This document shows, one piece after another, positions 1-64,000 of a DNA stretch of 64,000 nucleotides (positions are counted from its first letter, which is position 1; the number at the start of each line of letters is the position of its first letter). This DNA is from a virus: the IMG/VR virus record IMGVR_UViG_3300031521_000039, positions 21,198-85,197 of that record. The stretch is one strand, 5' to 3'. The position numbers were made by a program, and so were the translations under genes. The notes under the pieces were generated by a model. The model saw nothing but the letters and a program-made list of their open reading frames with translations, was not told the DNA's origin and did not search any database.

Positions 1-64
1 CCAATGATTGGTTCTAACGCATATTTTTATTTAGATGGTATTAATTTTAAGGCAGGTGTATAAA

Positions 65-394
65 ATGAAAAAAGTTATAAGAATTGATTTAAATGGATTA
101 TTTATTGAAGAAGTGTTGATTGAAGAAAATGCAGAAATTTTGAAAGATTGTATTGAAGTTCTATGCCCAGAAGGATTTTACAAACCTAAATGGGATGGCG
201 AAAAATGGATTGAAGGTTTGACACAAAGCGAAATTGATACGCTTAAAAATACTGTAGAAAAACCAACGCAAGAAGAAATTTTAAGATCAAATTTATTAAA
301 AGACAATGTTGCTTTTAAATTACAATTAGCTCAACAACAAAAAATAAATGCTAATTTGTTAACTCAAATAGCTAAATTAGGAGGTACACAATAA
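65..394 (+). CDS. Tail fibre-associated/assembly protein (XkdW/YomQ-like)
   Basis: PEGFYKPKWDGEKWIE motif plus C-terminal coiled coil. ATG at 65 after GGCAGGTG. Confidence 0.65.
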   Translation: MKKVIRIDLNGLFIEEVLIEENAEILKDCIEVLCPEGFYKPKWDGEKWIEGLTQSEIDTLKNTVEKPTQEEILRSNLLKDNVAFKLQLAQQQKINANLLTQIAKLGGTQ

Positions 395-552
395 TGGATA
401 ATAATTTTTGGTTTGGAATAATTAAAGAATATTACAATTTGAGGTTATATACTGCAAGTGATTTAGATTTATTTGTACAAGTAAATTATATTACAGCAGA
501 TGAAAAAGCAACTATTATAGGGACTAATACAACTCAAGCTTCTGCATCATAG
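394..552 (+). CDS. XkdX-family small phage protein (52 aa, not in ORF track)
   Basis: Translates as MDNNFWFGIIKEYYNLRLYTASDLDLFVQVNYITADEKATIIG. ATG overlaps upstream TAA; RBS GGAGG. Confidence 0.8.
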   Translation: MDNNFWFGIIKEYYNLRLYTASDLDLFVQVNYITADEKATIIGTNTTQASAS

Positions 553-629
553 GAAAATTATGTTTACTAAAGATAGATAAAATAATAAACAAAAGATAAC
601 TATATTTAAATTTAGAAAGGATAAAAATA

Positions 630-1334
630 ATGAATAACTTAAAGAAAATTGGTTTTATATTTTTATTAGGAATGGGAATATTTATAGTAGGAGGAAATAC
701 AAATAAGGTTTATGCATCTGAAATCACAACATCTAGTAGTGTAGTATTTTATCTAGAATCTAATAATAAAACTGTGGGATTGGACAATACAACAAATGTA
801 AATTTATTTATCAATAATGTAACAGGAATAATGGCAGAAGATATTACTATTAGTTACAACACTAATAAATTAGAATATTTAAATGCAAATATAACAGATG
901 GAATAAATATAATTCAATCAGTAGTTACAACTAGTGGACAAGTAAGATTTATATTGTCTAGTTATGGTGATGAGAATGTAATAGACTCAACTAAAAATAT
1001 ATTACAATTACAATTTAAAACAAAAGAACAAGGCAAGTCAAAAATTCAATTAAATAATTGTAAAATATCTGATGGTATAAATATGGAAAGAAATGTATTA
1101 AAAGAAGAATGTGAAGGAATAGTTATTAAAGTCAATAACGATGTTAATGGAGATGGCGAATTCACATTGTTAGATTTAGCGATTGATTCTAAATATTTGA
1201 ATGAGGATGCAATTTCCAATGACGATTATACAACAGATGTAGTAGTTAATGGAAAAACTGATAAAGATGATTTAGATAAAATTTCACAAGAAATTCTTAA
1301 AAATAAGGATTATTATAATTTTGAGAAAAAATAA
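630..1334 (+). CDS. Secreted cohesin + dockerin-like domain protein
   Basis: Signal peptide ending VYA; cohesin-like beta domain (ISYNTNKLEY, ILQLQFK); Ca-binding dockerin-like repeats DVNGDGEFTLLDL and DVVVNGKTDKDDL. Confidence 0.75.
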   Translation: MNNLKKIGFIFLLGMGIFIVGGNTNKVYASEITTSSSVVFYLESNNKTVGLDNTTNVNLFINNVTGIMAEDITISYNTNKLEYLNANITDGINIIQSVVTTSGQVRFILSSYGDENVIDSTKNILQLQFKTKEQGKSKIQLNNCKISDGINMERNVLKEECEGIVIKVNNDVNGDGEFTLLDLAIDSKYLNEDAISNDDYTTDVVVNGKTDKDDLDKISQEILKNKDYYNFEKK

Positions 1335-1470
1335 ATTAATTCACTTTAAAAGAATCATTTTATGGTTAGTTATTAGGTTACTATTTAATTATTATGCAAA
1401 GTAAAGTATGCTAAAAACTTAATTCGTAGTTTATCTATTAACTTATAAATCAATAAGAATTGGTAATTAT

Positions 1471-1502
1471 AAAGACTTGGACGAAATATTTCAAGTCTTT
1501 TA
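1471..1502 (+). terminator. Rho-independent terminator
   Basis: AAAGACTTG...CAAGTCTTT followed by T. Confidence 0.6.
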
Positions 1503-1523
1503 TCATGTAAAAAATAAAATAAA

Positions 1524-2549
1524 TTGAAAGAAGATGATGTGTTAGTGGATAATAAATTAACAGATATAGAAGTGCAAGAATTAATTAAACAATATCCAAT
1601 AGGTGTACTAGATAGTCCAATAGATGAAAGAGATTATCTATACGAACCTACTTGTGCAACCCAGCAAGAATTACCTAGTTCATTTTCATTAGACTATAAT
1701 TATCCTATTCTTAATCAAGGTCAAATAGGTAGTTGTGTAGCACATAGTATTGCAGAAATGAAATCATATATTAATGCAGTAGATAATACTAATATATATT
1801 CGGTTGGATTTATATATGCTAATAGAAAAGAAGATGACTTTAGTGGAAATGGATTAATTCCTAGACAAGCTTTATCTAATATCGTATTAGATGGAGATTG
1901 TTTAAATAGTGATTTCCCAATTAATGAAGAATATCCTAGTATATTAAGTACTTTAGATAGATATAACAAAGAACAACTTTTTGAGAAAGCAAGTAAACAT
2001 AGAAGTAAAGCATTTGCGAAATTAGAAGTAGAACAAATTAAAGAATATTTAGTTAATCAACAAAAACCTATTTTAATTACTGTAAAAGTATATAGTAGTT
2101 TTTATCAATCAAGATATGAAAAAGGAATAGTACGAGATGAAACTTATGGAACTTATTTTGGTTCACATGCAATGGTGATTATAGGTTATGATAGTGACAC
2201 TTTAAAGATACTAAATAGTTGGGGTGACTTTGGTGATAATGGGTATATTTATTTAAATATCAATAATCCAATTATTAAAGAATTATGGGTATTGGAAGAT
2301 GAAAAAATCATTAAGCCAGTTAAGAAGACTTATTGGAGAGTACAAGTTTCAGCTAATAAATTAAAAGAATCAGCAATTGAGGATTGTAATAAATTAGCTA
2401 CATATGGCATAGATACTTGTCCAGTATTAGTTAATGGATGGTGGAAAGTTCAATGTGGATGTTTTACTAATGAGGAAAATAGGGACAATATTACTAAGAA
2501 GTTAGAAGATTTAGGATATGTAGTTTATATTGAAAAAGTTGAAAAATAA
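1524..2549 (+). CDS. Papain-like C1 cysteine peptidase with C-terminal SPOR domain
   Basis: QGQIGSCVAH (Cys), SHAMVIIGY (His), NSWG (Asn). SPOR repeats YWRVQV and WKVQCGCF. Confidence 0.85.
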   Translation: MKEDDVLVDNKLTDIEVQELIKQYPIGVLDSPIDERDYLYEPTCATQQELPSSFSLDYNYPILNQGQIGSCVAHSIAEMKSYINAVDNTNIYSVGFIYANRKEDDFSGNGLIPRQALSNIVLDGDCLNSDFPINEEYPSILSTLDRYNKEQLFEKASKHRSKAFAKLEVEQIKEYLVNQQKPILITVKVYSSFYQSRYEKGIVRDETYGTYFGSHAMVIIGYDSDTLKILNSWGDFGDNGYIYLNINNPIIKELWVLEDEKIIKPVKKTYWRVQVSANKLKESAIEDCNKLATYGIDTCPVLVNGWWKVQCGCFTNEENRDNITKKLEDLGYVVYIEKVEK

Positions 2550-2563
2550 AAGGAGTTGATATA

Positions 2564-3391
2564 ATGTTAGAAATTCAACAACAAATTATTAGTGGCAATA
2601 AGACTAGAAGAAGTATTCAACCACAATGGTTAGTCGTTCATGATACAGGCGATGAAGGTGCTACTGCACAAAACGAACATGATTATTTTAATGGTGGTGA
2701 TCGAGGAGCTAGTGCAGATGTATTTATAGATAGTAATAATATTATTCAAATTATAGATACAGATGAATTCTACAGCTGGGCAATAGGTGATGGAAGGGGT
2801 AAATATGGAAAAACTAATTCTAATTCTATGAGTTTTGAGATGTCTATTGGAAGTGATGGACAACCCACAGAAACTACTATTCAAAATACATTAGATGCAG
2901 TTAAATATTTTATGAATAAATATAATATTGACATTGATCATGTTGTAACTCATCATGAATGTTCAGATAAGAATTGTCCAGCTTCGTTTAACACAGATGG
3001 GAATTGGACTAAATGGAATGAATTTAAGAATAGGTTAGCTAATGGTTCTGCTTATAAACAAGGTTGGAATCAAAATTCTAAAGGTTGGTTTTATTGTACA
3101 GATGTAGATAATAGATATTACTATAAAGATACATGGAAAGAAATAAATTCAGAATGGTATTGTTTTGATTTAGACGGTTATGCAAAACAAAACAATTGGA
3201 AATTATATCAAAATAAATGGTATTACCTCGATAAAGATTGTAAAATGTCAAAATCAAAATGGATATCATGGAAAGATGAATTTTATTATGCCAATGAAAA
3301 AGGTGAAATGTTAACTAATTGTTTTACGCCTGATAATTATTGGGTAGATTTAGATGGTTCATGGAACAACAGAGCAAAAGGAATTAAATAA
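2564..3391 (+). CDS. Endolysin, N-acetylmuramoyl-L-alanine amidase (Amidase_2) with choline-binding-type cell-wall repeats
   Basis: VVHDT, THHE, KNCP Zn motifs; WYY/WFY repeats at the C-terminus. Confidence 0.9.
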   Translation: MLEIQQQIISGNKTRRSIQPQWLVVHDTGDEGATAQNEHDYFNGGDRGASADVFIDSNNIIQIIDTDEFYSWAIGDGRGKYGKTNSNSMSFEMSIGSDGQPTETTIQNTLDAVKYFMNKYNIDIDHVVTHHECSDKNCPASFNTDGNWTKWNEFKNRLANGSAYKQGWNQNSKGWFYCTDVDNRYYYKDTWKEINSEWYCFDLDGYAKQNNWKLYQNKWYYLDKDCKMSKSKWISWKDEFYYANEKGEMLTNCFTPDNYWVDLDGSWNNRAKGIK

Positions 3392-3439
3392 ATTAATATA
3401 AAAATATAATAGTTATGCTACTTAAAAGGCAAAAGGAGT

Positions 3440-4246
3440 ATGATAATTATGGATAATCAATTATTAAATCAAACTTTGGGTGCTATTATTTCAATAGTAC
3501 AAATATTATTACCACTAGGTAGTGCTTTTTATGGTTTTTATAAAGTAGGTGGTGTGAAATTTATTAAATCTAAAATAGGATTAATTAGTGACTCAAGAAC
3601 AAGAGATTTAGTTAATGCTGGGTTTGATAGAATTGTAGACTTGCTTGATACAGAAATTACTAATGCAGAATCTACTGCAAAACCATTAATTCTACAAAAA
3701 ATAGCTGAGGGACAATTAAATAAAGATAGCTTAAAAGATATTGGTGTTGAAGTAGCTAAATCAGTAATGAGTCAATTGCCAGAAAAAACTATAAATTTAC
3801 TACAACAAGAAGTAAATGATGTTAGTGTTTATGTAAATAAAAAATTAGAACAACGTCTTGATAAACTAAAACAAGATTCAAATAGTGGAGTATCTAAAAC
3901 TATTTTACCAGAAGTAATCACTCCTATAGTTGATACAACTGAATTAGAAAATAAGAATATAGAACTTACTAACAAGAATTCAACTCTTAGTGATGAAGTT
4001 AATGATTTACAAAATGCTAATTTGCAACTTACTCAAAATTCAGAACAAGTACAAACTGAAAAAGATAATTTATTAGCACAAGTAAATCAATTACAAGCTA
4101 AGTTAGATACTATAAATAATGCAATAGCTACTGCAAATATAAGTAATAATGTAACTGTTGGTGGTATTATAGTTAATAGTAATGACGCAACTAATTTAGT
4201 AAATAATATTACTGATATTACTAGTCAATCATTTACAATGCAATAA
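3440..4246 (+). CDS. Holin-like membrane protein with long coiled-coil tail
   Basis: One N-terminal TM segment, directly after the amidase; heptad C-terminus. Confidence 0.55.
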   Translation: MIIMDNQLLNQTLGAIISIVQILLPLGSAFYGFYKVGGVKFIKSKIGLISDSRTRDLVNAGFDRIVDLLDTEITNAESTAKPLILQKIAEGQLNKDSLKDIGVEVAKSVMSQLPEKTINLLQQEVNDVSVYVNKKLEQRLDKLKQDSNSGVSKTILPEVITPIVDTTELENKNIELTNKNSTLSDEVNDLQNANLQLTQNSEQVQTEKDNLLAQVNQLQAKLDTINNAIATANISNNVTVGGIIVNSNDATNLVNNITDITSQSFTMQ

Positions 4247-4286
4247 ATAAATTAATAACTTAAAACAATTAATTTATTGGGATTTG

Positions 4287-4320
4287 AAAGGCTTAGGGAT
4301 TATTCTCTAGGTCTTTTATT
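4287..4320 (+). terminator. Terminator after lysis cassette
   Basis: AAAGGCTTAGGGA...TCTCTAGGTCTTTT. Confidence 0.55.
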
Positions 4321-4414
4321 ATATGGTTATACTCTACGAGGTTTTCATGCTTACGCATGATTTGTTATTTCCAATCAAAGATTTTCATAACAAAAATTTA
4401 TTTTATTATTTTAA

Positions 4415-4444
4415 TGGTGTTCATCTATATGGTGAATAACTAAA
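4415..4444 (+). promoter_or_regulatory. Conserved leader hairpin, copy 1
   Basis: 23/30 identical to 7315-7344 with two compensatory base-pair changes. Confidence 0.6.
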
Positions 4445-4476
4445 AATAATTATTATCAAAAGGAGTGTATTAAATT

Positions 4477-4764
4477 ATGAAAACAGTATTTAGTTATAAG
4501 GATTTAGGATTAGCTTCCTATATTATTACTAATGGAAATGACTTCAAAGGAATAGAAATTAAGTATTCCAAAAGGTTTAATGAATTTAAAATATATGTTC
4601 AAGTAGAAGGTGAAAAAGAACAATTAATTAAAATGAAAAATTACTATGAAGAAAATAAAATAATGATAAATAAAACCAAAATAATACAAGACATGATTAT
4701 AGTCCTATCGGACAAAGTAGAAAGAATTCTGAAGAATGAAGAAGACAACAGTATTGAAAGCTAG
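4477..4764 (+). CDS. Small phage protein (DUF5659-like)
   Basis: KDLGLASYIITNG...GIE pattern; RBS AAGGAG. Confidence 0.45.
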   Translation: MKTVFSYKDLGLASYIITNGNDFKGIEIKYSKRFNEFKIYVQVEGEKEQLIKMKNYYEENKIMINKTKIIQDMIIVLSDKVERILKNEEDNSIES

Positions 4765-4803
4765 TTATAGCCTAGAGTAAATTGACATACAAAGTTAACT
4801 ATC

Positions 4804-4838
4804 GGACATACCTGTCATTAAGTTGGACATGGACGTCC
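4804..4838. promoter_or_regulatory. Tandem palindromic operators
   Basis: GGACATACCTGTCA (4804) and GGACATGGACGTCC (4825), 21 bp apart, downstream of TTGACA (4782). Confidence 0.5.
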
Positions 4839-4865
4839 TAATTGAGAAGGAGGTGCATTTAAATT

Positions 4866-5513
4866 ATGCAAGAAATAGAAATATCAGATTATATAAAAGA
4901 ATTAAATAGCCAGTTTATAGAAACTATAGGTGGTTCATATTGTAAAATAAGTACTGGAGAACTGTTTACACAAACTGAGGTAAATAAATATGTAAAATTA
5001 AAAATAGAAGAATATAATACTTTGTATATTGCATCAGTTAGAAGTATAGCAGATAAAGAAGGTATAAATTTAGATCAGCATTTAATTAATAACAGAAGTA
5101 AAAAGAAAACTAATAAGAAATTAAAAGAAAGATATGATGGTGGAGAATTTAATATGGTATATAGAGAAAGGTTAGGTGATATTATGGCTTTAAAATTAAA
5201 TGCTACAGAAAAGGGAGTATGGTACTCTTTAGGAGAATTATGTACATATCCTACTAATACAGTTATGATTGGTGGTAATATCCCTTCTTTTGAAGATATA
5301 TCAGTTTATATTGGGATGTCAGAAAGGAATCTAAGAAGATATTTAAAGATTCTTGAAGATAAAAACTTAATGAAAACAAGTCAATGTGGTTACAAAAAAT
5401 CTATAGTAATTAATCCTGAATATTATGCTACAGGAAAAGAATTAGATATTGATACTTTGAAACTGTTTAATTTAGTTGAATGTGATGATAATAAAATAAA
5501 TGAGAACTTGTAA
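4866..5513 (+). CDS. Winged-HTH protein (RepL-like)
   Basis: SFEDISVYIGMSERNLRRYLKILEDKNLM HTH followed by INPEYYATG. Confidence 0.6.
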   Translation: MQEIEISDYIKELNSQFIETIGGSYCKISTGELFTQTEVNKYVKLKIEEYNTLYIASVRSIADKEGINLDQHLINNRSKKKTNKKLKERYDGGEFNMVYRERLGDIMALKLNATEKGVWYSLGELCTYPTNTVMIGGNIPSFEDISVYIGMSERNLRRYLKILEDKNLMKTSQCGYKKSIVINPEYYATGKELDIDTLKLFNLVECDDNKINENL

Positions 5514-5545
5514 ATAAATTAAAAATAAAAGGAGTGTATTTAATT

Positions 5546-6664
5546 ATGCAAAATAAGATAATTGATTGTGGAATATATAAAATTATAAATAAGACAAATG
5601 GTAAACTTTATGTCGGTAGTAGTAAACATATTCATCAAAGATGGGACGAACATAAAGAAATGTTAGTAAATAATAGACATCATTCTATAAAACTTCAAAG
5701 AGCGTGGAATAAGTATGGCAAAGATAATTTTAAGTTTGATATAATTCAAGAGTGTAAAGAAAGTGAATTACTAGATGTTGAGCAAAGATGGATAGATGAA
5801 TTAGATTCATTTAAAAATGGTTATAACTGTACCAATGATACAAAAAATCCATTTAAAGAATATGATAAAACCAATAAAGAAGAAACCTTGGAAAAGTATC
5901 ATAATATATTACTAGAAATGAAGCAAGGAATTTACTTAATAATTACTGAAAAAGCATATTATGAAAGAATGTTAGAAAAAACAAATAAGAAAACATATGA
6001 CTATAAAAGAATAGCCACTATTATGTATTGGTTTAAAACTAATTTTGATATTACTAAATATATTTTATATATAGATATTAAGGGTAAAAAGACAACAAAT
6101 ATAAATATACAAATATGGGATATGAAACAAAACAAATGTTTATATGATTACATAGAAAAAACTAAAACAATATATTATATAGGAACTGTATTAAAAGGAA
6201 GAAGTGAAATAATAGACAATACATTTAAAATTGATAAAGAAAATCCATTTTATAAATATAATTACATAGGAAAAACCTTTATCTTAGACATGGACAATAT
6301 AACTTATTTAGCAAAAGATGATGTCAAATTATATTTTGAGTATATTTATAATAGAAATGCTTGTGAGTTGCATTTTAAAAGTAGCAAAGCTGGAAAAGTT
6401 ACATTTGATGACGAAATAAGAATGGAGTATACAAATTATATTGATATATTAAAAACTATTTATATAGAACAATATAAAAATGTAAAAATTATAATAAACG
6501 AAATATTACAAAATTTATATAATATTGTTTTAGATAAGAACCAAATAAAATCCGTAGAACAAAATTTAAAAAAATATAAAATATATGGGGAGTTAAAGAG
6601 TATCTGCAAAGAATACAATTATAAATATAAAACATCAAAAGGCACTATTGTTATCTATAATTAA
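5546..6664 (+). CDS. GIY-YIG homing endonuclease
   Basis: CGIYKI...LYVGSS...RWDEH...EQRWI...GYN. ATG at 5546 after AAGGAG. Confidence 0.85.
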   Translation: MQNKIIDCGIYKIINKTNGKLYVGSSKHIHQRWDEHKEMLVNNRHHSIKLQRAWNKYGKDNFKFDIIQECKESELLDVEQRWIDELDSFKNGYNCTNDTKNPFKEYDKTNKEETLEKYHNILLEMKQGIYLIITEKAYYERMLEKTNKKTYDYKRIATIMYWFKTNFDITKYILYIDIKGKKTTNINIQIWDMKQNKCLYDYIEKTKTIYYIGTVLKGRSEIIDNTFKIDKENPFYKYNYIGKTFILDMDNITYLAKDDVKLYFEYIYNRNACELHFKSSKAGKVTFDDEIRMEYTNYIDILKTIYIEQYKNVKIIINEILQNLYNIVLDKNQIKSVEQNLKKYKIYGELKSICKEYNYKYKTSKGTIVIYN

Positions 6665-6707
6665 TAATTACATAGTAAACAAATTAATATAACAAGGGGT
6701 AATTAAA

Positions 6708-7010
6708 ATGAGTGGAGTATACATAATTAAAAATTTAAATAAATCTACTGAGGACAAGCTTTTCATGAAGATAGGATGCTCAAAAGATATAAATAAAAGA
6801 TTTTCTCAGATAAAAAGTAGTCATCGTTTTAATGGCAACTTAGATGAATTACAAATATATAAAATAATAGAATGTAAATCATATATGAAATTAGAAAAAA
6901 TAATTCATCAAATAATGAAAAGCAGACAAATAACTAATGAATGGTATTTTACAGAACAAAGTTTTTTAGAAGGTAGACTAGCTATGGTTGATTTATCAAG
7001 ATACAATTAA
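6708..7010 (+). CDS. GIY-YIG-like protein (T5orf172/MUG113 type)
   Basis: GVYII, KIGCS...R, LEKIIH, EWY. Confidence 0.75.
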   Translation: MSGVYIIKNLNKSTEDKLFMKIGCSKDINKRFSQIKSSHRFNGNLDELQIYKIIECKSYMKLEKIIHQIMKSRQITNEWYFTEQSFLEGRLAMVDLSRYN

Positions 7011-7029
7011 TAAATTAATAGAATAATAA

Positions 7030-7058
7030 AAGAGATTAGATTTATATTTCTAATCTCC
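7030..7058. terminator. Hairpin between convergent genes
   Basis: GAGATTAGA...TCTAATCTC. Confidence 0.55.
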
Positions 7059-7229
7059 TTATCTACTTAAAGTATATATAAAACATAATATTACATATTC
7101 AAGCAAATCTTTATTTGCTATATTTTTATGTTTTATAAAATGCTTATTGACTAAAATAATTGTGTAAATAATCATCCCTATGGATGAAATAACTTTTAAT
7201 ACAGTATTTGTAGCGGTTAAATATTCCAT
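7059..7229 (-). CDS. Small two-TM membrane protein, counter-oriented moron (56 aa)
   Basis: ATG at 7229 after GAGGTG; two hydrophobic segments. Confidence 0.55.
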   Translation of the reverse strand: MEYLTATNTVLKVISSIGMIIYTIILVNKHFIKHKNIANKDLLEYVILCFIYTLSR

Positions 7230-7314
7230 AACATCACCTCTAATATTATTATTTACTATTAGTATTGATGTTATACATACTTTAAAATTCATCATTTATA
7301 AATAGTTATATTTG

Positions 7315-7344
7315 TGGTGCTTATCTAATAGGTAAGTAACTAAA
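7315..7344 (+). promoter_or_regulatory. Conserved leader hairpin, copy 2
   Basis: Covarying copy of 4415-4444; precedes the 16-kb structural module. Confidence 0.6.
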
Positions 7345-7409
7345 TACAACTAACGAATGTGATACGTAGGCATTCGGAGTAATTTAAAAAACAGAAAGGA
7401 TGATTTATA

Positions 7410-7721
7410 ATGGCAAATATTTTATACGATGTATATCAAGGGGATAATTACGATCCAAATAGTAAGAAATATGAAATAACTGTAACAGTAGATGATGAAA
7501 TAGATTCAACTACAATAAATACAATACTTCCTAATAACGGAGAAAGGTATAAAACCGTTTCAGGATTAGCATTTCTTCCCACAGATTCATCAGCAACAAT
7601 TTATACTCCAACAAAAATGATAGTAGCTTCATTTGTAGCAGAATTTGGAACAGGGATAAATATAACTACAGGATATAAAGATGGAACATGGAAAATTTTA
7701 GCTTCAGTAGCATTTAAGTAA
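7410..7721 (+). CDS. Hypothetical virion protein
   Basis: RBS AAAGGA; first gene of the module. Confidence 0.5.
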   Translation: MANILYDVYQGDNYDPNSKKYEITVTVDDEIDSTTINTILPNNGERYKTVSGLAFLPTDSSATIYTPTKMIVASFVAEFGTGINITTGYKDGTWKILASVAFK

Positions 7722-7750
7722 AATAAATTATGAAAGGATGGTGATAAATT

Positions 7751-10700
7751 ATGATGTCAGACAATAAGATAATTGCATTAATACAGGGGTTATCAGAACA
7801 AGTTTCTGCACAATTCAATGGAGTAGGAATTAAATCAATGATATTTGTTGATCCCAATATATTTAGATTCACATTAAATGATGCTTCTAGCACAGTTTCA
7901 GATGTAGTTGTCGCAGATTTTAATAATTTTACAAATAAAGAAAAAGCTATAGTAAATAAATTATTAGGATTATATTCTGCAAATAAAAAAGATACCTATA
8001 TAGGTGGCGATTTACAGTTATATCCTGTTCAAGGATTTAATCAAACAAATAACAATAAATCATTTACTATTTTATCTAGTAATTTTACAAAAGTTTCGGA
8101 GGATGAATATTATATAGATGTGATACATGGTTTAAATGACTTAAATTGCATACCTACAATTGTAAATAATAATAATGAAGGTTGCACAGAAGGTTGGAAA
8201 TATGAAGATGCTGATACAATAAGAATAACTTCTACATCTCCATTTCAAGGACGTTGCGTCGTAAATTACAGTTCAAGTAATGGACAAAGATTAGATAATA
8301 TTTCATGTGTTAAATCTAGTTATATTTTTGAAAGCAATATAGAAAGAGATGATTACTTCAGTGCAAATATGAATTTTTTACAAAACGGACTCGTTGTTAT
8401 AGTCAATGATGGAACAACTAAAACTTTATATACTTGGGAAGGAATAGATAGTCCACAAGGATTATATCTTCCAAGTTCATGGTCGGATAGTACTGCATTG
8501 ATAAAAGGCGAAAAAGGTATAGGTTTAAAACCTAAACACAAATTTGAGAACAATAAATTATATTTCGAAAATTCAGATGGAACTTTTGATGAAGGTTTAG
8601 TTTTATATGGGAACATAGATAAAAGTAATTTTACAGAGTTTTTAAAGGATTTCGAAGGAAACAATCTAGACGACCTTACTTTGTACTTAGACACGCACAA
8701 AGAATTTCTTAATGGAATATTTATTGGCGATGAGAAATCAGAAGGTTCTTTTAAAATAGTAACAAATAATAGTAAATTAGAATATCAAAGATTGGAAAAC
8801 GGAATATGGAAAACTATTGGGATTATTGGTTCTTATACTACAGATGTAATTAATTTAGATTCGGCTTATAGTACAGTTAACTTTAAAACACCTACAAGAG
8901 ATTTAAACTTAGCAAGAATCACAACTGATGGAAATTCAATACAAGTAGGAGACGTGAGACTAGATAGATTAATATTATCTGGGAAAGAAGTATATTCACA
9001 AAAAATAGAAAGCACAAACACATCTCATAATTATATAGTTAATAACGATACTAGTATAACACAATCGGTTACTGATTGGGAATTTACTATAAATATACCA
9101 TCTCAAAACAATTATAGTTATTATGCACTATATGCGGTTGATACAGATAATACTACTACTGGATATTATAAGTATACAATTACAGACGTGTTAACTGGAA
9201 ATTTAGTATACTATAGTGGTTCACCTTTTGAGTTAAAACAAGGATTAACGTATAAATTTACAACTACAGGATTACATACAGAAACATTACCTAAATTAGT
9301 ACATTTAACTTGTGGAAGACAATATAAAATAACTTTTACTGCACAAAATTCAATTGGATTTAAAGGTGGATTAATTGGAGGACAATTTAAACCATATTGT
9401 GTTTTAAAATATTATTTTGCAGAAGAAGATAAATTATTGTCCAAAGGTGATGTAACAGATAGCGTTTCTTCGAATAATTCAGCTACTATTGCAAGTTCAA
9501 AAGCAGTTTATACTTTATCTCAAGCTATAAATAGTATAAGTGGTGGAATGAGTCCAATCATACCAATTTCATGTGAGGATTTCTCTGCTTTAGAAAAAGG
9601 GATTAATGGTACTCATTATATTTTAACTAATGATGGTGCTATTAATGGTGAAACTGTGCATAAATTTGATAATATATTTATGGTTAATACTTTTGACAGT
9701 AGAGCCATTATAACAACTGACTATGTATTAATTCCTGTAAATAGTAATTCTAAAGGTAATATATTTATTACTAATATTGAACCTGTTAACGGTGGGAAAA
9801 GCGTAATAAAAACAATGAATAATTATCCAAATGAAGATTCTTTATTATCTGCAATGAGTGATGATAACAGCTATAAAGTGACAATTGAATGGGATAGAGG
9901 AGAAGAGTATTGTGGACAACCAACTGTAAATGGTAAAGATGTAATTGGAATTACCAATAAAGCTGGTGGGACATTTACAGGTTATATTATTTTAAATTCT
10001 ACAGATATAATTAGTAATAAAATAACATCTACTTTAAATTTAAATATATATACTATAGCTTTTTCTATAATTACGCCTCCTTCAATATCATCAATTACTT
10101 TTGGAAGTTTACCTAATAGTCAAACAGAATTAAAAGTAGGCGATACTATGAATGTAACAGTTGTAGCAGATAAACCTTTTGATACAATTGAATTTCAAGA
10201 TATAGGAGCTTTTCAATATCAAACTATAAATGTAACAAGTAATACAACCGTAACAGTAAATGGTGTAATAGCTAATCGTGGCATTACTTTACAAAATTTA
10301 AAAGCATCAATTAGAGTTAAAAGTACAGAAGGCTCTTGGAGTGGAATAACTGAAAGCATAGATACATTACCTTTAAATAATATAAAACCTAGCATTGCAT
10401 TAGTAAGTAAAACATTTTCTAGTGGATTTAGTGCATTGAAAAATTCAGAAACATGTATAGTGCAAGTATCTTCAATAGATTGTGATACTTTGATTTCAAG
10501 TGCAATCGGAACAGAATTAAATGTTGAAACAATGAGTGGTAATAGTTGTACTGTAACTAGATTAAGTGGAGATTATAATGATTTAATCGCAAACTTAAAA
10601 ATAACAGGAACTAGAATAAATAATGGAGCTACTAATTATTTAGATATTTGTGTAGAGATTGCAAATGTGTTACCTAGTTTAGCCACTTCTATAACAAAGA

Positions 10701-11218
10701 TAAGAACTGGAGAAACAAAGAATATTAATTGTCTATTTAATCAAAAAGTTATTATAAATGCGAGTACTATAGCTACTCCAAATTATGGTACACTAAATAC
10801 TGGAATATTACCAACTAGTATTTATAGTACAACATATAATCCATCTATATCTATAGTTGATGGTGATATACATAGTGATGTGTTGAGAGACTTAACATTA
10901 ACTGTAAAAAATATGGCTGGATTAACAGCAACCTTGGTAAATATTTATAAGATTCGTGGATTTATGAGAAAAACAATAACATTGACATATCCAATATTAA
11001 CTGCGACTGTACCAACAATTGTTGATATGAATAGTTTGGTTGTTTCAGGAACTATAAATTCAGTTCCACCTTACAATATATGTACACAAATGGTAGCAAC
11101 ACCTACAGTAGTATCTGATTATAATATTACTGATACAACATTAACTATACCAAGTGCTACATATATGTTCAATTATAATAATTCAAATAATATAACTGTA
11201 TTAATAGAAGAGTTGTAA
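7751..11218 (+). CDS. Large fibre/adhesin-like virion protein
   Basis: HGL beta domain, fibre-repeat-like SATIASSKAVYTL, Ig-like S/T-rich C-terminal domains. Confidence 0.55.
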   Translation: MMSDNKIIALIQGLSEQVSAQFNGVGIKSMIFVDPNIFRFTLNDASSTVSDVVVADFNNFTNKEKAIVNKLLGLYSANKKDTYIGGDLQLYPVQGFNQTNNNKSFTILSSNFTKVSEDEYYIDVIHGLNDLNCIPTIVNNNNEGCTEGWKYEDADTIRITSTSPFQGRCVVNYSSSNGQRLDNISCVKSSYIFESNIERDDYFSANMNFLQNGLVVIVNDGTTKTLYTWEGIDSPQGLYLPSSWSDSTALIKGEKGIGLKPKHKFENNKLYFENSDGTFDEGLVLYGNIDKSNFTEFLKDFEGNNLDDLTLYLDTHKEFLNGIFIGDEKSEGSFKIVTNNSKLEYQRLENGIWKTIGIIGSYTTDVINLDSAYSTVNFKTPTRDLNLARITTDGNSIQVGDVRLDRLILSGKEVYSQKIESTNTSHNYIVNNDTSITQSVTDWEFTINIPSQNNYSYYALYAVDTDNTTTGYYKYTITDVLTGNLVYYSGSPFELKQGLTYKFTTTGLHTETLPKLVHLTCGRQYKITFTAQNSIGFKGGLIGGQFKPYCVLKYYFAEEDKLLSKGDVTDSVSSNNSATIASSKAVYTLSQAINSISGGMSPIIPISCEDFSALEKGINGTHYILTNDGAINGETVHKFDNIFMVNTFDSRAIITTDYVLIPVNSNSKGNIFITNIEPVNGGKSVIKTMNNYPNEDSLLSAMSDDNSYKVTIEWDRGEEYCGQPTVNGKDVIGITNKAGGTFTGYIILNSTDIISNKITSTLNLNIYTIAFSIITPPSISSITFGSLPNSQTELKVGDTMNVTVVADKPFDTIEFQDIGAFQYQTINVTSNTTVTVNGVIANRGITLQNLKASIRVKSTEGSWSGITESIDTLPLNNIKPSIALVSKTFSSGFSALKNSETCIVQVSSIDCDTLISSAIGTELNVETMSGNSCTVTRLSGDYNDLIANLKITGTRINNGATNYLDICVEIANVLPSLATSITKIRTGETKNINCLFNQKVIINASTIATPNYGTLNTGILPTSIYSTTYNPSISIVDGDIHSDVLRDLTLTVKNMAGLTATLVNIYKIRGFMRKTITLTYPILTATVPTIVDMNSLVVSGTINSVPPYNICTQMVATPTVVSDYNITDTTLTIPSATYMFNYNNSNNITVLIEEL

Positions 11219-11271
11219 AATACTCTTCTATTTCTTATGAAATAAATTAATAAAGAAAGGAATGAGATTTT

Positions 11272-13260
11272 ATGGCTGAAACAATAGAAGGGTTAAAACA
11301 GTGGTTGGATATAAATTATCCTAAAAAATTACCATTTGAAACAGTTGAGACAACAGGACTTCCAACAGATTCACCAATGTTTCCTGCATTAATTAGATAT
11401 TCTACAGAAGATGAACAAGTTTATTCTTGGTCTATAGATAAAGGAATAGGTAGTTGGAAAATTGGAATGGGTGGTTCTGGTAGTGGAATTAAATATGAAC
11501 TAAAAAGTAGTAATTTTATAATATCTAAGGGAACAGGATATCTTTGTGATTTAAGTTCAATATCTACTCAAATGACAGCCTCTTTTTTATCTAGCGATAC
11601 TTTTGAAATAGGAGACTTTTTTGAAATTTTTGTTGTAAAAGGAGATAGCAAATCTAAAAATATTGTAGTAGATTTTGTTAGTGGTGGTCACAATTTAGAA
11701 AGTGTTTCTGAAAATTTTACAATGGATTATAATAGTTTATTTAGATTTATCTATATAGATTCTACAATAGGATGGAAAGTAATCCCTATATCATTAATTG
11801 GAACACAAACTAATGGAGAAGAGATAGTATCAAAATCAGCTAACTTTACAATTGAAAACAATACAACTTATTTAGTTGATACTACTTTTAATATAATTAC
11901 TGCAACTGTACCTACTAATATAACATATCCATTTAAATTTAGAATTATTGATTTAAAAAATACAACTAATGTCCGTAATATAAATGTAAATTTTATAACA
12001 AATGGAAATAAGTTTAGAGGAAATTTAGTTAATGATATTATACATTTTAATGGAACAATGTGTGAATATATAGCGGTTGAATCAACGTATGGATTTACCA
12101 AAAATGAATTGAGAAGCAATGACGTTTGTATATATGCTTTGAATAAATATTATAGTAAAGGTGATAGATGTTATTGGTGTGGATTTTTAGCCGAAGCAAA
12201 TGATAATATAGCTACATCTACTGGTTTTAAATGGGGAACAACTGGTGCAACATGGAAGCCTATAGATGTAAACGGAAATTGGAAAGGTATGTATAATGTT
12301 TCTAATTCTTATTTAACCAGTGATTTAGTGGTAACATATGATAGTTCTAATACAATATACACTTTTGTAGGAAGTGCAAGTGCTGGAGATACTTCATATA
12401 ATCCCAATACTGGTGTCAATAAGGATAGATGGAGACCAATAAACTTTAATGGTTCTGATTGGTTTGAAGGAGCTACTGATATTGTAAATGGTAGACAAGG
12501 TGTTATTCCTCCTCCACAAAAAGGAGATAATAAAAAAGTATTATGGGGTGATGCAAATTGGGCATCGCCTTATATAATTGGTGAAGTAAAAACATTGGCA
12601 ATTTCAACAGTACCTAGTGGTTGGTTATTATGTGATGGTTCGGCAATATCAAGAACAACATATTCAGATTTATTTAGTGCAATTAGTACAATATACGGGA
12701 TCGGAGATAATAGTACAACGTTTAATTTGCCTAACTTTAATGGTAGAACTCCAATAGGAACAGGACAATTAACATTTAATACATCATTTAATTATACAGA
12801 TATAAATATTTCAACTGATATAATTACAGTATTACCAAATAACACTCTTTATACAGGTACACCAGTAACAATAACTACAAGTGGAACTATTCCTGCTGGA
12901 TTAGTATTAGCTACGACATACTACGTAATAAAATTAAATTCTACCACTATTAAACTTGCTACAACTTTGACTAATGCTTTAGGTAGTACTGCTATAAATA
13001 TTACAACACAAGGAACAGGAGTACATACGTTAACTTATATTGGTGCAAATAGAACTTTAGGAAACATAGGAGGAGAAGAGAACCATTCAATTACATATGA
13101 GGAAATACAACATGCACATAATTATGGTGGAGGTTCTGTCGGAAACTTTAATAATAACTATTGGGCTTCAAATAGTGTAACCGATATGAGGAATTTAAGT
13201 GGTATTGCTGGAAACAATATGCAACCGTATTTGGTATTAAATATGATTATAAAATATTAA
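11272..13260 (+). CDS. Tail fibre protein with phage tail-collar domain
   Basis: IGEVK...PSGWLLCDGSAISRTTYSDLF...TTFNLPNFNGR; C-terminal NMQPYLVLNMIIKY. Confidence 0.85.
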   Translation: MAETIEGLKQWLDINYPKKLPFETVETTGLPTDSPMFPALIRYSTEDEQVYSWSIDKGIGSWKIGMGGSGSGIKYELKSSNFIISKGTGYLCDLSSISTQMTASFLSSDTFEIGDFFEIFVVKGDSKSKNIVVDFVSGGHNLESVSENFTMDYNSLFRFIYIDSTIGWKVIPISLIGTQTNGEEIVSKSANFTIENNTTYLVDTTFNIITATVPTNITYPFKFRIIDLKNTTNVRNINVNFITNGNKFRGNLVNDIIHFNGTMCEYIAVESTYGFTKNELRSNDVCIYALNKYYSKGDRCYWCGFLAEANDNIATSTGFKWGTTGATWKPIDVNGNWKGMYNVSNSYLTSDLVVTYDSSNTIYTFVGSASAGDTSYNPNTGVNKDRWRPINFNGSDWFEGATDIVNGRQGVIPPPQKGDNKKVLWGDANWASPYIIGEVKTLAISTVPSGWLLCDGSAISRTTYSDLFSAISTIYGIGDNSTTFNLPNFNGRTPIGTGQLTFNTSFNYTDINISTDIITVLPNNTLYTGTPVTITTSGTIPAGLVLATTYYVIKLNSTTIKLATTLTNALGSTAINITTQGTGVHTLTYIGANRTLGNIGGEENHSITYEEIQHAHNYGGGSVGNFNNNYWASNSVTDMRNLSGIAGNNMQPYLVLNMIIKY

Positions 13261-13281
13261 ACATAGGAGGATATATAAGGA

Positions 13282-13479
13282 ATGACAGACCATAGCGTAT
13301 CAAAATTTGATAAAGAATATTCTACTCAATGGAATAAAGAAAAAGAATATTTAGAACAAAAAGGTGTTAAATACACATTCGTTAAAGAAATAAATAAAAT
13401 ATCAACTTATAAGTATAAAAAGAACTCAAAGTTATTTAAAGCTTTGGGTTCTTTTTATATGGAATTAGAAACTAAATAA
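13282..13479 (+). CDS. Small phage protein (DUF5659-like)
   Basis: FDKEYSTQW..EKEYL..KGVKYTFVK..TYKYKK..LFKAL. Confidence 0.5.
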   Translation: MTDHSVSKFDKEYSTQWNKEKEYLEQKGVKYTFVKEINKISTYKYKKNSKLFKALGSFYMELETK

Positions 13480-13513
13480 TAAATTAATAAAGGATTGAAA
13501 GGAAAGTGATTGT

Positions 13514-14938
13514 ATGAGACAAGTATTTATAGATAAACTACCTAAGAAAAAGAATAGTTTTAATTGGGAAAAATCCATTGGTTATATTGTAAATTTCGTA
13601 TATGATAATATTAATGGAAAATTAGAAATAGTTAATTATCAAAAAGGGTATTTATTTGTGCGTTATAATAAAATAACAACTAAAATTTTCACAGGTTCTT
13701 TTACAAATGGAAGAATAGGATGTATTATAGGTAAAAAGACAAAAGATTTTAAAATAGATGTTGGACAAGCTATAAAAGATGAAAAAAGAAACATTATAAT
13801 TACCAATAGAGAATATAGAAAAGATAATAAAGAGAAACAATGGAAATGGTATAAATACACATGTAATGTGTGTGGTTGGACTGAAGGTTGGACAGAAGAA
13901 TTAGCTTTGTTAAAAGAGCACAATTGTGCATGTTGTACTAATAAAAAGGTGGTTCAAGGAATAAATGATATTACAACTACTAATCCAGAAATGATTTGCT
14001 ATTTTCAAGGAGGATATGATGAAGCTAAGTTATATACTTATGGAAGTAATGAAGAAATATATCCTATTTGTCCAAACTGTGGTAGAATAAAAGACAAAAA
14101 AATGAAAATATACACAATATATAAACAACATTCAATAGGATGTACTTGTTCTGACGGTCATTCATATCCTGAAAAATTTATATGCTCTTTATTGGAACAA
14201 ATTAATATAAATTTCATATATCAAGCAACAAGATTAGATTTATCTTGGTGTAATAATTATAGATATGATTTTTATTTTGAATGGAATAATGAGTCGTATA
14301 TTATAGAAACACATCAGCTTCAGCATTATAAGGATAAAACACGAGATAGTAGAAGAACTTTTAATGATGAACAAAATATAGATAATCAAAAAAAAGAATT
14401 GGCTTTAAAAAATAATATTAATCATTATATAATTTTAGATTGTAGAAAATCAGAATTGGAATGGATTAAAAATAGTGTTATGGATAGTAAGTTGCCTAAT
14501 TTATTATATTTTAAAGAATATAGTATAGATTGGTTAAAATGCAATGAATTTGCTTGTAGTAATTTAGTAAAAGCTGTTTGTAATTATAAAAAGAGTAATC
14601 CGGAGATTATGCCCTCCAAAATAGCAAAGATTTTTAAAATAGCACATAATAGTACAATTAATTACTTAAAACAAGGTGTTGAATTAGGTTGGTGCTATTA
14701 TAATCCAAAAGAAAGTAGAATAAAATCAACCAAAAAGAATGGTCGAAAAAATGGAAAGGAAGTTGAAATATTTAAAGATGGAATTCCTTTAGGAAAATTT
14801 CCTAGTTGTGCTGAATTATCAAGACAATCTGAAAAACTATTTGGAGTTAAATTGATAGCAAATAGTATATCGTCAGTTTGTCAAGGGAAACAAAAAATGT
14901 ATAAAGACTTTATGTTTAAGTACATTATAAAATACTAA
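13514..14938 (+). CDS. Zinc-ribbon, PD-(D/E)xK-type homing endonuclease with NUMOD1-like C-terminus
   Basis: Several CxxC; SYPEKF, RYDFY, IIETH; FPSCAELSR...ISSVCQGK. Confidence 0.75.
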   Translation: MRQVFIDKLPKKKNSFNWEKSIGYIVNFVYDNINGKLEIVNYQKGYLFVRYNKITTKIFTGSFTNGRIGCIIGKKTKDFKIDVGQAIKDEKRNIIITNREYRKDNKEKQWKWYKYTCNVCGWTEGWTEELALLKEHNCACCTNKKVVQGINDITTTNPEMICYFQGGYDEAKLYTYGSNEEIYPICPNCGRIKDKKMKIYTIYKQHSIGCTCSDGHSYPEKFICSLLEQININFIYQATRLDLSWCNNYRYDFYFEWNNESYIIETHQLQHYKDKTRDSRRTFNDEQNIDNQKKELALKNNINHYIILDCRKSELEWIKNSVMDSKLPNLLYFKEYSIDWLKCNEFACSNLVKAVCNYKKSNPEIMPSKIAKIFKIAHNSTINYLKQGVELGWCYYNPKESRIKSTKKNGRKNGKEVEIFKDGIPLGKFPSCAELSRQSEKLFGVKLIANSISSVCQGKQKMYKDFMFKYIIKY

Positions 14939-14957
14939 AAGAAAGGGAGGTAATAAT

Positions 14958-16043
14958 ATGACAGACATTTTTGCTTCAAGCTACATAAAAAAATTAACCA
15001 AACATATTGTAAAAAATAATTCAGCCGTTTTTGAAAACAGAGATGGTCTACAATTTACAGGAAATGTAACTATTAGTGATGATAGCGGAAATAATAATAC
15101 AGTAGTAAATATTCCTACAACAGATCTTAGTGGATATATACCAAATACAAGAAAAATTAATAATAAAGGTTTAAGTGCAGATATCTCTTTGACTGGTTCG
15201 GATATAGGACTCAGTAACATAACTAATGATGCACAAGTTAAAAAAATAACTTCAAGTGTGGATAATAACTTAGTTTCATGGAACGGAATTAATGGAGATA
15301 CTCCAAAAGATAGTGGGATATTAGCAACTAATGTAGTTACTAAAGATGATATCCAAACGCTAACTCAAAAAACATTAACAAGTCCTATAATAAGTACAAT
15401 AATTAATACTGGAACTATAACAATTCCTACAACTACAGGGACTCTTGCATTAAATTCAAACCCTGCAAATATAAACCCATCAGCTACCAATACTTATACA
15501 TTAGGGACATCTGCTTTATGTTGGAAAGAAGAATATATAAATAGTATTTATTCAGCTAGTGGTACACCTTTGAAATTAGGAGTCAACGGTACAACTTATG
15601 CTAGTGTTAATACAACAGGTTTGACAGTTACAACTAGTGGTTATGGAAATGCTTTAATTGATACTTCTAATATTCCAACTGGAACAACTAGAACATTAAA
15701 AGTGCCTAATAAAGATGGGGCTATTGCATTAGGAACTATATACAAAGGAACTGTAACTATTGGTGATGTAGGTGGGACAAGTGGAAGTTTACCTGTATCT
15801 GGTGATATAATATCTGCAACGGCTACGAATAGTTCAGGAATAGACATAGCTATAAGTCATCCTTCTTTATCTGCTAATGCAATATATAATATTACTATTG
15901 AAAATCTTGGAAGCGAAGTATTAGCTAATGATATAACTCAAACAGTATTTACAAGAATATCTACTAGCCAAATAAGAGTATTTTTTGAGGAAACATCTAC
16001 ATCTTCACAAAACGTAAAATTAAATATTATGATATTTGATTAA
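14958..16043 (+). CDS. Fibre-like virion protein
   Basis: TRKINNKGLSADISL, IGLSNITNDAQVK and QTLTQKTLTSP fibre repeats. Confidence 0.7.
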   Translation: MTDIFASSYIKKLTKHIVKNNSAVFENRDGLQFTGNVTISDDSGNNNTVVNIPTTDLSGYIPNTRKINNKGLSADISLTGSDIGLSNITNDAQVKKITSSVDNNLVSWNGINGDTPKDSGILATNVVTKDDIQTLTQKTLTSPIISTIINTGTITIPTTTGTLALNSNPANINPSATNTYTLGTSALCWKEEYINSIYSASGTPLKLGVNGTTYASVNTTGLTVTTSGYGNALIDTSNIPTGTTRTLKVPNKDGAIALGTIYKGTVTIGDVGGTSGSLPVSGDIISATATNSSGIDIAISHPSLSANAIYNITIENLGSEVLANDITQTVFTRISTSQIRVFFEETSTSSQNVKLNIMIFD

Positions 16044-16164
16044 TAATAAATTAAAAGAAATAATAACACGTTAAAATAGCAATTTAAAAAGGACTTGGAT
16101 AAAAAATATATAAAAAAGTAGGTGATGACTTATTGAAAATAGTGAACTTCTAAAAAAAGTAGAA

Positions 16165-16599
16165 GTGATAAATCCAGAATTATTGTCTAAATTAACATTA
16201 GATTCAAATGGACAAATATTAATAGAAGGCAAAAAAATAAATGATAATCAGACATACTACAATGTAGCAGGTCTAGGTGGAGTTATACAATATACTTTTG
16301 GATATATAAGTAACGCTAATACTATAATGACTGCAAGCTCAAATAATATAACCCATTGTGGAAAAGTTGTTGGTATTATATTAGAGAATAAGAATGAGGG
16401 AGAAAAAGTAGAAATTATAACTGGAGGGGAGGTGGTGAATCCAAATTGGAGCTTGATTTCAGGAAATTCATATTATATTGGATTGGGAGGTGATGCAACA
16501 AATATAGCACCAACAATTGGTTTTGTTCAAAAAATTGGTATAGCTAAAAACTCAAATACTTTAGTTATAAGATTAGAACAACCTATAAAGTTAATGTAA
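16165..16599 (+). CDS. Capsid cement/decoration-like protein (DUF2190-like); start uncertain
   Basis: VVGI...GEKVEIITGG...L..G..YY.G..G...P..G.VQKIG.A pattern. Confidence 0.5.
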   Translation: MINPELLSKLTLDSNGQILIEGKKINDNQTYYNVAGLGGVIQYTFGYISNANTIMTASSNNITHCGKVVGIILENKNEGEKVEIITGGEVVNPNWSLISGNSYYIGLGGDATNIAPTIGFVQKIGIAKNSNTLVIRLEQPIKLM

Positions 16600-16643
16600 A
16601 TTAATAAATAAATTAAAATAACAAAAGAAAGAAGGTTTTAATA

Positions 16644-17150
16644 ATGTCAGATAAAATTTTATTAAATGTAAATGGAGAAATAGTAAGTAAATCAGTATTA
16701 ACAGTTAGTGGTGGCAGTAGTGATGCAGGAAAAACAATTGGAACTGATTTAAATGGAAAAATAGATATGAGCCTTATGCCTTCAGGGATAGGGGCAGATA
16801 CAACAACTTTACTAGCAAGTGAGTCATTAAATATTGGTGATTTCGTTAACATTTGGGATGATGCTGGAACAATAAAAGTTAGAAAAGCAGATAATTCTGA
16901 TTCTACAAAAGTTGCAAATGGATTTGTAAAAGTTGCAGTTGCCAGTGGTTCAAATGCCGTTATTTATACAGAAGGCGATAATGATACCTTAACTGGATTA
17001 GCAGTTGGAACAAGATATTTCTTAGGAGTAACTGGGAGTTATACTTCAACAGTTCCTACAATTTTGGGAAGCATTATACAATCTCTTGGAACAGTTAAAA
17101 ATCCAACAACAATTAGATTTGAACAAAAAGATCCTATAAAGAACGCTTAA
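16644..17150 (+). CDS. Capsid cement/decoration-like protein, paralogue of previous gene
   Basis: ASESLNIGDFVNI...RKADN...ANGFV...GLAVGTRYFL...P...IQSLG. Confidence 0.55.
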   Translation: MSDKILLNVNGEIVSKSVLTVSGGSSDAGKTIGTDLNGKIDMSLMPSGIGADTTTLLASESLNIGDFVNIWDDAGTIKVRKADNSDSTKVANGFVKVAVASGSNAVIYTEGDNDTLTGLAVGTRYFLGVTGSYTSTVPTILGSIIQSLGTVKNPTTIRFEQKDPIKNA

Positions 17151-17166
17151 TTAGTAGGTGGTTTAA

Positions 17167-17544
17167 TTGTTAAAACTAGCTACTAATGGAGAAATATTAA
17201 ATGTAAAAGATACAAAAACGCTTGCTATTTTTATCAAGGGAGTAGTGCAATTAGGAACAATTTATATGGGGATAATGCCCAATAATATGAAATTATCTTC
17301 TGTAACAATAAAAACAGATACTTCCCCAGTAGGAAGTCCTATTTTATTAGATGTTTTAAAAAATGGCACTTCTGTTATTATGTCAAATATTAAATTAGAA
17401 TCGGCTTCAACTTTTCTTCACTTGGACTTAACTCCAATTTTAGCATTTAACAAAGATGACATAATTGAAATAAAAGTTAATAGTGTAGGAACGTCTCAAA
17501 TAGGTTCTAATTTACTTATAAATTTTGAATTTAACATTATATGA
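17167..17544 (+). CDS. Hypothetical beta-sandwich virion protein
   Basis: P.GS.ILLDVLKNGTSV...DDIIEIKVNSVG pattern seen at fibre C-termini. Confidence 0.5.
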   Translation: MLKLATNGEILNVKDTKTLAIFIKGVVQLGTIYMGIMPNNMKLSSVTIKTDTSPVGSPILLDVLKNGTSVIMSNIKLESASTFLHLDLTPILAFNKDDIIEIKVNSVGTSQIGSNLLINFEFNII

Positions 17545-17553
17545 TGGAAAGGA

Positions 17554-17802
17554 ATGATGATTATGAACAAATTACAATTATGTGTTCAAGCAGTAACAAA
17601 AGTTTATGGAAATGAGGAAATTTCTTTTGAAGAAGCACAAGCGTTATACAATTATTTTTGTTCGGGTTTATGCTTTATAAATTTAGAAAATGCAAAAATA
17701 GATGAAAACATGAATTCTGATGAATTAAAACACCAAATAGAGATTTTATTAAAAGATACACTTGTTCAATATTACAAGTGTATGGAAGGTTTAACTCTAT
17801 AA
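17554..17802 (+). CDS. Hypothetical protein
   Basis: Co-directional ORF with RBS. Confidence 0.45.
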   Translation: MMIMNKLQLCVQAVTKVYGNEEISFEEAQALYNYFCSGLCFINLENAKIDENMNSDELKHQIEILLKDTLVQYYKCMEGLTL

Positions 17803-17865
17803 AATAACACAAACAAAATAAACAAATAGATAAAAAATAATTTATGCGAAAGAAGGAATGTACAA

Positions 17866-18984
17866 ATGGCAACACCAATAGTAATAGATGGAAGAGCAAC
17901 TTATTTAAACTTAGGACAATTTATTTTTGACACTTTAGAAGCAAACGGATGGACAAAAGAAATGTCAGTTTTAACTGATGCAGTAATGAAGAAAAATTAT
18001 AATGGTTCAGATCACTTTGTATTTTTTACACCAATAACAGCAGATGGATATCAAACAACAGTTGGAAATGCAGAAGGATATACAAGAGGAAAAACTGGAG
18101 TAACTTGTGCCTATACAGAAACTACTACTGGAAGTCCAACAGTAGCGGAAGTCGGAACTATAACGGTTCAAAATTTCTGTACTACTGCGGGTAATTATAA
18201 TTTCAGATTTAAAGATGGAACAATTGATGTAACAATTCCAGTTCCAGTTTTAGTAACAGATAATACTACAAATTTAGTAGCAACAAAATTAAAAACTGCA
18301 ATTGATGCAAATACAACTTTTATGGCTAGTTATACAACAAGTATTTCAAATAATATTATTACTTTTACTAAGAAAGCAAATGGAATAACGCCGGTAGTTA
18401 TTTTATTTGATATTGGAATAACTGGAGTAGCTGGCGTATTTGTAAATAAAAATGCTAGAACATTAAGTTGGGGAAGTACAACAGTTGCTTCGGCTTCTTA
18501 TGTAAGTGTAAGAATATATTTATGGGATGACCATTTTGTAATTGGTGTTAATCCAGATACTGGTGTGGCAAATTCACAACCATTCTTATTATATTCTGGT
18601 TCTCCTAAATCCTATGGTGGAGTAAAACTTAATAACTGGGGAGATATGATAGGTGGAACTTGTTTAGAAGCCGTATCGGTATACCCAGTAAGAAATAGAA
18701 CAGGTGCTACTAATAGACCAACTTATCAAACACAAGGTTCTATAGCTCCAATAAATCCAGGGGAAGATGGACTAATGTACATATCTCCAATGTCAGTTGC
18801 AAATGCTACAGATGGTATTAGGGGTGATTTTCAAGACATATATGGACTACCTGCATCAGGGGTTCAACACTTAGATACTCTTACAAAAGGTGGAATCGTA
18901 CATGATATTTGGATTTCTGGAACTACTGGGTCTACTACATTTGCTGGAACAAAAGTAATTGCAGTATTCAATAGAACTGTATAA
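17866..18984 (+). CDS. Putative virion structural protein
   Basis: T/G-rich; VATKLKTAIDA domain; C-terminal GIRGDFQDIY. Confidence 0.55.
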   Translation: MATPIVIDGRATYLNLGQFIFDTLEANGWTKEMSVLTDAVMKKNYNGSDHFVFFTPITADGYQTTVGNAEGYTRGKTGVTCAYTETTTGSPTVAEVGTITVQNFCTTAGNYNFRFKDGTIDVTIPVPVLVTDNTTNLVATKLKTAIDANTTFMASYTTSISNNIITFTKKANGITPVVILFDIGITGVAGVFVNKNARTLSWGSTTVASASYVSVRIYLWDDHFVIGVNPDTGVANSQPFLLYSGSPKSYGGVKLNNWGDMIGGTCLEAVSVYPVRNRTGATNRPTYQTQGSIAPINPGEDGLMYISPMSVANATDGIRGDFQDIYGLPASGVQHLDTLTKGGIVHDIWISGTTGSTTFAGTKVIAVFNRTV

Positions 18985-19003
18985 TAAATTATAAAAAGGC
19001 GGT

Positions 19004-19762
19004 GTGAGCCTAATGAACTACGATAGTATTATACTTAATGCCTTTTCTACAACAAGAGAAAGGCAGATATTGGACAACTTATCAACTTCAATTAGGAGTT
19101 CAACCGATAAGCCTACAATATCATTAAATAATTTTGTATTTTCATCAAGAGATAAAATTTACAACTCTGTTTTAATTGACACAATAGATACTTATTCAAG
19201 AAATTATAAAATAATGGATGGAATAAACTCAAGTTTTAGGGATATACCGAATATCCCTTTTAGTACTGTAAATAACTTAATTGTTTCACTTAGAGACGAT
19301 GTAAAATCTAATAGTGTTGTGATGAATACATTTAAAACATCAAATAGAGATATAAACGAAAATAGTATATGTTTAAATGGATTTATTACTTCTAGAGAAG
19401 ATGCAGTTCTTGATAATATTAGTGTTTATGATAATTACATGTTAAATAATTCTTATATATCAGGATTAAACGTATCCTATAGAAATAATCCTAATAAATC
19501 ATTTACAACCCTTAATTCACAAACTATTTCTATTCTTGATACAGTTACACCAACTTATATAATGGATGGATTTTTTACTACATCAAGAGATTCTAATTAT
19601 AATGGCACAATAAATAATTATATTTTAGATTGTATGAGAATTGGAGTAAGTATAGATTCAATAGTAATAAGTGATAAATTAAAAGCCTCACATGAAGCAG
19701 TAGTATTGTATCAATCTATGATAGAAATACCACAAACATTAATAATAGCTTCATGGTATTAA
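19004..19762 (+). CDS. Repeat protein (about 15-aa S/T-R-D/E repeats), putative structural
   Basis: Repeated LN.F..S.R[DE] units. Confidence 0.55.
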   Translation: MSLMNYDSIILNAFSTTRERQILDNLSTSIRSSTDKPTISLNNFVFSSRDKIYNSVLIDTIDTYSRNYKIMDGINSSFRDIPNIPFSTVNNLIVSLRDDVKSNSVVMNTFKTSNRDINENSICLNGFITSREDAVLDNISVYDNYMLNNSYISGLNVSYRNNPNKSFTTLNSQTISILDTVTPTYIMDGFFTTSRDSNYNGTINNYILDCMRIGVSIDSIVISDKLKASHEAVVLYQSMIEIPQTLIIASWY

Positions 19763-19806
19763 GATTATTCTCATGGGTCTGATAATAGATTTCATGAGAA
19801 TAATCT
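19762..19806 (+). terminator. Long hairpin
   Basis: AGATTATTCTCATG...CATGAGAATAATCT. Confidence 0.45.
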
Positions 19807-19864
19807 ATTAAATAGAATATAAAAGTACTTATGACTTTTCAATATAAAGAAAGGAGTGATATGA

Positions 19865-21238
19865 TTGGAAAATTTTCAATTAATTAAACAAATGCAAACT
19901 AATATTAGTAATCCCAATGAACCAATAATTATAAATAGCACAGATTGGATACTAGATATTGCATCTAATTTATACAAACTGACTGTTACACATGGTTTGC
20001 AAACAGATAAAATATTAACAGAAATGTATAATGATAAAAATGAAGAAGAAACAATATCTGTAAGAATAGTTGATAATAATACTTTAGAATTAAAAAATTC
20101 CATGCCTATAAATGGTACATTGATGATAAATTATAGTTCTACATCTAGTAATGGAGGTGGTTCAGTAGGAGATTTAAGTGGATTTACAACAGATGATTTA
20201 ACAGAAAGTTTAACTAAAAAATATATCACTCCTATACAAGTAAATAAATTAAATAATATTAGTGATAATGCTAAAAAAGTTGAATCTTCTTTAACTAATG
20301 GGAATATTAAAATAGATGGAGCAGAAACAAGTGTTTATACACATCCATTATCACATAGCCCAAATATTATAGCACAAGATTCTAATAATAGATTTGTTAG
20401 TGATGCTAAAATAGCTAGTTGGGATGCAAAAGCTAATACAATACATAATCATGTAATTGGTGATATTACAAATTTACAATCAACTTTAGATAATAAATTA
20501 GTTTCTAGTAATATTAAAGCTGGTTCTAATATTACTATTACATCTAGCGGTAATGATGTAACTATTAATGCGAGTGGAGGAAGTAATAATATAAATGATA
20601 GTTTGAGTACGTCTGTAATAAATACTTATTCTATTGATAAATTAAATTCCACTTATATAAAACAAGTAGCTAATAAATCACTTATAGCAGATTCAGAAAT
20701 AACTCGTTTATCAAGTATCACAAATTATGATCATACAAACGTTGACACACATATGGCTAATAATGGTATTCATGTAACATCTACGGATAAAACTAATTTA
20801 GCTAATGTAGTTGCTAACTCTCATACACATACTAATAAAACAGTTATTGATAAATTTACGGAAGTTAGTGGACAACCATATTATAATGGAAGTGCCATGG
20901 GTGGTGGAATATCAGACTTAACTTCATTTACTACAAATGATTTAGTAGAAAGTACAACTAAAAAATATATTAGTCCTGCTGAAAAAACAATATTGTCTAA
21001 TACAAGTGGAATAAATACTGGGGATGAAACAATTGCAACTATCAAAACAAAACTTGGACAAGCTAATTCAACTACTGATGGTTATGTATCTAGTACAGAT
21101 TGGAATACTTTTAATAATAAATTAAATACAAGTAACATTAAGCAAGGAAGTAATATTACAATTACAACTAGTGGTTCTGATATTACTATTAATAGTACTG
21201 GTACAGGCATATCAACATGGAATACATTCAATCTATAG
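19865..21238 (+). CDS. Fibre-like virion protein with internal repeats
   Basis: YTHP..H, H.H.I.DITNLQ..LD; duplicated DL..FTT.DL.ES..KKYI and NIK.GSNITIT.SG.D.TIN. Confidence 0.7.
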   Translation: MENFQLIKQMQTNISNPNEPIIINSTDWILDIASNLYKLTVTHGLQTDKILTEMYNDKNEEETISVRIVDNNTLELKNSMPINGTLMINYSSTSSNGGGSVGDLSGFTTDDLTESLTKKYITPIQVNKLNNISDNAKKVESSLTNGNIKIDGAETSVYTHPLSHSPNIIAQDSNNRFVSDAKIASWDAKANTIHNHVIGDITNLQSTLDNKLVSSNIKAGSNITITSSGNDVTINASGGSNNINDSLSTSVINTYSIDKLNSTYIKQVANKSLIADSEITRLSSITNYDHTNVDTHMANNGIHVTSTDKTNLANVVANSHTHTNKTVIDKFTEVSGQPYYNGSAMGGGISDLTSFTTNDLVESTTKKYISPAEKTILSNTSGINTGDETIATIKTKLGQANSTTDGYVSSTDWNTFNNKLNTSNIKQGSNITITTSGSDITINSTGTGISTWNTFNL

Positions 21239-21256
21239 AAAGGAGTGATAAATTAA

Positions 21257-23224
21257 ATGGCAACAAATTTAAATTTTAATGCAGACAGCAAAAGCAATTT
21301 AGCTTCATATACAACTGCTGGAGAAGTAGTTTTTACAGAAGACAACATCTATTTAGTTAAAAATGATGGAAGTAAAATAAAATATAGTTCAATAGAAGTC
21401 GTTCCGTCACTTCCTAGTAGTGGAATCAGTTCAGATAAAATATACATTTTAAGTACACAAAATTATAGTATTAACTACTATGATGGAAGTGCATGGCATG
21501 TATTAGGAAGTAATCAAATTATCATCGGAACTACTAATGCAGATACTACGAAGTTATGGTTAGATATTTCAACACCAACTAATCCGATACTTAAATGGTA
21601 TAGTGGAACTGCATGGATTAATGTAAATAATCAAAGGAATTTTACTACAAATAAAATAGATTTAACAAGTGAAGTTACAGGTATTTTACCTATTGTTAAT
21701 GTAAATACAACTACTTTAGCTAAAACTACAGATATACCTAATGTAAGTAATAAATTAGAAGCGACTAATATAAAAGCTGGAACAAATATAAATTTAAGTA
21801 CTAGTGGAAATGATGTAACGATTAGTGTATCTGGTTCTAATGCTACAAGTATAAATTCTCATGCAGTAGATAACTCTACATATTCACCTAATAGAGTTTT
21901 AATAGTTGATAATAGTGGTAATTACACTCATGCAAATGTTAATGTTGCTGGAATAGTTGCTACTAATGGAACAATATTACAACCAAGTGGAAGTCCAACA
22001 ACTATTCTTAGTGGGGAAGAAAAAACTTTTAGTTATCCTAGTTGTTCTGCTGATAAAATGTTAATGAATATACAAGAAGTTATAAGTGGGAGTTCTGTTA
22101 CAGATAATCATTTGGATTTTAGTGATAGTAGCAAATATACTTCACAAGATGTAAGTAAAATATTAATAAGTAGTAATAAAGCACAATTAAAATCACAATC
22201 TGACAATAATGTAACACCTACTTTAACTGGATATAATACCTCTGTAAGTGGTAAAACTTATATTGTTACGGATAATGGAAGTATAACTGGATATGAATCT
22301 TGGAAAACATACATTAATACTGGTTTAATTGGAAGTTATCAATGGGCATCATCATTTACAGGTTCAAATTACTCACAAATAGATTATGGAGTTGGAAATG
22401 AAAGATATTTTAATAGAATAGATATTGGTATATATGCAAATTCTGGAAATGCTAAAACTGTTATAATATATGGTTTAAAAACAGATGGAACTTTGACAGG
22501 TACATTAACTACTTGTAATTTAACAAATACAAGTAGTTATCAAACTTTTTATTTTTCGTATGTGGATAAATTACGCGGTATAAGATTAGTTGTTACTGAT
22601 AAATATGCTTTAGATGCAAATTTTAGAATAATGGGAGTTCAACTTTTTACGAATAATTATCCAATAATTCCACAATATTTGAAAACAACAGGTAGTAGCA
22701 ACTTTAGTTTAACAACAACTGATACAATTACATCTTTAAGTATGCCAGTAGTAATTCCTACCAACACTAATGTTAAATGTTTATTTAGCGTGGATAATGG
22801 AGTTAATTGGTTATATAAAGACGGAACGGGGTTTCATAAATATACTGGTGATTTAACAGTAACATGGACAAGTTCAAATGTGAATACAGAATTACAAACT
22901 TATTTTACTAATTTACCAGTAACGCAATTAAAATCAGATTTAAATAGTTTAAGCATAATACCTATTTCGTTAGATTTTGCTTGGGATATGTCGACATCTG
23001 ATTTAATGGTTACACCAACTATATCACCAGTTACATTAATATATACAACATTACCACATTTAGAATCTTCAAGTTTTGGACGTTTCGATGATGCTTATGT
23101 AACATTTGGTGTAAAAATAATTAGAGATCCATTAGACAATACGAAAACAAATCAGATGGCAATTAAAAACCTAAGTAATCGGAATCGAACAGCGAATCCA
23201 AATGTGATTGTAACAACAAGTTAA
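21257..23224 (+). CDS. Receptor-binding/fibre protein with discoidin (F5/8-like) carbohydrate-binding domain
   Basis: VTPTLTGY...YESWK...W.S...QIDYG...RGIRLVVT...VQLF. Confidence 0.55.
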   Translation: MATNLNFNADSKSNLASYTTAGEVVFTEDNIYLVKNDGSKIKYSSIEVVPSLPSSGISSDKIYILSTQNYSINYYDGSAWHVLGSNQIIIGTTNADTTKLWLDISTPTNPILKWYSGTAWINVNNQRNFTTNKIDLTSEVTGILPIVNVNTTTLAKTTDIPNVSNKLEATNIKAGTNINLSTSGNDVTISVSGSNATSINSHAVDNSTYSPNRVLIVDNSGNYTHANVNVAGIVATNGTILQPSGSPTTILSGEEKTFSYPSCSADKMLMNIQEVISGSSVTDNHLDFSDSSKYTSQDVSKILISSNKAQLKSQSDNNVTPTLTGYNTSVSGKTYIVTDNGSITGYESWKTYINTGLIGSYQWASSFTGSNYSQIDYGVGNERYFNRIDIGIYANSGNAKTVIIYGLKTDGTLTGTLTTCNLTNTSSYQTFYFSYVDKLRGIRLVVTDKYALDANFRIMGVQLFTNNYPIIPQYLKTTGSSNFSLTTTDTITSLSMPVVIPTNTNVKCLFSVDNGVNWLYKDGTGFHKYTGDLTVTWTSSNVNTELQTYFTNLPVTQLKSDLNSLSIIPISLDFAWDMSTSDLMVTPTISPVTLIYTTLPHLESSSFGRFDDAYVTFGVKIIRDPLDNTKTNQMAIKNLSNRNRTANPNVIVTTS

Positions 23225-23251
23225 TAGAGAAACAAAGGAGGAATTAAAATC

Positions 23252-23626
23252 ATGATAGCGTATGTATATTGGAAAGGAAGTTTAGGAATAAATTGTATAA
23301 TAAATAATGTGACTTCAATTTCAGGAAATCAAATAATCGGTGACACAACAATAAATTTTGGAGGAGGTTCTAATTATGTTATATTACAAAATTCAATAGA
23401 TAAAAATATAGGAGATGTAATTGATATTTCAAATTTAACAGATTGTAGAGATTTTTTCTTAAAAGGCAAGGATTTTTGGTATTTAGAACAAATTAATAAA
23501 GCTAATACTAGAGTTGGTAATTTAGAAACAGAACCACCACTTGCCAATCAAATATCTAGTGCAAATGCATTAATCGATGATTTATCTCAAATGATGGTAG
23601 AAATGTCTACCGTTACTTTGGCTTAA
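23252..23626 (+). CDS. Fibre chaperone-like protein (XkdW-like position)
   Basis: Follows the fibre gene; C-terminal coiled coil. Confidence 0.45.
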   Translation: MIAYVYWKGSLGINCIINNVTSISGNQIIGDTTINFGGGSNYVILQNSIDKNIGDVIDISNLTDCRDFFLKGKDFWYLEQINKANTRVGNLETEPPLANQISSANALIDDLSQMMVEMSTVTLA

Positions 23627-23657
23627 ATAAATATAAAAATAAAAGGAGCAAAGGAGT

Positions 23658-23855
23658 ATGATTAATATGACAAGTTTTAAAAACGTAATGGAAAGAGCAA
23701 TAAGGAGTTCATACACAACCAAAGAAAGAAAATATTTCGAGGAGAAAATTGCTACATGGTCACTTAATGGTTGGCTAGAAGACACAGAAGTAGCTTATTT
23801 ACTAGGTATTTTAGATGAAGTCTATGGAAAGACTACAACAGGAACACAAGCTTAA
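23658..23855 (+). CDS. Small XkdX-like protein
   Basis: KIATWSLNGWLEDTEVAYL; ends the module. Confidence 0.45.
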   Translation: MINMTSFKNVMERAIRSSYTTKERKYFEEKIATWSLNGWLEDTEVAYLLGILDEVYGKTTTGTQA

Positions 23856-23903
23856 TAGGTCAAATTCTGTTAAATCTAACATTTTAAATTAATTCTAACA
23901 AAC

Positions 23904-23939
23904 AAAAACAGAGTAGATATTATTAACTACTCTGTTTTC
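23904..23939. terminator. Bidirectional terminator
   Basis: AAAACAGAGTAG...CTACTCTGTTTT. Confidence 0.75.
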
Positions 23940-24009
23940 TACAAGTTTAAACAAATTAATATAATAAAAGAAGTTGATTAAATGAAAAATCAATTTTTAT
24001 TACAATATA

Positions 24010-24038
24010 AATATAGCACAAATTAATATGGTTGTAAA
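24010..24038 (-). promoter_or_regulatory. sigmaA-type promoter with no downstream ORF
   Basis: TTTACA-N17-TATATT. Confidence 0.45.
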
Positions 24039-24198
24039 TAGATTTTGCAAAATATCTTTAATTTATTTTTACTATTAAACTACATCAATTGATAAATACC
24101 GTTTAATAGTAAAATAGTAGAAAAGTCATCGTGGGTTAACTCTCCTACTATCAGTTAAATTAAAATGTACACTTGTGCAATTTAGTACATTAAATTTT

Positions 24199-24227
24199 AT
24201 TATATCATATTGAAAATTAAAATACCA
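24199..24227 (-). promoter_or_regulatory. Extended -10 promoter with no downstream ORF
   Basis: TGGTAT-N17-TATAAT with TGn. Confidence 0.4.
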
Positions 24228-24433
24228 TACATCAGAAAATTTTAATAGGCATATAGAATTGTTTAAATGATAACTTGTAAGGATTTAATTGAGTTTGAAT
24301 TTTAAAATTGCTTAGATTTGATGTTTTTTAATCGACCGTTTTCATTGCAGTTCTTCGGATTAAAAACGGGCAATGCGAACGATATGGAACGAACAAGGAC
24401 GATAGAAAAAGTAGAAAAGATATACTCTCCTAC

Positions 24434-24661
24434 TTATGAGTTTCTAACCTTACTAATAAAGGTTTTCATATTTTCTTCATTATCTAATAATGATATTAAA
24501 CAGTCAAAACCTAGTGTACATGGACGATTCAAGCATTTCATAAGTTTTTTAAACTCATCTAAAGACTCTTTATCTATTTTAACAGTGAGTTGACTACGTG
24601 GTTTGTCCAACCAACTTTTATGATCTATTTTAAATCCATTGAATATGTATTCTTCAGACAT
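24434..24661 (-). CDS. Small putative ribbon-helix-helix DNA-binding protein
   Basis: RSQLTVKIDKESLDEFKKL; RBS GGAGG; own promoter and terminator. Confidence 0.55.
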   Translation of the reverse strand: MSEEYIFNGFKIDHKSWLDKPRSQLTVKIDKESLDEFKKLMKCLNRPCTLGFDCLISLLDNEENMKTFISKVRNS

Positions 24662-24692
24662 AAATTTACCTCCATTAGTTCTCTATAGGTAA

Positions 24693-24721
24693 ATTATATT
24701 ACATAATGAAACATTGGTCAA
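24693..24721 (-). promoter_or_regulatory. sigmaA promoter for the RHH-like gene
   Basis: TTGACC-N17-TATAAT. Confidence 0.7.
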
Positions 24722-24932
24722 GCATGGTTTAATAAGTTTTATAACATTTTTCGCATAATCTTTATTTCTCGAACAATTGTTTGAGCATTTTTTATAAATG
24801 GTTTGGCTTATTTAGAAGGTTTGTAAGGATAAGGTGATTTAGGTGCATAAAGTAGTGGATTATATAAGAATAATTATACATTTTTAATGAATAATATACA
24901 AAATTAAAATAAGAAAGGAATTGATAAATATT

Positions 24933-25487
24933 ATGGAAGAAAAAAATACAGTAGTTGTTGAGTTCAATGAAGAATTACTTGAAGAATGGACAAAAAATTA
25001 TTTTAAGAAGCATCCTAGAGCAAGAAAGATTCCTATAACCAATTGCGTTCATCCAAGTATTAACACTTGGACAATAATGCCAAGGCTATCACAAAATTCA
25101 TTAAAACATAGATGGGCTAGTTTTACTCAATATGTTTTAGATAAACAGAATAAAGAAATGTTAGGTATAAATAAGTGTAAGGTGGAAGTAATTATTCATA
25201 AGGCAACTCAAATAAGATGCGATGCCGATAATTATTGCCTAAAATTCTGCAACGATCAATTTGTGGATTCTGGCTTGTTAGTAGACGATAGTTATAAAGT
25301 CATAACAGAAACAACTACACGAATTATATATAATAAAGGTGTAAACAAGATGGAGATTATTTTTAAAGATTGTGAATTTAACTTAGAAGAGTTGAAAATT
25401 GCACTAGAAAAAGAACAAATTAAACGAGATAAAAGAGAAAAAACAATGTCTGAGAAGAAGAAAACTAAGAAAAAGAAGATAAAATAA
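24933..25487 (+). CDS. rusA: RusA-family Holliday junction resolvase
   Basis: PSIN, RCDADNYCLKFCND...LVDDS. Confidence 0.75.
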   Translation: MEEKNTVVVEFNEELLEEWTKNYFKKHPRARKIPITNCVHPSINTWTIMPRLSQNSLKHRWASFTQYVLDKQNKEMLGINKCKVEVIIHKATQIRCDADNYCLKFCNDQFVDSGLLVDDSYKVITETTTRIIYNKGVNKMEIIFKDCEFNLEELKIALEKEQIKRDKREKTMSEKKKTKKKKIK

Positions 25488-25490
25488 ATT

Positions 25491-25679
25491 ATGAAAATTT
25501 GTACATCAAATAAAAGAATTATTAGAGAAGATTTAGCTAATCCATTTAGTGATATGTCTTACCATGAAAGATTAGTTATGGCTGGAGCAATTGATTTGAC
25601 TGATAATTGCTTTGTTCAAGATTTAGGTAATGGTTATTGTAGGATGATTGCTATAGATAAAACTAAAAAGGTTAAATAA
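25491..25679 (+). CDS. Hypothetical protein
   Basis: Co-directional small ORF. Confidence 0.45.
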   Translation: MKICTSNKRIIREDLANPFSDMSYHERLVMAGAIDLTDNCFVQDLGNGYCRMIAIDKTKKVK

Positions 25680-25711
25680 ATTAAAAAAACTTAGAAAGGA
25701 TGCGATTTAAT

Positions 25712-26737
25712 ATGGGAAGACAAACTAATAAAGTATTATTAACTACACCAGAAGAAATCAATAAAATATTAATTAATAACAAGGAGTTAACACAAGATTT
25801 TATAAATTATTTAGAAACGACAGATCATTCGCCTAAGAGTATTGTAGTCTATAAAAATAATTTGAACATCTTTTTCGTGTATTTAATGCAAAAAGAAAAG
25901 AATATTGACTTTGTAGATATTAAAAAAAGACATATAATGAACTTTCAAAATTTTATGATTAAAGGAGGATTAAGTCCAGCTAGAATTCGTAATATCAAAA
26001 GTACGCTCTCCTCATTAGGCTTATTTATAGAAGCAATTTTAGATGAAGAAAAAAAATGGGAAAACTTTAGAAATATAATTAACAAAATTCCAAGTCCTAG
26101 TTTGTCTTCAACTAGAGAAAAAACAATATTGTCAGATGATGATTTAGAAAAACTACTAGATAAATTGGTTGAATTAAATAAAATACAAATTGCTTTATTT
26201 GTGGCAATGTCAGCATTTAGTGGGACTCGTAAAGCTGAGACGATTCAATATAAAAGAAGTTTCTTTACTGAGGATAATTGTAAAAATGGATTATATGTAA
26301 CTCCTGAGATCAGGACGAAAGGGCATGGTTCTAAGGGAAAGCCACTTGTAAAATATTGTCTTAAATCTAAAGTTGATAAATATTTAGATTTGTGGGACAT
26401 AGAAAGACAAAAACAAAATATCGAATTAGATGATTTATTTGTAACAAAGAGAAAAGGAGAATGGATACCTGCTTCAATAAGTACAGTAGATAGTTGGATG
26501 GGAAAATGTAGTGAAATATTAGGAGTTACAAGTTATGCTCATATGTATCGTCACTTTTTCATTTCTTATCTTCGAAGAGAGTCAGTTCCTATCGAAATAA
26601 TTAAGGATATTGTAGGTCATGAAGATGTATCTATGAGTCAAAAATATGACGATAATCCTAAAGAAGATGGGTTCTTAAAATATTTTTCAGAAGATGGAAT
26701 AAATAAAATTGAAGATAAAAAATTGTCTGATTTATAA
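25712..26737 (+). CDS. Tyrosine recombinase (XerC/D-like) with all catalytic residues
   Basis: SAM-like N-terminal domain; GTRKAE (R), RTKG (K), HMYRH, VGHED, QKYD (Y). Confidence 0.9.
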   Translation: MGRQTNKVLLTTPEEINKILINNKELTQDFINYLETTDHSPKSIVVYKNNLNIFFVYLMQKEKNIDFVDIKKRHIMNFQNFMIKGGLSPARIRNIKSTLSSLGLFIEAILDEEKKWENFRNIINKIPSPSLSSTREKTILSDDDLEKLLDKLVELNKIQIALFVAMSAFSGTRKAETIQYKRSFFTEDNCKNGLYVTPEIRTKGHGSKGKPLVKYCLKSKVDKYLDLWDIERQKQNIELDDLFVTKRKGEWIPASISTVDSWMGKCSEILGVTSYAHMYRHFFISYLRRESVPIEIIKDIVGHEDVSMSQKYDDNPKEDGFLKYFSEDGINKIEDKKLSDL

Positions 26738-26819
26738 ATAAATTAACAAAATAAATAAGTTATTAAAATACGAGCTTTATCAACACATAACCACTATATA
26801 TAGTATGCAATACATAAAA

Positions 26820-26911
26820 TAAGATTGATTTCATAGTTAAAAATAATTCGAATTAGGTTACATGGAGTTGTCAGACTAATCAAAATTAAATAAACTATGA
26901 AATCAATCTTA
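26820..26911. repeat. Perfect 19-bp inverted repeat with 54-bp spacer
   Basis: TAAGATTGATTTCATAGTT (26820-26838) and AACTATGAAATCAATCTTA (26893-26911). Confidence 0.85.
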
Positions 26912-27048
26912 CTAATTAAATATAATAGTAATTATTTTGTAAGCTTTCCACCATAGATAGCTTTACAATAATTAATATAACCAATATTAATAATAATTAT
27001 ACATATAAAAAAATAATATATATATATACATTTCCATAAATTGAAAGG

Positions 27049-27258
27049 ATGGTGTCCGATATGAATGAAAGTAAATTATTACAATATCTGCAATCAGTTT
27101 TAAAAGAAAGAAATAAAACAATTATTGAACAAAATAAAGATATAACAAATTTAAATTTAGAAAACATAAGTTATAGAAATATGATTGAAATATTAACACT
27201 TCTATTGATATTATCTGCCATAGGAAATGTATTTATGATATTTTTATTAACACATTAA
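27049..27258 (+). CDS. Small coiled-coil protein with C-terminal TM
   Basis: Hydrophobic C-terminus. Confidence 0.5.
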   Translation: MVSDMNESKLLQYLQSVLKERNKTIIEQNKDITNLNLENISYRNMIEILTLLLILSAIGNVFMIFLLTH

Positions 27259-27341
27259 TTTGTACAATTAAATACTAAAGAAAACAATTTAAATAAGGAG
27301 ATGATTATCAAAAATTAAACAAGCGAAAGGAGTTAATTATT

Positions 27342-27743
27342 ATGGATTTTGCAGGACTAAGTACTTTAATAAACGAACATGGACTAGCAGTTGTATTACT
27401 ATTATTATTTTGTTGGGGGTGTTTTACAACAATTTCTCCATATATAAAAAATAAACTAAATAAAAGAGTAGAAAATGATGATAAGTTAGAAGATAATGTT
27501 CATAAGGAATATTTTAAAATGACTAAAGAAACTAGAGATATAAATAATAGAATATTGGGAGAATTACAAATAGTAAATATAACCAATCAACAAATTTCTG
27601 CAACTAATGAATTATTAGCAAAAAACAATAGTACATTATCGGAATCATTATGTGGTAGAATAACTACACTAGAAACTACTACTGACGAGATAGGAAAAAC
27701 AGTTGAAAAGATTAATACAAAAATTGATGTTATATTAAAATAA
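27342..27743 (+). CDS. BhlA/UviB-like holin
   Basis: N-terminal TM (GLAVVLLLLFCW) followed by coiled coil. Confidence 0.55.
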   Translation: MDFAGLSTLINEHGLAVVLLLLFCWGCFTTISPYIKNKLNKRVENDDKLEDNVHKEYFKMTKETRDINNRILGELQIVNITNQQISATNELLAKNNSTLSESLCGRITTLETTTDEIGKTVEKINTKIDVILK

Positions 27744-27859
27744 AAAAGTAGCCATTTCTAGCTACTCTAGTACTATCAAGAAATAAATAGTTACATATGG
27801 TAAAAGAATACTGTTTATCTCTCTTAACTAAATTATACTACTTTTAACAATAATGTCAA
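27742..27859 (-). ncRNA. Putative ~85-nt small RNA unit (promoter and terminator, no ORF)
   Basis: TTGACA-N16-TATAAT at 27859-27832; AGTAGC...GCTACT-T6 terminator at 27766-27742. Confidence 0.4.
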
Positions 27860-27865
27860 TATATA

Positions 27866-27935
27866 AATAAGGTACTGTTAATATATTTATTACACTATAA
27901 TGTGTTTTATTTATATTAATAGTACCTTATTTTTT
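27866..27935. terminator. Long hairpin at the convergence of the two arms
   Basis: AATAAGGTACTGTTAATATA...TATATTAATAGTACCTTATT-T tract. Confidence 0.7.
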
Positions 27936-28025
27936 CGCTTTTTTTATTGAAGAACGAATGGTTTATCAATATTTGAAAACTTTTGGCATTACTATCATAT
28001 GTATATTATTTGAATTCTATACATT

Positions 28026-28157
28026 CTATTTAATTGCTGAATTTTTAATACTTAAGCAAATCATTTCTTTACTAATAACAGTTTTATGATCACACTTGTT
28101 ATTAAAACTGTGAGGACAATCTTTATTTGAACATTTTAGTGTATTTGTTTTATTCAT
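28026..28157 (-). CDS. Small Cys-rich protein (43 aa, not in track)
   Basis: MNKTNTLKCSNKDCPHSFNNKCDH; RBS AAGGAAGTG. Confidence 0.5.
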   Translation of the reverse strand: MNKTNTLKCSNKDCPHSFNNKCDHKTVISKEMICLSIKNSAIK

Positions 28158-28207
28158 ATTATCACTTCCTTTTATATTTATATTAATAAGTCATTAAACT
28201 TATCCTT

Positions 28208-28912
28208 TTACAAAGACTTTAATCTTTCATATTCATCCTCTAATCCACAGAATATTAATTCTAATGCATAAGGAAGTGTAGTAATCCATTTACAAAATAT
28301 TTCTTGCCACTCTAATTTAAGCCTATGGTGTCTACGTTGTAACAAGATATTTCTAATAGTTGAATAATTCATATTTACTGTTCTTGTGTTAATATAGCTT
28401 TCTGGAAGTATCCTTTTTGCTGAAGCTAAAACACTATCTTTACTTTTTTGATCTTGAACTTCAAAATAAACATCTCTCAAATAATTCAACCCCTTTATAG
28501 CATATGATATAGATTGTTTTTCTGCCTCAACATGATATTCAAACATATCTAATGAAATTTCAGTATTTTTATCAAATAGTTTATGCATTGTACTTGTTGA
28601 GTTTGCAGACGTTCCTATTTTATAAGTATCAAATTCTGACCACCAATATCTAGGAGCGGTAATATCGCACCATACTTGTATTTGCCTCATGAATTTACAA
28701 TGTTCAGTACCAGCCTTAATTAATGTTTGTGCTAGTTTTAAATCTTTTTCACCTATGGCAAAACTTTCTATATTGGTATTAATTACACTGTTACCTTTTT
28801 TTAGATAGTAACGATAATCATAGCTATCACTTAAATCCCATGAATTTTTTGCATTTCTCATACCTCTAAAACTTGCTTTAAATCCATAAACTTCTGTCTT
28901 TTCAATTTTCAT
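28208..28912 (-). CDS. thyX: ThyX/Thy1-like flavin-dependent thymidylate synthase (divergent)
   Basis: EHCKFMRQI, APRYWWSEFDTY, S.STMH, LPES, NY.TIRNI..QRR.HRL.EW. Lacks the canonical RHR motif. Confidence 0.65.
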   Translation of the reverse strand: MKIEKTEVYGFKASFRGMRNAKNSWDLSDSYDYRYYLKKGNSVINTNIESFAIGEKDLKLAQTLIKAGTEHCKFMRQIQVWCDITAPRYWWSEFDTYKIGTSANSTSTMHKLFDKNTEISLDMFEYHVEAEKQSISYAIKGLNYLRDVYFEVQDQKSKDSVLASAKRILPESYINTRTVNMNYSTIRNILLQRRHHRLKLEWQEIFCKWITTLPYALELIFCGLEDEYERLKSL

Positions 28913-28944
28913 ATTTTTAACCCTCCATTCTTATATTAATTTAT

Positions 28945-29262
28945 TTATTGGTTTTTTATATCATTTCCACCAATTTTATAATCATCTTTAAATAAATCTA
29001 ATCCTTTAGCATACTCATCTATATAACTTAAATCATCATTTCCATCAACTACAGTCGAATATTCATTATTTTTATTTAATCTATTATGTAATTCCTGATT
29101 GTCACTTCTTAACTGTCCATTATCTTTTTGTAATTCATAGTTATTTATTTTCAACAAGTCATTTTCTAATTCAAGCTTGTTTAATCTTGTATATAAATCC
29201 ATTAATGTTAATTGTCCATCTCTTGATTCCATTTCTTCTTTACATTCACATACATTACTCAT
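28945..29262 (-). CDS. Hypothetical coiled-coil protein
   Basis: ORF with RBS. Confidence 0.5.
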   Translation of the reverse strand: MSNVCECKEEMESRDGQLTLMDLYTRLNKLELENDLLKINNYELQKDNGQLRSDNQELHNRLNKNNEYSTVVDGNDDLSYIDEYAKGLDLFKDDYKIGGNDIKNQ

Positions 29263-29322
29263 TTTTATTATCTCCCTTTTAATTCATATTTTTATTGTTA
29301 TATTAATTTGTTAAATTGCTTT

Positions 29323-29514
29323 TTAATATTCATCTGTTGGTTTTGTAGCCAAACAAACTATATCATTCATTTGTTTGGTCAAAGACTCTATTAAATAACA
29401 TCTATCACATTTACTTTCTAAATACTTATTGCAAGTACATTGTAAGTTTTCAGTTTCATTAATTGCTTTGTTTATTATTGTAGCAATATTAAGATAATCA
29501 TTTCTTTTTGACAT
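29323..29514 (-). CDS. Hypothetical Cys-containing protein
   Basis: CTC...CDRC; RBS GGAGGG. Confidence 0.5.
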   Translation of the reverse strand: MSKRNDYLNIATIINKAINETENLQCTCNKYLESKCDRCYLIESLTKQMNDIVCLATKPTDEY

Positions 29515-29569
29515 ATCATATTCCCTCCAATTTTACGTTAAATTTTAATATTTACTTGGTTATCTTAAT

Positions 29570-29737
29570 TTATTTTAGTCTAAACCATGCTTTATAATAA
29601 TTAATCTTGCCTATATCTACTGGAACATCATTCCATATAACTCCATCATCCATACTATATTCTAAAGAGTTACAATCATCATTATGTTGTTTGTATACTG
29701 TTTGATATCCACCTTTATATATTTTTCCCTTTTCCAT
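29570..29737 (-). CDS. Hypothetical protein (55 aa, not in track)
   Basis: ATG overlaps the ligase stop; MEKGKIYKGGYQTVYK. Confidence 0.5.
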   Translation of the reverse strand: MEKGKIYKGGYQTVYKQHNDDCNSLEYSMDDGVIWNDVPVDIGKINYYKAWFRLK

Positions 29738-31017
29738 TAATTATAAGACACTTCCTTTCCTTCTTCTCTAATACATACAAATGTTGGAAATTGTAAACTG
29801 ATTAATTTAGTTTTCTTATCCATAGTTTCTTCTTTATATTTTACTTCTAAAATTCTACCTATGTATTTGTCACGATTTATCCAATATTCTTGACGTTGTT
29901 CATCTGAGTAGCCACTTCCTACATTAACCTTATTTCCTTTGTAGTCTATTATAAATGAACCTAATACTCCTTTATATTTTCCATCCCCTTCTTCATATCC
30001 AATGATTTTACAGTCCGCAGTTAAGAATTTTTTCACTTTTAATATTCCATTGTGTCGTTTGTTTCTCCATTCACAATCTTTAATAGCCATTAATCCTTCT
30101 TTATCTTCTGATGTAGCAACATCTAAATATTCATCTACTACTTCAATATCTGATCCTTCATAATAAACTTTTGGAATATCTAAATTTATTAATCCTTTTT
30201 CTAATGCTTCAGCTTTTAATTGTCTTAATTGTTTTAATCTTTCTTTGTATTTTAACTTGCTCTTTCCCGCAAAGAATTCATCTATAGGTAGTAAATCAAA
30301 TACTATAAAATCTATCATAGTTTTATATTCTGTATCTGAATTAACTATTGATGTAGTTAATCTAAAGTTTTCTCCATTTGATATATTATCTGTATTCTTT
30401 TTAACTAATTCACCATTGAAATAATATCCTTTGAAACTTGTTTGATTTAATTGTTCAAGTATATGAGATAAATTTGATATTTCTTTTCCTTGTCTACTGA
30501 GCATTATTCCATTAACATCTGAGCAATTAATACCATTAAGTTTTTCTTCTAAAATAAACCATGTACCTTTCTTTAATGGATATTTGTGTATTGGATATGC
30601 CTGTTGGATATTAAATTCTGGAATTAATCCTTTGATAGCTTTGTTAATTGTTTTACCTGATATATTACATCTAAGGTCTTTAGTAAGTACCTTAATCCAT
30701 AATTCTTGTTCTTCAGTAGATTTGATACTTAAAAATATTAATACTCTATTTCTAAGAATATCATTTATATTACTTTTTGACAGTTTATTCAACATATCGA
30801 ATCCATTGCTCCAAGTTTTATCATTATTTGCCACAAATTCATGTAGTAGACATCTAAGTTTCTTTTCGCTGAATCCAAATTGAATACTATCATTGTATGT
30901 ATAATATAGTATTTTAGTAAAATCTTCATTATCTTTATTATTTTGTATTATTGATACCTTGTCATTTGTACCACTTGTGCTTTCTAATTGGTTAATTATT
31001 TTTATTACTTCTTCCAT
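29737..31017 (-). CDS. lig: ATP-dependent DNA ligase
   Basis: EEKLNG (motif I variant), FNGEL, FDLL, EGLM, KVKKF, VGSG, FPTF..R. Confidence 0.92.
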   Translation of the reverse strand: MEEVIKIINQLESTSGTNDKVSIIQNNKDNEDFTKILYYTYNDSIQFGFSEKKLRCLLHEFVANNDKTWSNGFDMLNKLSKSNINDILRNRVLIFLSIKSTEEQELWIKVLTKDLRCNISGKTINKAIKGLIPEFNIQQAYPIHKYPLKKGTWFILEEKLNGINCSDVNGIMLSRQGKEISNLSHILEQLNQTSFKGYYFNGELVKKNTDNISNGENFRLTTSIVNSDTEYKTMIDFIVFDLLPIDEFFAGKSKLKYKERLKQLRQLKAEALEKGLINLDIPKVYYEGSDIEVVDEYLDVATSEDKEGLMAIKDCEWRNKRHNGILKVKKFLTADCKIIGYEEGDGKYKGVLGSFIIDYKGNKVNVGSGYSDEQRQEYWINRDKYIGRILEVKYKEETMDKKTKLISLQFPTFVCIREEGKEVSYN

Positions 31018-31114
31018 TTCTCTATCTCCTTTATTCTATTAATTTATTTACATATTATGTAATATAAGTTGTAAGGGCTTGTACTATTTAGAATTTAATT
31101 TCCCTTACAAGACT

Positions 31115-31143
31115 ATATTACTACTTATGGTTTGTTTTGTCAA
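31115..31143 (-). promoter_or_regulatory. sigmaA promoter for ligase
   Basis: TTGACA-N17-TAATAT. Confidence 0.55.
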
Positions 31144-31167
31144 TGTATTTATATTAATTTGTTTTAG

Positions 31168-32322
31168 TTATTTATATTTTTCAACTAATCTATCCATAAC
31201 ATCCCAATCTAATGTGCAATATAATTCTTCTTCATATTCTATCTCATTACCTCGTCCTAATGTTTGTGTTTCAAAGAATACTAATCCTTTTGTGTCTTTT
31301 TTATTTCTATTTATTTCATATCCTAAGTCAGCTTCATGCCAATATAAATATCTATCATTATCTGTATGAGTTGGATTTTCAGGACAAGTATTATGTAAGT
31401 ATAAAGTATCGTTTAACATATCTAATGCTTCATCTAATTGGCTATTGTAATCATAGTCATCATCGTATCTATGGGTTAATTTCCCTTTAGCATCATAACC
31501 TATATCATTAATCTGAACACAACATATTGGAGGTTGACCTAGTAAAAATTTAATATCTTCTATTTTGTCATAGCTTGTACATTCAAATTTGGGTAGTTTA
31601 GGTGCTTTTCTAAATATTAATATATGTGTTTTTATAGTTGTTCCACTTGCTGAAAATGTTTCTGGTGGTAATTCTATATTAGCAATAAACCAACAATTAT
31701 CCAATATGAATTCTCTAACTTTTTTTAAGGCTGATTTATAACCAATTCCACTAGGTAAAATAAATATTCCATAACCACCTACTTTTAATGATTTAACTGC
31801 CATTTCTAAAAAGAAAACATCACTATTAGCTTTGTATTTACCACTCTTTTTATCTAATTTGGTACAATCCCATTGTAAATCTCCTTCTACTGGTATATTA
31901 AAAGGAGGATTACTTATAATAGCATCGTAGTAATTTTCTCTGTAATGATTAATGGCACTATCATTTATTACTTCATGGTTTGTACAAATATTTAATATTT
32001 TAGCTGATACCTCATCAATTTCAACACAAGTTATTTTACTATCTTCTTTTATGTATTTAATTAAACTTCCACTACCAGCAGATGGTTCTAAAATTTTTGC
32101 TCCAACAGATAATTTAGGATTAATATAATCAGCTATAAATTTTGACACACATGATGGAGTAAAAAATTGTGCTAAACCGTCAACACCTAATACTGAACCA
32201 TATCCACTATAGTTTTCTTTTAATAATTGTTTCTCTTCTTCTGTAATCTGTTCTAGTGGCTTATGTATTATTGATATACATTCTTTGTTTTTCATTACTC
32301 TTTTTCTTTCATCTGAATTCAT
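31168..32322 (-). CDS. Orphan N6-adenine DNA methyltransferase
   Basis: QFFTP, LEPSAGSG (motif I), NPPF (motif IV). Confidence 0.9.
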   Translation of the reverse strand: MNSDERKRVMKNKECISIIHKPLEQITEEEKQLLKENYSGYGSVLGVDGLAQFFTPSCVSKFIADYINPKLSVGAKILEPSAGSGSLIKYIKEDSKITCVEIDEVSAKILNICTNHEVINDSAINHYRENYYDAIISNPPFNIPVEGDLQWDCTKLDKKSGKYKANSDVFFLEMAVKSLKVGGYGIFILPSGIGYKSALKKVREFILDNCWFIANIELPPETFSASGTTIKTHILIFRKAPKLPKFECTSYDKIEDIKFLLGQPPICCVQINDIGYDAKGKLTHRYDDDYDYNSQLDEALDMLNDTLYLHNTCPENPTHTDNDRYLYWHEADLGYEINRNKKDTKGLVFFETQTLGRGNEIEYEEELYCTLDWDVMDRLVEKYK

Positions 32323-32417
32323 TTCTTATAAAATCTCCTTTTTATTATATTTTATTTCTATTAATTTATTTAAATAAGACAAACATTTTCAATCTGCCTT
32401 ATTTTCTTTATATGGTT

Positions 32418-32822
32418 TTATAAACCTAATTCTGACTTTAATTTATAATATAAGCTTAGTTTCTCCTGATAATTTTGTTCTTTCTGTTCTTCTTCTAGTT
32501 TTTCTTTCTCTTTCAAGTCTTTTAATATTTCGTTTATTTCTTCTTGTGTAAAAACTTTGCATTCCACTAAGTCGTCTGCAAAATCACTATTTCCATATTC
32601 TCCTCCATCACAATAAGCCATAAGCATTTGATATAAATCGTATGAATCTTTATAGCTGAATACTGGCTTATTCCAATGGGTATCTATTTCTAACTCCCAA
32701 TATAGGAACTCATTTTCATGTGTTATCATAAGACTCCCATTATATCCAAAACTCCAACATATGTATTTAATATTCTTACCTTTTAAATCTTGTAAGTGTT
32801 CTAACATTTTTAAATTTACCAT
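32418..32822 (-). CDS. Hypothetical protein
   Basis: ORF with RBS. Confidence 0.55.
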   Translation of the reverse strand: MVNLKMLEHLQDLKGKNIKYICWSFGYNGSLMITHENEFLYWELEIDTHWNKPVFSYKDSYDLYQMLMAYCDGGEYGNSDFADDLVECKVFTQEEINEILKDLKEKEKLEEEQKEQNYQEKLSLYYKLKSELGL

Positions 32823-32957
32823 AATAATTCCTTCTTTCTATTAATTTGTTAACCTCTTATTTATAATAACATCTTTGGAATAATAATGCAATATATATAT
32901 TTCTATTAATTTATTATAAAAGAAAGGACAGAACTTTTACATTCTGCCTAACTCAAT

Positions 32958-33182
32958 TTATTTTATCTCTTTATTTTCTTGTTTATATATCTCAGTCATA
33001 AAGTAGTTATTTAACAATGCTAAAATAGTCCCTAATATAATTATAATGAATGATATTGAAATGGTATCACATCCAATAAATAGTTTAAATATTGTTGCAA
33101 CTGTTAATACTGAACCAACAATATTAATAAAAGCACTTATCATGCAACCTAGTATTTTTAAAATGCGTTTTAATACTTTCAT
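32958..33182 (-). CDS. Small two-TM membrane protein
   Basis: Two hydrophobic segments. Confidence 0.55.
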   Translation of the reverse strand: MKVLKRILKILGCMISAFINIVGSVLTVATIFKLFIGCDTISISFIIIILGTILALLNNYFMTEIYKQENKEIK

Positions 33183-33248
33183 AATTACATCTTCTTTCTC
33201 AGTAGTATTTAATTAATACTATTATGCTTGGATTAAATTTGTTGATTA

Positions 33249-33365
33249 TTATTCTTTATCTTCTTTTTTACTTTTTGAACTTGCAATAATTGCTTTGCAT
33301 ATAGGTTCTACTATACACATTCCTGTCATTAATATTATTAACATATAAAATGATAAATCTTCCAT
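33249..33365 (-). CDS. Small membrane peptide (38 aa, not in track)
   Basis: MEDLSFYMLIILMTGMCIVEPICKAII; RBS GGAAGG. Confidence 0.45.
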   Translation of the reverse strand: MEDLSFYMLIILMTGMCIVEPICKAIIASSKSKKEDKE

Positions 33366-33434
33366 AATTACACTACCTTCCTATTATGTATTAATTTATT
33401 GAATTAACTTAAAAGTATGATTTTAAGTGGTTAT

Positions 33435-33818
33435 TTAGAAATCGAGCCTAGTGATAGCCTTATTCTTAGAACGCATACTAGTTAAAATAAGATATAATTC
33501 ACTTGATTTTCTAATACCAGCAATCTTTTGACATATATCAGTCATTATTATTTGTTTTATACCAATTGAGTTTTCAAGAATGTCTCTTTCATGACAATAT
33601 ATTTGACATTGAACTCCATCTTCATTGAAATAGTAATATTTATCAACAATTTCCTTTTTATCTTTCTTAATTTCAGAGTTAAATTTTTTAAAAGTATTTG
33701 AAATATCAATAAGAACTTCATCAATATTTCTTATATCTCCATTTGGTAGATGAGTTACAATATTAATTTTAGCTAGAACATCTTGTACATGTATTTATTT
33801 TAAAACTAATGCTAACAT
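33435..33818 (-). pseudogene. Tape-measure-fragment-like ORF with in-frame TAA at codon 8
   Basis: ATG overlaps the dUTPase stop; MLALVLK* is followed by 119 open codons (DVLAKINIVTHLPNGDIRNIDEVLIDIS...ICQKIAGIRKSSELYLIL). Confidence 0.55.
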
Positions 33819-34975
33819 TATTTCACCCCCGTACTTGAATATCCACCCCTATTTACATCTCCAAGTTGTTCTACTATTTCAAATTCAACATTTTCCATAA
33901 CTCTATCAACTACTTCAAATTGTAAGATTCTATCATCGTAGTTTATTTCTCCATTTTTAGTACACCAAACCATTGCTCCCCATTCATCATCATTTCCTTG
34001 GAATTTATTATCTATTTGACCCACTGAATTAGTTAAAATAAATCCATAATTTTTAAACATTCCTGAACGTGGATAAACATTAGATTTCTTATTAGGTGGC
34101 ATCTTCATTGCAAATCCCAATTTAAAGAATAAAGTATCTCCAAAGCTATATTTACAAGGGAAAGTTGTTTCTACTCCATTCTTGAACACTCTACTTACTC
34201 TAAGATCCACTAAGTCTCCACCATCAATCTTTTCCATAGGTGTAATATTTTTATCTATGTATCTTACTTGTAATTTCATTGGCTCTAATTGTTCTTCATT
34301 TTTATTATTAAGAATAAGTCTTATAACATCATTTACAATATCACTATTGCCATTATAGAAAATATAAATAATTTTCTCTGCACAACCAGTAGTATAAGTT
34401 TCTATTTTTTGAATCATTTTCATATTTGATAAACTACTATTTTTTGTTCCTAAGTCATTGCATAATAAGTCCATAGTATTAAATTCTAAATCTAGCTTAT
34501 AGTTATCACCCACTTCTAAATTATCCATATTAGTATCTGATAACGGAACTTCAATTAATATTAATTTATCATTACCTAAACTTATTATATTTGTCTCGTA
34601 TATGTAATCAATTAAAAATTCCTTATTATTAATTTTAACAGTTATATTTGGAACACTTGGTGTTATATATTTTGTTTGAACTTTATCTATGATTTCTGCC
34701 TTCATATGTTCTAGTGTTTCCTTATTATTAAAATCCATTGTATATCCTTCTTCTATATCAATTGTTGATTTAATTTTATTATTCATTCTAAACTCTCCTT
34801 CTAATTCATCTATAATTTTTCTAATTTCTTCTTGATATAGACCGTTAAAAAACCATGAGTATTGAGAGTTTTCATTAGCTTGTCTATATATTATTTCAGC
34901 TTTGCAGATAGTTAATAATTCTGTTATTGATTTTTCATGATAATATTCTTTAAGTTTGTTTATATTGTCATTCAT
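33818..34975 (-). CDS. dut: Trimeric dUTPase with ~230-aa N-terminal extension
   Basis: GDLVDLR, PRSG, VGQIDNKFQG, RILQF, RGGYSSTG. Catalytic domain starts near 34279. Confidence 0.85.
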   Translation of the reverse strand: MNDNINKLKEYYHEKSITELLTICKAEIIYRQANENSQYSWFFNGLYQEEIRKIIDELEGEFRMNNKIKSTIDIEEGYTMDFNNKETLEHMKAEIIDKVQTKYITPSVPNITVKINNKEFLIDYIYETNIISLGNDKLILIEVPLSDTNMDNLEVGDNYKLDLEFNTMDLLCNDLGTKNSSLSNMKMIQKIETYTTGCAEKIIYIFYNGNSDIVNDVIRLILNNKNEEQLEPMKLQVRYIDKNITPMEKIDGGDLVDLRVSRVFKNGVETTFPCKYSFGDTLFFKLGFAMKMPPNKKSNVYPRSGMFKNYGFILTNSVGQIDNKFQGNDDEWGAMVWCTKNGEINYDDRILQFEVVDRVMENVEFEIVEQLGDVNRGGYSSTGVK

Positions 34976-35085
34976 TTTTAATCTCTCCTTTGATTTATTT
35001 CGTTTTGGCGACTGCACTTGTGAATAAGTGTATTGGTTAAATTGATAATTGGTAATACATGGTAAAATGTAGCAATTTAGCAGGT

Positions 35086-35283
35086 TTATTTTGCTTCATA
35101 TATTGCTATATGTGTAGGGTTATAATCATTTTCATCAACTTCATAAATCATATCGTTCCATTCAAAATATGGATATCCTGTTTGCTTTACTAATTCAAAG
35201 AAAATATTTATGTTTCCTATAAATATGTATTTAGATAATAATATTTCTTCCTTTTTAATATTTGTTTGTGGTTTTATATTCAT
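35086..35283 (-). CDS. Hypothetical protein
   Basis: RBS AAGGAG. Confidence 0.5.
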   Translation of the reverse strand: MNIKPQTNIKKEEILLSKYIFIGNINIFFELVKQTGYPYFEWNDMIYEVDENDYNPTHIAIYEAK

Positions 35284-35502
35284 TACAATCTCTCCTTTTT
35301 CACCATTCTATTATTTTATTAACTGACAATAAAATATCTGTTTTAATAGAATATTTAGTTTTTAACCTAGCCTATAGCCCCATTCTTAAAATTGATTTTT
35401 TGTATTTTTAGTAATTTTGACGAATTTCACTATAGTTGCTTTAGATTTAATTTTTCTTGGAATTTTCGATATTTACTTTTAAAATCAATCCTAGAGCGTT
35501 TT

Positions 35503-35973
35503 TTAATAATCTAATCCCTTTTTATAAATATGTTGATTTGAAGTTGCAAGTTTCACGTTATATTGTAAATTATTGTCACATCTTAATTCTTCTATATACC
35601 TTCCTGTTTTTATATAATCACATAATTCTAATTCAAATTTAGGACAGTCTTTTAAATCATATCTAGTAAATAACCATATTGGTTTATTTAATGTTTTTAA
35701 ATCTCTTAACATTTGTTCTAATTCGATATGATTTTGGTCATTAACTTCTCCTCCAAATATCTGTATTGAAGTTATCATATTATTAAAATCTTGAACTTTA
35801 GTTTTTATATTCTCAAAATACACCTTATTATATAAATCTCCCTCGTTAAAGTTCCAAGACTCAGGATTATGGCAGTTGGGGCAATGACCTAATTTGCCAT
35901 CACCCTTGCAACCTGCTACATATATTTCTAAGGCTCGTCTACTTAAAGTATATTGAGTGGCTAATACATTCAA
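35503..35973 (-). CDS. nrdG: Anaerobic RNR activase (radical SAM)
   Basis: GC-x8-CPNCHNP, GGE, DYIKTGRY, TSNQ; adjacent to nrdD. Confidence 0.88.
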   Translation of the reverse strand: MNVLATQYTLSRRALEIYVAGCKGDGKLGHCPNCHNPESWNFNEGDLYNKVYFENIKTKVQDFNNMITSIQIFGGEVNDQNHIELEQMLRDLKTLNKPIWLFTRYDLKDCPKFELELCDYIKTGRYIEELRCDNNLQYNVKLATSNQHIYKKGLDY

Positions 35974-37899
35974 TTATTTACTAGCCTTACCTATAGAATC
36001 TGAATTGTACATTTGTCTATTTGGAGCATCTTCTTCTCTTCTAACTTTGTGCCAGTTCTTAATATTAGTTAAGAAGCCAACTACTCTTGTATAAAAATCT
36101 TCAATTTCAGCACCACATATAGGACAAATATGGTCTGAACCTACTGTCATATGACCATTAGCACATTTTCTTAACATATAATTAATTGCAAAATATATTA
36201 CTCCTTGCTTTGCACATGTTTCAATTAATAACTTCATATCTTCTACATTGTCTAGTCTTTCATCACAAGATATATGCATTATTGAACCACCAGAAAAATA
36301 TTTATCAAATGTTCCTTGAAGTCTTATTCTATCTAGTAAATCTGCATTTACTATTAATGGTATAAATTGATTAGAATACAAGTTATATTCTGTTTGGTAC
36401 TTTAATAGTTGGTCTTTTGATGCTAATTTAATTGATACATTTTCTGCTGGAATTTGCTCACAATTATGAGGAGTTTTAAATCTCTTTTGCATTTTGTCAT
36501 TAACTGTATTTATTATATTAATGATTTCTAACCCTAATTGCATTCCATTCTCTGTTTTAATATCTTCTCCTAAATATGATATTGCTTCATTAAATCCATT
36601 AATTCCACAAGTTGAGTATTGAGTATTAATATCTACAAATCCTAAGTCATATAATGGGTGATTTCCATTATCTATTCTTTTTTGAACTATTTTTCTTTTT
36701 GTATGATTAATTTTTGCACACATCTCAACTAATAAAGCTAATTCTTTTTTAAATTCTTCTTTATCATTTTGATATTTTATTGATAATCTAGGTAAATTAA
36801 TTGTACAAACTCCTAAACTACCAATTTTACTTGAACCACTTCCAAAACTATTAAAATATTCATTAGTAGTTTCACTACGAAGTCTACAACAAGAAGATAA
36901 TGTGCTAGTCTTACCCATATACATGTTTATAAAAGCAAATTTCATATTCTTTTCTGCTATATAATTAACAAAACCTATATCTTGTAATTCTTGATTATCA
37001 TTTATACTAAAACAAGCTGTTGTAACAGGAAAAGTTATTGGGGTTCTTTCTTGTTCTCTATTCATAATATCTAAATATAAATTTTGCATCTTTTTAACTA
37101 TTTCTCTATCAGGATGACTACCATCTGGAAATATGTAATCATTAATCATCTTATCTAAGAATCTACCATCATAAATTGATACATTAGTAAATGGGGATTG
37201 ATTCCCTCTCATTGGTTGGTTTATTGTATATATAAATGATGTTAATTGTGAGTCAACATAGTTCCAACAATCTTCTTCTGTCATAAAAGAAAAATGTTCA
37301 TCTCTTTTATTTTCTATTATATTTTTAACATAGTAACTCATTACAACTAATAAATCTGCTAGTCCACAAGCTCCTAATGTTGAATTACTTGCAACTACTA
37401 CGAATTGTTCTAATTGAGATTTGAATGCAGTTAGATATTTAGGTGGTACACTATGTATTTTTTTAACCATACTAAGTCCATTCATCATAATGTCATATGT
37501 AGAATAATTATAACAATATGGTAATCCACCTCCTACGCCTATAAAATCATTTATGTAAATATCACCAACTAAATTCTTTTCTACAACTTCATTTGCAAAT
37601 CCTAGTCCATATAAAGCTTTAGATTCTTTCCACATCATATAGTAACTGTTTATCTTTTCAAAAGGTTTTTTCAATTCAGTTGAATAACTAATTACTGAAA
37701 CATCATCTACATTACTATTTTGATCTACAGATATATCTGTAGTAGTTTTTACTTTTTTACTAAAGAATCCTTTTGAAAATTTAGCTAAGTCTAACTGTGC
37801 CCCTATTCCATCCATATCAAATAACTCACTTGGATATTTACCTCTTAGATACATCATTAAATCATCGAATTCTCTTTCATAGCTTGTGTTAATATACAT
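35974..37899 (-). CDS. nrdD: Class III ribonucleotide reductase without ATP cone
   Basis: QSPFTN, TFPV, SSCCRL finger loop, PAEN, Zn motif and RVVGF glycyl-radical motif. Confidence 0.95.
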   Translation of the reverse strand: MYINTSYEREFDDLMMYLRGKYPSELFDMDGIGAQLDLAKFSKGFFSKKVKTTTDISVDQNSNVDDVSVISYSTELKKPFEKINSYYMMWKESKALYGLGFANEVVEKNLVGDIYINDFIGVGGGLPYCYNYSTYDIMMNGLSMVKKIHSVPPKYLTAFKSQLEQFVVVASNSTLGACGLADLLVVMSYYVKNIIENKRDEHFSFMTEEDCWNYVDSQLTSFIYTINQPMRGNQSPFTNVSIYDGRFLDKMINDYIFPDGSHPDREIVKKMQNLYLDIMNREQERTPITFPVTTACFSINDNQELQDIGFVNYIAEKNMKFAFINMYMGKTSTLSSCCRLRSETTNEYFNSFGSGSSKIGSLGVCTINLPRLSIKYQNDKEEFKKELALLVEMCAKINHTKRKIVQKRIDNGNHPLYDLGFVDINTQYSTCGINGFNEAISYLGEDIKTENGMQLGLEIINIINTVNDKMQKRFKTPHNCEQIPAENVSIKLASKDQLLKYQTEYNLYSNQFIPLIVNADLLDRIRLQGTFDKYFSGGSIMHISCDERLDNVEDMKLLIETCAKQGVIYFAINYMLRKCANGHMTVGSDHICPICGAEIEDFYTRVVGFLTNIKNWHKVRREEDAPNRQMYNSDSIGKASK

Positions 37900-37915
37900 T
37901 TATACATCTCTCCTT

Positions 37916-38137
37916 CTAGTTGTTTATTACTTCTTGTAAAGTTTTTAATTTATTATCAACCACTATTAATGGTAATGATAGCATGTCGTTTTCTTGTGCT
38001 AATTTTATATATTTATCTTGTTCTTCTTGTGGTAATTCATTTAATAATTTATATTCAAACTCCATACCTTTATTTGTTAGAACTGTTTTAGTCATGTTAC
38101 AAGCTGAACAATTTTGTTTTCCTATTAATAAAATCAT
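37916..38137 (-). CDS. nrdH: NrdH/glutaredoxin-like redoxin
   Basis: CSAC and SLPLI. Confidence 0.8.
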   Translation of the reverse strand: MILLIGKQNCSACNMTKTVLTNKGMEFEYKLLNELPQEEQDKYIKLAQENDMLSLPLIVVDNKLKTLQEVINN

Positions 38138-38317
38138 TTAAATTTCCTCCTTAATATAAAGTCCACATATGCAAATATCTTTCTCTCTTTTGTCTTTGCA
38201 AGGACATTTAGTATCCTCATTTTCAATAATCATACATGGACAATATTTGTTATTTGCTAATACTTTCATTGCTACTTCTTTTCTTTTTTTAATGTCTGGA
38301 TTTAATATCATTGACAT
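38138..38317 (-). CDS. Ferredoxin:thioredoxin reductase catalytic-subunit-like protein (59 aa, not in track)
   Basis: YCPC...KCPC...ICICGLY; stop abuts the redoxin ATG. Confidence 0.8.
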   Translation of the reverse strand: MSMILNPDIKKRKEVAMKVLANNKYCPCMIIENEDTKCPCKDKREKDICICGLYIKEEI

Positions 38318-38354
38318 CTTTCAAATCACTCTCTTTCTATTTTGTTATATTAAT

Positions 38355-39122
38355 TTATTTAAAATGACTTTCAGTAAGTAGATTATTACTTAGTAAAAAT
38401 GCTTTAAGCTCTACTTTAATTTCTTGGATATCATTATATTTACCCATATCAAATACAGGAATATCATATGCTTTAGCTATTCTAATTGCTTGTCCTGTAC
38501 CTCCACTACCTTTACCTTTCTTAGTCCAACATATAACAAATGCTGAAGGTGTTTCTAAATCTTGCCCTAATACTTGATGACTGTTTCTAGCTTGTAATTT
38601 TTGAGCACCTTGTTTTAAATTAAACCAATAAGGATGATATTTTTGTGCTATTTCAAAAGCTTTAGGATTAGATACTATTAACTTTGAATCAGAATTTTGA
38701 AATCCACTCCAAGGTAAATATATTTCTTTATCACCATTAACTTTATCACATCCATTTTCAAATGCTTTATCTGAACCGTCAGCACCACCAGAACGTAATT
38801 TGAATCCTTTGTTAGCAAAATATGTACCTAGACTTTCAAATAGTTCTAATATTTCTTGTGGTGTTTCTCTTGAACCTATTCCTGCATAATATATATTCAT
38901 TATATTATTATCGCCTAATGTATATTTATTGTCATTTGATATAATAGTAGGCATTTCATATGTTATTCCATTTGCTTCAAATCTTAGCATATGTGTGTTA
39001 ACATTTTTATTTGAAAACTCATCTAAAACTTTATCAGTTTGTTCTTGTTCCATTCCACTAGCTTCGTCAATAATTCCTTGTTGAGACTTAGCTCTTAGAC
39101 CTCTAACCATTTTATCATCCAT
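38355..39122 (-). CDS. SLOG/DprA-like protein with N-terminal terminase-motif-like extension
   Basis: YAGIGSRETP, LRSGGADGSD, ARNSHQVLG, GGTGQAIRIA. Confidence 0.75.
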   Translation of the reverse strand: MDDKMVRGLRAKSQQGIIDEASGMEQEQTDKVLDEFSNKNVNTHMLRFEANGITYEMPTIISNDNKYTLGDNNIMNIYYAGIGSRETPQEILELFESLGTYFANKGFKLRSGGADGSDKAFENGCDKVNGDKEIYLPWSGFQNSDSKLIVSNPKAFEIAQKYHPYWFNLKQGAQKLQARNSHQVLGQDLETPSAFVICWTKKGKGSGGTGQAIRIAKAYDIPVFDMGKYNDIQEIKVELKAFLLSNNLLTESHFK

Positions 39123-39124
39123 AA

Positions 39125-39427
39125 TTATAATTCAACTCCTTTACATATATTTTTATATTTATCTATATTGTTGTTTCTAACAGTCATTTGTTTTACATTA
39201 TCAAGCATTACATTACGTGCATCAGCAAATTGACTAAAGAAATCATTCTTTTCTAGTTCCTTATTTACTTCTTCTGTTATTGTTTTATATATTTTAGATT
39301 TATTACTCACAAATTGTTTATATACTTGCTTAGTATGTATTTTCTTTCCTAAGTATGGAATCTTATGATACCATTTATCTTTAATAGTAACCATGTCTCT
39401 TAATTCTTGTTCTTTACATTTATCCAT
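39125..39427 (-). CDS. Hypothetical protein with capsid-like segment
   Basis: ITEEVN...NDFFSQFADARNV. Confidence 0.45.
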   Translation of the reverse strand: MDKCKEQELRDMVTIKDKWYHKIPYLGKKIHTKQVYKQFVSNKSKIYKTITEEVNKELEKNDFFSQFADARNVMLDNVKQMTVRNNNIDKYKNICKGVEL

Positions 39428-39446
39428 TGAAAATTCTCCTTTTTAT

Positions 39447-39809
39447 TTATTCTTCATCTTCAAATTCTTCAAAATCCTCTTGTTGTTCCTTAATAATATT
39501 CCTGAATATCTTCTTATTTAAAATTTTCTCATCAATAGTCTCATCTAATTTAGACAATCCTTTTATCAATTCCATTTTATATTCAAGTTCTTTCTTGGCA
39601 TGTTCACAATCACATCTAGTAGGTGATACCCATTGAGTTTGATTGTTTATTTTAAAGATTCTCCATTCATCAGATTCCACTTCATTATCACAGTATATAC
39701 ATATATCATAGCCATCAGGATTTTTATATGTTCTTGATGATAGCAAATCTTTTAAATTAATGTATCCAGTTTCTAACTTATAATATTTTTTCATTTTATT
39801 ATCACACAT
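39447..39809 (-). CDS. Zn-finger protein
   Basis: CIYC...RCDC. Confidence 0.5.
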   Translation of the reverse strand: MCDNKMKKYYKLETGYINLKDLLSSRTYKNPDGYDICIYCDNEVESDEWRIFKINNQTQWVSPTRCDCEHAKKELEYKMELIKGLSKLDETIDEKILNKKIFRNIIKEQQEDFEEFEDEE

Positions 39810-39923
39810 TCTTTCTTATATTAATTTATTAACTCTTGATAAAATCAGCATTTCATTGTATTATTCAACCTCTGTATGCTAGTGATAGACCCATTGTTAT
39901 TTTTTATCTTTTATGAAAATTGG

Positions 39924-40841
39924 TTATTTCGCTTCAATAAATTCTATACTACCAACTATATTTCCAGCTTTAAATTCTTTATATGATTTGAATAATTTAA
40001 CCTTCATTATTCTATCATGTGAAAGTTCCCCTACGCCTCCTATTATTTTTACACCACCACATCCCATTACAAAAGCTTTATTATACGAATTTCTTGCAAT
40101 TACATTTTCTCCAGTATATACATTATTTATATATGTTTTTACGGTATCGCCAATATGTAATGGTATTAAATCAATATCTACTATTCCAGCATCTTCTCCC
40201 ACAATACTTTCTTCAAACATTTTTAGAGTAAGTTTAACTTTATTTTCTTTTAGATACCATTTACCTTCTTGCAAAGCCTTATGAGAATTACTATACTTTG
40301 ATAATACTTCTAAGATTTTATTAAATGTGCCATTGAAATTATTATCTCTAAACTTTAACATAAATTCTGCAAATTGATTTTCATTTACTATATCACATAC
40401 TTTAGCAAAAGATATAGATTCTTCATCTAATTTTATATATGTAGTATTTAGCCATCTTTCACAAAAAATGATTGGTGCTAATTTATTTTCTTTTACAACA
40501 GAGATATGTTTATTCTCACCTCCACTTATTTGTAATATGTTTTCTGATTTTGTATCTTTAAATTTTGTTCCTTCCTTAAAATTTAATATTTCTGATAATT
40601 TGTATATATCGTTTGTATTGTCATATGCAATTTCATCATTATCGTCATCAACAAACCATCCTAAATCATAAGTATGTTCTTCTCCAATATCATCTAAAAT
40701 TGTAACTAAAGTGTTGAATCTATTATATTTATAAAATTCTGCTTTAATAATCGTATGTGACTTCTTTCCAGTAAGTGGTGTTCCTTGATATATTAAATTT
40801 TTACCTACTAATTCTTTTCTTATTTTATCTGTTATTATCAT
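39924..40841 (-). CDS. Hypothetical multidomain protein
   Basis: RBS AAGGAG; sole gene between two palindromic sites. Confidence 0.55.
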   Translation of the reverse strand: MIITDKIRKELVGKNLIYQGTPLTGKKSHTIIKAEFYKYNRFNTLVTILDDIGEEHTYDLGWFVDDDNDEIAYDNTNDIYKLSEILNFKEGTKFKDTKSENILQISGGENKHISVVKENKLAPIIFCERWLNTTYIKLDEESISFAKVCDIVNENQFAEFMLKFRDNNFNGTFNKILEVLSKYSNSHKALQEGKWYLKENKVKLTLKMFEESIVGEDAGIVDIDLIPLHIGDTVKTYINNVYTGENVIARNSYNKAFVMGCGGVKIIGGVGELSHDRIMKVKLFKSYKEFKAGNIVGSIEFIEAK

Positions 40842-40904
40842 TTTTCATTTTCTCCTTTATATTTAGTTATATTAATTTGTTAAATTTCAGTTAAAACTAT
40901 TCTT

Positions 40905-41018
40905 TTATTTATTCATAACTCTAGCATATATACTTTTCAATGAATTTGCTATTTTTAAACTATTCTTATATGTAGAATTAGATAATAATTGTAATGCTTC
41001 TAATTTAGTTATATTCAT
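40905..41018 (-). CDS. Small protein (37 aa, not in track)
   Basis: MNITKLEALQLLSNSTY; RBS and promoter; stop lies inside the palindrome. Confidence 0.5.
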   Translation of the reverse strand: MNITKLEALQLLSNSTYKNSLKIANSLKSIYARVMNK

Positions 41019-41042
41019 TTAATTCACTTCCTTTCATTTACT

Positions 41043-41071
41043 ATAATATACCAACTAAGTTTTAAAGTCAA
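41043..41071 (-). promoter_or_regulatory. Early promoter, family copy 1
   Basis: TTGACT-N17-TATTAT with ATTGACTTTAAAA. Confidence 0.7.
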
Positions 41072-41086
41072 TGTACTTTTATTAAT

Positions 41087-41677
41087 TTATTTAACTATAT
41101 ATCCTTTTACTTTCTGAACTCCTAATTTAGAAATACGTTTAGAGTATTCTCTATCGCTTTCACCATATTCTCTTTCTATAAATACATCTAGTCTTGTATC
41201 TATTGCAAAATGTTTATTACTTCCTTTATCATTTACAATAACCTGTCCATATCTTTCTAGGTATATTTGAGTATTTTGTGGTATTACATTATTTGCAACT
41301 CCACCTCGACTAAGTTTTTTACCTTGACTTGTTATTGATCCATAACCATTTTCTGAATTCATAGAACTATAAAATGTTAATACAAATTCTTGCCATTGTG
41401 GTTCAATCTTCTTTTGTTTTTCCAACTCTTTTTCTTTTTGTAATTTTAATTCTTCACCTTTCTTTTTCTCTAGTTCTATTTTATCTCTTTCATATTGTTC
41501 TTGCATTGGATTAATTAATAATCCAAATTTATCAGTTTTTAGTACCATTTCTTTTGCATTAACTTGTTTTTCAGCTATCTGCATTGCATTATTGTGAAAT
41601 GGTGTTTGGTGTGTACTATATGTAGATAATAACAATGTTGTACTAAGTACACAGACAATCCTCTTTCCTTTTAGCAT
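41087..41677 (-). CDS. Secreted 3D-domain (MltA-B-like) cell-wall hydrolase
   Basis: Signal segment; LTFY...TSQG...VANNVIPQNT.IY...VNDKG...LDVFI. Confidence 0.75.
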   Translation of the reverse strand: MLKGKRIVCVLSTTLLLSTYSTHQTPFHNNAMQIAEKQVNAKEMVLKTDKFGLLINPMQEQYERDKIELEKKKGEELKLQKEKELEKQKKIEPQWQEFVLTFYSSMNSENGYGSITSQGKKLSRGGVANNVIPQNTQIYLERYGQVIVNDKGSNKHFAIDTRLDVFIEREYGESDREYSKRISKLGVQKVKGYIVK

Positions 41678-41698
41678 TTAATCAGCTCCAATCTTATG

Positions 41699-42562
41699 TT
41701 ATTTTTTAATCATAGTTATAGCTTTTTCTGTTTCATTTGCAATCTCTACTGTGTTATTAGCAAGTTCTTGAACCGCTGAACTAGTTTGTTCCATACATGC
41801 ACTTACTGAAATCATTCCATCATTTATTCCTTCTATACGTGATATTCTAAGTACATTACTTTCTTTGAGTTTCTTACTATTTTCTTTACCTGTTTCAGTT
41901 TTTTTAAGAATAATATTAGCTGTAACTTGTAAGTCTTCTACAATTTTACTAATCATTGTACTTGAGTTTTTAGTTTCTTCTGCAAGTTTTTTAACTTCAT
42001 TAGCTACAACTGCAAACCCTTTGCCAGCATCTCCTGCTCTTGCAGACTCTATACTTGCATTTAGCGATAAAAGATTAGTTTGATTAGCTATTTCTTTGAT
42101 TACATTTGTTATTTTAGAAATATCTTTCATTTTTACATATAATTCATTTGCATTATTATAGTTGTCAACATTATCATTATGGAATACTTCCATAATTCCA
42201 CTATTATTTTTTGCACTCTCATATGCAAGATTAACTTCTGAAGTAATATGAACTATATTTGATGTTACTTCTTGTATAGTAGCACTTATTTCTTCAACTG
42301 AACCTGCTTGACCGGTAATAGTATTGTTGATAGTTTCTATTTCTGTAAGTATATTTTTACCTACTTTATTTGTTGATTTTTTATATTCTTCGAATTCTTT
42401 ATCTTTACTAATTAAAGTTGTATGTAGTTCTTTATTTTTTAATTCTAGTTCTTTGATTTTATTATCACTTTCTAGTTTAAGTGTTTTTAACTTGTTGTCC
42501 ATTTCCTTTTCTAAAGATTCTCTTAGTTCTTGTAGTCCTTTTGTATTTTTAAATATTTTCAT
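41699..42562 (-). CDS. Soluble methyl-accepting chemotaxis protein (signalling domain only)
   Basis: [40 protein letters not shown]; no TM segment. Confidence 0.93.
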
Positions 42563-42652
42563 GTTGATACACTCTCCTTTAATTCAATTTTTATTCTTTT
42601 TGTTTTTAATAGCTTATATATTGTGTCATCTCTCATTATTGATTGTCTCCTT

Positions 42653-42907
42653 TTATATTTTAATTTCTGTTACTTCATCTTTAATTTCTATTTCCTTACT
42701 TCTGTCAAAATTAAAATGATTGTTTATCCCAATATCACTTTGGAAATAGAATTTTTCATTACAATTATCTGTTAAACATCTTGCTACAAATTCAACATAT
42801 TTATTACCTTCTATTTCTACTAGCTTGTAATCACTTGTTAACTGATAATCAGATTGTTCACATTTAGGACAATAGGGTATATTATCTTTAAGAATTGATT
42901 TAAACAT
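42653..42907 (-). CDS. Zn-ribbon protein
   Basis: CPKC...C...C. Confidence 0.5.
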   Translation of the reverse strand: MFKSILKDNIPYCPKCEQSDYQLTSDYKLVEIEGNKYVEFVARCLTDNCNEKFYFQSDIGINNHFNFDRSKEIEIKDEVTEIKI

Positions 42908-42910
42908 TTC

Positions 42911-43174
42911 TTAAGTCTCCTTTCTATTAGAATAACAGTTTCTGTCTTTTAATAAACAGTATTTGTTTTTATATAAATAACTACAATTTGTTGGCGTTTG
43001 ATTGCATTTTACAAATCTATATCTTAATGCAATAAAGAAATTAACTATAGGATTTCTTATATATGTATACCATAAGTTACTAACCGAGGGGCATTCTTTA
43101 TTACATTTGGAACAATATTCAAAATCTTCATCATTGTGATGTTTGCAAAATACAAAATTAAATTTTTGGTTCAT
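42911..43174 (-). CDS. Cys-rich hypothetical protein
   Basis: Multiple Cys residues. Confidence 0.5.
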   Translation of the reverse strand: MNQKFNFVFCKHHNDEDFEYCSKCNKECPSVSNLWYTYIRNPIVNFFIALRYRFVKCNQTPTNCSYLYKNKYCLLKDRNCYSNRKET

Positions 43175-43176
43175 TA

Positions 43177-43476
43177 TTATATTTTCCCTTCTTTATTTAT
43201 TAAATTAAATCCCCAATCATAAGTAGGTTTATCTATTGATTTTGAATATTTTTCCCTTAACTGTTTCATGAAATTGTCTATTTCAATAATGGATTCTTTC
43301 TTACACTCATCACATAAACATTGTTTAAAATTCTGAACTTCTTCCCCTGACAATCTAGTGTTGAATATTCCAAATTTTCTTTGTGTATAAACTGATATTT
43401 TTACTTTTGTTTCCATATATTCTTCTGAAATTTCTGTTTCTTTACCACAACAATCGCAAAAATATTTTACTGCCAT
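43177..43476 (-). CDS. Zn-finger protein
   Basis: CDCCG...LCDEC. Confidence 0.55.
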   Translation of the reverse strand: MAVKYFCDCCGKETEISEEYMETKVKISVYTQRKFGIFNTRLSGEEVQNFKQCLCDECKKESIIEIDNFMKQLREKYSKSIDKPTYDWGFNLINKEGKI

Positions 43477-43532
43477 AATATCACCACCTTTTACGTTTAA
43501 TTAATTTATTAACTCCATGAAAAATTCGACTT

Positions 43533-43742
43533 TTAACATATTGGCGTTAAACAATGGTTACAATTACCACAAGTGATTTCGTCTTCTGTTGGTTCTAAAC
43601 TTACTTTGAATTCACCATTCTTTATAACTGTCCAAGGCACTATGTTTTGTTCATTTTCGAACTCTAATAATAATTTATTCTTATCTCTAGTAATTTTACA
43701 CTCTATTTCCTGACCTTCATTATTTTTAATTATTGCTTTCAT
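43533..43742 (-). CDS. Hypothetical protein
   Basis: RBS; stop lies inside the palindrome. Confidence 0.5.
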   Translation of the reverse strand: MKAIIKNNEGQEIECKITRDKNKLLLEFENEQNIVPWTVIKNGEFKVSLEPTEDEITCGNCNHCLTPIC

Positions 43743-43767
43743 TTTTACATTTCCCCTTTACTTTCTA

Positions 43768-44004
43768 TTAATTTGTTTTATTTACTCTATGGCAATCTTC
43801 ACATTCTAAATATTGTCTTTCTTTAGCTTTATCATTGATAAATTTTAAATTACCACTACAATATCTGCATTTATCAATTGCTTCGGCATACTGGTTTCTG
43901 TATTCTTTTAATTCGTCTATTATGTAATTTGTTTCTGTTATAACTTGTCCTTGTGTTTGACTATCTTCTTTTACTTGTTGAAATATTTCATCGGCTTCAA
44001 TCAA
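43768..44004 (-). CDS. Zn-ribbon protein
   Basis: CRYC...CEDC; RBS GAGGTG. Confidence 0.5.
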   Translation of the reverse strand: MIEADEIFQQVKEDSQTQGQVITETNYIIDELKEYRNQYAEAIDKCRYCSGNLKFINDKAKERQYLECEDCHRVNKTN

Positions 44005-44030
44005 TCTACATCACCTCTTTCCTTGACTTA

Positions 44031-44149
44031 ATATTACCATATAAGGATAACACCTGTCAACTTAATTATATTAATTTATTTATATTAAAAATACCAACAA
44101 GAATTTCTCCTGTTGGTATTATCTTAGCATTATTGGATTTTAAAGTCAA
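44031..44149 (-). promoter_or_regulatory. Two promoters around a terminator
   Basis: TTGACT-N17-TAAGAT (44149-44121), hairpin at 44090-44120, TTGACA-N18-TAATAT (44060-44031). Confidence 0.55.
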
Positions 44150-44177
44150 TGGTTTATTTTCCTTTATGTTAATTTAT

Positions 44178-46433
44178 TTATTTAATAACCAATTTAATGA
44201 CTTCATCTTGATTTGTTCTAGTATTTATTAAGAAATTACCTTGATTTCCACGTTTAGAATATAGGTAAGTATATAAATCTCTTTCTTCATTCGTTTTATT
44301 TGTTGGAACTATATCAGAAAGCATAAAAGTCTTAGACTTTCCCTTTAAAGTTTCTAGTTCAAAGTTGAATTCTTTAGCTACATCAATTATAGCACTAATA
44401 ACTCTATTGCCTTCATTTAGTTTCATTCCAACATTACCTTGTGAATTTGTACTACCTACTGCATTAAAATTACTACTATTAAATATTAATCCCTTTCCTT
44501 CATCTGATACCATTAATACATCCATATCTTTTTCGGCGTAGTATATATCTAATATTTTACTCTTGTTTGAATAACATTTCTCTAGTTTTTTATACGATGA
44601 TAAATACTTGTCTATCTTTATCTTAGCAAGATTTCCATCTTCATAAACTACTAGAATAAATCCAGTTGGTTTATCTATAGATACTATTTTAATTATTTCC
44701 TCATCTTCATCAAATCCTAATAATTTAGGCACAAAAGTACCATGTGTTGAAGGTTGATATTGTTCTAAATCAGAACATTGTAATTTATATCTTCTTTCTT
44801 TACTAGTAAATATTAATAAAGTGGACTTATTTGTAGTTATGAAGTCACCAAGTATAGTGTTTCCCTCGACAATTTTATGATTATCTGATTGCTTAAGGTG
44901 CTTCTTTATGTACTTATTAGTGTAGAAAATACGACAGTTATAGTTATACTCTTCTATAAATTCTTCTTGTGGTATTTGAATTATTTCACTTACATCTATA
45001 ACTTCTGCCAATCTAGGTCTTCCATATTTATCAGAAATAGTTTGCAATTGTTCTATTATTATTTTGTCTATTTCATCTATATTAGAAACAATATATTGTA
45101 AATATTCTACCTCTTTTTGTAACTCTTGTATTTGTTTAATTTGCTTTTCTATATAAGATTTATTTATATTTCTAAGCTTCATATCAGCTATAAATTGTGC
45201 TTGTTTTTCATCTATGTTAAACCCATCACATAAACTTTTTAATATCTTATCTTCTTCCGTGTGCCTTATTAGTTTAATTGCTTCGTCTATATCTATTAAA
45301 ACTTTCTGTAATCCTAGCATGATATGTAATTTTGCTGATTTTGTTTCAATTTCTTTATTAGTTAATTTTATTATACAATTTTCTCTAAATTTTATCCAAA
45401 AATCAAGGACTTCATTTATTCCTCTTACTTTTGGAACAAAATTTATTAAACTGTTCATATTATATGAAATATTTGATTCTAATGAGGTATATTTGTATAG
45501 TTTATTAACCAATAAATCAATATTTATATTTTTTCTTAAATATAAATCTACAGTATATTCTTCTTTTTGATCTTTTTTATTATATCCACTACCATCTTTA
45601 ACATCAGTTATTTCTTTAAATATGTTTAGCTTGTTTGTTATTTCTTTTAATACTCTTTCTACCGTTGTTGAGTATGGTATAAACATGGAAAGGATATTAT
45701 TTTCTTCATCAAATCTAGGTATTGCTCTTAATTTTATACTCCCTTTTCCTGTGTCACATATATTTTTAATATTTTCTTTATTATATATTACTTTACAATC
45801 TGTAGGAAAATCTGGAATTATATAATCTGAAGCTATTAGTGTTTTGTCTTTTATATATTTTGAAGTATAATCACATATGTCTTTTAAATTAAATCCATTA
45901 AAAGAACATGCTTCTCCTACAGCAATAGCACTTGTAAACATAGTTAAAATATTAGGATACATAGTAGGTAAGCAGACAGGTTCTTTATGTTCAGTATCAC
46001 CTATCATATCAACTACTCCATCATAGATTCCATCAAATAATGTTTTTTCAGAAAATCCACTTAATTTAGCAAAAGTATATCTGGGTGCAGAATATCCTCC
46101 TTGAGTTAATGTATTACCAAAATTACCATGACCAAGTATGAAAGGAGTAGATTGCGTTTGGTTTGTGTCTACAAGTAAAGATAATGATCCCATTAGTGAA
46201 GAGTCACCATGAACATAATATTTGGTTGCATTACCTATAATATCTAAACACTTAAAAAAGTCTTTTTCGCTAATCATTTTATTTGCCATCATACTATAAA
46301 GGATTTTTCTTTGTACAGGCAAAAATCCATCTTCTACTTTTGGCAAAGCTCTATCAACAATAGTTGACATTCCATAACTCATATAATCTTCTAAAACTTG
46401 TTCACTTAATTTTACTTTTTCTATTTCTGACAT
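44178..46433 (-). CDS. Type IIA topoisomerase subunit A (GyrA/ParC-like)
   Basis: RALPKVEDG..PVQR, HGDSS, SAPRYT (catalytic Tyr), pinwheel-like C-terminal domain. Confidence 0.92.
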   Translation of the reverse strand: MSEIEKVKLSEQVLEDYMSYGMSTIVDRALPKVEDGFLPVQRKILYSMMANKMISEKDFFKCLDIIGNATKYYVHGDSSLMGSLSLLVDTNQTQSTPFILGHGNFGNTLTQGGYSAPRYTFAKLSGFSEKTLFDGIYDGVVDMIGDTEHKEPVCLPTMYPNILTMFTSAIAVGEACSFNGFNLKDICDYTSKYIKDKTLIASDYIIPDFPTDCKVIYNKENIKNICDTGKGSIKLRAIPRFDEENNILSMFIPYSTTVERVLKEITNKLNIFKEITDVKDGSGYNKKDQKEEYTVDLYLRKNINIDLLVNKLYKYTSLESNISYNMNSLINFVPKVRGINEVLDFWIKFRENCIIKLTNKEIETKSAKLHIMLGLQKVLIDIDEAIKLIRHTEEDKILKSLCDGFNIDEKQAQFIADMKLRNINKSYIEKQIKQIQELQKEVEYLQYIVSNIDEIDKIIIEQLQTISDKYGRPRLAEVIDVSEIIQIPQEEFIEEYNYNCRIFYTNKYIKKHLKQSDNHKIVEGNTILGDFITTNKSTLLIFTSKERRYKLQCSDLEQYQPSTHGTFVPKLLGFDEDEEIIKIVSIDKPTGFILVVYEDGNLAKIKIDKYLSSYKKLEKCYSNKSKILDIYYAEKDMDVLMVSDEGKGLIFNSSNFNAVGSTNSQGNVGMKLNEGNRVISAIIDVAKEFNFELETLKGKSKTFMLSDIVPTNKTNEERDLYTYLYSKRGNQGNFLINTRTNQDEVIKLVIK

Positions 46434-46435
46434 AT

Positions 46436-48481
46436 TTATACCTCCAACGTTCTAATATCAAAGAACTCATTCCCTCTAGCTTCAATAAATTCTTTTCTTT
46501 CTTTTGCTTTTTCATCTGACATACATAATTTTAAAACATATTCACATTTAATTACATCATCCCATGTAATTTGTTTTATGATTCTCTTTTCTTCATTCAT
46601 AGCTGTATCTGATAATATTTCAGTGGTTAGACCTCCTAATCCTTTGAATCTTTTAGATTTATATGTTTCTTTTATGTCTCTTAATATGTTGTCTTTTTCT
46701 GTTTCAGTATAAGCATAGTATTTTTCTTTTTTTGTTTCTATTAAATATAATGGGGTGTAAAGAATATACAAATGACCATTTTTAATAAATTCTGGTGCTA
46801 ATACAGAAAATAAACATATTATTAAACTTCTTATGTGCTTCCCATCTTCATCACCATCCACACTAATTGCGACCTTATCAAATAGCAAATTATCTTCATT
46901 ATATTTTGAAATACCTTTTATAGCCTTACCTTTATATTCCATACCACATTGAAGTATCTTAAATATGTCTTTGACTTCATTGTTATTTAACAAATCATTT
47001 AATGGGTTTTTAAAAGCATTGATAACTTTCCCCCTTAATGCATATAGAGCCATAGTTCTTTTGTCTCTCGATTTACGCATTGGTTCTTTTGCTGAATCCC
47101 CTTCTGTTAATATTAAACAAATTTCTTCTCGTTTTTTACTTACACAAGGAGTATATTTATCAGGTCTAGTTATAGCTGAGTTTGCTCCTTTTTCTAATTC
47201 CTTTTTTACATTTTGTCTTGAATTTTCTGCTTTATTATTAGCTCTCATATTAATTAATACTTGATTTATAATATTCTCAGCATCTATTCTATTCTCTTCT
47301 AAGTAAATTGAAAATTTTTCATAAATATCATCAGAAACATATTTTCTTATAAAAGCATTGTCAATGCTTAGTTTAGTTTGATTCGCATAACTTGTTTTTG
47401 TTGATTTAGTAATAAGGACAGTTATTAAACTATCAGATATATCATCAAATTTAATTTTTTCTTTATTTTTATATAAACTATTTTTTGCTAAATAATTATG
47501 TATTGCAGTAGTTAAACCTTTCTCTAGAGCCTTTGTTGTTACATTGTATGTTAATTCAGTTAATTCACTACTATTGTGATAGTATTCTTGTTTCTTAATA
47601 CTTCTGTTAAATTTAAATGTTAAGCTATAGTCCATTTTATAAACTAATTTACCTTCTTTATCTTGACAATTATCACACTTATTATAAAAGTTTATAGTCT
47701 CACTTACATCATCTTTTTCACCTATGTTTTTATCTATATAGTCTTTTATATTATCATATTTATATTCTATAAATTCTTCATTTTTTTCATCCTTAAATCT
47801 TAAATAAATTCCTGTACATACTGTTGCTTGTGTGTTCATTTTATTTTTAATCCATTGAGAATCTATATTAATATCTGTGAAAACTCTTTTGTCAGGTTTA
47901 TATGTAATTGTAGTTCCAGTATATCCGTCAGTATTATCTTCTATTTTTAAAACTCGTTGTCCATCTTCAAAATTAAAAGGTTCATCATTATCTTCTTTTA
48001 TAAAATCTAGAGTGTCTTTGTCAACTGGTCTACCTTCTTTAAAATTTAAAGTATATTTTTCATGTTCTTTTCTAACAATCACTGTCATATACTCACTACT
48101 CATTTGGCTACTTGCGAGTCCTAAGCCGTAATTACCTAGTTTTCCATCAAGTTCTTTATTATCTAAATCTTCTTGTGTAGTAGCGTAATTATCTCCACCA
48201 TATAGTTTGTACAAAGCTATATCCCAATTATATAAATTATCTTCCTTCATCCATAGACAAGGTAATCCATCTGCAAAGTCTTGTATGGTATATGAATCAT
48301 CTTTATGTCTAGTTATAATAATTTTATCGCCATGACCTGCCTTATATCTATCTATTGCATTAGTTATTATTTCAAATAAAGTTTGTTGAACTCCTCTAAT
48401 CCCATCAGAACCTAAAATTACACTAGGTAATTCTCTTATCTTACTACTTCCATTACATAAAGTTAATTTTCTTTCTGCCAT
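46436..48481 (-). CDS. Type IIA topoisomerase subunit B (GyrB/ParE-like)
   Basis: EIITNAID, GNYGLG, EGDSA, LRGK, DGDEDG, RFKGLG. Confidence 0.93.
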   Translation of the reverse strand: MAERKLTLCNGSSKIRELPSVILGSDGIRGVQQTLFEIITNAIDRYKAGHGDKIIITRHKDDSYTIQDFADGLPCLWMKEDNLYNWDIALYKLYGGDNYATTQEDLDNKELDGKLGNYGLGLASSQMSSEYMTVIVRKEHEKYTLNFKEGRPVDKDTLDFIKEDNDEPFNFEDGQRVLKIEDNTDGYTGTTITYKPDKRVFTDINIDSQWIKNKMNTQATVCTGIYLRFKDEKNEEFIEYKYDNIKDYIDKNIGEKDDVSETINFYNKCDNCQDKEGKLVYKMDYSLTFKFNRSIKKQEYYHNSSELTELTYNVTTKALEKGLTTAIHNYLAKNSLYKNKEKIKFDDISDSLITVLITKSTKTSYANQTKLSIDNAFIRKYVSDDIYEKFSIYLEENRIDAENIINQVLINMRANNKAENSRQNVKKELEKGANSAITRPDKYTPCVSKKREEICLILTEGDSAKEPMRKSRDKRTMALYALRGKVINAFKNPLNDLLNNNEVKDIFKILQCGMEYKGKAIKGISKYNEDNLLFDKVAISVDGDEDGKHIRSLIICLFSVLAPEFIKNGHLYILYTPLYLIETKKEKYYAYTETEKDNILRDIKETYKSKRFKGLGGLTTEILSDTAMNEEKRIIKQITWDDVIKCEYVLKLCMSDEKAKERKEFIEARGNEFFDIRTLEV

Positions 48482-48508
48482 TATATAATAACCTCCTATA
48501 ATTTGTTT

Positions 48509-48742
48509 TTAATATGTAAGTTTGTATATGTGATAATCTCTATCTGTTAACTCTTCAAAATCAATTAACTTAACATCTTCATCGTATTCCTCTTTTAATT
48601 TTTCCATCAATATCTCTCTAATTGTTTCATCTCTTTCAAAATCATCAACTATATCAATATCTTCCTCAATAGTTATAATTGTATCTGTGTGTATTTCATG
48701 ACCATCTCTATAAATTTCTATTAAACATTTATAATCATTCAT
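48509..48742 (-). CDS. Acidic hypothetical protein
   Basis: Very D/E-rich. Confidence 0.5.
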   Translation of the reverse strand: MNDYKCLIEIYRDGHEIHTDTIITIEEDIDIVDDFERDETIREILMEKLKEEYDEDVKLIDFEELTDRDYHIYKLTY

Positions 48743-49180
48743 TTATACTTCCTCCTTTGTAATTTCACAAGCAACGTGCCAGTATGCTTGAAGTAAATCT
48801 TCAAATCCTTCAAAATTTTTAATATCAAACTCATCATTTTTAGAAATTTTAATGTACCATTTATCAGTATATTTACCTCTAGATATATCTAGAATTTTAA
48901 ACCCATTATCCTCAATAAACTGCCTTAATTGTCCTTCATTTAATAATGGCATTACACCAACCTTATCTTTTACAAAAACTTCTCTTATTGTTCCACAATC
49001 ATATATAACATATGTAAACTCAACATTAGTATTTATATCAAATACTTGATATAAATCATTTTCTCTTACTATATTATTAAAGAAAAATAAATCTCCTACA
49101 CTTGGTTGCCACCATTTTTCAAATACTTTTTGAGCCTCTTTGGGTTGTTTTAAAAATTCTTCTGCACTTATATATTCCAT
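48743..49180 (-). CDS. Clostridial phage hypothetical protein
   Basis: MEYISAEEFLKQP...WWQPSVGDL...PLLNEGQLRQFIED. Confidence 0.6.
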   Translation of the reverse strand: MEYISAEEFLKQPKEAQKVFEKWWQPSVGDLFFFNNIVRENDLYQVFDINTNVEFTYVIYDCGTIREVFVKDKVGVMPLLNEGQLRQFIEDNGFKILDISRGKYTDKWYIKISKNDEFDIKNFEGFEDLLQAYWHVACEITKEEV

Positions 49181-49234
49181 TTCATTCTCTCCTTAATTAT
49201 ATTAATTTGTCAATATTCCATTAAAATTTCTCTT

Positions 49235-49501
49235 TTATTTGGAAGTTAATCCCAATTTATTTCTAATTGTCATATGTAAACCTACTATTCCTAACCATAA
49301 ATTAAACTCATATTTATTATAATTTTCTCCACCTGTGATATTACCATAATCATCAACATCACAATTATAAGTTTCAATCTCTTTGTTAATTGTAATTCCT
49401 ATTATGCATTGGTTATTTTCTTTATAAAAATTAGTTTTATGAAATTCTATTTTCTTAATATTTTTGTTATATTCATGCATATTAATTTCCCTCCTTGTCA
49501 T
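49235..49501 (-). CDS. Hypothetical protein
   Basis: Stop lies inside the palindrome. Confidence 0.5.
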   Translation of the reverse strand: MTRREINMHEYNKNIKKIEFHKTNFYKENNQCIIGITINKEIETYNCDVDDYGNITGGENYNKYEFNLWLGIVGLHMTIRNKLGLTSK

Positions 49502-49781
49502 CGCCTTTAAATTTAATATCTTTTACTGCTTCTCTCCAACATTTTTCACAAACATCACTACCTATTCTTTTATCTGTACATTTTAATGGTTTTAACCCAT
49601 GACAACTTGGACAATTTCTCCCATAAAACATATAAGCTTTTTCTTTCATTGTGATTTTTAAAAATCCTTCTCTTGAATATATTTTTGCTATTTCCTTAAT
49701 ATCTATCTGTTTGTTTAATTTATGTTTAATCCAATAGACTAAATTATACCAACTATATTTCTTTACAAATACTGGTTTCAT
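49482..49781 (-). CDS. Cys-rich hypothetical protein
   Basis: CPSC...CEKCW. Confidence 0.5.
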   Translation of the reverse strand: MKPVFVKKYSWYNLVYWIKHKLNKQIDIKEIAKIYSREGFLKITMKEKAYMFYGRNCPSCHGLKPLKCTDKRIGSDVCEKCWREAVKDIKFKGDDKEGN

Positions 49782-49794
49782 TTATTTCACACTC

Positions 49795-50031
49795 CTACAT
49801 TATTTCTAAGCCTCTTAAAGTACAATACGTTTCATCGTGTAGTCTTCTTGCAACATTTTTAATTTTTTCTTCATCTATAAATTTTGAATAATATTCTAGT
49901 TCTTTATCTATTTCTTCAATTGTCATTTTCTTTAGTTTTTGCAAAGCTACTGATATTACAAATAATTCTTCTGATGTTAATTTAGTTTTTAATTCTATTG
50001 AAAATGAATCATTTATATTTATTTTACTCAT
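49795..50031 (-). CDS. Hypothetical protein
   Basis: RBS AAGGAGG. Confidence 0.5.
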   Translation of the reverse strand: MSKININDSFSIELKTKLTSEELFVISVALQKLKKMTIEEIDKELEYYSKFIDEEKIKNVARRLHDETYCTLRGLEIM

Positions 50032-50052
50032 CCTCCTTATCTTTATTCTCTT

Positions 50053-50175
50053 TTACTTAGATTTTGGGTAGTTTAAATTCATTAAAAATAATAATCCCCA
50101 CATACTAACATATTTACATACAATAATTGTACAAATCATAGTTACTATATTCTCTAATACATGCCATTTATTCAT
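50053..50175 (-). CDS. Small membrane peptide (40 aa, not in track)
   Basis: MNKWHVLENIVTMICTIIVCKYVSMWGLLFL; RBS GAGGA. Confidence 0.45.
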   Translation of the reverse strand: MNKWHVLENIVTMICTIIVCKYVSMWGLLFLMNLNYPKSK

Positions 50176-50186
50176 TGTAATTCCTC

Positions 50187-50822
50187 CTATTCAATAATTA
50201 ATTCATTTTTAATAATACATTTTCTTCTATTTTTAAATCTCCACCATGAAGAATTATTATATCTTCTAACAAGTTGATATTTAAGAGTTATTATGGTTTC
50301 TGCGTTTTCTAATTTAAAATCACAATAGGTACTAAAACAACTTGAAGCTTTCTCTACAGATGTTCCATAATGTCTATAACTACCTCCAATACTATCATTC
50401 TCTTTATCATATTCAGATTCATAAACATCAATATAAATATCTAGTCCTTTATAATAATCTAAATTATTTTTGATAACTTGTAATAGTCCTAATTTTTCAA
50501 TTGCATTAATTTCATTTTTAGACACTAGATGTATATAACCAAATTCTTCGTCACCATAAAAATTAATCATATTATTAGTATTATTTAAACTCCATCCTTG
50601 ATATTCTCTAACTCGAATCAATTCTTTTGGCTTTTCTTCTTTTTCTTTGGGATTTTTAAATTCAGCTTTTACAAAGTTAGTTTTCCCAGTTATAATTTGT
50701 CCACAATGTTTACATTTATAAACTGTTATATTCTCTTCATTATTATCAAATTTATGTCTTGTGACATCATGTATTTTCATAATATGTAGGTTATGACCTA
50801 ATAAACATTTAATATTTTTCAT
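50187..50822 (-). CDS. Hypothetical protein with N-terminal CLLGH...CxxC
   Basis: ATG at 50822 after GAGGAG. Confidence 0.55.
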   Translation of the reverse strand: MKNIKCLLGHNLHIMKIHDVTRHKFDNNEENITVYKCKHCGQIITGKTNFVKAEFKNPKEKEEKPKELIRVREYQGWSLNNTNNMINFYGDEEFGYIHLVSKNEINAIEKLGLLQVIKNNLDYYKGLDIYIDVYESEYDKENDSIGGSYRHYGTSVEKASSCFSTYCDFKLENAETIITLKYQLVRRYNNSSWWRFKNRRKCIIKNELIIE

Positions 50823-51082
50823 CTTATATTTAACTCCTCGTCCATATTTCCATCCCACTTTTGAAAGTTCTCATAATCAAAACTTTTTGCATAAATATCA
50901 TTAGCTCTTAATACTGCATTTTTACATACATCAATTAATGTATCTCCATAACAAGAACTACCATATATTTGATTTCCTGAAACTTTATTTAGTTCATCTG
51001 CAAAATAAACTTGAACTAAATAATCGTCAATTCTAACTAACCAATCTTTATTATTAAATTTAACATTCTTTTCTAATACCAT
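50819..51082 (-). CDS. Hypothetical protein
   Basis: RBS GGAGG. Confidence 0.5.
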   Translation of the reverse strand: MVLEKNVKFNNKDWLVRIDDYLVQVYFADELNKVSGNQIYGSSCYGDTLIDVCKNAVLRANDIYAKSFDYENFQKWDGNMDEELNIR

Positions 51083-51096
51083 TTTATTTATCCTCC

Positions 51097-51684
51097 TTAT
51101 TCTTTAAATTCTAATATTTCATCATTTTCAGTATTCATGATATAAAATGGTTTATCTACTCCACAACTAAAATGAGAAGCACTTTGTAATCCTATATGTA
51201 TTTTATCAACAATATCCTTATTACTATCTTCTAATGCAAATAAACTACCATTGGCGTGATATTCTCCACAGCCACATGATCCATAATCTTCAAAACTTTC
51301 ACTAACTTGAAAATCACATTCAACTTCAAATAATTTATCTTTGTATGATATTAAGAAAAAACCACCTTCATCTTTCTTACCATAGTTCCCATCTTCAAAT
51401 AACTTTTTAATTTTAGGTATTAATTCAGTAACCATGAATTTATGATCTATAGTCCATTTTTTAAAAGTTATTTCTTCTTCTGTCGGAAATATATCTGAAT
51501 ACATTAGCAATTGTCCCATTCTATAAGAACTCGTAAATCCTAGTAAGAAATTCTTATTCTTTTCTGGCTTAAATATCTTCTTGTCTTTTCTATATGTTTT
51601 TGTATTCCCATTTGAACCTAAGCTGTCGCACCCCATATATGTTTTCTTATTCTTTTTGTCAATTACTCCTATAATACATGTCAT
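51097..51684 (-). CDS. Proteasome/HslV-type Ntn-hydrolase protease
   Basis: M-T(1)CIIG...MGCDS...KIF...GFTSS.R.GQ...CGCGEYHANGSL. Confidence 0.75.
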   Translation of the reverse strand: MTCIIGVIDKKNKKTYMGCDSLGSNGNTKTYRKDKKIFKPEKNKNFLLGFTSSYRMGQLLMYSDIFPTEEEITFKKWTIDHKFMVTELIPKIKKLFEDGNYGKKDEGGFFLISYKDKLFEVECDFQVSESFEDYGSCGCGEYHANGSLFALEDSNKDIVDKIHIGLQSASHFSCGVDKPFYIMNTENDEILEFKE

Positions 51685-51851
51685 TTTTATATCACTCTCT
51701 TTCATATTACTTTTTATTGTTCTATTAATTTATTAAATTACCTTAAAATGCGAATTTTAAAGTCTAATTATGCAATTATCATTCACATTTCTTGCATAAT
51801 TTAATCTATTATCCCGTTGTTTTTATCATTTTTGCAAGATTGCAATTTGTA

Positions 51852-52148
51852 TTATTCGTGTTTATGAGATTTGTTGTAAGCTTTAATAATATCTTCTGAA
51901 TTTTTTAAAAATTCAATATCAATAGATTTTAACATTTCTTCTTTTGGTTTATGAAATGCATCATTCTTTCTATTCTCCCATTTTTTAAAAGCTTCTAACC
52001 ATTTATAGTCTTCTGGAAAGAACATATCATCTGAAGCTATATAACTAAACATATTGTTTATAAGTTGTCCAAATCTTAAATCAGGACTCTCTAACCATAT
52101 TTCAGTTAATATTTTCATAAATGGTTCTATTCTATTTATATCTCTCAT
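51852..52148 (-). CDS. Phage protein (MRD..RI...W...PDLRFGQL family)
   Basis: Conserved N-terminal motif. Confidence 0.6.
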   Translation of the reverse strand: MRDINRIEPFMKILTEIWLESPDLRFGQLINNMFSYIASDDMFFPEDYKWLEAFKKWENRKNDAFHKPKEEMLKSIDIEFLKNSEDIIKAYNKSHKHE

Positions 52149-52640
52149 TTATTTACACCCTCCTAATAATTCTAAAGCCTTTTTCAATTCATTCTTAGTA
52201 AATCCATAATAATCATTACATTGAACTAATCTATCTTCTAAGTCGCCTATATCATTTTCATCATCTAAAATTACATAATTAATATCCATATCAGAAAACA
52301 TATATAACCATTCTTTAATTTCTTCACCTCTAGTTTTATCCTTTAACAATGGTGTTGATGAAAAATATCTGTCATTTATTATTTCATATAATTTCAAATT
52401 ATTACAAATATCTTTTATACCATTGTCAGTATCTCTCCAACTAGAACTTATAACTATGTATGCATTAGTCTTGTCTATTAATTCTTTTAAATTCTTCATG
52501 CAGATTGGATCAAAATTAAATTGAGCATTCCAACTATCACATTCATGATGTTTAACTTGATAATCTTGAAATCTCCAAGTGTTAAGAACTCCATCAATAT
52601 CTAAGAAAATTATATTCATTTTATTTATCACAAGTTTCAC
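52149..52640 (-). CDS. HAD phosphatase (Swiss-army-knife RNA-repair type)
   Basis: FLDIDGVLN, ISSSWR, RGEEIKEWL, VILDD. Confidence 0.85.
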   Translation of the reverse strand: MKLVINKMNIIFLDIDGVLNTWRFQDYQVKHHECDSWNAQFNFDPICMKNLKELIDKTNAYIVISSSWRDTDNGIKDICNNLKLYEIINDRYFSSTPLLKDKTRGEEIKEWLYMFSDMDINYVILDDENDIGDLEDRLVQCNDYYGFTKNELKKALELLGGCK

Positions 52641-52885
52641 CTCAATTTTATTTTAATATACTTAAATAATTCACTAATTCCCATTAGAATTAATAATATA
52701 AAATACCATAACCCTAAAACAAACAATATTATCAATGGAACAAAAGTTAAGATACTTCCTGTTTTATAAAACTGAAACTTCCAAAATACACATCCTATCA
52801 TTGCAAAAGTAAAACATAATCCTACAATTTTATTTGTATATTTATCTCCTAGTTTTATTGACTTATCTATAATTTTATCAAACAA
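52637..52885 (-). CDS. Two-TM membrane protein
   Basis: Hydrophobic segments. Confidence 0.55.
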   Translation of the reverse strand: MFDKIIDKSIKLGDKYTNKIVGLCFTFAMIGCVFWKFQFYKTGSILTFVPLIILFVLGLWYFILLILMGISELFKYIKIKLR

Positions 52886-52937
52886 TTAAATCACCTTATC
52901 TATATTAATTTATTTATAACCTATTAAAACAAGCTTT

Positions 52938-53270
52938 TTAAAAAGTGTTAATATCAAATCTATTGATTATATTTTGTATTTTCCTAATTTTTTTAGTTAA
53001 TTTATCTTTTAAGTCTTCATGTTCAGTATAATGTATAAAACTCCTAATTATTTCTAACTCATCAAGTGTAAATTCATTATATATAATTTCAAAATCATCA
53101 GACAATATCATATCCATAGGTTTAAATTTAACTCTTATATTTTCATCCACTACAAAGCTATAATATCTATCATCATCCTTATAATTTAGCCAATCCTCAT
53201 ATGTAAATAATGTTTGAGTTGATTTATGAATTGCATATTTAAATTTAATCATTTTTAATTCTCCTCCCAT
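52938..53270 (-). CDS. Hypothetical protein
   Basis: Stop lies inside the palindrome. Confidence 0.5.
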   Translation of the reverse strand: MGGELKMIKFKYAIHKSTQTLFTYEDWLNYKDDDRYYSFVVDENIRVKFKPMDMILSDDFEIIYNEFTLDELEIIRSFIHYTEHEDLKDKLTKKIRKIQNIINRFDINTF

Positions 53271-53641
53271 ATTTTTTCTAACATATTTTCTACTTCATCA
53301 AAAGCTAATTTGTTACTTCTTGATTTATCTACTATATCTTTAATCTCATCTAATATTTTATCTTTTGTAGATTCTAGTTCCTTATTTTCTTCATATAAAT
53401 CATCATACTTATCTTTTAAATCACTATTTTCAGTGTCCAAAGTATCATAAGCTTCATCTTTATCAGCCATTTCATCTTCTAAAATATCTAGTCTGTCTAA
53501 ATCAGCTTCTACACTACCAAATGTATTTTCTAATAAATCATATAATCCACTATCTATATATTCTTTAATTTGTTTTAATACATTACCATCTTCATAAATT
53601 GTAACTGTCTGTCCATTATCTAATGTCAATACCATAATCAA
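53255..53641 (-). CDS. Acidic coiled-coil protein
   Basis: Heptad pattern; D/E-rich. Confidence 0.5.
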   Translation of the reverse strand: MIMVLTLDNGQTVTIYEDGNVLKQIKEYIDSGLYDLLENTFGSVEADLDRLDILEDEMADKDEAYDTLDTENSDLKDKYDDLYEENKELESTKDKILDEIKDIVDKSRSNKLAFDEVENMLEKIWEEN

Positions 53642-53927
53642 TCACCTCTTTAGATTCTTCATAATCATATTGAAAATCATAAATTCTATTTTTTGTATAA
53701 ATCCATACTCCTCCATCATCTTCATCAAATGATTCTACCGATGAACTTGTGCAAATTGAACCAGTTTCATACAACCATTGAATAGGTTCTCCTTCTTTTA
53801 TGTATTCAGGTAAATAACACTTTCTACCTATTCTATAAGCATATTTTTCATCTCTTTGGTTAGTTTCTTTGTTTAATACTTCACATATTTTCATTCTTTG
53901 TCTTTTATTAAATTCCATTTTAATCAT
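53616..53927 (-). CDS. Hypothetical protein
   Basis: TS.V......IYTKNRIY motif. Confidence 0.5.
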   Translation of the reverse strand: MIKMEFNKRQRMKICEVLNKETNQRDEKYAYRIGRKCYLPEYIKEGEPIQWLYETGSICTSSSVESFDEDDGGVWIYTKNRIYDFQYDYEESKEVIDYGIDIR

Positions 53928-54001
53928 CCTCTCTATTTATGTTAATTTATTATAAGGTTTTAAAATCCAAGTTTGATTGGAACTTAAAAATCTATGCCTT
54001 C

Positions 54002-54187
54002 TCATATATATTCTTTCTTTTTCTCCTCAATAATGTTTTTAAATATACATTGAAGAACAGTTCCCATTTTAATTATACTAGTATAATCATTTTCTATTAT
54101 AACATCTACTATTTTATCATATGCTAAAACCTTTTGTTCTGTTGTTAAATCTTTTAATATATACATAGTTATTTCACTTCCTTTCAT
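54002..54187 (-). CDS. Hypothetical protein
   Basis: ORF with RBS. Confidence 0.45.
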   Translation of the reverse strand: MKGSEITMYILKDLTTEQKVLAYDKIVDVIIENDYTSIIKMGTVLQCIFKNIIEEKKKEYI

Positions 54188-54232
54188 AAACCTATCTTAC
54201 CATAGATTTCTAATTGGTTCAATATGTTTCTA

Positions 54233-54961
54233 TTAATTTGTTGCTTTTATGTATAATTTATAGTCTTCGTGTAACCATTTATGTATTTTATTTAATCTAT
54301 TAGAACTAAAATTAGGATTATCCTTATTATACCATTCATCAAATAATGAAGTATGTTTACTACTGTTACATATCTTACAAGAGGGAATGCAATTGCTTAA
54401 ATCATTGTTTCCCTCATGATCTACATGCTCTTTATGAAAGTCTGTTAATCTAATTTCACCTTTAAATTTATTATAGTGTTGCTCGATAGATAGTCCACAA
54501 TAAGCACACTCATTATTAAAGTATTCTTTGCAATTAATCCACTCCTTTTTACTAATTTTATGATTTCCATGCATTTCTCTATTTTCCCTATATTCTTTCA
54601 TCTTATTAGGATTGTTTCTTTGCCAATCTCTTTGAACTCCCTTATCTCGTCCTTCCTTATTCATTCTTTTTAGGTTTTCTTTTCTTTTTGGATTTTGGTC
54701 ATGTTTTTTACAATAATTTGCTCTTTTATCTCTATGATTCTTGCCCCATTGGGAATTTTTCTTCTTTTCACAAGTTTTACAATAAGGACTTAAGCCATCA
54801 TTACTTCCTTTGTTTTTGTAGAAGAATTCATCAGTACATAGTAGCCATTCTTCCTCGTTAGGGGAATATTCTTCATGTATAGAACAACGTTTATATAATT
54901 TCCCATCTATTTCTTTATGATTCTCTTGATAATGAATAAGAATTTTCTCTTTTTGATTCAT
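54233..54961 (-). CDS. HNH endonuclease
   Basis: CAYCG...EHVDH...N..SNCIPSCKICNSSK. Confidence 0.85.
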   Translation of the reverse strand: MNQKEKILIHYQENHKEIDGKLYKRCSIHEEYSPNEEEWLLCTDEFFYKNKGSNDGLSPYCKTCEKKKNSQWGKNHRDKRANYCKKHDQNPKRKENLKRMNKEGRDKGVQRDWQRNNPNKMKEYRENREMHGNHKISKKEWINCKEYFNNECAYCGLSIEQHYNKFKGEIRLTDFHKEHVDHEGNNDLSNCIPSCKICNSSKHTSLFDEWYNKDNPNFSSNRLNKIHKWLHEDYKLYIKATN

Positions 54962-55018
54962 TTAATTACTCTCACCTTTCTTTAATTAATTTACAATATA
55001 ATATCGATTTTAAAAGAA

Positions 55019-55483
55019 CTATCTAATATTTATTATCTCATATTCTTTATCAATATAGATATAATGTCCAAAATTCATATAATCAAGACTAACTGAGGTT
55101 TGTACTATTCTATGTTTTTTCATATCTAATAATGCAAAAGGATATTCTGGATTCATCTCTGAATTATCTAACACTTGATATTCTTTATTGATTCCATCTT
55201 TATTTACTAATAATATAGATCCAATATTAATTTGCATATCTTCTAATTTTGATGTATGTTTTGCATAATCGTCCATTGCGACTTGTGTAATTTGTGATAA
55301 AACATTTAAATCAAAATTTTCTTTATTACTTTTAAAATAGTAAGGTGGTCTATAACCTTCAAAGAAAGGTTTCTTTTCTTCAGTATCAATATATGTACCT
55401 CTAATTTTACCTCTTATAGTTTGTCCGATATTGTCTATAGACTCTATAATTGAACCATTTTCAAATTTTATTTTATTACTCAT
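55019..55483 (-). CDS. Hypothetical protein with N-terminal terminase-like segment
   Basis: MSNKIKFENGSIIESI...IRGKIRG.YID; ATG at 55483 after GGAGG. Confidence 0.5.
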   Translation of the reverse strand: MSNKIKFENGSIIESIDNIGQTIRGKIRGTYIDTEEKKPFFEGYRPPYYFKSNKENFDLNVLSQITQVAMDDYAKHTSKLEDMQINIGSILLVNKDGINKEYQVLDNSEMNPEYPFALLDMKKHRIVQTSVSLDYMNFGHYIYIDKEYEIINIR

Positions 55484-55484
55484 A

Positions 55485-55790
55485 TCATTTATCCTCCAAT
55501 TTATTTCCACATAATGGACAGTATTCAATTTTTATACCTTCACTTATTGGTGCTATTACCAATTCATTGTTATTCAATGTATTCATTTTTCTAAAATAAG
55601 TCACATCTAAATAATTATTCCATTTCATACTAATAGAGAATTCATTATTCTCATCAGCACAACCACAACAACCTTCGCAATTACGATTATAATCTTTACT
55701 TCTTATCGTGTCACATAAGTTATCCTCTGCATATGTAGTTCTAAATTGTAATTTCTTTTCTGTTCCCATTGTTTCACAAAATTCACACAT
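55485..55790 (-). CDS. Cys-rich phage protein
   Basis: MCEFC...IEYCPLCGNKL. Confidence 0.6.
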   Translation of the reverse strand: MCEFCETMGTEKKLQFRTTYAEDNLCDTIRSKDYNRNCEGCCGCADENNEFSISMKWNNYLDVTYFRKMNTLNNNELVIAPISEGIKIEYCPLCGNKLEDK

Positions 55791-55984
55791 TATCTATCAA
55801 CTCCTTTAAAGTAACTATATTCTTTAAATATTTCATCAGATTCTATTCTTTTACCATCTACGAATAATCCACCTTTTCCTTTTTCTACTTTTTCATATTT
55901 GAAATTACATTCTTTTAAAATATCTTCAAACTCATTATCAGTTAAATTATCAAATATACTTTTATATTTTTCTTTATCATCCAT
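55790..55984 (-). CDS. Hypothetical protein
   Basis: RBS AAGGAG. Confidence 0.5.
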   Translation of the reverse strand: MDDKEKYKSIFDNLTDNEFEDILKECNFKYEKVEKGKGGLFVDGKRIESDEIFKEYSYFKGVDR

Positions 55985-56082
55985 TTTTACATCTCCTTTA
56001 AATTTAATTATATTCTATTAATTTATTAACTCTTGGTAAATTCATGTTTTTACTTGGAGTTAACCCTAGCAATCATGCTGTT

Positions 56083-56384
56083 TTATAAGGTTAAATCTTT
56101 AATCATAATTTCCATCCAACCTTTTTTACCAATTGAATAGAACCCAAATTTATTATACCATTCTACTAAAACAAATCCATCTCTTTGTGGTTGTTTTGTA
56201 TCTGCATGAAGATATATGTATTTATAATTCTTTTCTTTTGATAATTCAATTAATTTAATGTTTTAGTCCCTAAGCCTTTATACCTATTAGATATACCACT
56301 AATTATAAGTGTATCTAAATACATAAAGATATCCTTATGTTTATCTTGATAAAACTTATAATATACATCTATACAATCTTCCAT
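56083..56384 (-). pseudogene. Frameshifted GNAT acetyltransferase
   Basis: Frame 1 ends NRYKGLGTKTLN* (TAA 56252-56250); frame 2 continues KLIELSKEKNYKYIYLHA...WYNKFGF. Confidence 0.75.
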
Positions 56385-56441
56385 TAATTACACCTCCTTA
56401 AATAAAAAATAGATATAAGGAATTATTTACCTCATATCTAT

Positions 56442-56470
56442 AATATACTCTTATTCAGTTTTAAAGTCAA
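56442..56470 (-). promoter_or_regulatory. Early promoter, family copy 3
   Basis: TTGACT-N17-TATATT with ATTGACTTTAAAA. Confidence 0.7.
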
Positions 56471-56480
56471 TCTATTTCTA

Positions 56481-57014
56481 TTAATTTGTTTTTAACTTAT
56501 TTCTAAGATAATAATAAAACGTGTTATAAATATATTTTCCACTATGTTCTTTATCAGTAAAGAAAAACGGGCAATTATATTGTTCTTGAAATGAATGTAA
56601 TGAGCCAATAAATGATTCTTTAGGAAATTTAGTTTTATATTTTCCTTCACATATATCAGCATAATTAGCATCTTCTATTAACAACCTTAAAACTCCATTA
56701 CTACGTTCAAACTCTCTTTTAAACCTTTCTCTATTCTGTGAAAAATTACCACTTATTTCTTCGGCATTAGCTTTTCTTTCAACTACTATTTCATCGGTAA
56801 AGTATGTGTTCTCTAAAATATCTAAGGATTCATTTTTAAGTATCATAAATGAATAATCCCCATAATCCAATTTATATTCCATATAGCCTATTTTATTTGA
56901 TTTTAACCACATCTTAATATGGCTATTTATTTTCTCTCTGGAATCAATCAATACAACCATTGATGATATAATTTGTTTAATTTCTTTATCTTTATATTCT
57001 CTATTAAAGTTCAT
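56481..57014 (-). CDS. ERCC4/XPF-family nuclease
   Basis: IDSRE, LDYGDY, VERK, LLIE. Confidence 0.88.
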   Translation of the reverse strand: MNFNREYKDKEIKQIISSMVVLIDSREKINSHIKMWLKSNKIGYMEYKLDYGDYSFMILKNESLDILENTYFTDEIVVERKANAEEISGNFSQNRERFKREFERSNGVLRLLIEDANYADICEGKYKTKFPKESFIGSLHSFQEQYNCPFFFTDKEHSGKYIYNTFYYYLRNKLKTN

Positions 57015-60000
57015 CTAATACCTCCTCCATATTTGGGATTACTGAATAATTAGTAATATGCCATTCAATTTTATTCGCATCAACCTCAAATACTGGCTTG
57101 ACATTACCCTTTTTATCTATTTTTTCTCCAACCTTTTTCCACCCAAATTTCTTTTCCATAGAATGAATATAAATTACATCATTTTTATTTAATTCCCCAT
57201 CATTGTTCCATAGTTTTTTATTAATTTTACACTTACAAGTTGAACCATTATTCAAACAATATGTATTTACTATAGGAGTATATTTAGTATTTACATCTGT
57301 AATTAAAGCATATCTTTTTTCAATTTTATCATTCTTATAATCTATATATCCTAAATAGTCTAATTCTGTTAGTAATGACTCTTTGAATGATATATCTTTA
57401 TTGGGTAATTTTTCTATAAGAGTGTTTATTAATCCTTGAGTATCAACTTCTTTAAATACTTTCTCAGTTTCCTTAATAGCAAACCCTCTTATTATTTCTA
57501 TATTTTCATCGCTTAAACTATCTTTCTTAAATTGTTTTTTGCTATATATTTTATTATATAAATTTACTATTGCTAATAACTTTTGAGTTTTACCAAATTC
57601 AGAAAAGAAATTAAGCTTTATAAGTATTTCTAATTGTCTTGAATTTGTACTTGTTTTATTAGTTATGTCTATTAATAAGTCTAAGAAGGTACTATATTTA
57701 TTATTTCTTAATTCATATAATTCTTGTCCTATATTTTCATTACAGAATTTAATAGAACCTATTCCTTTATAAATAGAATTTGTTTCTAAGTTTGGGTAAT
57801 ATGTTCCTAATGAATATCCAAACTTAGGTGAGTTTATTTTTATTCCCATTTGATTAGCTAGTTGTGTTCCCGTAGATATATCCTCGTCATTATTTGCATT
57901 ATTTAGATAAGATGTTATAAATTCTAACGGATGATAATATCTAAAATATCCACATAGATAACCTAGCATTGAATATCCTGTACTATGATTATATCCAAAC
58001 ATATAAGAACTGGCATTGGAGATAATTTCTAAGAACTCTTTAGCTTCTTCTTCTGCTATTTTTCTAGGCTTATCTGATTTATCACAATAACCTTCTAATA
58101 TAGATGGCATAGCTTTTTCAAGTCTATCTATTTGCTTACGTCCTATAGCACGTCTTACGTTATCTGCTTCACTTCCACTAAGTCCACATATTTGTTGAAG
58201 AAAAGCAATAACATCTTCTTGAAATACAAGGAAACCATTATTATCTTTTAATAAATTATCAATTAATTCTGAAGGATTATGATTGAATTCTCTTGCTATT
58301 AATCTATCTCTATAAGACGCACCACTTGGACGTAGAGAAGCATTTATTAAACTTAAATCATTAATTTTTCTAGGTTGGTATTTTTTTAATAAATCATAAG
58401 CATAGCTACCCTCAAATTGGAATATTCCAACTGAAGAATCAGTTATATGTTCCCATACTTTTTCATCTTCCCAGTTTACTTCATGTGATGCTGGATATGG
58501 AATATTTAATAATTTACAAGTATCTTTAATTATTTCTATATTTTTTAATCCTAATATATCGTACTTGACCAATCCAGCCCCATCATGTACTTCTTCCATA
58601 TTTATATACAGTATTCTTTTACCTTCTTTATTCCAAAAACAACCATAGTTATCAGGAAGAGTAACTGGGGAAGCTATAATACCTGCTGGATGCATAGATT
58701 GAGAAACTGAAGTCCCTAATACACCATCAAAATAGTAAAATAAATCTTTATATTGCTTTCTTGCTTTTTCACTATCTTCTTCATATAACTTTTTAATTTG
58801 TGCAACTTCATCTAAAGGATATTCCATAGCTCTACCTAAATCGTCTATAGTTCCTTTATCAGATATAGTTCCTATTGCAAGTATATAAGCCGATTTATCT
58901 GCTCCAAATCTATCTATTATGTAATTATAAACTAACTCTCTTTGTGTTGGAGAGAAGTCTAAATCTATATCTCCAACTTCTTCTCTATCTTCATTACAAA
59001 ATCTTGAGAATATAGTATTCCATTGAATAGGGTCTAAGTCAATAATATCTAATAAGTATGCTATCATTGAACCTCCAACTGATCCCCTGCAAAATCCAGT
59101 TGGTATTCCGTTTTCTTTACACCATATACATATCTCACTCATAAATAACATAAAACTACACATATTTAATTTCTTAAATACTCTTATTTCTTCTTGAATC
59201 TGAATTAAATATTTTTCGTCTTTGTTTATAATGCCATTGTTTATTTTTTCTTCGTATTTTTTTAATACTATATTTTCAAATAAAGACTCGTCATCATCAG
59301 ATATTTTAGGATATTTTACTGTTGCATCTAATACTATATCTTCTATTCCATCTGACATAATATTAGTGTTTTCTATGGCTTCTAAAATAACGTCCATTGG
59401 TAATGAATTTTGTTCCTTAAATTTATCAACTAATTCGTTATATGACTTAAAAGTTAAATCATAACTATCTTCATCATCATATACCATTTTTTTTGCTTTT
59501 TTAAATTTATATCTACATTCTGCTTTATATTTGTTTAAGCTATGTGTGTCAGTTCCTACTATAAGTGGTTTATTATATTTTTTACTTAATTCATATAGCT
59601 TTTTATTATATGATATTTGGTCTCCTTTTCTGTCGATATGATATTGTATTTCATAATAATCATAATGCTTTAATAATTTTTCATAATATTCATTATCTTC
59701 GTTTAATTTATTTAAAGGAGAAGCCATACAAGCAGATATCTTTATAACATTATTAGATATGTTTAAAAATTCATCAAATGTAACTCTTGGCTTGTAATAC
59801 ATATGATCTTCGTCTGTTGCGTTTCCTACTAATAAATTGAGTTCTTTTACCCCATCCATATTTCTAGCTATCAAGATTGTATGATGATTATCTCTAATCT
59901 TTTGTTTCTTTTTCACCATTTCACCATTTTTGTTTTCTTCTTCAACTATTTCATATAGTTTTTCTGTAAGATAAATTTCACAACCGTGTAAGTATTTTAT

Positions 60001-60180
60001 TCCTTTTTCATCGCAATACATTTTCTTTTCAATCCAGTTATATATATTACCATGTTCACTAAATCCAATAGCTTTCATTCCATATTCTACTGCTTTATCA
60101 ATATAATCTTTATATTTTGTGCAACTATCTAATAAAGATAAGTCGCTATGTAAATGATATATTATAAAATTTTTCTTCAT
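57004..60180 (-). CDS. dnaE: DNA polymerase III alpha subunit
   Basis: PHP domain HLHSDLSLLDS, RGS, DIDLDF, HPAG. Confidence 0.95.
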   Translation of the reverse strand: MKKNFIIYHLHSDLSLLDSCTKYKDYIDKAVEYGMKAIGFSEHGNIYNWIEKKMYCDEKGIKYLHGCEIYLTEKLYEIVEEENKNGEMVKKKQKIRDNHHTILIARNMDGVKELNLLVGNATDEDHMYYKPRVTFDEFLNISNNVIKISACMASPLNKLNEDNEYYEKLLKHYDYYEIQYHIDRKGDQISYNKKLYELSKKYNKPLIVGTDTHSLNKYKAECRYKFKKAKKMVYDDEDSYDLTFKSYNELVDKFKEQNSLPMDVILEAIENTNIMSDGIEDIVLDATVKYPKISDDDESLFENIVLKKYEEKINNGIINKDEKYLIQIQEEIRVFKKLNMCSFMLFMSEICIWCKENGIPTGFCRGSVGGSMIAYLLDIIDLDPIQWNTIFSRFCNEDREEVGDIDLDFSPTQRELVYNYIIDRFGADKSAYILAIGTISDKGTIDDLGRAMEYPLDEVAQIKKLYEEDSEKARKQYKDLFYYFDGVLGTSVSQSMHPAGIIASPVTLPDNYGCFWNKEGKRILYINMEEVHDGAGLVKYDILGLKNIEIIKDTCKLLNIPYPASHEVNWEDEKVWEHITDSSVGIFQFEGSYAYDLLKKYQPRKINDLSLINASLRPSGASYRDRLIAREFNHNPSELIDNLLKDNNGFLVFQEDVIAFLQQICGLSGSEADNVRRAIGRKQIDRLEKAMPSILEGYCDKSDKPRKIAEEEAKEFLEIISNASSYMFGYNHSTGYSMLGYLCGYFRYYHPLEFITSYLNNANNDEDISTGTQLANQMGIKINSPKFGYSLGTYYPNLETNSIYKGIGSIKFCNENIGQELYELRNNKYSTFLDLLIDITNKTSTNSRQLEILIKLNFFSEFGKTQKLLAIVNLYNKIYSKKQFKKDSLSDENIEIIRGFAIKETEKVFKEVDTQGLINTLIEKLPNKDISFKESLLTELDYLGYIDYKNDKIEKRYALITDVNTKYTPIVNTYCLNNGSTCKCKINKKLWNNDGELNKNDVIYIHSMEKKFGWKKVGEKIDKKGNVKPVFEVDANKIEWHITNYSVIPNMEEVLDEL

Positions 60181-60195
60181 TTTGCATCTCCTTTA

Positions 60196-61821
60196 TTAAT
60201 TTATTATCTCAAAGTCAACAATTTCAATCATTCCTGTATTATTATATGTATCCATAGTACACTTTCCAATTATATTAGCTTTTAATGATCGATTTAATAG
60301 TTGTTCTTTTAGTACATTTGTTGGAAACTTTTTATTGAATTTAATTCCATTTACAAAAAACACTATTCTAGTTCTTTTAATGTCATTTGCAACTATATTT
60401 AATTCTACATTTTCAAAAGCTATCAAAGGAGCATCTATCTTATTTCCAAACTCATTTTCTAATAATGCTAATTCATTTACTATGTATTCATCTATTTCCG
60501 ATTCATCTAATATAAAATCTACTAGATACTCTTTGCTATCTACAATTTCTTTACCTTTATATAAATCATTTAAATATTCTTTTAATTTGTTTAAATTGTC
60601 TTTTTTTAATTGATAACCACCAGCTTGGGCATGTCCTTGTGAAAATATAACTAAATTACTGTTGAGGATATCTAATCTTGTATCAGTTGAAATACTATCT
60701 ATTCCTCTAAAACTTCCTCCAATAACATCTTTTTTATCTTCTACATCTCTATATAATAATGTTGGAAGTTTATATTTATCTTCTATTTTTTGTGCTACTA
60801 ATCCCGTATGAGATTGACTTAAAGTTTTTCCTACATCTAAGATAATACATTTATCTTCTTTGGCAATATTGATTTTAGGTTCTATCTTTTTTAAAGCTGA
60901 TTTAACCGCATTATCCTGTTTAGCTTTTACATTTTTACACATCTTAGCTACTTCCAAACAAAAATCATAATCATCTGAAGTAAAAGCTTGATACATTTTC
61001 ATTTTTTCTTCTTGTGTTCCACTTCTAATTGTTCCGTTTAATTTAGGTGCTATTACCCATCCGATTTTATCTATATTATATTTACCTTCTAAATCATATT
61101 CATTTACTTCCATTAATGCTTTTATAAAGAGATTATTTATTTCCTTAGTACCTTCATATACAAAATATCTAGTTTCTAACTCATGCAAGTCCATCATATC
61201 AGCAACATTGCCCAATGCAACCAAATCTTTATATTTAATTGATTTATCTTCAAACAAATAATCATCTAAAGCTTTTATAAATTTATAAACAACACCAGAT
61301 CCTGCTAAATTTTTATTCATTACATTTTTAGATAATTGATTATTTATTACTACTGCATTTTTACTATATCCTCCATCTGCATGATGATGGTCTATAATAA
61401 GTATGTCTATTCCTCTATCTTTTAACGCTTTATGTTGTTCATAATCATTACTTGAAGAATCTGTTAATACTACAAGATTAGTATTATCTTCAATAACAAT
61501 ATCATCTGATAAACCATGTTGCTTATTTGTATGTATTTTTAATTCTATATTAGCATTAGGAAATGATTCTTTTATTCTATTGTGAAATATAGAATAGCTT
61601 GTCATACCATCAACATCACAATCTCCTACAGTTGTTATTTTTGAATTATTATTTAGATGTTTTAATAGTAATTCTACTCCTTCTTGCATATAATCGTAGT
61701 TATTATAATCTTCTATAACTTTCTTATCTAAATTAAATAAATCCTTAGTTATGCCCCTATTTTCTAACACTGTTTCTACTGGAGAAAATGTATAGTTATT
61801 TCCTATTAATTTATATTTCAT
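60196..61821 (-). CDS. recJ: RecJ-like DHH ssDNA exonuclease
   Basis: DCDVDG, IDHH, LAGSGV, GSFRG, GHAQAGG. Confidence 0.9.
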   Translation of the reverse strand: MKYKLIGNNYTFSPVETVLENRGITKDLFNLDKKVIEDYNNYDYMQEGVELLLKHLNNNSKITTVGDCDVDGMTSYSIFHNRIKESFPNANIELKIHTNKQHGLSDDIVIEDNTNLVVLTDSSSNDYEQHKALKDRGIDILIIDHHHADGGYSKNAVVINNQLSKNVMNKNLAGSGVVYKFIKALDDYLFEDKSIKYKDLVALGNVADMMDLHELETRYFVYEGTKEINNLFIKALMEVNEYDLEGKYNIDKIGWVIAPKLNGTIRSGTQEEKMKMYQAFTSDDYDFCLEVAKMCKNVKAKQDNAVKSALKKIEPKINIAKEDKCIILDVGKTLSQSHTGLVAQKIEDKYKLPTLLYRDVEDKKDVIGGSFRGIDSISTDTRLDILNSNLVIFSQGHAQAGGYQLKKDNLNKLKEYLNDLYKGKEIVDSKEYLVDFILDESEIDEYIVNELALLENEFGNKIDAPLIAFENVELNIVANDIKRTRIVFFVNGIKFNKKFPTNVLKEQLLNRSLKANIIGKCTMDTYNNTGMIEIVDFEIIN

Positions 61822-61825
61822 TTAA

Positions 61826-62866
61826 TCATCCCTCATATTTAAATTTACAATTAGTATATAATTGCATAAATATCTCTTTACCTTTATCAGTAACACTTTC
61901 TTTCCCTTTTAATAAGTCTAAATCATCATATATATAATAAACATTACATAACCCTTTTTTAAATTTCTTACATTCTACAAAAATATCATCTAAAACAACA
62001 TCTTTGTCAAAGGCTAGTATTATATCTTTTCCTAGTTTAAGTAATTTTGTTAACTGTACTGGACTAATAACCTTTTTACTTACAGCCACACAGTTATTAA
62101 TATCCATATCATTACATTGCATAACTGACTTTTCTGCCTCGAATACAAACACTTCATTAGATGATATAATATCAAAATAGTTTTCATACAAACCATATAA
62201 ATAGAATTCTCCGACATATGGATAATAGTAAAAATATTTTGGTATTCCTTTAATTTTATAATCATTATCCATAGTTCTTCCTTTGAATGTAAGTAATGCT
62301 CCACTGTCATTTCTAATTGGGAAAACCACTCTATTATCTAGTATGTCATATGAAACACCAAATTTAGTTTGCGTAGTCTTATTAATCCCATCTTGTAAAA
62401 ACAAATCACATGTTTCTTTTATAAATCTCTGAGTGAAAGTTTCGTCCAATATTAATTCATCATAATCATCAAGTTTATTTATTTTATTTAAACTTCTTTT
62501 AAATTGTCTTAAAAAACTATAACTAGAACTCTTTTCACTCTTTTTAACATTGTTACTATATTTCAATCCACATTGTTTACATACAAACTGAATAGCTTCT
62601 GATAGACTATATTCATTTATGAATTGTATAAGAGTAAACATATCTTTATATTCATATTTATCAAACTCACCTTTTCTTGAATATACTTCTGTTTTTAAAT
62701 TATCATTTAATTTAATGCTTATAGAAGTAAAATTATCACCATCAGGCAAAGCACAAGTAATACGTTTTGAACTTTTTTTTATATGATGACAACCTATATT
62801 TTCTAATATATTTTCTATATATTGTGGATTCTCTTTTAGATATATCTTAAGTTCGTCCTTATCCAT
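61826..62866 (-). CDS. dnaG: DNA primase (DnaG-like TOPRIM)
   Basis: RVVFPI...KGR, PKY, FEAEKS, AFDKD. Confidence 0.88.
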   Translation of the reverse strand: MDKDELKIYLKENPQYIENILENIGCHHIKKSSKRITCALPDGDNFTSISIKLNDNLKTEVYSRKGEFDKYEYKDMFTLIQFINEYSLSEAIQFVCKQCGLKYSNNVKKSEKSSSYSFLRQFKRSLNKINKLDDYDELILDETFTQRFIKETCDLFLQDGINKTTQTKFGVSYDILDNRVVFPIRNDSGALLTFKGRTMDNDYKIKGIPKYFYYYPYVGEFYLYGLYENYFDIISSNEVFVFEAEKSVMQCNDMDINNCVAVSKKVISPVQLTKLLKLGKDIILAFDKDVVLDDIFVECKKFKKGLCNVYYIYDDLDLLKGKESVTDKGKEIFMQLYTNCKFKYEG

Positions 62867-62881
62867 ATGCCTTACCTCCTT

Positions 62882-64000
62882 TTAATATGGTGAGTTTCCA
62901 CCTTCTATATTAGAAAAGTTTTTAGCTTGAGTTATAATTGCTTTATCTCCCTCAAAAACAAAATTTAAATATTCTCCGTCTTCCATTTGACCACCATTTC
63001 TATTATAATCAATTACTAATTTACAATTACCACTATCAACACCATCATTAAGTATTTCTTCTTTTGTTTTATGTATCCAATATGCTATAGTTGAAGCATA
63101 TCTGTTTATTTTATCGCTATCTGCTAATCTTTGTTCTTTGGGACTCATTTGACCACCTGCTATTATAGGTATATCTAATGCTCCACCTACCTTATTTTTT
63201 AAGAAATTAGTCATATCTCCTAATACATTATGTTCTTTATTGTCTCCTCCGCCAGTATCATCTACTTTTATATAATCATAAATTAATAATCCTAAGTTCA
63301 TAGATTGTTTTAGTTGTTTCGCTGTCATATAAATTTTATCTTTAGTCCAACCAACATCATATTTATGCACTAATGGCTTATTTTTTAACCATTCTTTTGC
63401 TTCTTCAACTGCTTTTTCTTCTTGTAATGAGTAATTACCATTCTTAACCTTTTTTATATCTACTCCAGACTTTAATGCTAAAAATCTTATCATCCATCTT
63501 TCATCACTCATTTCAGTATCAAATATAGCTACAGGAACTCCATTTTCAACCTTATGTATAGCTTCATTAAGAAAGAACATTGATTTACCACTTTTTGCTC
63601 TACCACCTATTACAACCAATTCTCCATTTTCATAAGTGAAATATTCATTTAATCCTTTATATTTACTAGGTATGCCTGCAAATCCTGAATCTGTTCTCCT
63701 ACTTTTTATTAATTCCCATAATTCATCTGCTTTATCTCCTATCATTTGCACATTAGTGTCTACAATATAATCATCTGCAAATTTAGTTATATCGGTTTGA
63801 ACTTTATAATTAATACTATTTATATCTTCATTGCTTGATAATACCCCATTAGCCATTTCTCTTAGTTTTATATATGTATCTCTTTTGAATGCATTAGATA
63901 TTATATTATTAGCAATAAATTCATATCCTTCAATTTCAGACCTAGCTACTAGTCTTAGATCATCTAACCACCCACATATATCTTTTGAAATATCATCAAA
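62882..64000 (-). CDS. dnaB: DnaB-like replicative helicase (5' end outside window)
   Basis: GGRAKSGKS, DTEM, YDYIK, YNRNG; frame stays open to base 64000. Confidence 0.92.
   Translation of the reverse strand, partial: FDDISKDICGWLDDLRLVARSEIEGYEFIANNIISNAFKRDTYIKLREMANGVLSSNEDINSINYKVQTDITKFADDYIVDTNVQMIGDKADELWELIKSRRTDSGFAGIPSKYKGLNEYFTYENGELVVIGGRAKSGKSMFFLNEAIHKVENGVPVAIFDTEMSDERWMIRFLALKSGVDIKKVKNGNYSLQEEKAVEEAKEWLKNKPLVHKYDVGWTKDKIYMTAKQLKQSMNLGLLIYDYIKVDDTGGGDNKEHNVLGDMTNFLKNKVGGALDIPIIAGGQMSPKEQRLADSDKINRYASTIAYWIHKTKEEILNDGVDSGNCKLVIDYNRNGGQMEDGEYLNFVFEGDKAIITQAKNFSNIEGGNSPY

Follow-up and report, generated by a model that had tools for sequence, protein, structure and literature searches.

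Related elements at gene boundaries

Short composite elements between phage genes have been described in T4-type phages as PeSLs (promoter-early stem-loops; Arbiol et al., 2010, PMC2839356; Comeau et al., 2014, PMC4122927). Like the elements considered here, PeSLs are intergenic motifs that run from the stop codon of one gene to the Shine–Dalgarno (SD) sequence and start of the next, are repeated many times, mostly in front of ORFans in plastic regions, and lie at junctions of insertion, deletion or replacement, for which their promoter sequence has been proposed as a homology patch (PMC2839356, PMC4122927). In the Bacillus phage SPbeta, the element SPBRE (10 ChAP-seq peaks) is bound by MrpR (YopR), a protein with a tyrosine-recombinase fold that represses and does not recombine (PMC10516654). 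Inverted arms ending in AAAA / TTTT around a centre of about 6 bp are a feature of difH, acted on by XerH, and difSL, acted on by XerS; in these dif sites, arms of 10–11 bp are well conserved, and there is one copy per replicon, beside the recombinase gene (PMC5357621, PMC5241119).

Variable cargo between short repeats, with stop codons that overlap the site, is also seen with the pdif sites of Acinetobacter plasmids and with attC. The pdif sites, of 11-6-11 layout and alternating orientation, belong to XerC/XerD. An attC site is a structured site in single-stranded DNA, and integron cassettes are promoterless and change their order. An enzyme of the Xer type requires arms of 10–11 bp.

Here we consider 64,000 nt of phage DNA (the window), part of an 85-kb IMG/VR record, in which a reading made from the sequence alone had recognized an interrupted palindrome, TAAAA-N6-TTTTA, at gene junctions, and had proposed that accessory genes are shuffled across it by a recombinase. 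The phage (W) is large (about 250 kb), uncultivated and of 26% G+C, and all 24 runs in which it occurs are peat-metagenome DNA. It resembles the SPbeta/phiCD211-like phages, sharing the gene order of its replication module with the phiCD211-like phage LIBA6276, and is not a T4-like myovirus. Megablast against known phages found no match. The main comparisons were with two lineages, G1 and G2 (the G2 record is of 218 kb and 88% complete). Records G001 and G003 represent one genome, and G005 is part of G002; other IMG/VR contigs were either 100% identical to G1 or diverged mosaics.

A palindrome and a box form composite islands

Each genome holds 25–30 composites, almost every one of which belongs to the early arm. 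On that arm of the window they comprise a palindrome and, 9–10 nt away, a 12-nt box; the ten strong examples and two variants are as follows.

56016..56052, minus strand: island A; palindrome 56037-56052, N6 ACATGA (identical in G1 and G2), 9-nt linker, box 56016-56027; gene start at 55984
53940..53976, minus strand: island B; palindrome 53961-53976, N6 CTTGGA (identical in G2), box 53940-53951; gene start at 53927
52903..52940, minus strand: island C; palindrome 52925-52940, N6 AGCTTG, box 52903-52914; gene 52938-53270 has its stop codon in the left arm (TAA)
51723..51759, minus strand: island D; palindrome 51744-51759, N6 TTCGCA, box 51723-51734; downstream genes different in W, G1 and G2
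49200..49237, minus strand: island E; palindrome 49222-49237, N6 GAGAAA, box variant GACAAATTAATA at 49200-49211; gene 49235-49501 has its stop codon in the left arm (TAA)
43499..43535, minus strand: island F; palindrome 43520-43535, N6 GTCGAA (identical in G1 and L221), box 43499-43510
40870..40907, minus strand: island G; palindrome 40892-40907, N6 GAATAG, box 40870-40881; an ORF of 37 codons has its stop codon in the left arm (TAA)
39819..39855, minus strand: island H; palindrome 39840-39855, N6 TGCTGA, box 39819-39830
35309..35345, minus strand: island I; palindrome 35330-35345, N6 CAGATA, box variant 35309-35320
33389..33425, minus strand: island J; palindrome 33410-33425, N6 TCATAC, box 33389-33400
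54997..55012, minus strand: variant palindrome, N6 TCGATA, one mismatch, then a degenerate box
28195..28210, minus strand: variant palindrome, N6 GGATAA, one mismatch, with a degenerate box; at the junction of the two arms and overlapping the stop codon of gene 28208-28912

The palindrome noted in the sequence-only reading is real and is repeated well beyond expectation: the window holds nine exact copies against 2.66 ± 1.58 in shuffled sequences, none of 100 shuffles reaching nine. Of the 11 exact copies in the 85-kb record as a whole, 10 lie in the 12.7% of the DNA that is intergenic, giving densities of 0.93 per kb between genes and 0.013 per kb within them; equal density in coding sequence, named beforehand as a point against any such system, was therefore not what was found. 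Ten exact intergenic copies have a 6-nt spacer, within the 6–8 bp that separates the inverted arms of Xer/dif sites, and none has a spacer of 2–5 or 7–11. Across sites, only T-AA- / -TT-A is conserved. The coordinates previously given for the palindromes proved correct, but the two-mismatch copies at 29539 and 32375 are, taken alone, inseparable from background, since 427 two-mismatch matches occur genome-wide. Overlap with the stop codon of the upstream gene was confirmed at all five sites for which it had been claimed (the ORF upstream of 40905 having just 37 codons), and a box was present at all ten positions proposed, the gap to the palindrome measuring 9–10 nt. Of the suggested flank symmetry (CC..TAAAA / TTTTA..GG), a weak tendency survives, with C at -4 in 11 of 20 cases and G at +3 to +5 in 8 of 20.

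It might be supposed that such palindromes are functionless by-products of A/T-rich intergenic DNA, given the base composition of the genome, the abundance of two-mismatch versions and the background-like appearance of 29539 and 32375. For the ten strong sites this is refuted by the shuffles, by the restriction of intergenic enrichment to the 6-nt spacer and by the conservation of the N6 sequences in collinear order across lineages (see below); the fixed position of the palindromes relative to the box also speaks against it, and we give chance almost no credence.

The box as a putative promoter element

The dominant motif is the box, which is far commoner than the palindrome, a fact that the sequence-only reading overlooked. 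Read on the gene (minus) strand it is AATAAATTAATA, with the palindrome lying 9–10 nt upstream on that strand. All 22 exact copies are co-oriented with transcription, 21 of them are intergenic, and in 14 the following bases are GAA or TAA. With up to one mismatch there are 51 copies (16.4 ± 3.7 expected), 46 of them co-oriented with genes, and a box is present within 120 nt upstream of 32 of 102 genes, mostly ending 16–25 nt before the start codon. The two largest records from relatives (G001 and G002) have 52–60 exact copies, compared with 0–3 for a reversed control. Boxes are found on both arms of the phage, and further sites of interest in the window are these.

1330..1362, plus strand: late-arm site; box variant 1330-1341 (in which gene 630-1334 has its stop codon), followed by palindrome 1347-1362
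4246..4278, plus strand: late-arm site; box 4246-4257, palindrome 4261-4276 (N6 CAATTA, the same in the G1 ortholog), inverted box copy 4267-4278; followed by a G.U-rich terminator-like hairpin
16045..16087, plus strand: late-arm site; box variant 16045-16056, then palindrome 16072-16087, N6 TAGCAA (the same in the G1 ortholog)
60194..60205, minus strand: box-only site, directly before the ribosome-binding site (RBS) of the PolIII-alpha gene
39862..39897, minus strand: CTAG element (AAyGGnGCTATyACTAGyy type), about 20–25 nt upstream of palindrome H

On the plus-strand arm (1347, 4261 and 16072) the order is reversed, the box preceding the palindrome, which had also gone unremarked. CTAG elements similar to that at H precede islands A, I and J (CTAG at 56066, 35367 and 33448); their frames are too short and inconsistent for a coding C-terminus or mini-ORF.

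From its position and orientation, the box, in the form AATAAATTAATA(G/T)AA, appears to be a phage-specific promoter element, which would run up to the transcription start. It has no -35/-10 arrangement and so, in contrast to the promoter part of PeSLs, does not look like a sigma-70/sigma-A promoter; canonical sigma-A promoters (TTGACA-N17-TGnTAATAT) do occur in tandem with some boxes, but separately and downstream of them. Neither N6 as a -35 hexamer nor the left arm as a -10 element yields a consensus in any register, and a literature search with the box sequence gave nothing relevant. Searches for a phage RNA polymerase with PF00562 and PF00623, and a six-frame search for a DxDGD-type motif, found no match (nor did PF00940, which is uninformative because its control matched nowhere either), so it is probably the RNA polymerase of the host, redirected by some phage factor, that recognizes the box. 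A 770-aa protein of G2 (phrog_5156) was not related to any solved structure; an ECF-like phage sigma factor is present in G2/G005 only, having no homolog in W or G1.

Conserved addresses bound variable modules

Each site has its own N6, which has no second copy elsewhere in the 85 kb and which serves as an address by which the site may be followed among relatives. Fifteen addresses are common to G1 and G2, in the same order (about 0.2 would be expected by chance), and N6 is identical in 46 of 46 same-address pairs and across up to four or five lineages. Between orthologs, identity is 1.00 for N6 as against 0.87 and 0.94 for the arms, values no different from those of non-orthologous pairs; linker and flanks are barely more alike than at unrelated sites, and the 5 nt outside each arm are hypervariable even where the flanks beyond are 85–90% alike. 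At island H, orthologs located by an anchor in the left flank have TGCTGA in four lineages and TGTTAA in one, and in G2 the palindrome is kept without the box.

The genes between the islands behave very differently. At least one flank is non-homologous in 43 of the 46 same-address pairs, and among flanking ORFs homology is seen in none of 16 pairs upstream and in 3 of 16 downstream, so that the islands keep their order in all relatives while the intervening ORFs are replaced. It follows that the islands are the boundaries of variable gene modules, as the sequence-only reading had held, and, like PeSLs, they precede ORFans and coincide with junctions at which related phages differ by an indel or a replacement. 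Its further expectation, that breakpoints of gene gain and loss would fall inside N6, was not borne out: junctions that can be placed lie on the box/5'-UTR side or outside the palindrome. In at least four or five of the 11 pairs with one homologous flank, homology breaks off at the box or start codon; in none is a junction demonstrably inside N6. Junctions are at the box for TGCTGA (W-G1), GATGTC (G2-L174) and AGTTAA (G1-L105), while for GAATAA (G2-L174) and CAGATA (W-G1) homology resumes only past the box or at the start codon, the linker being different. The RecJ/PolIII junction is likewise at a box, a 91.5%-identical block common to W and G2 (RecJ gene) ending at 60194..60205. Contigs from four runs had many joints at boxes and islands, but neither a nucleotide-level junction nor a circular form; these joints are uninformative, because diverged relatives align only at the conserved islands. 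The DNA from one address to the next is itself mosaic, and a gene for 78 aa is present at different addresses without flanking sites.

What might the palindrome do?

On balance, and with moderate confidence, we regard each composite as a conserved intergenic regulatory island with two separable modules, a putative promoter box and an A/T inverted repeat. On the early/replication arm the repeat, 9–10 nt upstream of the box, would have its centre at about -28 to -30 relative to the inferred start, and a regulator encoded by the phage may bind TAAAA-N6-TTTTA at the DNA level. A role at the level of DNA is favoured by the weakness of the RNA hairpins and the lack of compensatory changes in the arms (see below), and SPBRE and MrpR provide a precedent for a bound regulator in an SPbeta-like phage, the likeness being one of repetition and of placement in the promoter regions of many early genes. 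This would be the outcome (operators rather than recombination) that the sequence-only reading had itself named as its refutation. There are differences, however: 25–30 sites per genome compared with the 10 peaks in SPbeta; of two candidates checked for a catalytically inactive repressor of recombinase fold, neither was MrpR-like; and, unlike MrpR, the W recombinase retains R, E, K, H, R, H and Y. Binding through the arms also fails to explain why N6 is better conserved than they are. The role of the palindrome is not tied to the box, since the upstream-of-box geometry is absent from the late arm and from the C. difficile phage LIBA6276. The shared box, for its part, may provide a homology patch for modular exchange, as proposed for T4 PeSLs.

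Could the element instead act in RNA, as an intercistronic hairpin with N6 as its loop, in read-through transcripts or as a small-RNA family? Its function might then lie in weak attenuation, in RNA processing or stability, or in recognition through its particular loop, and a conserved loop on looser stems would suit the last of these. The position between stop codon and next RBS (directly before the SD in LIBA6276) is apt, and late-arm palindromes follow stop codons, the usual place of terminators. The predicted hairpins, however, have energies of 0 to -6 kcal/mol, far from the stable G/C stem-loop terminators of PeSLs; only two of ten are better than shuffled sequences (the other eight no better), no U-tract follows, and folds are inconsistent among orthologs. 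Arm changes are uncompensated (TCAAA opposite TTTTA, for example), N6 has neither a complement nor a repeat close by or in the rest of the 85 kb, and Rfam and tRNA searches gave no match. We therefore consider action in RNA unlikely.

The more striking alternative is that the palindromes are core sites like those of dif/XerH, generic A/T arms flanking a site-specific 6-bp overlap across which a phage tyrosine recombinase exchanges strands between same-address sites of co-infecting relatives. The candidate enzyme of the sequence-only reading is encoded here.

25712..26737, plus strand: XerH-like tyrosine recombinase

Since every site has its own N6, exchange would be confined to equivalent addresses, so that cassettes would be swapped between phages with gene order kept; nature would here have its own version of recombinase-mediated cassette exchange with heterospecific lox sites. 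Much is in accord with this: N6 is the best-conserved part, identical across up to four or five lineages while arms, linker and flanks are near background; only the 6-nt spacer is enriched; the sites coincide with mosaic junctions; the palindrome survives without a box at H in G2; the inner arms resemble difH (..GAAAA / TTTTC..) and difSL (PMC5357621); and XerH is the best solved-structure match of the recombinase, whose R-E-K-H-R-H-Y residues are intact. Thus the dif-like geometry claimed for these sites holds for the core and inner arms, but not for the 10–11-bp arms, only 5 A/T bases per arm being conserved and the outer positions hypervariable between orthologs; the 25–30 copies also contrast with the single copy of dif. 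Similarly, the enzyme is a credible recombinase, but not one that accompanies its supposed sites: its ortholog is 56% identical in G1 and absent from G2 (88% complete), which shares the addresses and whose only tyrosine recombinase is 23% identical and located elsewhere. The gene lies at the arm junction in W and G1, where LIBA6276 has an annotated integrase, so prophage integration would be the simpler role. The placeable junctions are at the box, the start codon or otherwise outside the palindrome; in L-R+ pairs, exchange at N6 should have carried the linker along with the right flank, which is not what is seen; inter-address blocks are mosaic; and one ortholog has an altered N6 (TGTTAA). 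With no junction demonstrably in N6, hypervariable outer arms and mosaic inter-site segments, a recombinase-shuffling system is not supported, and address-coded exchange between relatives is considered very unlikely. Nor does the analogy with integrons succeed, every unit here having a promoter-like box of its own. The hairpins are marginal, and against the cut-offs used (for integron-integrase and for XerA/integron-integrase) the G1 ortholog scored 24.6 bits (265 needed) and the W recombinase 66.1 bits (220 needed). In contrast to pdif and attC, order here is fixed, and no junction maps to the core.

Implications for modular evolution in this phage group

Phages have mosaic genomes, and it is an old question how their modules can be exchanged while gene order stays intact, one to which Botstein's idea of linkers and the PeSLs of T4 both belong. 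The clade described here is an extreme case: islands of 16–40 bp stand in fixed order in at least five or six lineages, nearly every adjoining ORF differs, and each island's own hexamer is better conserved than its surroundings. The islands are module boundaries like the PeSLs of T4, here with fixed A/T arms and a site-specific conserved 6-nt core that have not been described for PeSLs. If the box is a promoter, a transcription signal has been defined for an uncultivated group of SPbeta-like phages of roughly 250 kb; if the hexamers are read by base pairing or strand exchange, they would represent a new way of addressing recombination or regulation. Either way, the islands are practical landmarks that delimit accessory (probably anti-defence) cargo.

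Anatomy of the islands

Read along the gene strand, the islands run from the stop codon of the upstream gene through the palindrome TAAAA-N6-TTTTA (N6, a 6-nt core) and a linker of 9-10 nt to a 12-mer box, AATAAATTAATA, followed by (G/T)AA; about 10-25 nt carrying a ribosome-binding site then lead to the start codon, and the upstream stop codon is often the TAA of the palindrome's left arm. The best-supported interpretation is that these are regulatory islands, in which a promoter-like box is paired with an inverted repeat that would function at the DNA level, in a position suited to a regulator. There are some 25-30 composites per genome, nearly all on the early (minus) arm.

The dominant element of the composite is the box. 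All 22 exact copies in the 85-kb record are oriented with transcription and 21 are intergenic; with one mismatch, the window has 51 (46 co-oriented) against 16.4 +/- 3.7 expected. A box lies at most 120 nt upstream of 32 of the 102 predicted genes, usually ending 16-25 nt before the start codon, and both arms have it, whether or not a palindrome is present. In G001 and G002, the largest two of the relative records, exact boxes number 52-60, against 0-3 in the reversed control. At no fewer than eight places a sigma-A promoter, TTGACA-N17-(TG)nTAATAT, lies 8-10 nt downstream of the box, and this tandem of box and host promoter probably serves early plus later expression:

41043-41091, 44031-44080, 44121-44178, 31115-31163, 54190-54242 and 56440-56490, minus strand: tandem box and sigma-A promoter (TTGACA-N17-TGnTAATAT)

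Where intergenic DNA is shortest (52-57 nt), the Shine-Dalgarno sequence begins 3-8 nt past the box, so that a box serving as a promoter would have to start transcripts immediately downstream, as could an extended -10 element of the T4-late type or a promoter reaching +1. No phage RNA polymerase was detected with the PF00562 and PF00623 profiles or a six-frame search for DxDGD-type motifs. An ECF-like sigma factor (199 aa, regions 2 and 4) is present in one relative lineage, G2, alone, and no homologue was found within the sequence covered of G1 (the other long relative lineage) and of the window's own record, W:

L045:1168-1767 (in G002), minus strand: ECF-like sigma gene, after the site with N6 GAGAAA, preceded by box and sigma-A promoter

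Exact palindromes number nine in the window (2.7 +/- 1.6 in shuffles), and 10 of the 11 in the 85-kb record are intergenic, although intergenic DNA makes up just 12.7% of that record; spacers of 2-11 nt other than 6 gave no exact intergenic copy in that record. Re-checking reproduced what the sequence-only reading gave for site coordinates, for the boxes (ten) and for stop-codon overlaps (five). The listed sites at 29539 and 32375 are two-mismatch matches carrying no weight alone. Different sites share no N6 consensus beyond its last position (A in 14 of 20, never T).

The phage and its relatives

The source is an 85-kb IMG/VR virus record, 34% complete (CheckV), of which the window covers bases 21198-85197, and the runs containing window sequence are peat metagenomes. 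The window (26% G+C) has two divergent arms. The plus arm (1-27.7 kb) has mostly large, largely unannotated genes, which are probably late, and a tyrosine recombinase at its end; the minus arm (28.2-64 kb) encodes DnaB, primase, RecJ, PolIII-alpha, a two-subunit topoisomerase II, NrdD/NrdG, an ATP-dependent ligase, a methyltransferase and many small ORFans. A minus-strand gene on this arm, 41699-42562, has a methyl-accepting chemotaxis signalling domain (PF00015, E 3e-32) and is kept in G1 (57%) and G2 (74%).

Long relatives collapse to three lineages, W, G1 and G2, and fragments of three or four more were recovered. G1 unites G001 and G003, which are 100% identical across an overlap of 37.7 kb, in one genome of about 224 kb, and a metagenome contig of 248,556 bp (behind L223) is probably a whole G1-type genome; G2 is G002 (218 kb, 88% complete), and G005 belongs to it as a fragment. 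The 134-kb Clostridioides difficile phage LIBA6276 shares the window's helicase-primase-RecJ-DnaE order and arm-end integrase. Its replication-gene set is, in the same search, common to large Bacillus siphoviruses, which we take to be SPbeta-type.

The palindrome as an independent, probably DNA-level module

The palindrome probably works on DNA, not in RNA. Hairpins predicted in RNA are barely stable (0 to -6 kcal/mol, two of ten beating shuffles), arm changes among orthologues are uncompensated, no U-tract lies 3' of the hairpin, and no RNA family matched. On the late (plus) arm the order is reversed, a box holding the stop codon preceding the palindrome, in one case with a terminator-like hairpin downstream; at site H (39819-39855, minus strand, N6 TGCTGA) the palindrome is kept in G2 although the box is absent. 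LIBA6276 (L219, MF547662, 60-109 kb) has 12 exact palindromes in 49 kb, at least 10 directly preceding a Shine-Dalgarno sequence and start codon, mostly 5-25 nt away, and no AATAAATTAATA box was found at them. From the reversal and these boxless copies we conclude that the palindrome is an independent module.

Two further elements accompany the sites:

4246-4340, plus strand: box at 4246 with an inverted copy at 4267, forming a long A/T hairpin
33436-33466, 35355-35386, 39862-39897 and 56060-56080, minus strand: CTAG element, AAyGGnGCTATyACTAGyy

Downstream of the A/T hairpin stands a G.U-rich hairpin with a T-run (AGGCTTAGGG...CTCTAGGTCT TTTTATT), which looks like a genuine terminator past the end of gene 3440-4246 and is retained in the G1 orthologue. 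The CTAG element (about 35-45 nt, CTAG always present) lies 20-25 nt upstream of some palindromes, recurs in G1, G2, L174 and L147, and is conserved in sequence between paralogous and orthologous sites; it shows no consistent hairpin or ORF.

Core hexamers are kept across lineages

Fifteen identical N6 hexamers, or addresses, are common to G1 and G2 in exactly the same order (about 0.2 expected by chance); of ten strong W sites, nine have the same N6 in G1 and seven in G2, and lineage L221 retains GTCGAA, GAATAG and TGCTGA in order. The parts of the island were compared in 46 same-address pairs.

Table. Identity by part, same-address pairs (defined by shared N6) versus non-orthologous site pairs
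N6: 1.00 versus 0.32
Left arm: 0.874 versus 0.856
Right arm: 0.943 versus 0.939
Linker: 0.53-0.59 versus 0.38-0.46
Box: 0.924 versus 0.905
12 nt to the left: 0.48 versus 0.41
12 nt past box: 0.54 versus 0.46

Because pairs defined by N6 are biased, orthologues of site H were sought in metagenomes through a left-flank anchor; W, G1, G2 and L221 all have TGCTGA there, and a single short contig has TGTTAA. Together, table and anchored orthologues make the N6 the island's most constrained part, though not an immutable one. Site spacing as a conserved ruler is ruled out: successive intervals matching window 51744-56052 are 3208, 827 and 945 nt in G1, and 3245, 1430, 1445 and 697 nt in G2.

Module boundaries and the recombination question

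The whole clade is mosaic: between W and G2, RecJ is 95% identical and the adjoining PolIII 46%. Neighbouring ORFs at same-address sites are homologous upstream in 0 of 16 cases and downstream in 3 of 16. With 68 nt scored per flank, and the 98th percentile of non-orthologous pairs as the threshold, 32 of the 46 pairs had neither flank homologous, five the right only, six the left only and three both, and with flanks so mostly non-homologous at kept addresses, the islands are mosaic junctions. The proposal that the sites bound variable genes thus stands; its corollary, that exchange occurs inside the N6, which the sequence-only reading itself named as the check, is not supported, no such breakpoint being demonstrable among readable pairs (four pairs with left-only homology have diverged linkers and give no placeable junction). 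At TGCTGA (W-G1) and GATGTC (G2-L174) the left flank, palindrome and linker (8/9 and 9/9) are kept and homology stops just past the box; at AGTTAA (G1-L105) about 93% identity starts at the box's first base, with linker and arms differing; at GAATAA (G2-L174) and CAGATA (W-G1) the right flank or gene is kept and the linker dissimilar. A 91.5%-identical W-G2 block terminates at a box-only site preceding PolIII, the cassette past site H terminates at an ordinary 19-nt spacer with no palindrome, and a 78-aa gene has changed address between W and G1 and is not flanked by sites. The 5 nt outside each arm are unconstrained, being dissimilar even in the AGTATG pair, whose flanks are both homologous.

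That the palindromes are recombination sites, as the sequence-only reading held, retains a small probability; recombination is the only simple model requiring site-specific hexamer identity while the surroundings drift. Junction mapping speaks against it, and so do the absence of the enzyme from G2 and the lack of binding arms: the inner arms of difH (AGTTATGAAAA / TTTTCAAACT) and difSL (PMC5357621) genuinely resemble TAAAA-N6-TTTTA, but both need conserved arms of 10-11 bp, and the island palindromes have none. The proposed enzyme (25712-26737, 341 aa) is a tyrosine recombinase of simple Xer-like type, closest among solved structures to XerH (E 9e-11); since each of the residues R, E, K, H, R, H and Y has its aligned counterpart, it is probably active, and to that extent the proposal held. 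G1 has a 56% orthologue at the same arm junction, but G2 (218 kb, 88% complete) has none, its sole tyrosine recombinase being 23% identical and elsewhere in the genome, beside group-I-intron-like sequence; and as the gene at the corresponding position of LIBA6276 is annotated as an integrase, prophage integration is the simpler role.

G005:37677-38612: G2 tyrosine-recombinase-like ORF, 311 aa

Downstream of this ORF (L193) is a near-identical copy of an intron-like intergenic stretch at record bases 9268-9675, upstream of the window.

Probable regulatory islands in a mosaic phage group

As a regulatory island, the composite would work much as PeSLs do in T4-type phages (PMC2839356, PMC4122927). 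It is also reminiscent of SPbeta's SPBRE operators, to which MrpR binds, a protein of recombinase fold that represses without recombining (PMC10516654). It belongs to neither family: unlike in PeSLs, the promoter-like box is not sigma-70-like and there is no stable stem-loop, and unlike MrpR, the window's recombinase is not degenerate. The island is at the same time a module boundary. The palindrome is widespread at gene junctions across this phage group, and could be a general feature of phiCD211/SPbeta-like phages that infect low-G+C anaerobes.

What the first reader, a model, noticed from the sequence alone, without database searches (positions are those of the whole stretch)
35503..38317. 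Self-contained ferredoxin-driven class III RNR chain: FTR-like + redoxin + NrdD + NrdG
Seen: an unannotated 59-aa ORF (CPC-x10-CPC-x8-CxCGLY) abuts a CSAC redoxin, followed by nrdD and nrdG. NrdD has SSCCR rather than the MGCR of formate-using enzymes, and has no ATP cone. Known: formate-dependent NrdDs (T4, E. coli) carry that Met. Redoxin-dependent NrdDs use a Cys pair, and Methanosarcina NrdD is fed by a ferredoxin:disulfide reductase via NrdH. Inference: the phage taps the clostridial ferredoxin pool for dNTP synthesis, without ATP-cone control, using an unusually minimal FTR.
Basis: partly seen in the sequence, partly recalled or inferred. Interest (0 to 1): 0.7.

Follow-up and report, generated by a model that had tools for sequence, protein, structure and literature searches.

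The report
Phage anaerobic RNR with mini-FTR reductant chain
A large temperate phage of a low-GC anaerobe carries its oxygen-sensitive DNA-precursor enzyme next to a small thiol protein and a 59-residue, core-only relative of ferredoxin:thioredoxin reductase, a gene set that recurs in many phages and Clostridia and probably lets host ferredoxin electrons pay for phage DNA building blocks; no activity has been tested.

Summary
Four tightly packed minus-strand genes encode:
- a 73-aa CSAC glutaredoxin-fold redoxin;
- a 641-aa NrdD that aligns end to end with Thermotoga maritima NrdD (SSCCR loop, no ATP cone);
- NrdG.

The small ORF is a real gene. Against a 95%-identical NrdD relative it shows 9 synonymous and 1 non-synonymous codon changes. 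Six Cys are invariant in 111 homologues. The AlphaFold model (pLDDT 95) matches only FTR/FDR structures.

Comparative evidence supports a chain of mini-FTR, then redoxin, then NrdD.
- 99 of 132 mini-FTR loci also hold Grx, NrdD and NrdG, in several gene orders. These include Clostridium phage c-st and chromosomal operons of Clostridia.
- 87 of 88 linked NrdDs have the Cys-Cys loop.
- Among 79 NrdD-anchored viral loci, 20 of 22 with mini-FTR also have Grx, against 28 of 57 without (p = 6e-4).
- Natural fusions join the mini-FTR to thioredoxin, glutaredoxin, NrdG and NrdD.

The ferredoxin donor and the clostridial host remain inferred. The 85-kb record encodes no ferredoxin, so the chain is not fully self-contained. 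This is a new variant of the Methanosarcina ferredoxin–FDR–NrdH–NrdD scheme. The scan has already noted the same module on many other genomes.

The parts
38138..38317 (-). mini-FTR: a 59-aa core-only homologue of the ferredoxin:thioredoxin reductase catalytic subunit. By alignment to FTR, the predicted [4Fe-4S] ligands are C26, C38, C40 and C49, and the predicted redox-active pair is C28/C51. Ile50 stands where canonical FTR has His.
   Evidence: Pfam FeThRed_B 25.9 bits, above the 22-bit cut-off. A profile of 111 homologues hits 4TPU, 7PWE and FTRc chains. AF2 pLDDT is 95.3. Foldseek's top 12 are all FTR/FDR. VIA Z is 6.1/6.0/5.9 to 1DJ7/7PWE/4TPU over all 59 residues, with the next best at 2.1. 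Six Cys are invariant. Purifying selection: 9 synonymous to 1 non-synonymous.
37916..38137 (-). Small glutaredoxin-fold redoxin, NrdH-like, 73 aa, with active site CSAC at residues 10-13 and a cis-Pro at P56. It is the presumed carrier between the mini-FTR and NrdD.
   Evidence: Pfam Glutaredoxin 27.2 bits, above 22.9. Weak NrdH and YruB hits fall below their cut-offs. 54 of 60 syntenic homologues hit Pfam Glutaredoxin. A profile of these redoxins finds NrdH structures 1R7H, 4FIW, 1H75 and 4F2I among the top PDB hits. A GGAGG lies 8 nt before its ATG, inside the mini-FTR gene.
35974..37899 (-). NrdD, the class III ribonucleoside-triphosphate reductase, of the T. maritima type. It has the bottom-face Cys129, the finger-loop Cys337-Cys338-Arg339, Glu481, the glycyl-radical motif RVVGF (Gly608) and a C-terminal Cys/His zinc site. 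It has no ATP cone.
   Evidence: NF006127 561.7 bits, above 545. PDB 4COI/4U3E at E 7e-116, aligned 2-636 against 2-649. The named residues are invariant in a 15-sequence alignment. There is no PF03477 hit.
35503..35973 (-). NrdG, the radical-SAM activase of NrdD (156 aa, TTG start). Its cluster motif has unusual spacing, C22-x8-C31-x2-C34.
   Evidence: Pfam Fer4_12 49 bits. TIGR02826 at 67.5 bits and TIGR02491 at 59 bits are below their cut-offs. The N-terminus matches the NrdG part of the L131 fusion protein. Cys spacing was surveyed.

Best explanation
The four genes form one translationally coupled operon inside the phage's replication and nucleotide-metabolism block. They supply dNTPs under anoxia with their own reductant relay.
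1. NrdG uses SAM to install the glycyl radical on NrdD. This step is established chemistry for the family.
2. Each NTP reduction oxidises the NrdD Cys pair (Cys129 and Cys337, next to the thiyl Cys338). This is inferred from the T. maritima / N. bacilliformis type.
3. The CSAC redoxin re-reduces that disulfide (inferred).
4. The 59-aa mini-FTR re-reduces the redoxin. It would use a [4Fe-4S] cluster next to the C28/C51 disulfide to join two one-electron inputs into one two-electron disulfide reduction, as in FTR and Methanosarcina FDR (inferred).
5. The electrons come from a host low-potential carrier, most likely ferredoxin. This is inferred and is the weakest step.

The sequence-level anatomy, family memberships, synteny and fusions are shown. 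All electron-transfer steps are inferred.
For: - The mini-FTR is an FTR-family member by HMM, by profile and by fold, and all six cluster and disulfide Cys are invariant in 111 homologues.
- 99 of 132 mini-FTR-anchored loci hold Grx, NrdD and NrdG within 6 kb, in at least four gene orders. These include Clostridium phage c-st CST074-077 and chromosomal operons flanked by housekeeping genes in Clostridia MAGs.
- 87 of 88 distinct NrdDs beside a mini-FTR have the bottom Cys, the CCR loop and the Glu. The single MGCR-type case lacks a Grx.
- In 79 NrdD-anchored viral loci, mini-FTR presence predicts Grx presence: 20 of 22 against 28 of 57, Fisher p=6e-4. This fits an FTR that acts through the redoxin.
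- Natural fusions exist: Trx::mini-FTR, mini-FTR::Grx, NrdG::mini-FTR and ATP-cone-NrdD::mini-FTR. A solved Grx::FDR fusion is 7PWE.
- T. maritima NrdD, the closest solved relative, is inactive with formate and needs a protein larger than 10 kDa. Its SCCR cysteines are essential (PMC4493059).
- Precedent: a ferredoxin:disulfide reductase plus NrdH feeds Methanosarcina barkeri NrdD. I know this only from citations (Wei et al. 2015, cited in PMC9176816, and PMC6262447).
- About 2,700 cultured-phage records with a formate-type NrdD relative belong to host genera that do not appear among the 55 records holding a mini-FTR. This comparison is confounded by host taxonomy.
Against: - No biochemical data exist for any mini-FTR.
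- No ferredoxin or flavodoxin is encoded in the record or beside any related module, so the donor is a guess from homology.
- The window's protein has Ile where FTR has the catalytically helpful His, has x9 in place of the canonical x16 spacing, and lacks the N- and C-terminal parts, the variable subunit and the rubredoxin domain of characterised enzymes.
- Only 28% of viral T. maritima-type NrdD loci carry a mini-FTR, and the closest NrdD relatives (62-66% identity) have Grx but no mini-FTR. The mini-FTR is therefore dispensable.
- crAss001 carries a mini-FTR but no NrdD anywhere in its genome, so the protein is not tied only to a phage RNR.
- In the commonest gene order the mini-FTR abuts NrdG, and it is fused to NrdG about as often as to Trx/Grx.
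Confidence: 0.6

Rival explanations
1. The mini-FTR serves the activation step and not turnover. It would work on or with NrdG, or on NrdD's C-terminal Cys site, for example by keeping cysteines reduced or passing electrons so that the glycyl radical can be installed. The Grx would then act on NrdD independently.
For: In the commonest gene order the mini-FTR directly follows, and often overlaps, nrdG. At least 12 protein clusters and three fetched loci (L066, L131, L202) are NrdG::mini-FTR fusions. From my own knowledge, thioredoxin has been reported to assist activation of E. coli NrdD in vitro; I did not check this here.
Against: - The disulfide pair C28/C51 is invariant, which fits a disulfide reductase better than a plain electron carrier.
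- Mini-FTR presence tracks Grx presence and the Cys-Cys type of NrdD.
- In the window the mini-FTR abuts the Grx, and NrdG lies at the other end of the operon.
- Trx/Grx::mini-FTR fusions are about as common as NrdG fusions.
- Fusion to a neighbouring gene can arise simply from loss of a stop codon.
Confidence: 0.15
2. The mini-FTR reduces the NrdD disulfide directly, or reduces general host thioredoxins. The adjacent Grx would be a parallel, independent reductant, so there is no obligatory three-step relay.
For: - Some loci have mini-FTR, NrdD and NrdG without a detectable Grx (L043, L044, L065, L156).
- ATP-cone-NrdD::mini-FTR fusions exist (P0186, P0187).
- crAss001 has a mini-FTR but no NrdD and no adjacent redoxin.
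- The mini-FTR is also found fused to dUTPase, ThyX, SHMT and thymidine kinase.
Against: 20 of 22 NrdD-anchored loci with a mini-FTR also have a Grx. All characterised FTR/FDR enzymes act on thioredoxin-fold substrates. Trx/Grx fusions exist, as does the solved 7PWE fusion. Several of the Grx-less loci are cut at a contig end.
Confidence: 0.12
3. The small protein is a Cys-rich zinc-binding or structural peptide that only resembles FTR. The RNR would then be fed by host thioredoxin systems or by formate.
For: The Pfam score is only 3.9 bits above the cut-off, and Foldseek E-values are modest at 4.5e-3 to 8e-2. The protein is very short. The catalytic His is absent in the window's copy.
Against: All six FTR cysteines are invariant with FTR-like order. 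The profile search and an independent structure search return only FTR/FDR chains well above background. The family consensus keeps CHC. T. maritima-type NrdD does not use formate.
Confidence: 0.05

Closest known systems
Methanosarcina barkeri class III RNR system: ferredoxin, ferredoxin:disulfide reductase (FDR), NrdH, NrdD3 (Wei et al. 2015, Biochemistry 54:7019; known here only through citations)
   Same: An FTR-family Fe-S disulfide reductase gene and a small thioredoxin-fold redoxin gene sit with nrdD and nrdG. The proposed electron path is the same. The FDR structure 4TPU is the best sequence and fold match of the mini-FTR.
   Different: The archaeal FDR has about 170 aa and carries a rubredoxin domain, whereas this protein is the 59-aa core alone. 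The NrdD here is the bacterial T. maritima type and not the methanogen NrdD3. The system is carried by a phage. No activity has been shown.
[quoted passage not shown]
   Same: Same CPC...CPC...CxC signature and the same fold: Z 6.1, rmsd 2.6 A over 59 residues to 1DJ7, TM-score 0.6-0.75 normalised to the query.
   Different: FTRc has about 110 aa, has x16 between the CPC motifs, has His in CHC, and pairs obligately with a variable subunit. Here there is x9, Ile, and no PF02941 gene.
Desulfotalea psychrophila glutaredoxin::FDR fusion protein (PDB 7PWE)
   Same: The FTR-like core is directly coupled to a glutaredoxin-fold partner. Z is 6.0 over 59 residues, and the profile E-value is 1.7e-4.
   Different: That protein is one polypeptide. 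In the window the two are separate, translationally coupled genes. I did not examine whether 7PWE has any RNR context.
Thermotoga maritima NrdD (4COI, 4U3E) and Neisseria bacilliformis NrdD (thioredoxin-dependent 'NrdD2')
   Same: End-to-end alignment at E 7e-116. Both have no ATP cone, the SCCR motif, the bottom Cys, the Glu, and the Gly-radical and zinc sites. The T. maritima enzyme is formate-independent and needs a protein reductant.
   Different: The physiological reductant of the T. maritima enzyme is unknown, and Pfam's FeThRed_B model finds no match in the T. maritima control genome. The Neisseria enzyme uses NADPH, thioredoxin reductase and thioredoxin.
Clostridium phage c-st CST074-CST077 and Bacteroides phage crAss001 gp5
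   Same: c-st has glutaredoxin, NrdG, NrdD and a 63-aa protein that its annotators already noted as weakly FTR-like. crAss001 gp5 is annotated as a putative FTR and is 47% identical to the window's protein.
   Different: The gene order in c-st differs, and its NrdD is 978 aa with an insertion at the Cys-Cys motif. crAss001 has no NrdD at all, and its paper treats gp5 as an auxiliary metabolic gene unrelated to replication.

Membership tests
FTR catalytic subunit family (Pfam FeThRed_B, PF02943) | Score above Pfam's gathering threshold | tested here: met
   25.9 bits against 22, residues 17-58 on model positions 37-89 of 106. 22.7 bits in the six-frame search of the phage's own record.
FTR catalytic subunit family (Pfam FeThRed_B, PF02943) | Six-Cys signature CPC...CPC...CxC (four cluster ligands plus the redox-active pair) | tested here: met
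   C26-P-C28, C38-P-C40 and C49-I-C51. All six are invariant in 111 homologues. They align to the CPC/CPC/CHC motifs of 2PUK and 4TPU.
FTR catalytic subunit family (Pfam FeThRed_B, PF02943) | Canonical spacing and the His between the last two Cys (CHC) | tested here: not met
   Spacing is x9 where the canonical loop is longer, and Ile50 replaces His. The family consensus keeps CHC. M. acetivorans FDR has CYC in the same place.
FTR catalytic subunit family (Pfam FeThRed_B, PF02943) | FTR fold | tested here: met
   AF2 pLDDT 95.3. Foldseek ranks 1-12 are all FTR/FDR. VIA Z is 6.1/6.0/5.9 over 58-59 residues, with the next best at 2.1.
FTR catalytic subunit family (Pfam FeThRed_B, PF02943) | Heterodimer with a variable subunit (FeThRed_A) | tested here: not met
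   No PF02941 match in the 85-kb record at E<=0.1. The record is only about 34% complete.
FTR catalytic subunit family (Pfam FeThRed_B, PF02943) | [4Fe-4S] cluster and ferredoxin-dependent disulfide reduction | not testable with these tools
   Needs anaerobic purification, spectroscopy and an activity assay.
Methanosarcina-type ferredoxin:disulfide reductase (FDR, 4TPU) | FTR-like core plus a C-terminal rubredoxin domain | tested here: not met
   The 59-aa protein aligns only to residues 20-94 of the 169-173-residue chain. There is no rubredoxin part.
Redoxin-dependent class III RNR (T. maritima / N. bacilliformis type, 'NrdD2') | Adjacent Cys pair on the finger loop (SCCR), bottom-face Cys and a conserved Glu | tested here: met
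   C337-C338-R339, C129 and E481 align to ASCCR, PYCFAY and NIEQVPAE of 4COI. They are invariant in A4.
Redoxin-dependent class III RNR (T. maritima / N. bacilliformis type, 'NrdD2') | Full-length similarity to a characterised member, the glycyl-radical motif and the zinc site | tested here: met
   E 7e-116 over residues 2-636. NF006127 561.7 bits, above 545. RVVGF with G608, and C579/C592/C595, are invariant.
Redoxin-dependent class III RNR (T. maritima / N. bacilliformis type, 'NrdD2') | Turnover with a thiol redoxin and not with formate | not testable with these tools
   Enzyme assay needed. The T. maritima enzyme behaves this way (PMC4493059).
Formate-dependent class III RNR (E. coli / T4 type, 'NrdD1') | Met two residues before the thiyl Cys (MGCR) | tested here: not met
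   The window has SSCCR. For comparison, the only MGCR-type NrdD found beside a mini-FTR was in L119.
NrdH-redoxin (TIGR02194 / NF007657) | Score above the curated cut-off | tested here: not met
   26 bits against 85.75, and 19 against 131. The protein is above cut-off only for the general Pfam Glutaredoxin model. A profile of the syntenic redoxins does rank NrdH structures near the top.
NrdG activase (TIGR02826 / TIGR02491; radical SAM) | Score above the curated cut-off and the CX3CX2C cluster motif | tested here: not met
   67.5 against 151.7, and 59.2 against 126.1. The motif is Cx8Cx2C. Pfam Fer4_12 is met at 49 bits against 22, and the gene abuts nrdD, so the functional assignment as NrdG stands.

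The most novel reading that the evidence does not exclude
The 55-65-aa mini-FTRs are an uncharacterised, very widespread class of stand-alone [4Fe-4S] disulfide reductases, with at least 700 clusters at 50% identity. They would be the missing physiological reductase for T. maritima-type class III RNRs in strict anaerobes and their phages. Together with a small redoxin they would form a portable ferredoxin-to-dNTP module that phages gain, lose, rearrange and fuse, giving bacteria a third reductant scheme for anaerobic ribonucleotide reduction.
Probability: 0.5. Interest if true: 0.7.

Novelty: new variant of a known kind. Interest (0 to 1): 0.55.

Why it matters
How redoxin-type class III RNRs are re-reduced in strict anaerobes is only partly known. 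The T. maritima enzyme needs an unidentified protein reductant (PMC4493059). The conserved mini-FTR plus Grx module names concrete candidates that can be expressed and assayed.

The mini-FTR would also define the smallest known FTR-type catalytic unit: 59 residues, with no variable subunit and no rubredoxin domain. That makes it useful for understanding how a [4Fe-4S] cluster reduces disulfides.

For phage biology, it would show that phages of gut and other anaerobes bring their own link from the host's low-potential electron pool to DNA-precursor synthesis, independent of formate and NADPH. The gene is often missed by Pfam (no hit for the L116 copy) or labelled as an unrelated auxiliary gene (crAss001).

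Tried and rejected
The genomic contexts of the 15 closest mini-FTR homologues (P0002-P0016) could not be read. The search for related loci was used in its place.
- blastn of the region against cultured phages found nothing.
- Key primary papers were not held in the library: Wei 2014 PNAS, Wei 2015 Biochemistry and Prakash 2018 JBC. What I say about NrdD2/NrdD3 and FDR comes from citing papers and from my own knowledge.
- Literature searches for the mini-FTR with an anaerobic RNR in phages, for FeThRed/PF02943, and for the 7PWE protein returned nothing relevant.
- I searched for a phage-encoded donor (ferredoxin motif, Fer4, flavodoxin) or an FTR variable subunit. None is in the 85-kb record, and no ferredoxin-motif ORF lies in about 210 related loci.
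- Promoter and terminator scans gave no more sites than shuffled sequence, so operon boundaries are not defined. No tRNAs were found in the window.
- A first tblastn with the window's Grx found a redoxin in only 5 loci. This was a sensitivity artefact that iterated HMMs corrected.
- I first took '87 of 88 NrdDs are Cys-Cys type' as strong specificity. I then weakened that reading, because Cys-Cys NrdDs are also common in phages without a mini-FTR, for example Vibrio phage Va1 and crAss-like cr116_1.
- A zinc-peptide reading and a formate-dependent reading were considered and rated unlikely (see rivals).
Full report
**What is in the window**

Bases 35503-38317 carry four co-directional minus-strand ORFs.
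- A 59-aa ORF lies at 38138-38317.
- A 73-aa ORF lies at 37916-38137.
- A 641-aa ORF lies at 35974-37899.
- A 156-aa ORF lies at 35503-35973.

The genes are packed for coupled translation. The stop of the first ORF abuts the ATG of the second, and a GGAGG lies 8 nt upstream inside the first gene. Sixteen bases with AAGGAG precede nrdD. The nrdD stop abuts the TTG start of nrdG. Consensus promoter and terminator scans give no more sites than shuffled sequence, so operon ends are undefined.

The block sits in a minus-strand replication and nucleotide-metabolism region. That region also holds a DnaE-like polymerase, a RecJ-like nuclease, two topoisomerase II subunits, an ATP-dependent ligase, a methyltransferase and a dUTPase-like protein.

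The window is part of an 85,197-bp IMG/VR virus record that CheckV rates as about 34% complete. GC content is about 26%. An integrase-like gene lies at 25700-26737. The polymerase is closest to large Clostridioides difficile phages (46% identity) and to SPbeta-like Bacillus phages. A temperate phage of a low-GC Firmicute, possibly a clostridial one, is plausible but inferred.

**Checking the observation**

The 59-aa protein has Cys at positions 26, 28, 38, 40, 49 and 51.

It passes Pfam's FeThRed_B threshold at 25.9 against 22 bits. The redoxin passes Pfam Glutaredoxin and has CSAC. It falls far below the curated cut-offs for NrdH and YruB.

The NrdD passes the NF006127 equivalog at 561.7 against 545 bits. 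It has no ATP-cone hit and carries SSCCR. NrdG matches Fer4_12 and matches NrdG models below their cut-offs. Its cluster motif has the unusual spacing Cx8Cx2C.

The small ORF is a real gene. Against the related contig L003, whose NrdD is 95% identical, it differs at 10 codons, 9 of them synonymously. The Grx shows 8 synonymous and 9 non-synonymous differences.

**What the small protein is**

A profile of 111 homologues (A3) has eight invariant columns, among them all six Cys.

Against PDB sequences the profile finds only FTR-family proteins. These are M. acetivorans FDR 4TPU (E 5e-5), the Desulfotalea Grx::FDR fusion 7PWE, and cyanobacterial and plant FTRc. The three Cys motifs align in register.

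The AlphaFold2 model built with this alignment has a mean pLDDT of 95.3. Foldseek's twelve best PDB matches are all FTR/FDR chains, with TM-scores of 0.60-0.75 normalised to the query. An independent all-against-representatives structural search gives Z 6.1, 6.0 and 5.9 to 1DJ7, 7PWE and 4TPU over 58-59 of 59 residues. The next best chain scores Z 2.1.

By alignment, C26, C38, C40 and C49 would ligate the [4Fe-4S] cluster, and C28/C51 would be the redox-active disulfide. This assignment uses the established roles of the FTR cysteines, which I take from my own knowledge.

The protein differs from characterised enzymes in five ways.
- It lacks the roughly 35 N-terminal and 17 C-terminal residues of FTRc.
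- It has a shorter loop between the CPC motifs.
- It has Ile in place of the His of CHC. The family consensus keeps His, and the active archaeal FDR has Tyr there.
- No variable-subunit gene is present.
- It has no rubredoxin domain.

The family is large and mostly unnamed. 1709 clusters at 50% identity match at E<=1e-3 and 717 at E<=1e-10, and most are 55-130 aa. In the ESM Atlas, 29 of the 30 nearest clusters are FeThRed_B proteins of about 61 aa, mostly viral.

**What the NrdD is**

It aligns from residue 2 to 636 with T. maritima NrdD (E 7e-116). Conserved features are the bottom-face Cys (C129), the SCCR motif (C337, C338, R339), the Glu of the N-x-E-Q-x-P-A-E motif (E481), the glycyl-radical motif (G608) and the C-terminal zinc-site residues. 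All are invariant in a 15-sequence alignment at 26-65% identity.

The T. maritima enzyme showed no activity with formate. The missing ATP cone is a trait of the whole clade.

**Comparative genomics**

Two searches of public collections were used, one starting from the mini-FTR and one starting from NrdD.

*Loci found through the mini-FTR*
- Scans of viral and genome collections gave 129 loci. With crAss001, c-st and the window this makes 132.
- Iterated HMM searches over all ORFs found all four families within 6 kb in 99 of 132 loci.
- The redoxin calls were checked. 54 of 60 hit Pfam Glutaredoxin, and their profile ranks NrdH structures near the top.

*Gene orders*
- Most viral contigs have Grx(CPxC)-NrdD-NrdG-miniFTR.
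- About 20 Clostridia/Eubacteriales MAGs have NrdD-Grx(CPMC)-NrdG-miniFTR. One lies on a 766-kb contig flanked by SufBD, a cation-efflux gene and ABC-transporter genes, so it is a chromosomal operon.
- Clostridium phage c-st has Grx-NrdG-NrdD-miniFTR. Its 2005 annotation already noted weak FTR similarity.
- The window and four near-identical contigs (L003-L006) have miniFTR-Grx-NrdD-NrdG.

*NrdD type*
- 87 of 88 distinct NrdDs beside a mini-FTR have the Cys-Cys loop, the bottom Cys and the Glu, across several clades only 23-33% identical to the window's enzyme.
- The one MGCR-type case has no Grx.
- This specificity is weaker than it looks, because Cys-Cys NrdDs are also common in phages without a mini-FTR.

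*Loci found through NrdD*
- This is a control with a different anchor: 79 viral loci with a T. maritima-type NrdD.
- 22 have a mini-FTR, and 20 of those also have a Grx.
- 57 lack a mini-FTR, and 28 of those have a Grx. Fisher's exact test gives p=6e-4.
- Phages therefore come in three tiers: NrdDG alone, Grx plus NrdDG, and mini-FTR plus Grx plus NrdDG.
- The mini-FTR almost never appears without the redoxin, as expected if it acts upstream of it.
- The window's closest NrdD relatives (62-66% identity) have a CS[AR]C Grx but no mini-FTR. The mini-FTR is therefore a lineage-specific add-on, placed here on the opposite side from most phages.

*Cultured phages*
- About 2,700 records hold relatives of a formate-type NrdD (Escherichia, Klebsiella, Salmonella, Vibrio and others).
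- The 55 records with a mini-FTR are from Bacteroides, Prevotella, Clostridium and uncultured phages.
- This contrast is confounded by host lifestyle.

**Fusions**

A search for longer proteins with the mini-FTR profile found several kinds of natural fusion.
- NrdG-like radical-SAM::mini-FTR, in at least 12 clusters. It also occurs in loci L066, L131 and L202.
- Thioredoxin::mini-FTR in several clusters, and one mini-FTR::glutaredoxin.
- Two ATP-cone-NrdD::mini-FTR proteins.
- Fusions to dUTPase, ThyX, SHMT, thymidine kinase, NUDIX and a DUF4406-like domain.

Pfam scans of ten of these proteins found the partner domain in all ten and FeThRed_B as well in seven of them. The mini-FTR part of P0213, P0231 and P0246 was not detected at E<=0.001.

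These fusions, and the solved Grx::FDR fusion 7PWE, tie the mini-FTR both to thioredoxin-fold partners and to the RNR and dNTP pathway. They do not say which partner is primary.

**Most likely mechanism (confidence about 0.6)**

1. NrdG makes the glycyl radical on NrdD.
2. NTP reduction oxidises the NrdD Cys pair.
3. The CSAC redoxin reduces that pair.
4. The mini-FTR reduces the redoxin through its cluster-adjacent disulfide.
5. Host ferredoxin, or another low-potential carrier, feeds the cluster.

Family memberships, synteny and fusions are shown. Every electron-transfer step is inferred.

The donor is the weakest point. No ferredoxin, flavodoxin or FTR variable subunit is encoded in the record, and no ferredoxin-motif ORF lies in about 210 related loci.

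Two facts limit the claim. Bacteroides phage crAss001 has a mini-FTR but no NrdD in its whole genome. Only about a quarter of related phage NrdD loci carry a mini-FTR.

The rivals are a role in NrdG-dependent activation (0.15), direct reduction of NrdD or of general host thioredoxins (0.12), and a non-Fe-S Cys-rich peptide (0.05).

**Comparison with what is known, and novelty**

The closest known system is the Methanosarcina barkeri relay of ferredoxin, FDR, NrdH and NrdD3. The primary paper was not available, and I know it from citations.

The window's system works like that relay but differs in three respects.
- The reductase is the bare 59-aa core.
- The NrdD is the bacterial T. maritima type.
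- The carrier is a phage.

I found no paper that links a mini-FTR to an anaerobic RNR in phages or bacteria. The crAss001 paper lists its copy as an auxiliary metabolic gene unrelated to replication.

I class the finding as a new variant of a known kind. The scan itself has already noted the same module on many other genomes: 111 notes in at least 90 genomes, including a reported NrdD-Grx-FTR triple fusion. I confirmed pairwise fusions but did not examine that protein.

**Limits**

- Several primary papers were not held.
- Loci were taken from best-80 lists, so the proportions are samples, not censuses.
- ORFs were called mechanically from the first start codon.
- Some loci are cut at contig ends.

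Noticed in passing
window 35503-35973 (-): The radical-SAM cluster motif of NrdG has the unusual spacing Cx8Cx2C. NrdGs in related loci range from Cx3 to Cx12, and about half show no recognisable CxnCx2C motif in the first 110 residues.
   Followed up: partly
window 38355-39122 (-): The 255-aa gene directly upstream of the mini-FTR has only weak DprA/SLOG-like Pfam hits (E 0.006 and 0.025). Other first-stage notes read a 'terminase peptide' into its N-terminus. I did not examine that.
   Followed up: no
window 33818-35017 (-): A 399-aa protein with a weak C-terminal dUTPase-like match (E 0.097) lies downstream of the RNR module. Relatives of it follow the module in 16 related loci, and dUTPase::mini-FTR fusion proteins exist (P0274).
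   Followed up: partly
L002 4993-7929; L048 3275-6001; L070 2660-5506; L084 2588-5440: Several NrdDs beside mini-FTRs are 900-980 aa long. They carry large insertions exactly at catalytic cysteines: after the Cys-Cys motif in c-st and L048, and at the bottom-face Cys in L070 and L084. The insertions look like inteins.
   Followed up: no
P0186, P0187 (710-711 aa): These are ATP-cone plus NrdD-body plus C-terminal mini-FTR fusions. The NRDD match stops at model position about 507 of 562, so the glycyl-radical tail seems to be replaced by the mini-FTR. The tail may be encoded separately.
   Followed up: no
L191 3344-3835; L195 10409-10939; L199 10476-10979; L201 10427-10936; P0185: A mini-FTR is fused to a C-terminal domain of about 100 aa; P0185 carries PF14359, which I take to be a DUF4406-type nucleoside 2-deoxyribosyltransferase-like domain. 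In three of the four fetched copies (L195, L199, L201) the first motif is CCC where others have CPC.
   Followed up: no
L001 (Bacteroides phage crAss001, 2271-2468): The crAss001 mini-FTR (gp5) sits alone inside the tRNA array. The 102.7-kb genome has no NrdD, so its target must be a host protein or something other than a phage RNR.
   Followed up: partly
L116 5998-6168: The chromosomal mini-FTR of a Clostridia MAG gets no Pfam hit at E<=0.001. Members of this family are therefore easily left unannotated.
   Followed up: no
window 5534-6664 (+); strand switch near 28000: A GIY-YIG/homing-endonuclease-like ORF lies within the plus-strand, presumably structural, block. GC skew and coding strand flip at about 28 kb.
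   Followed up: no
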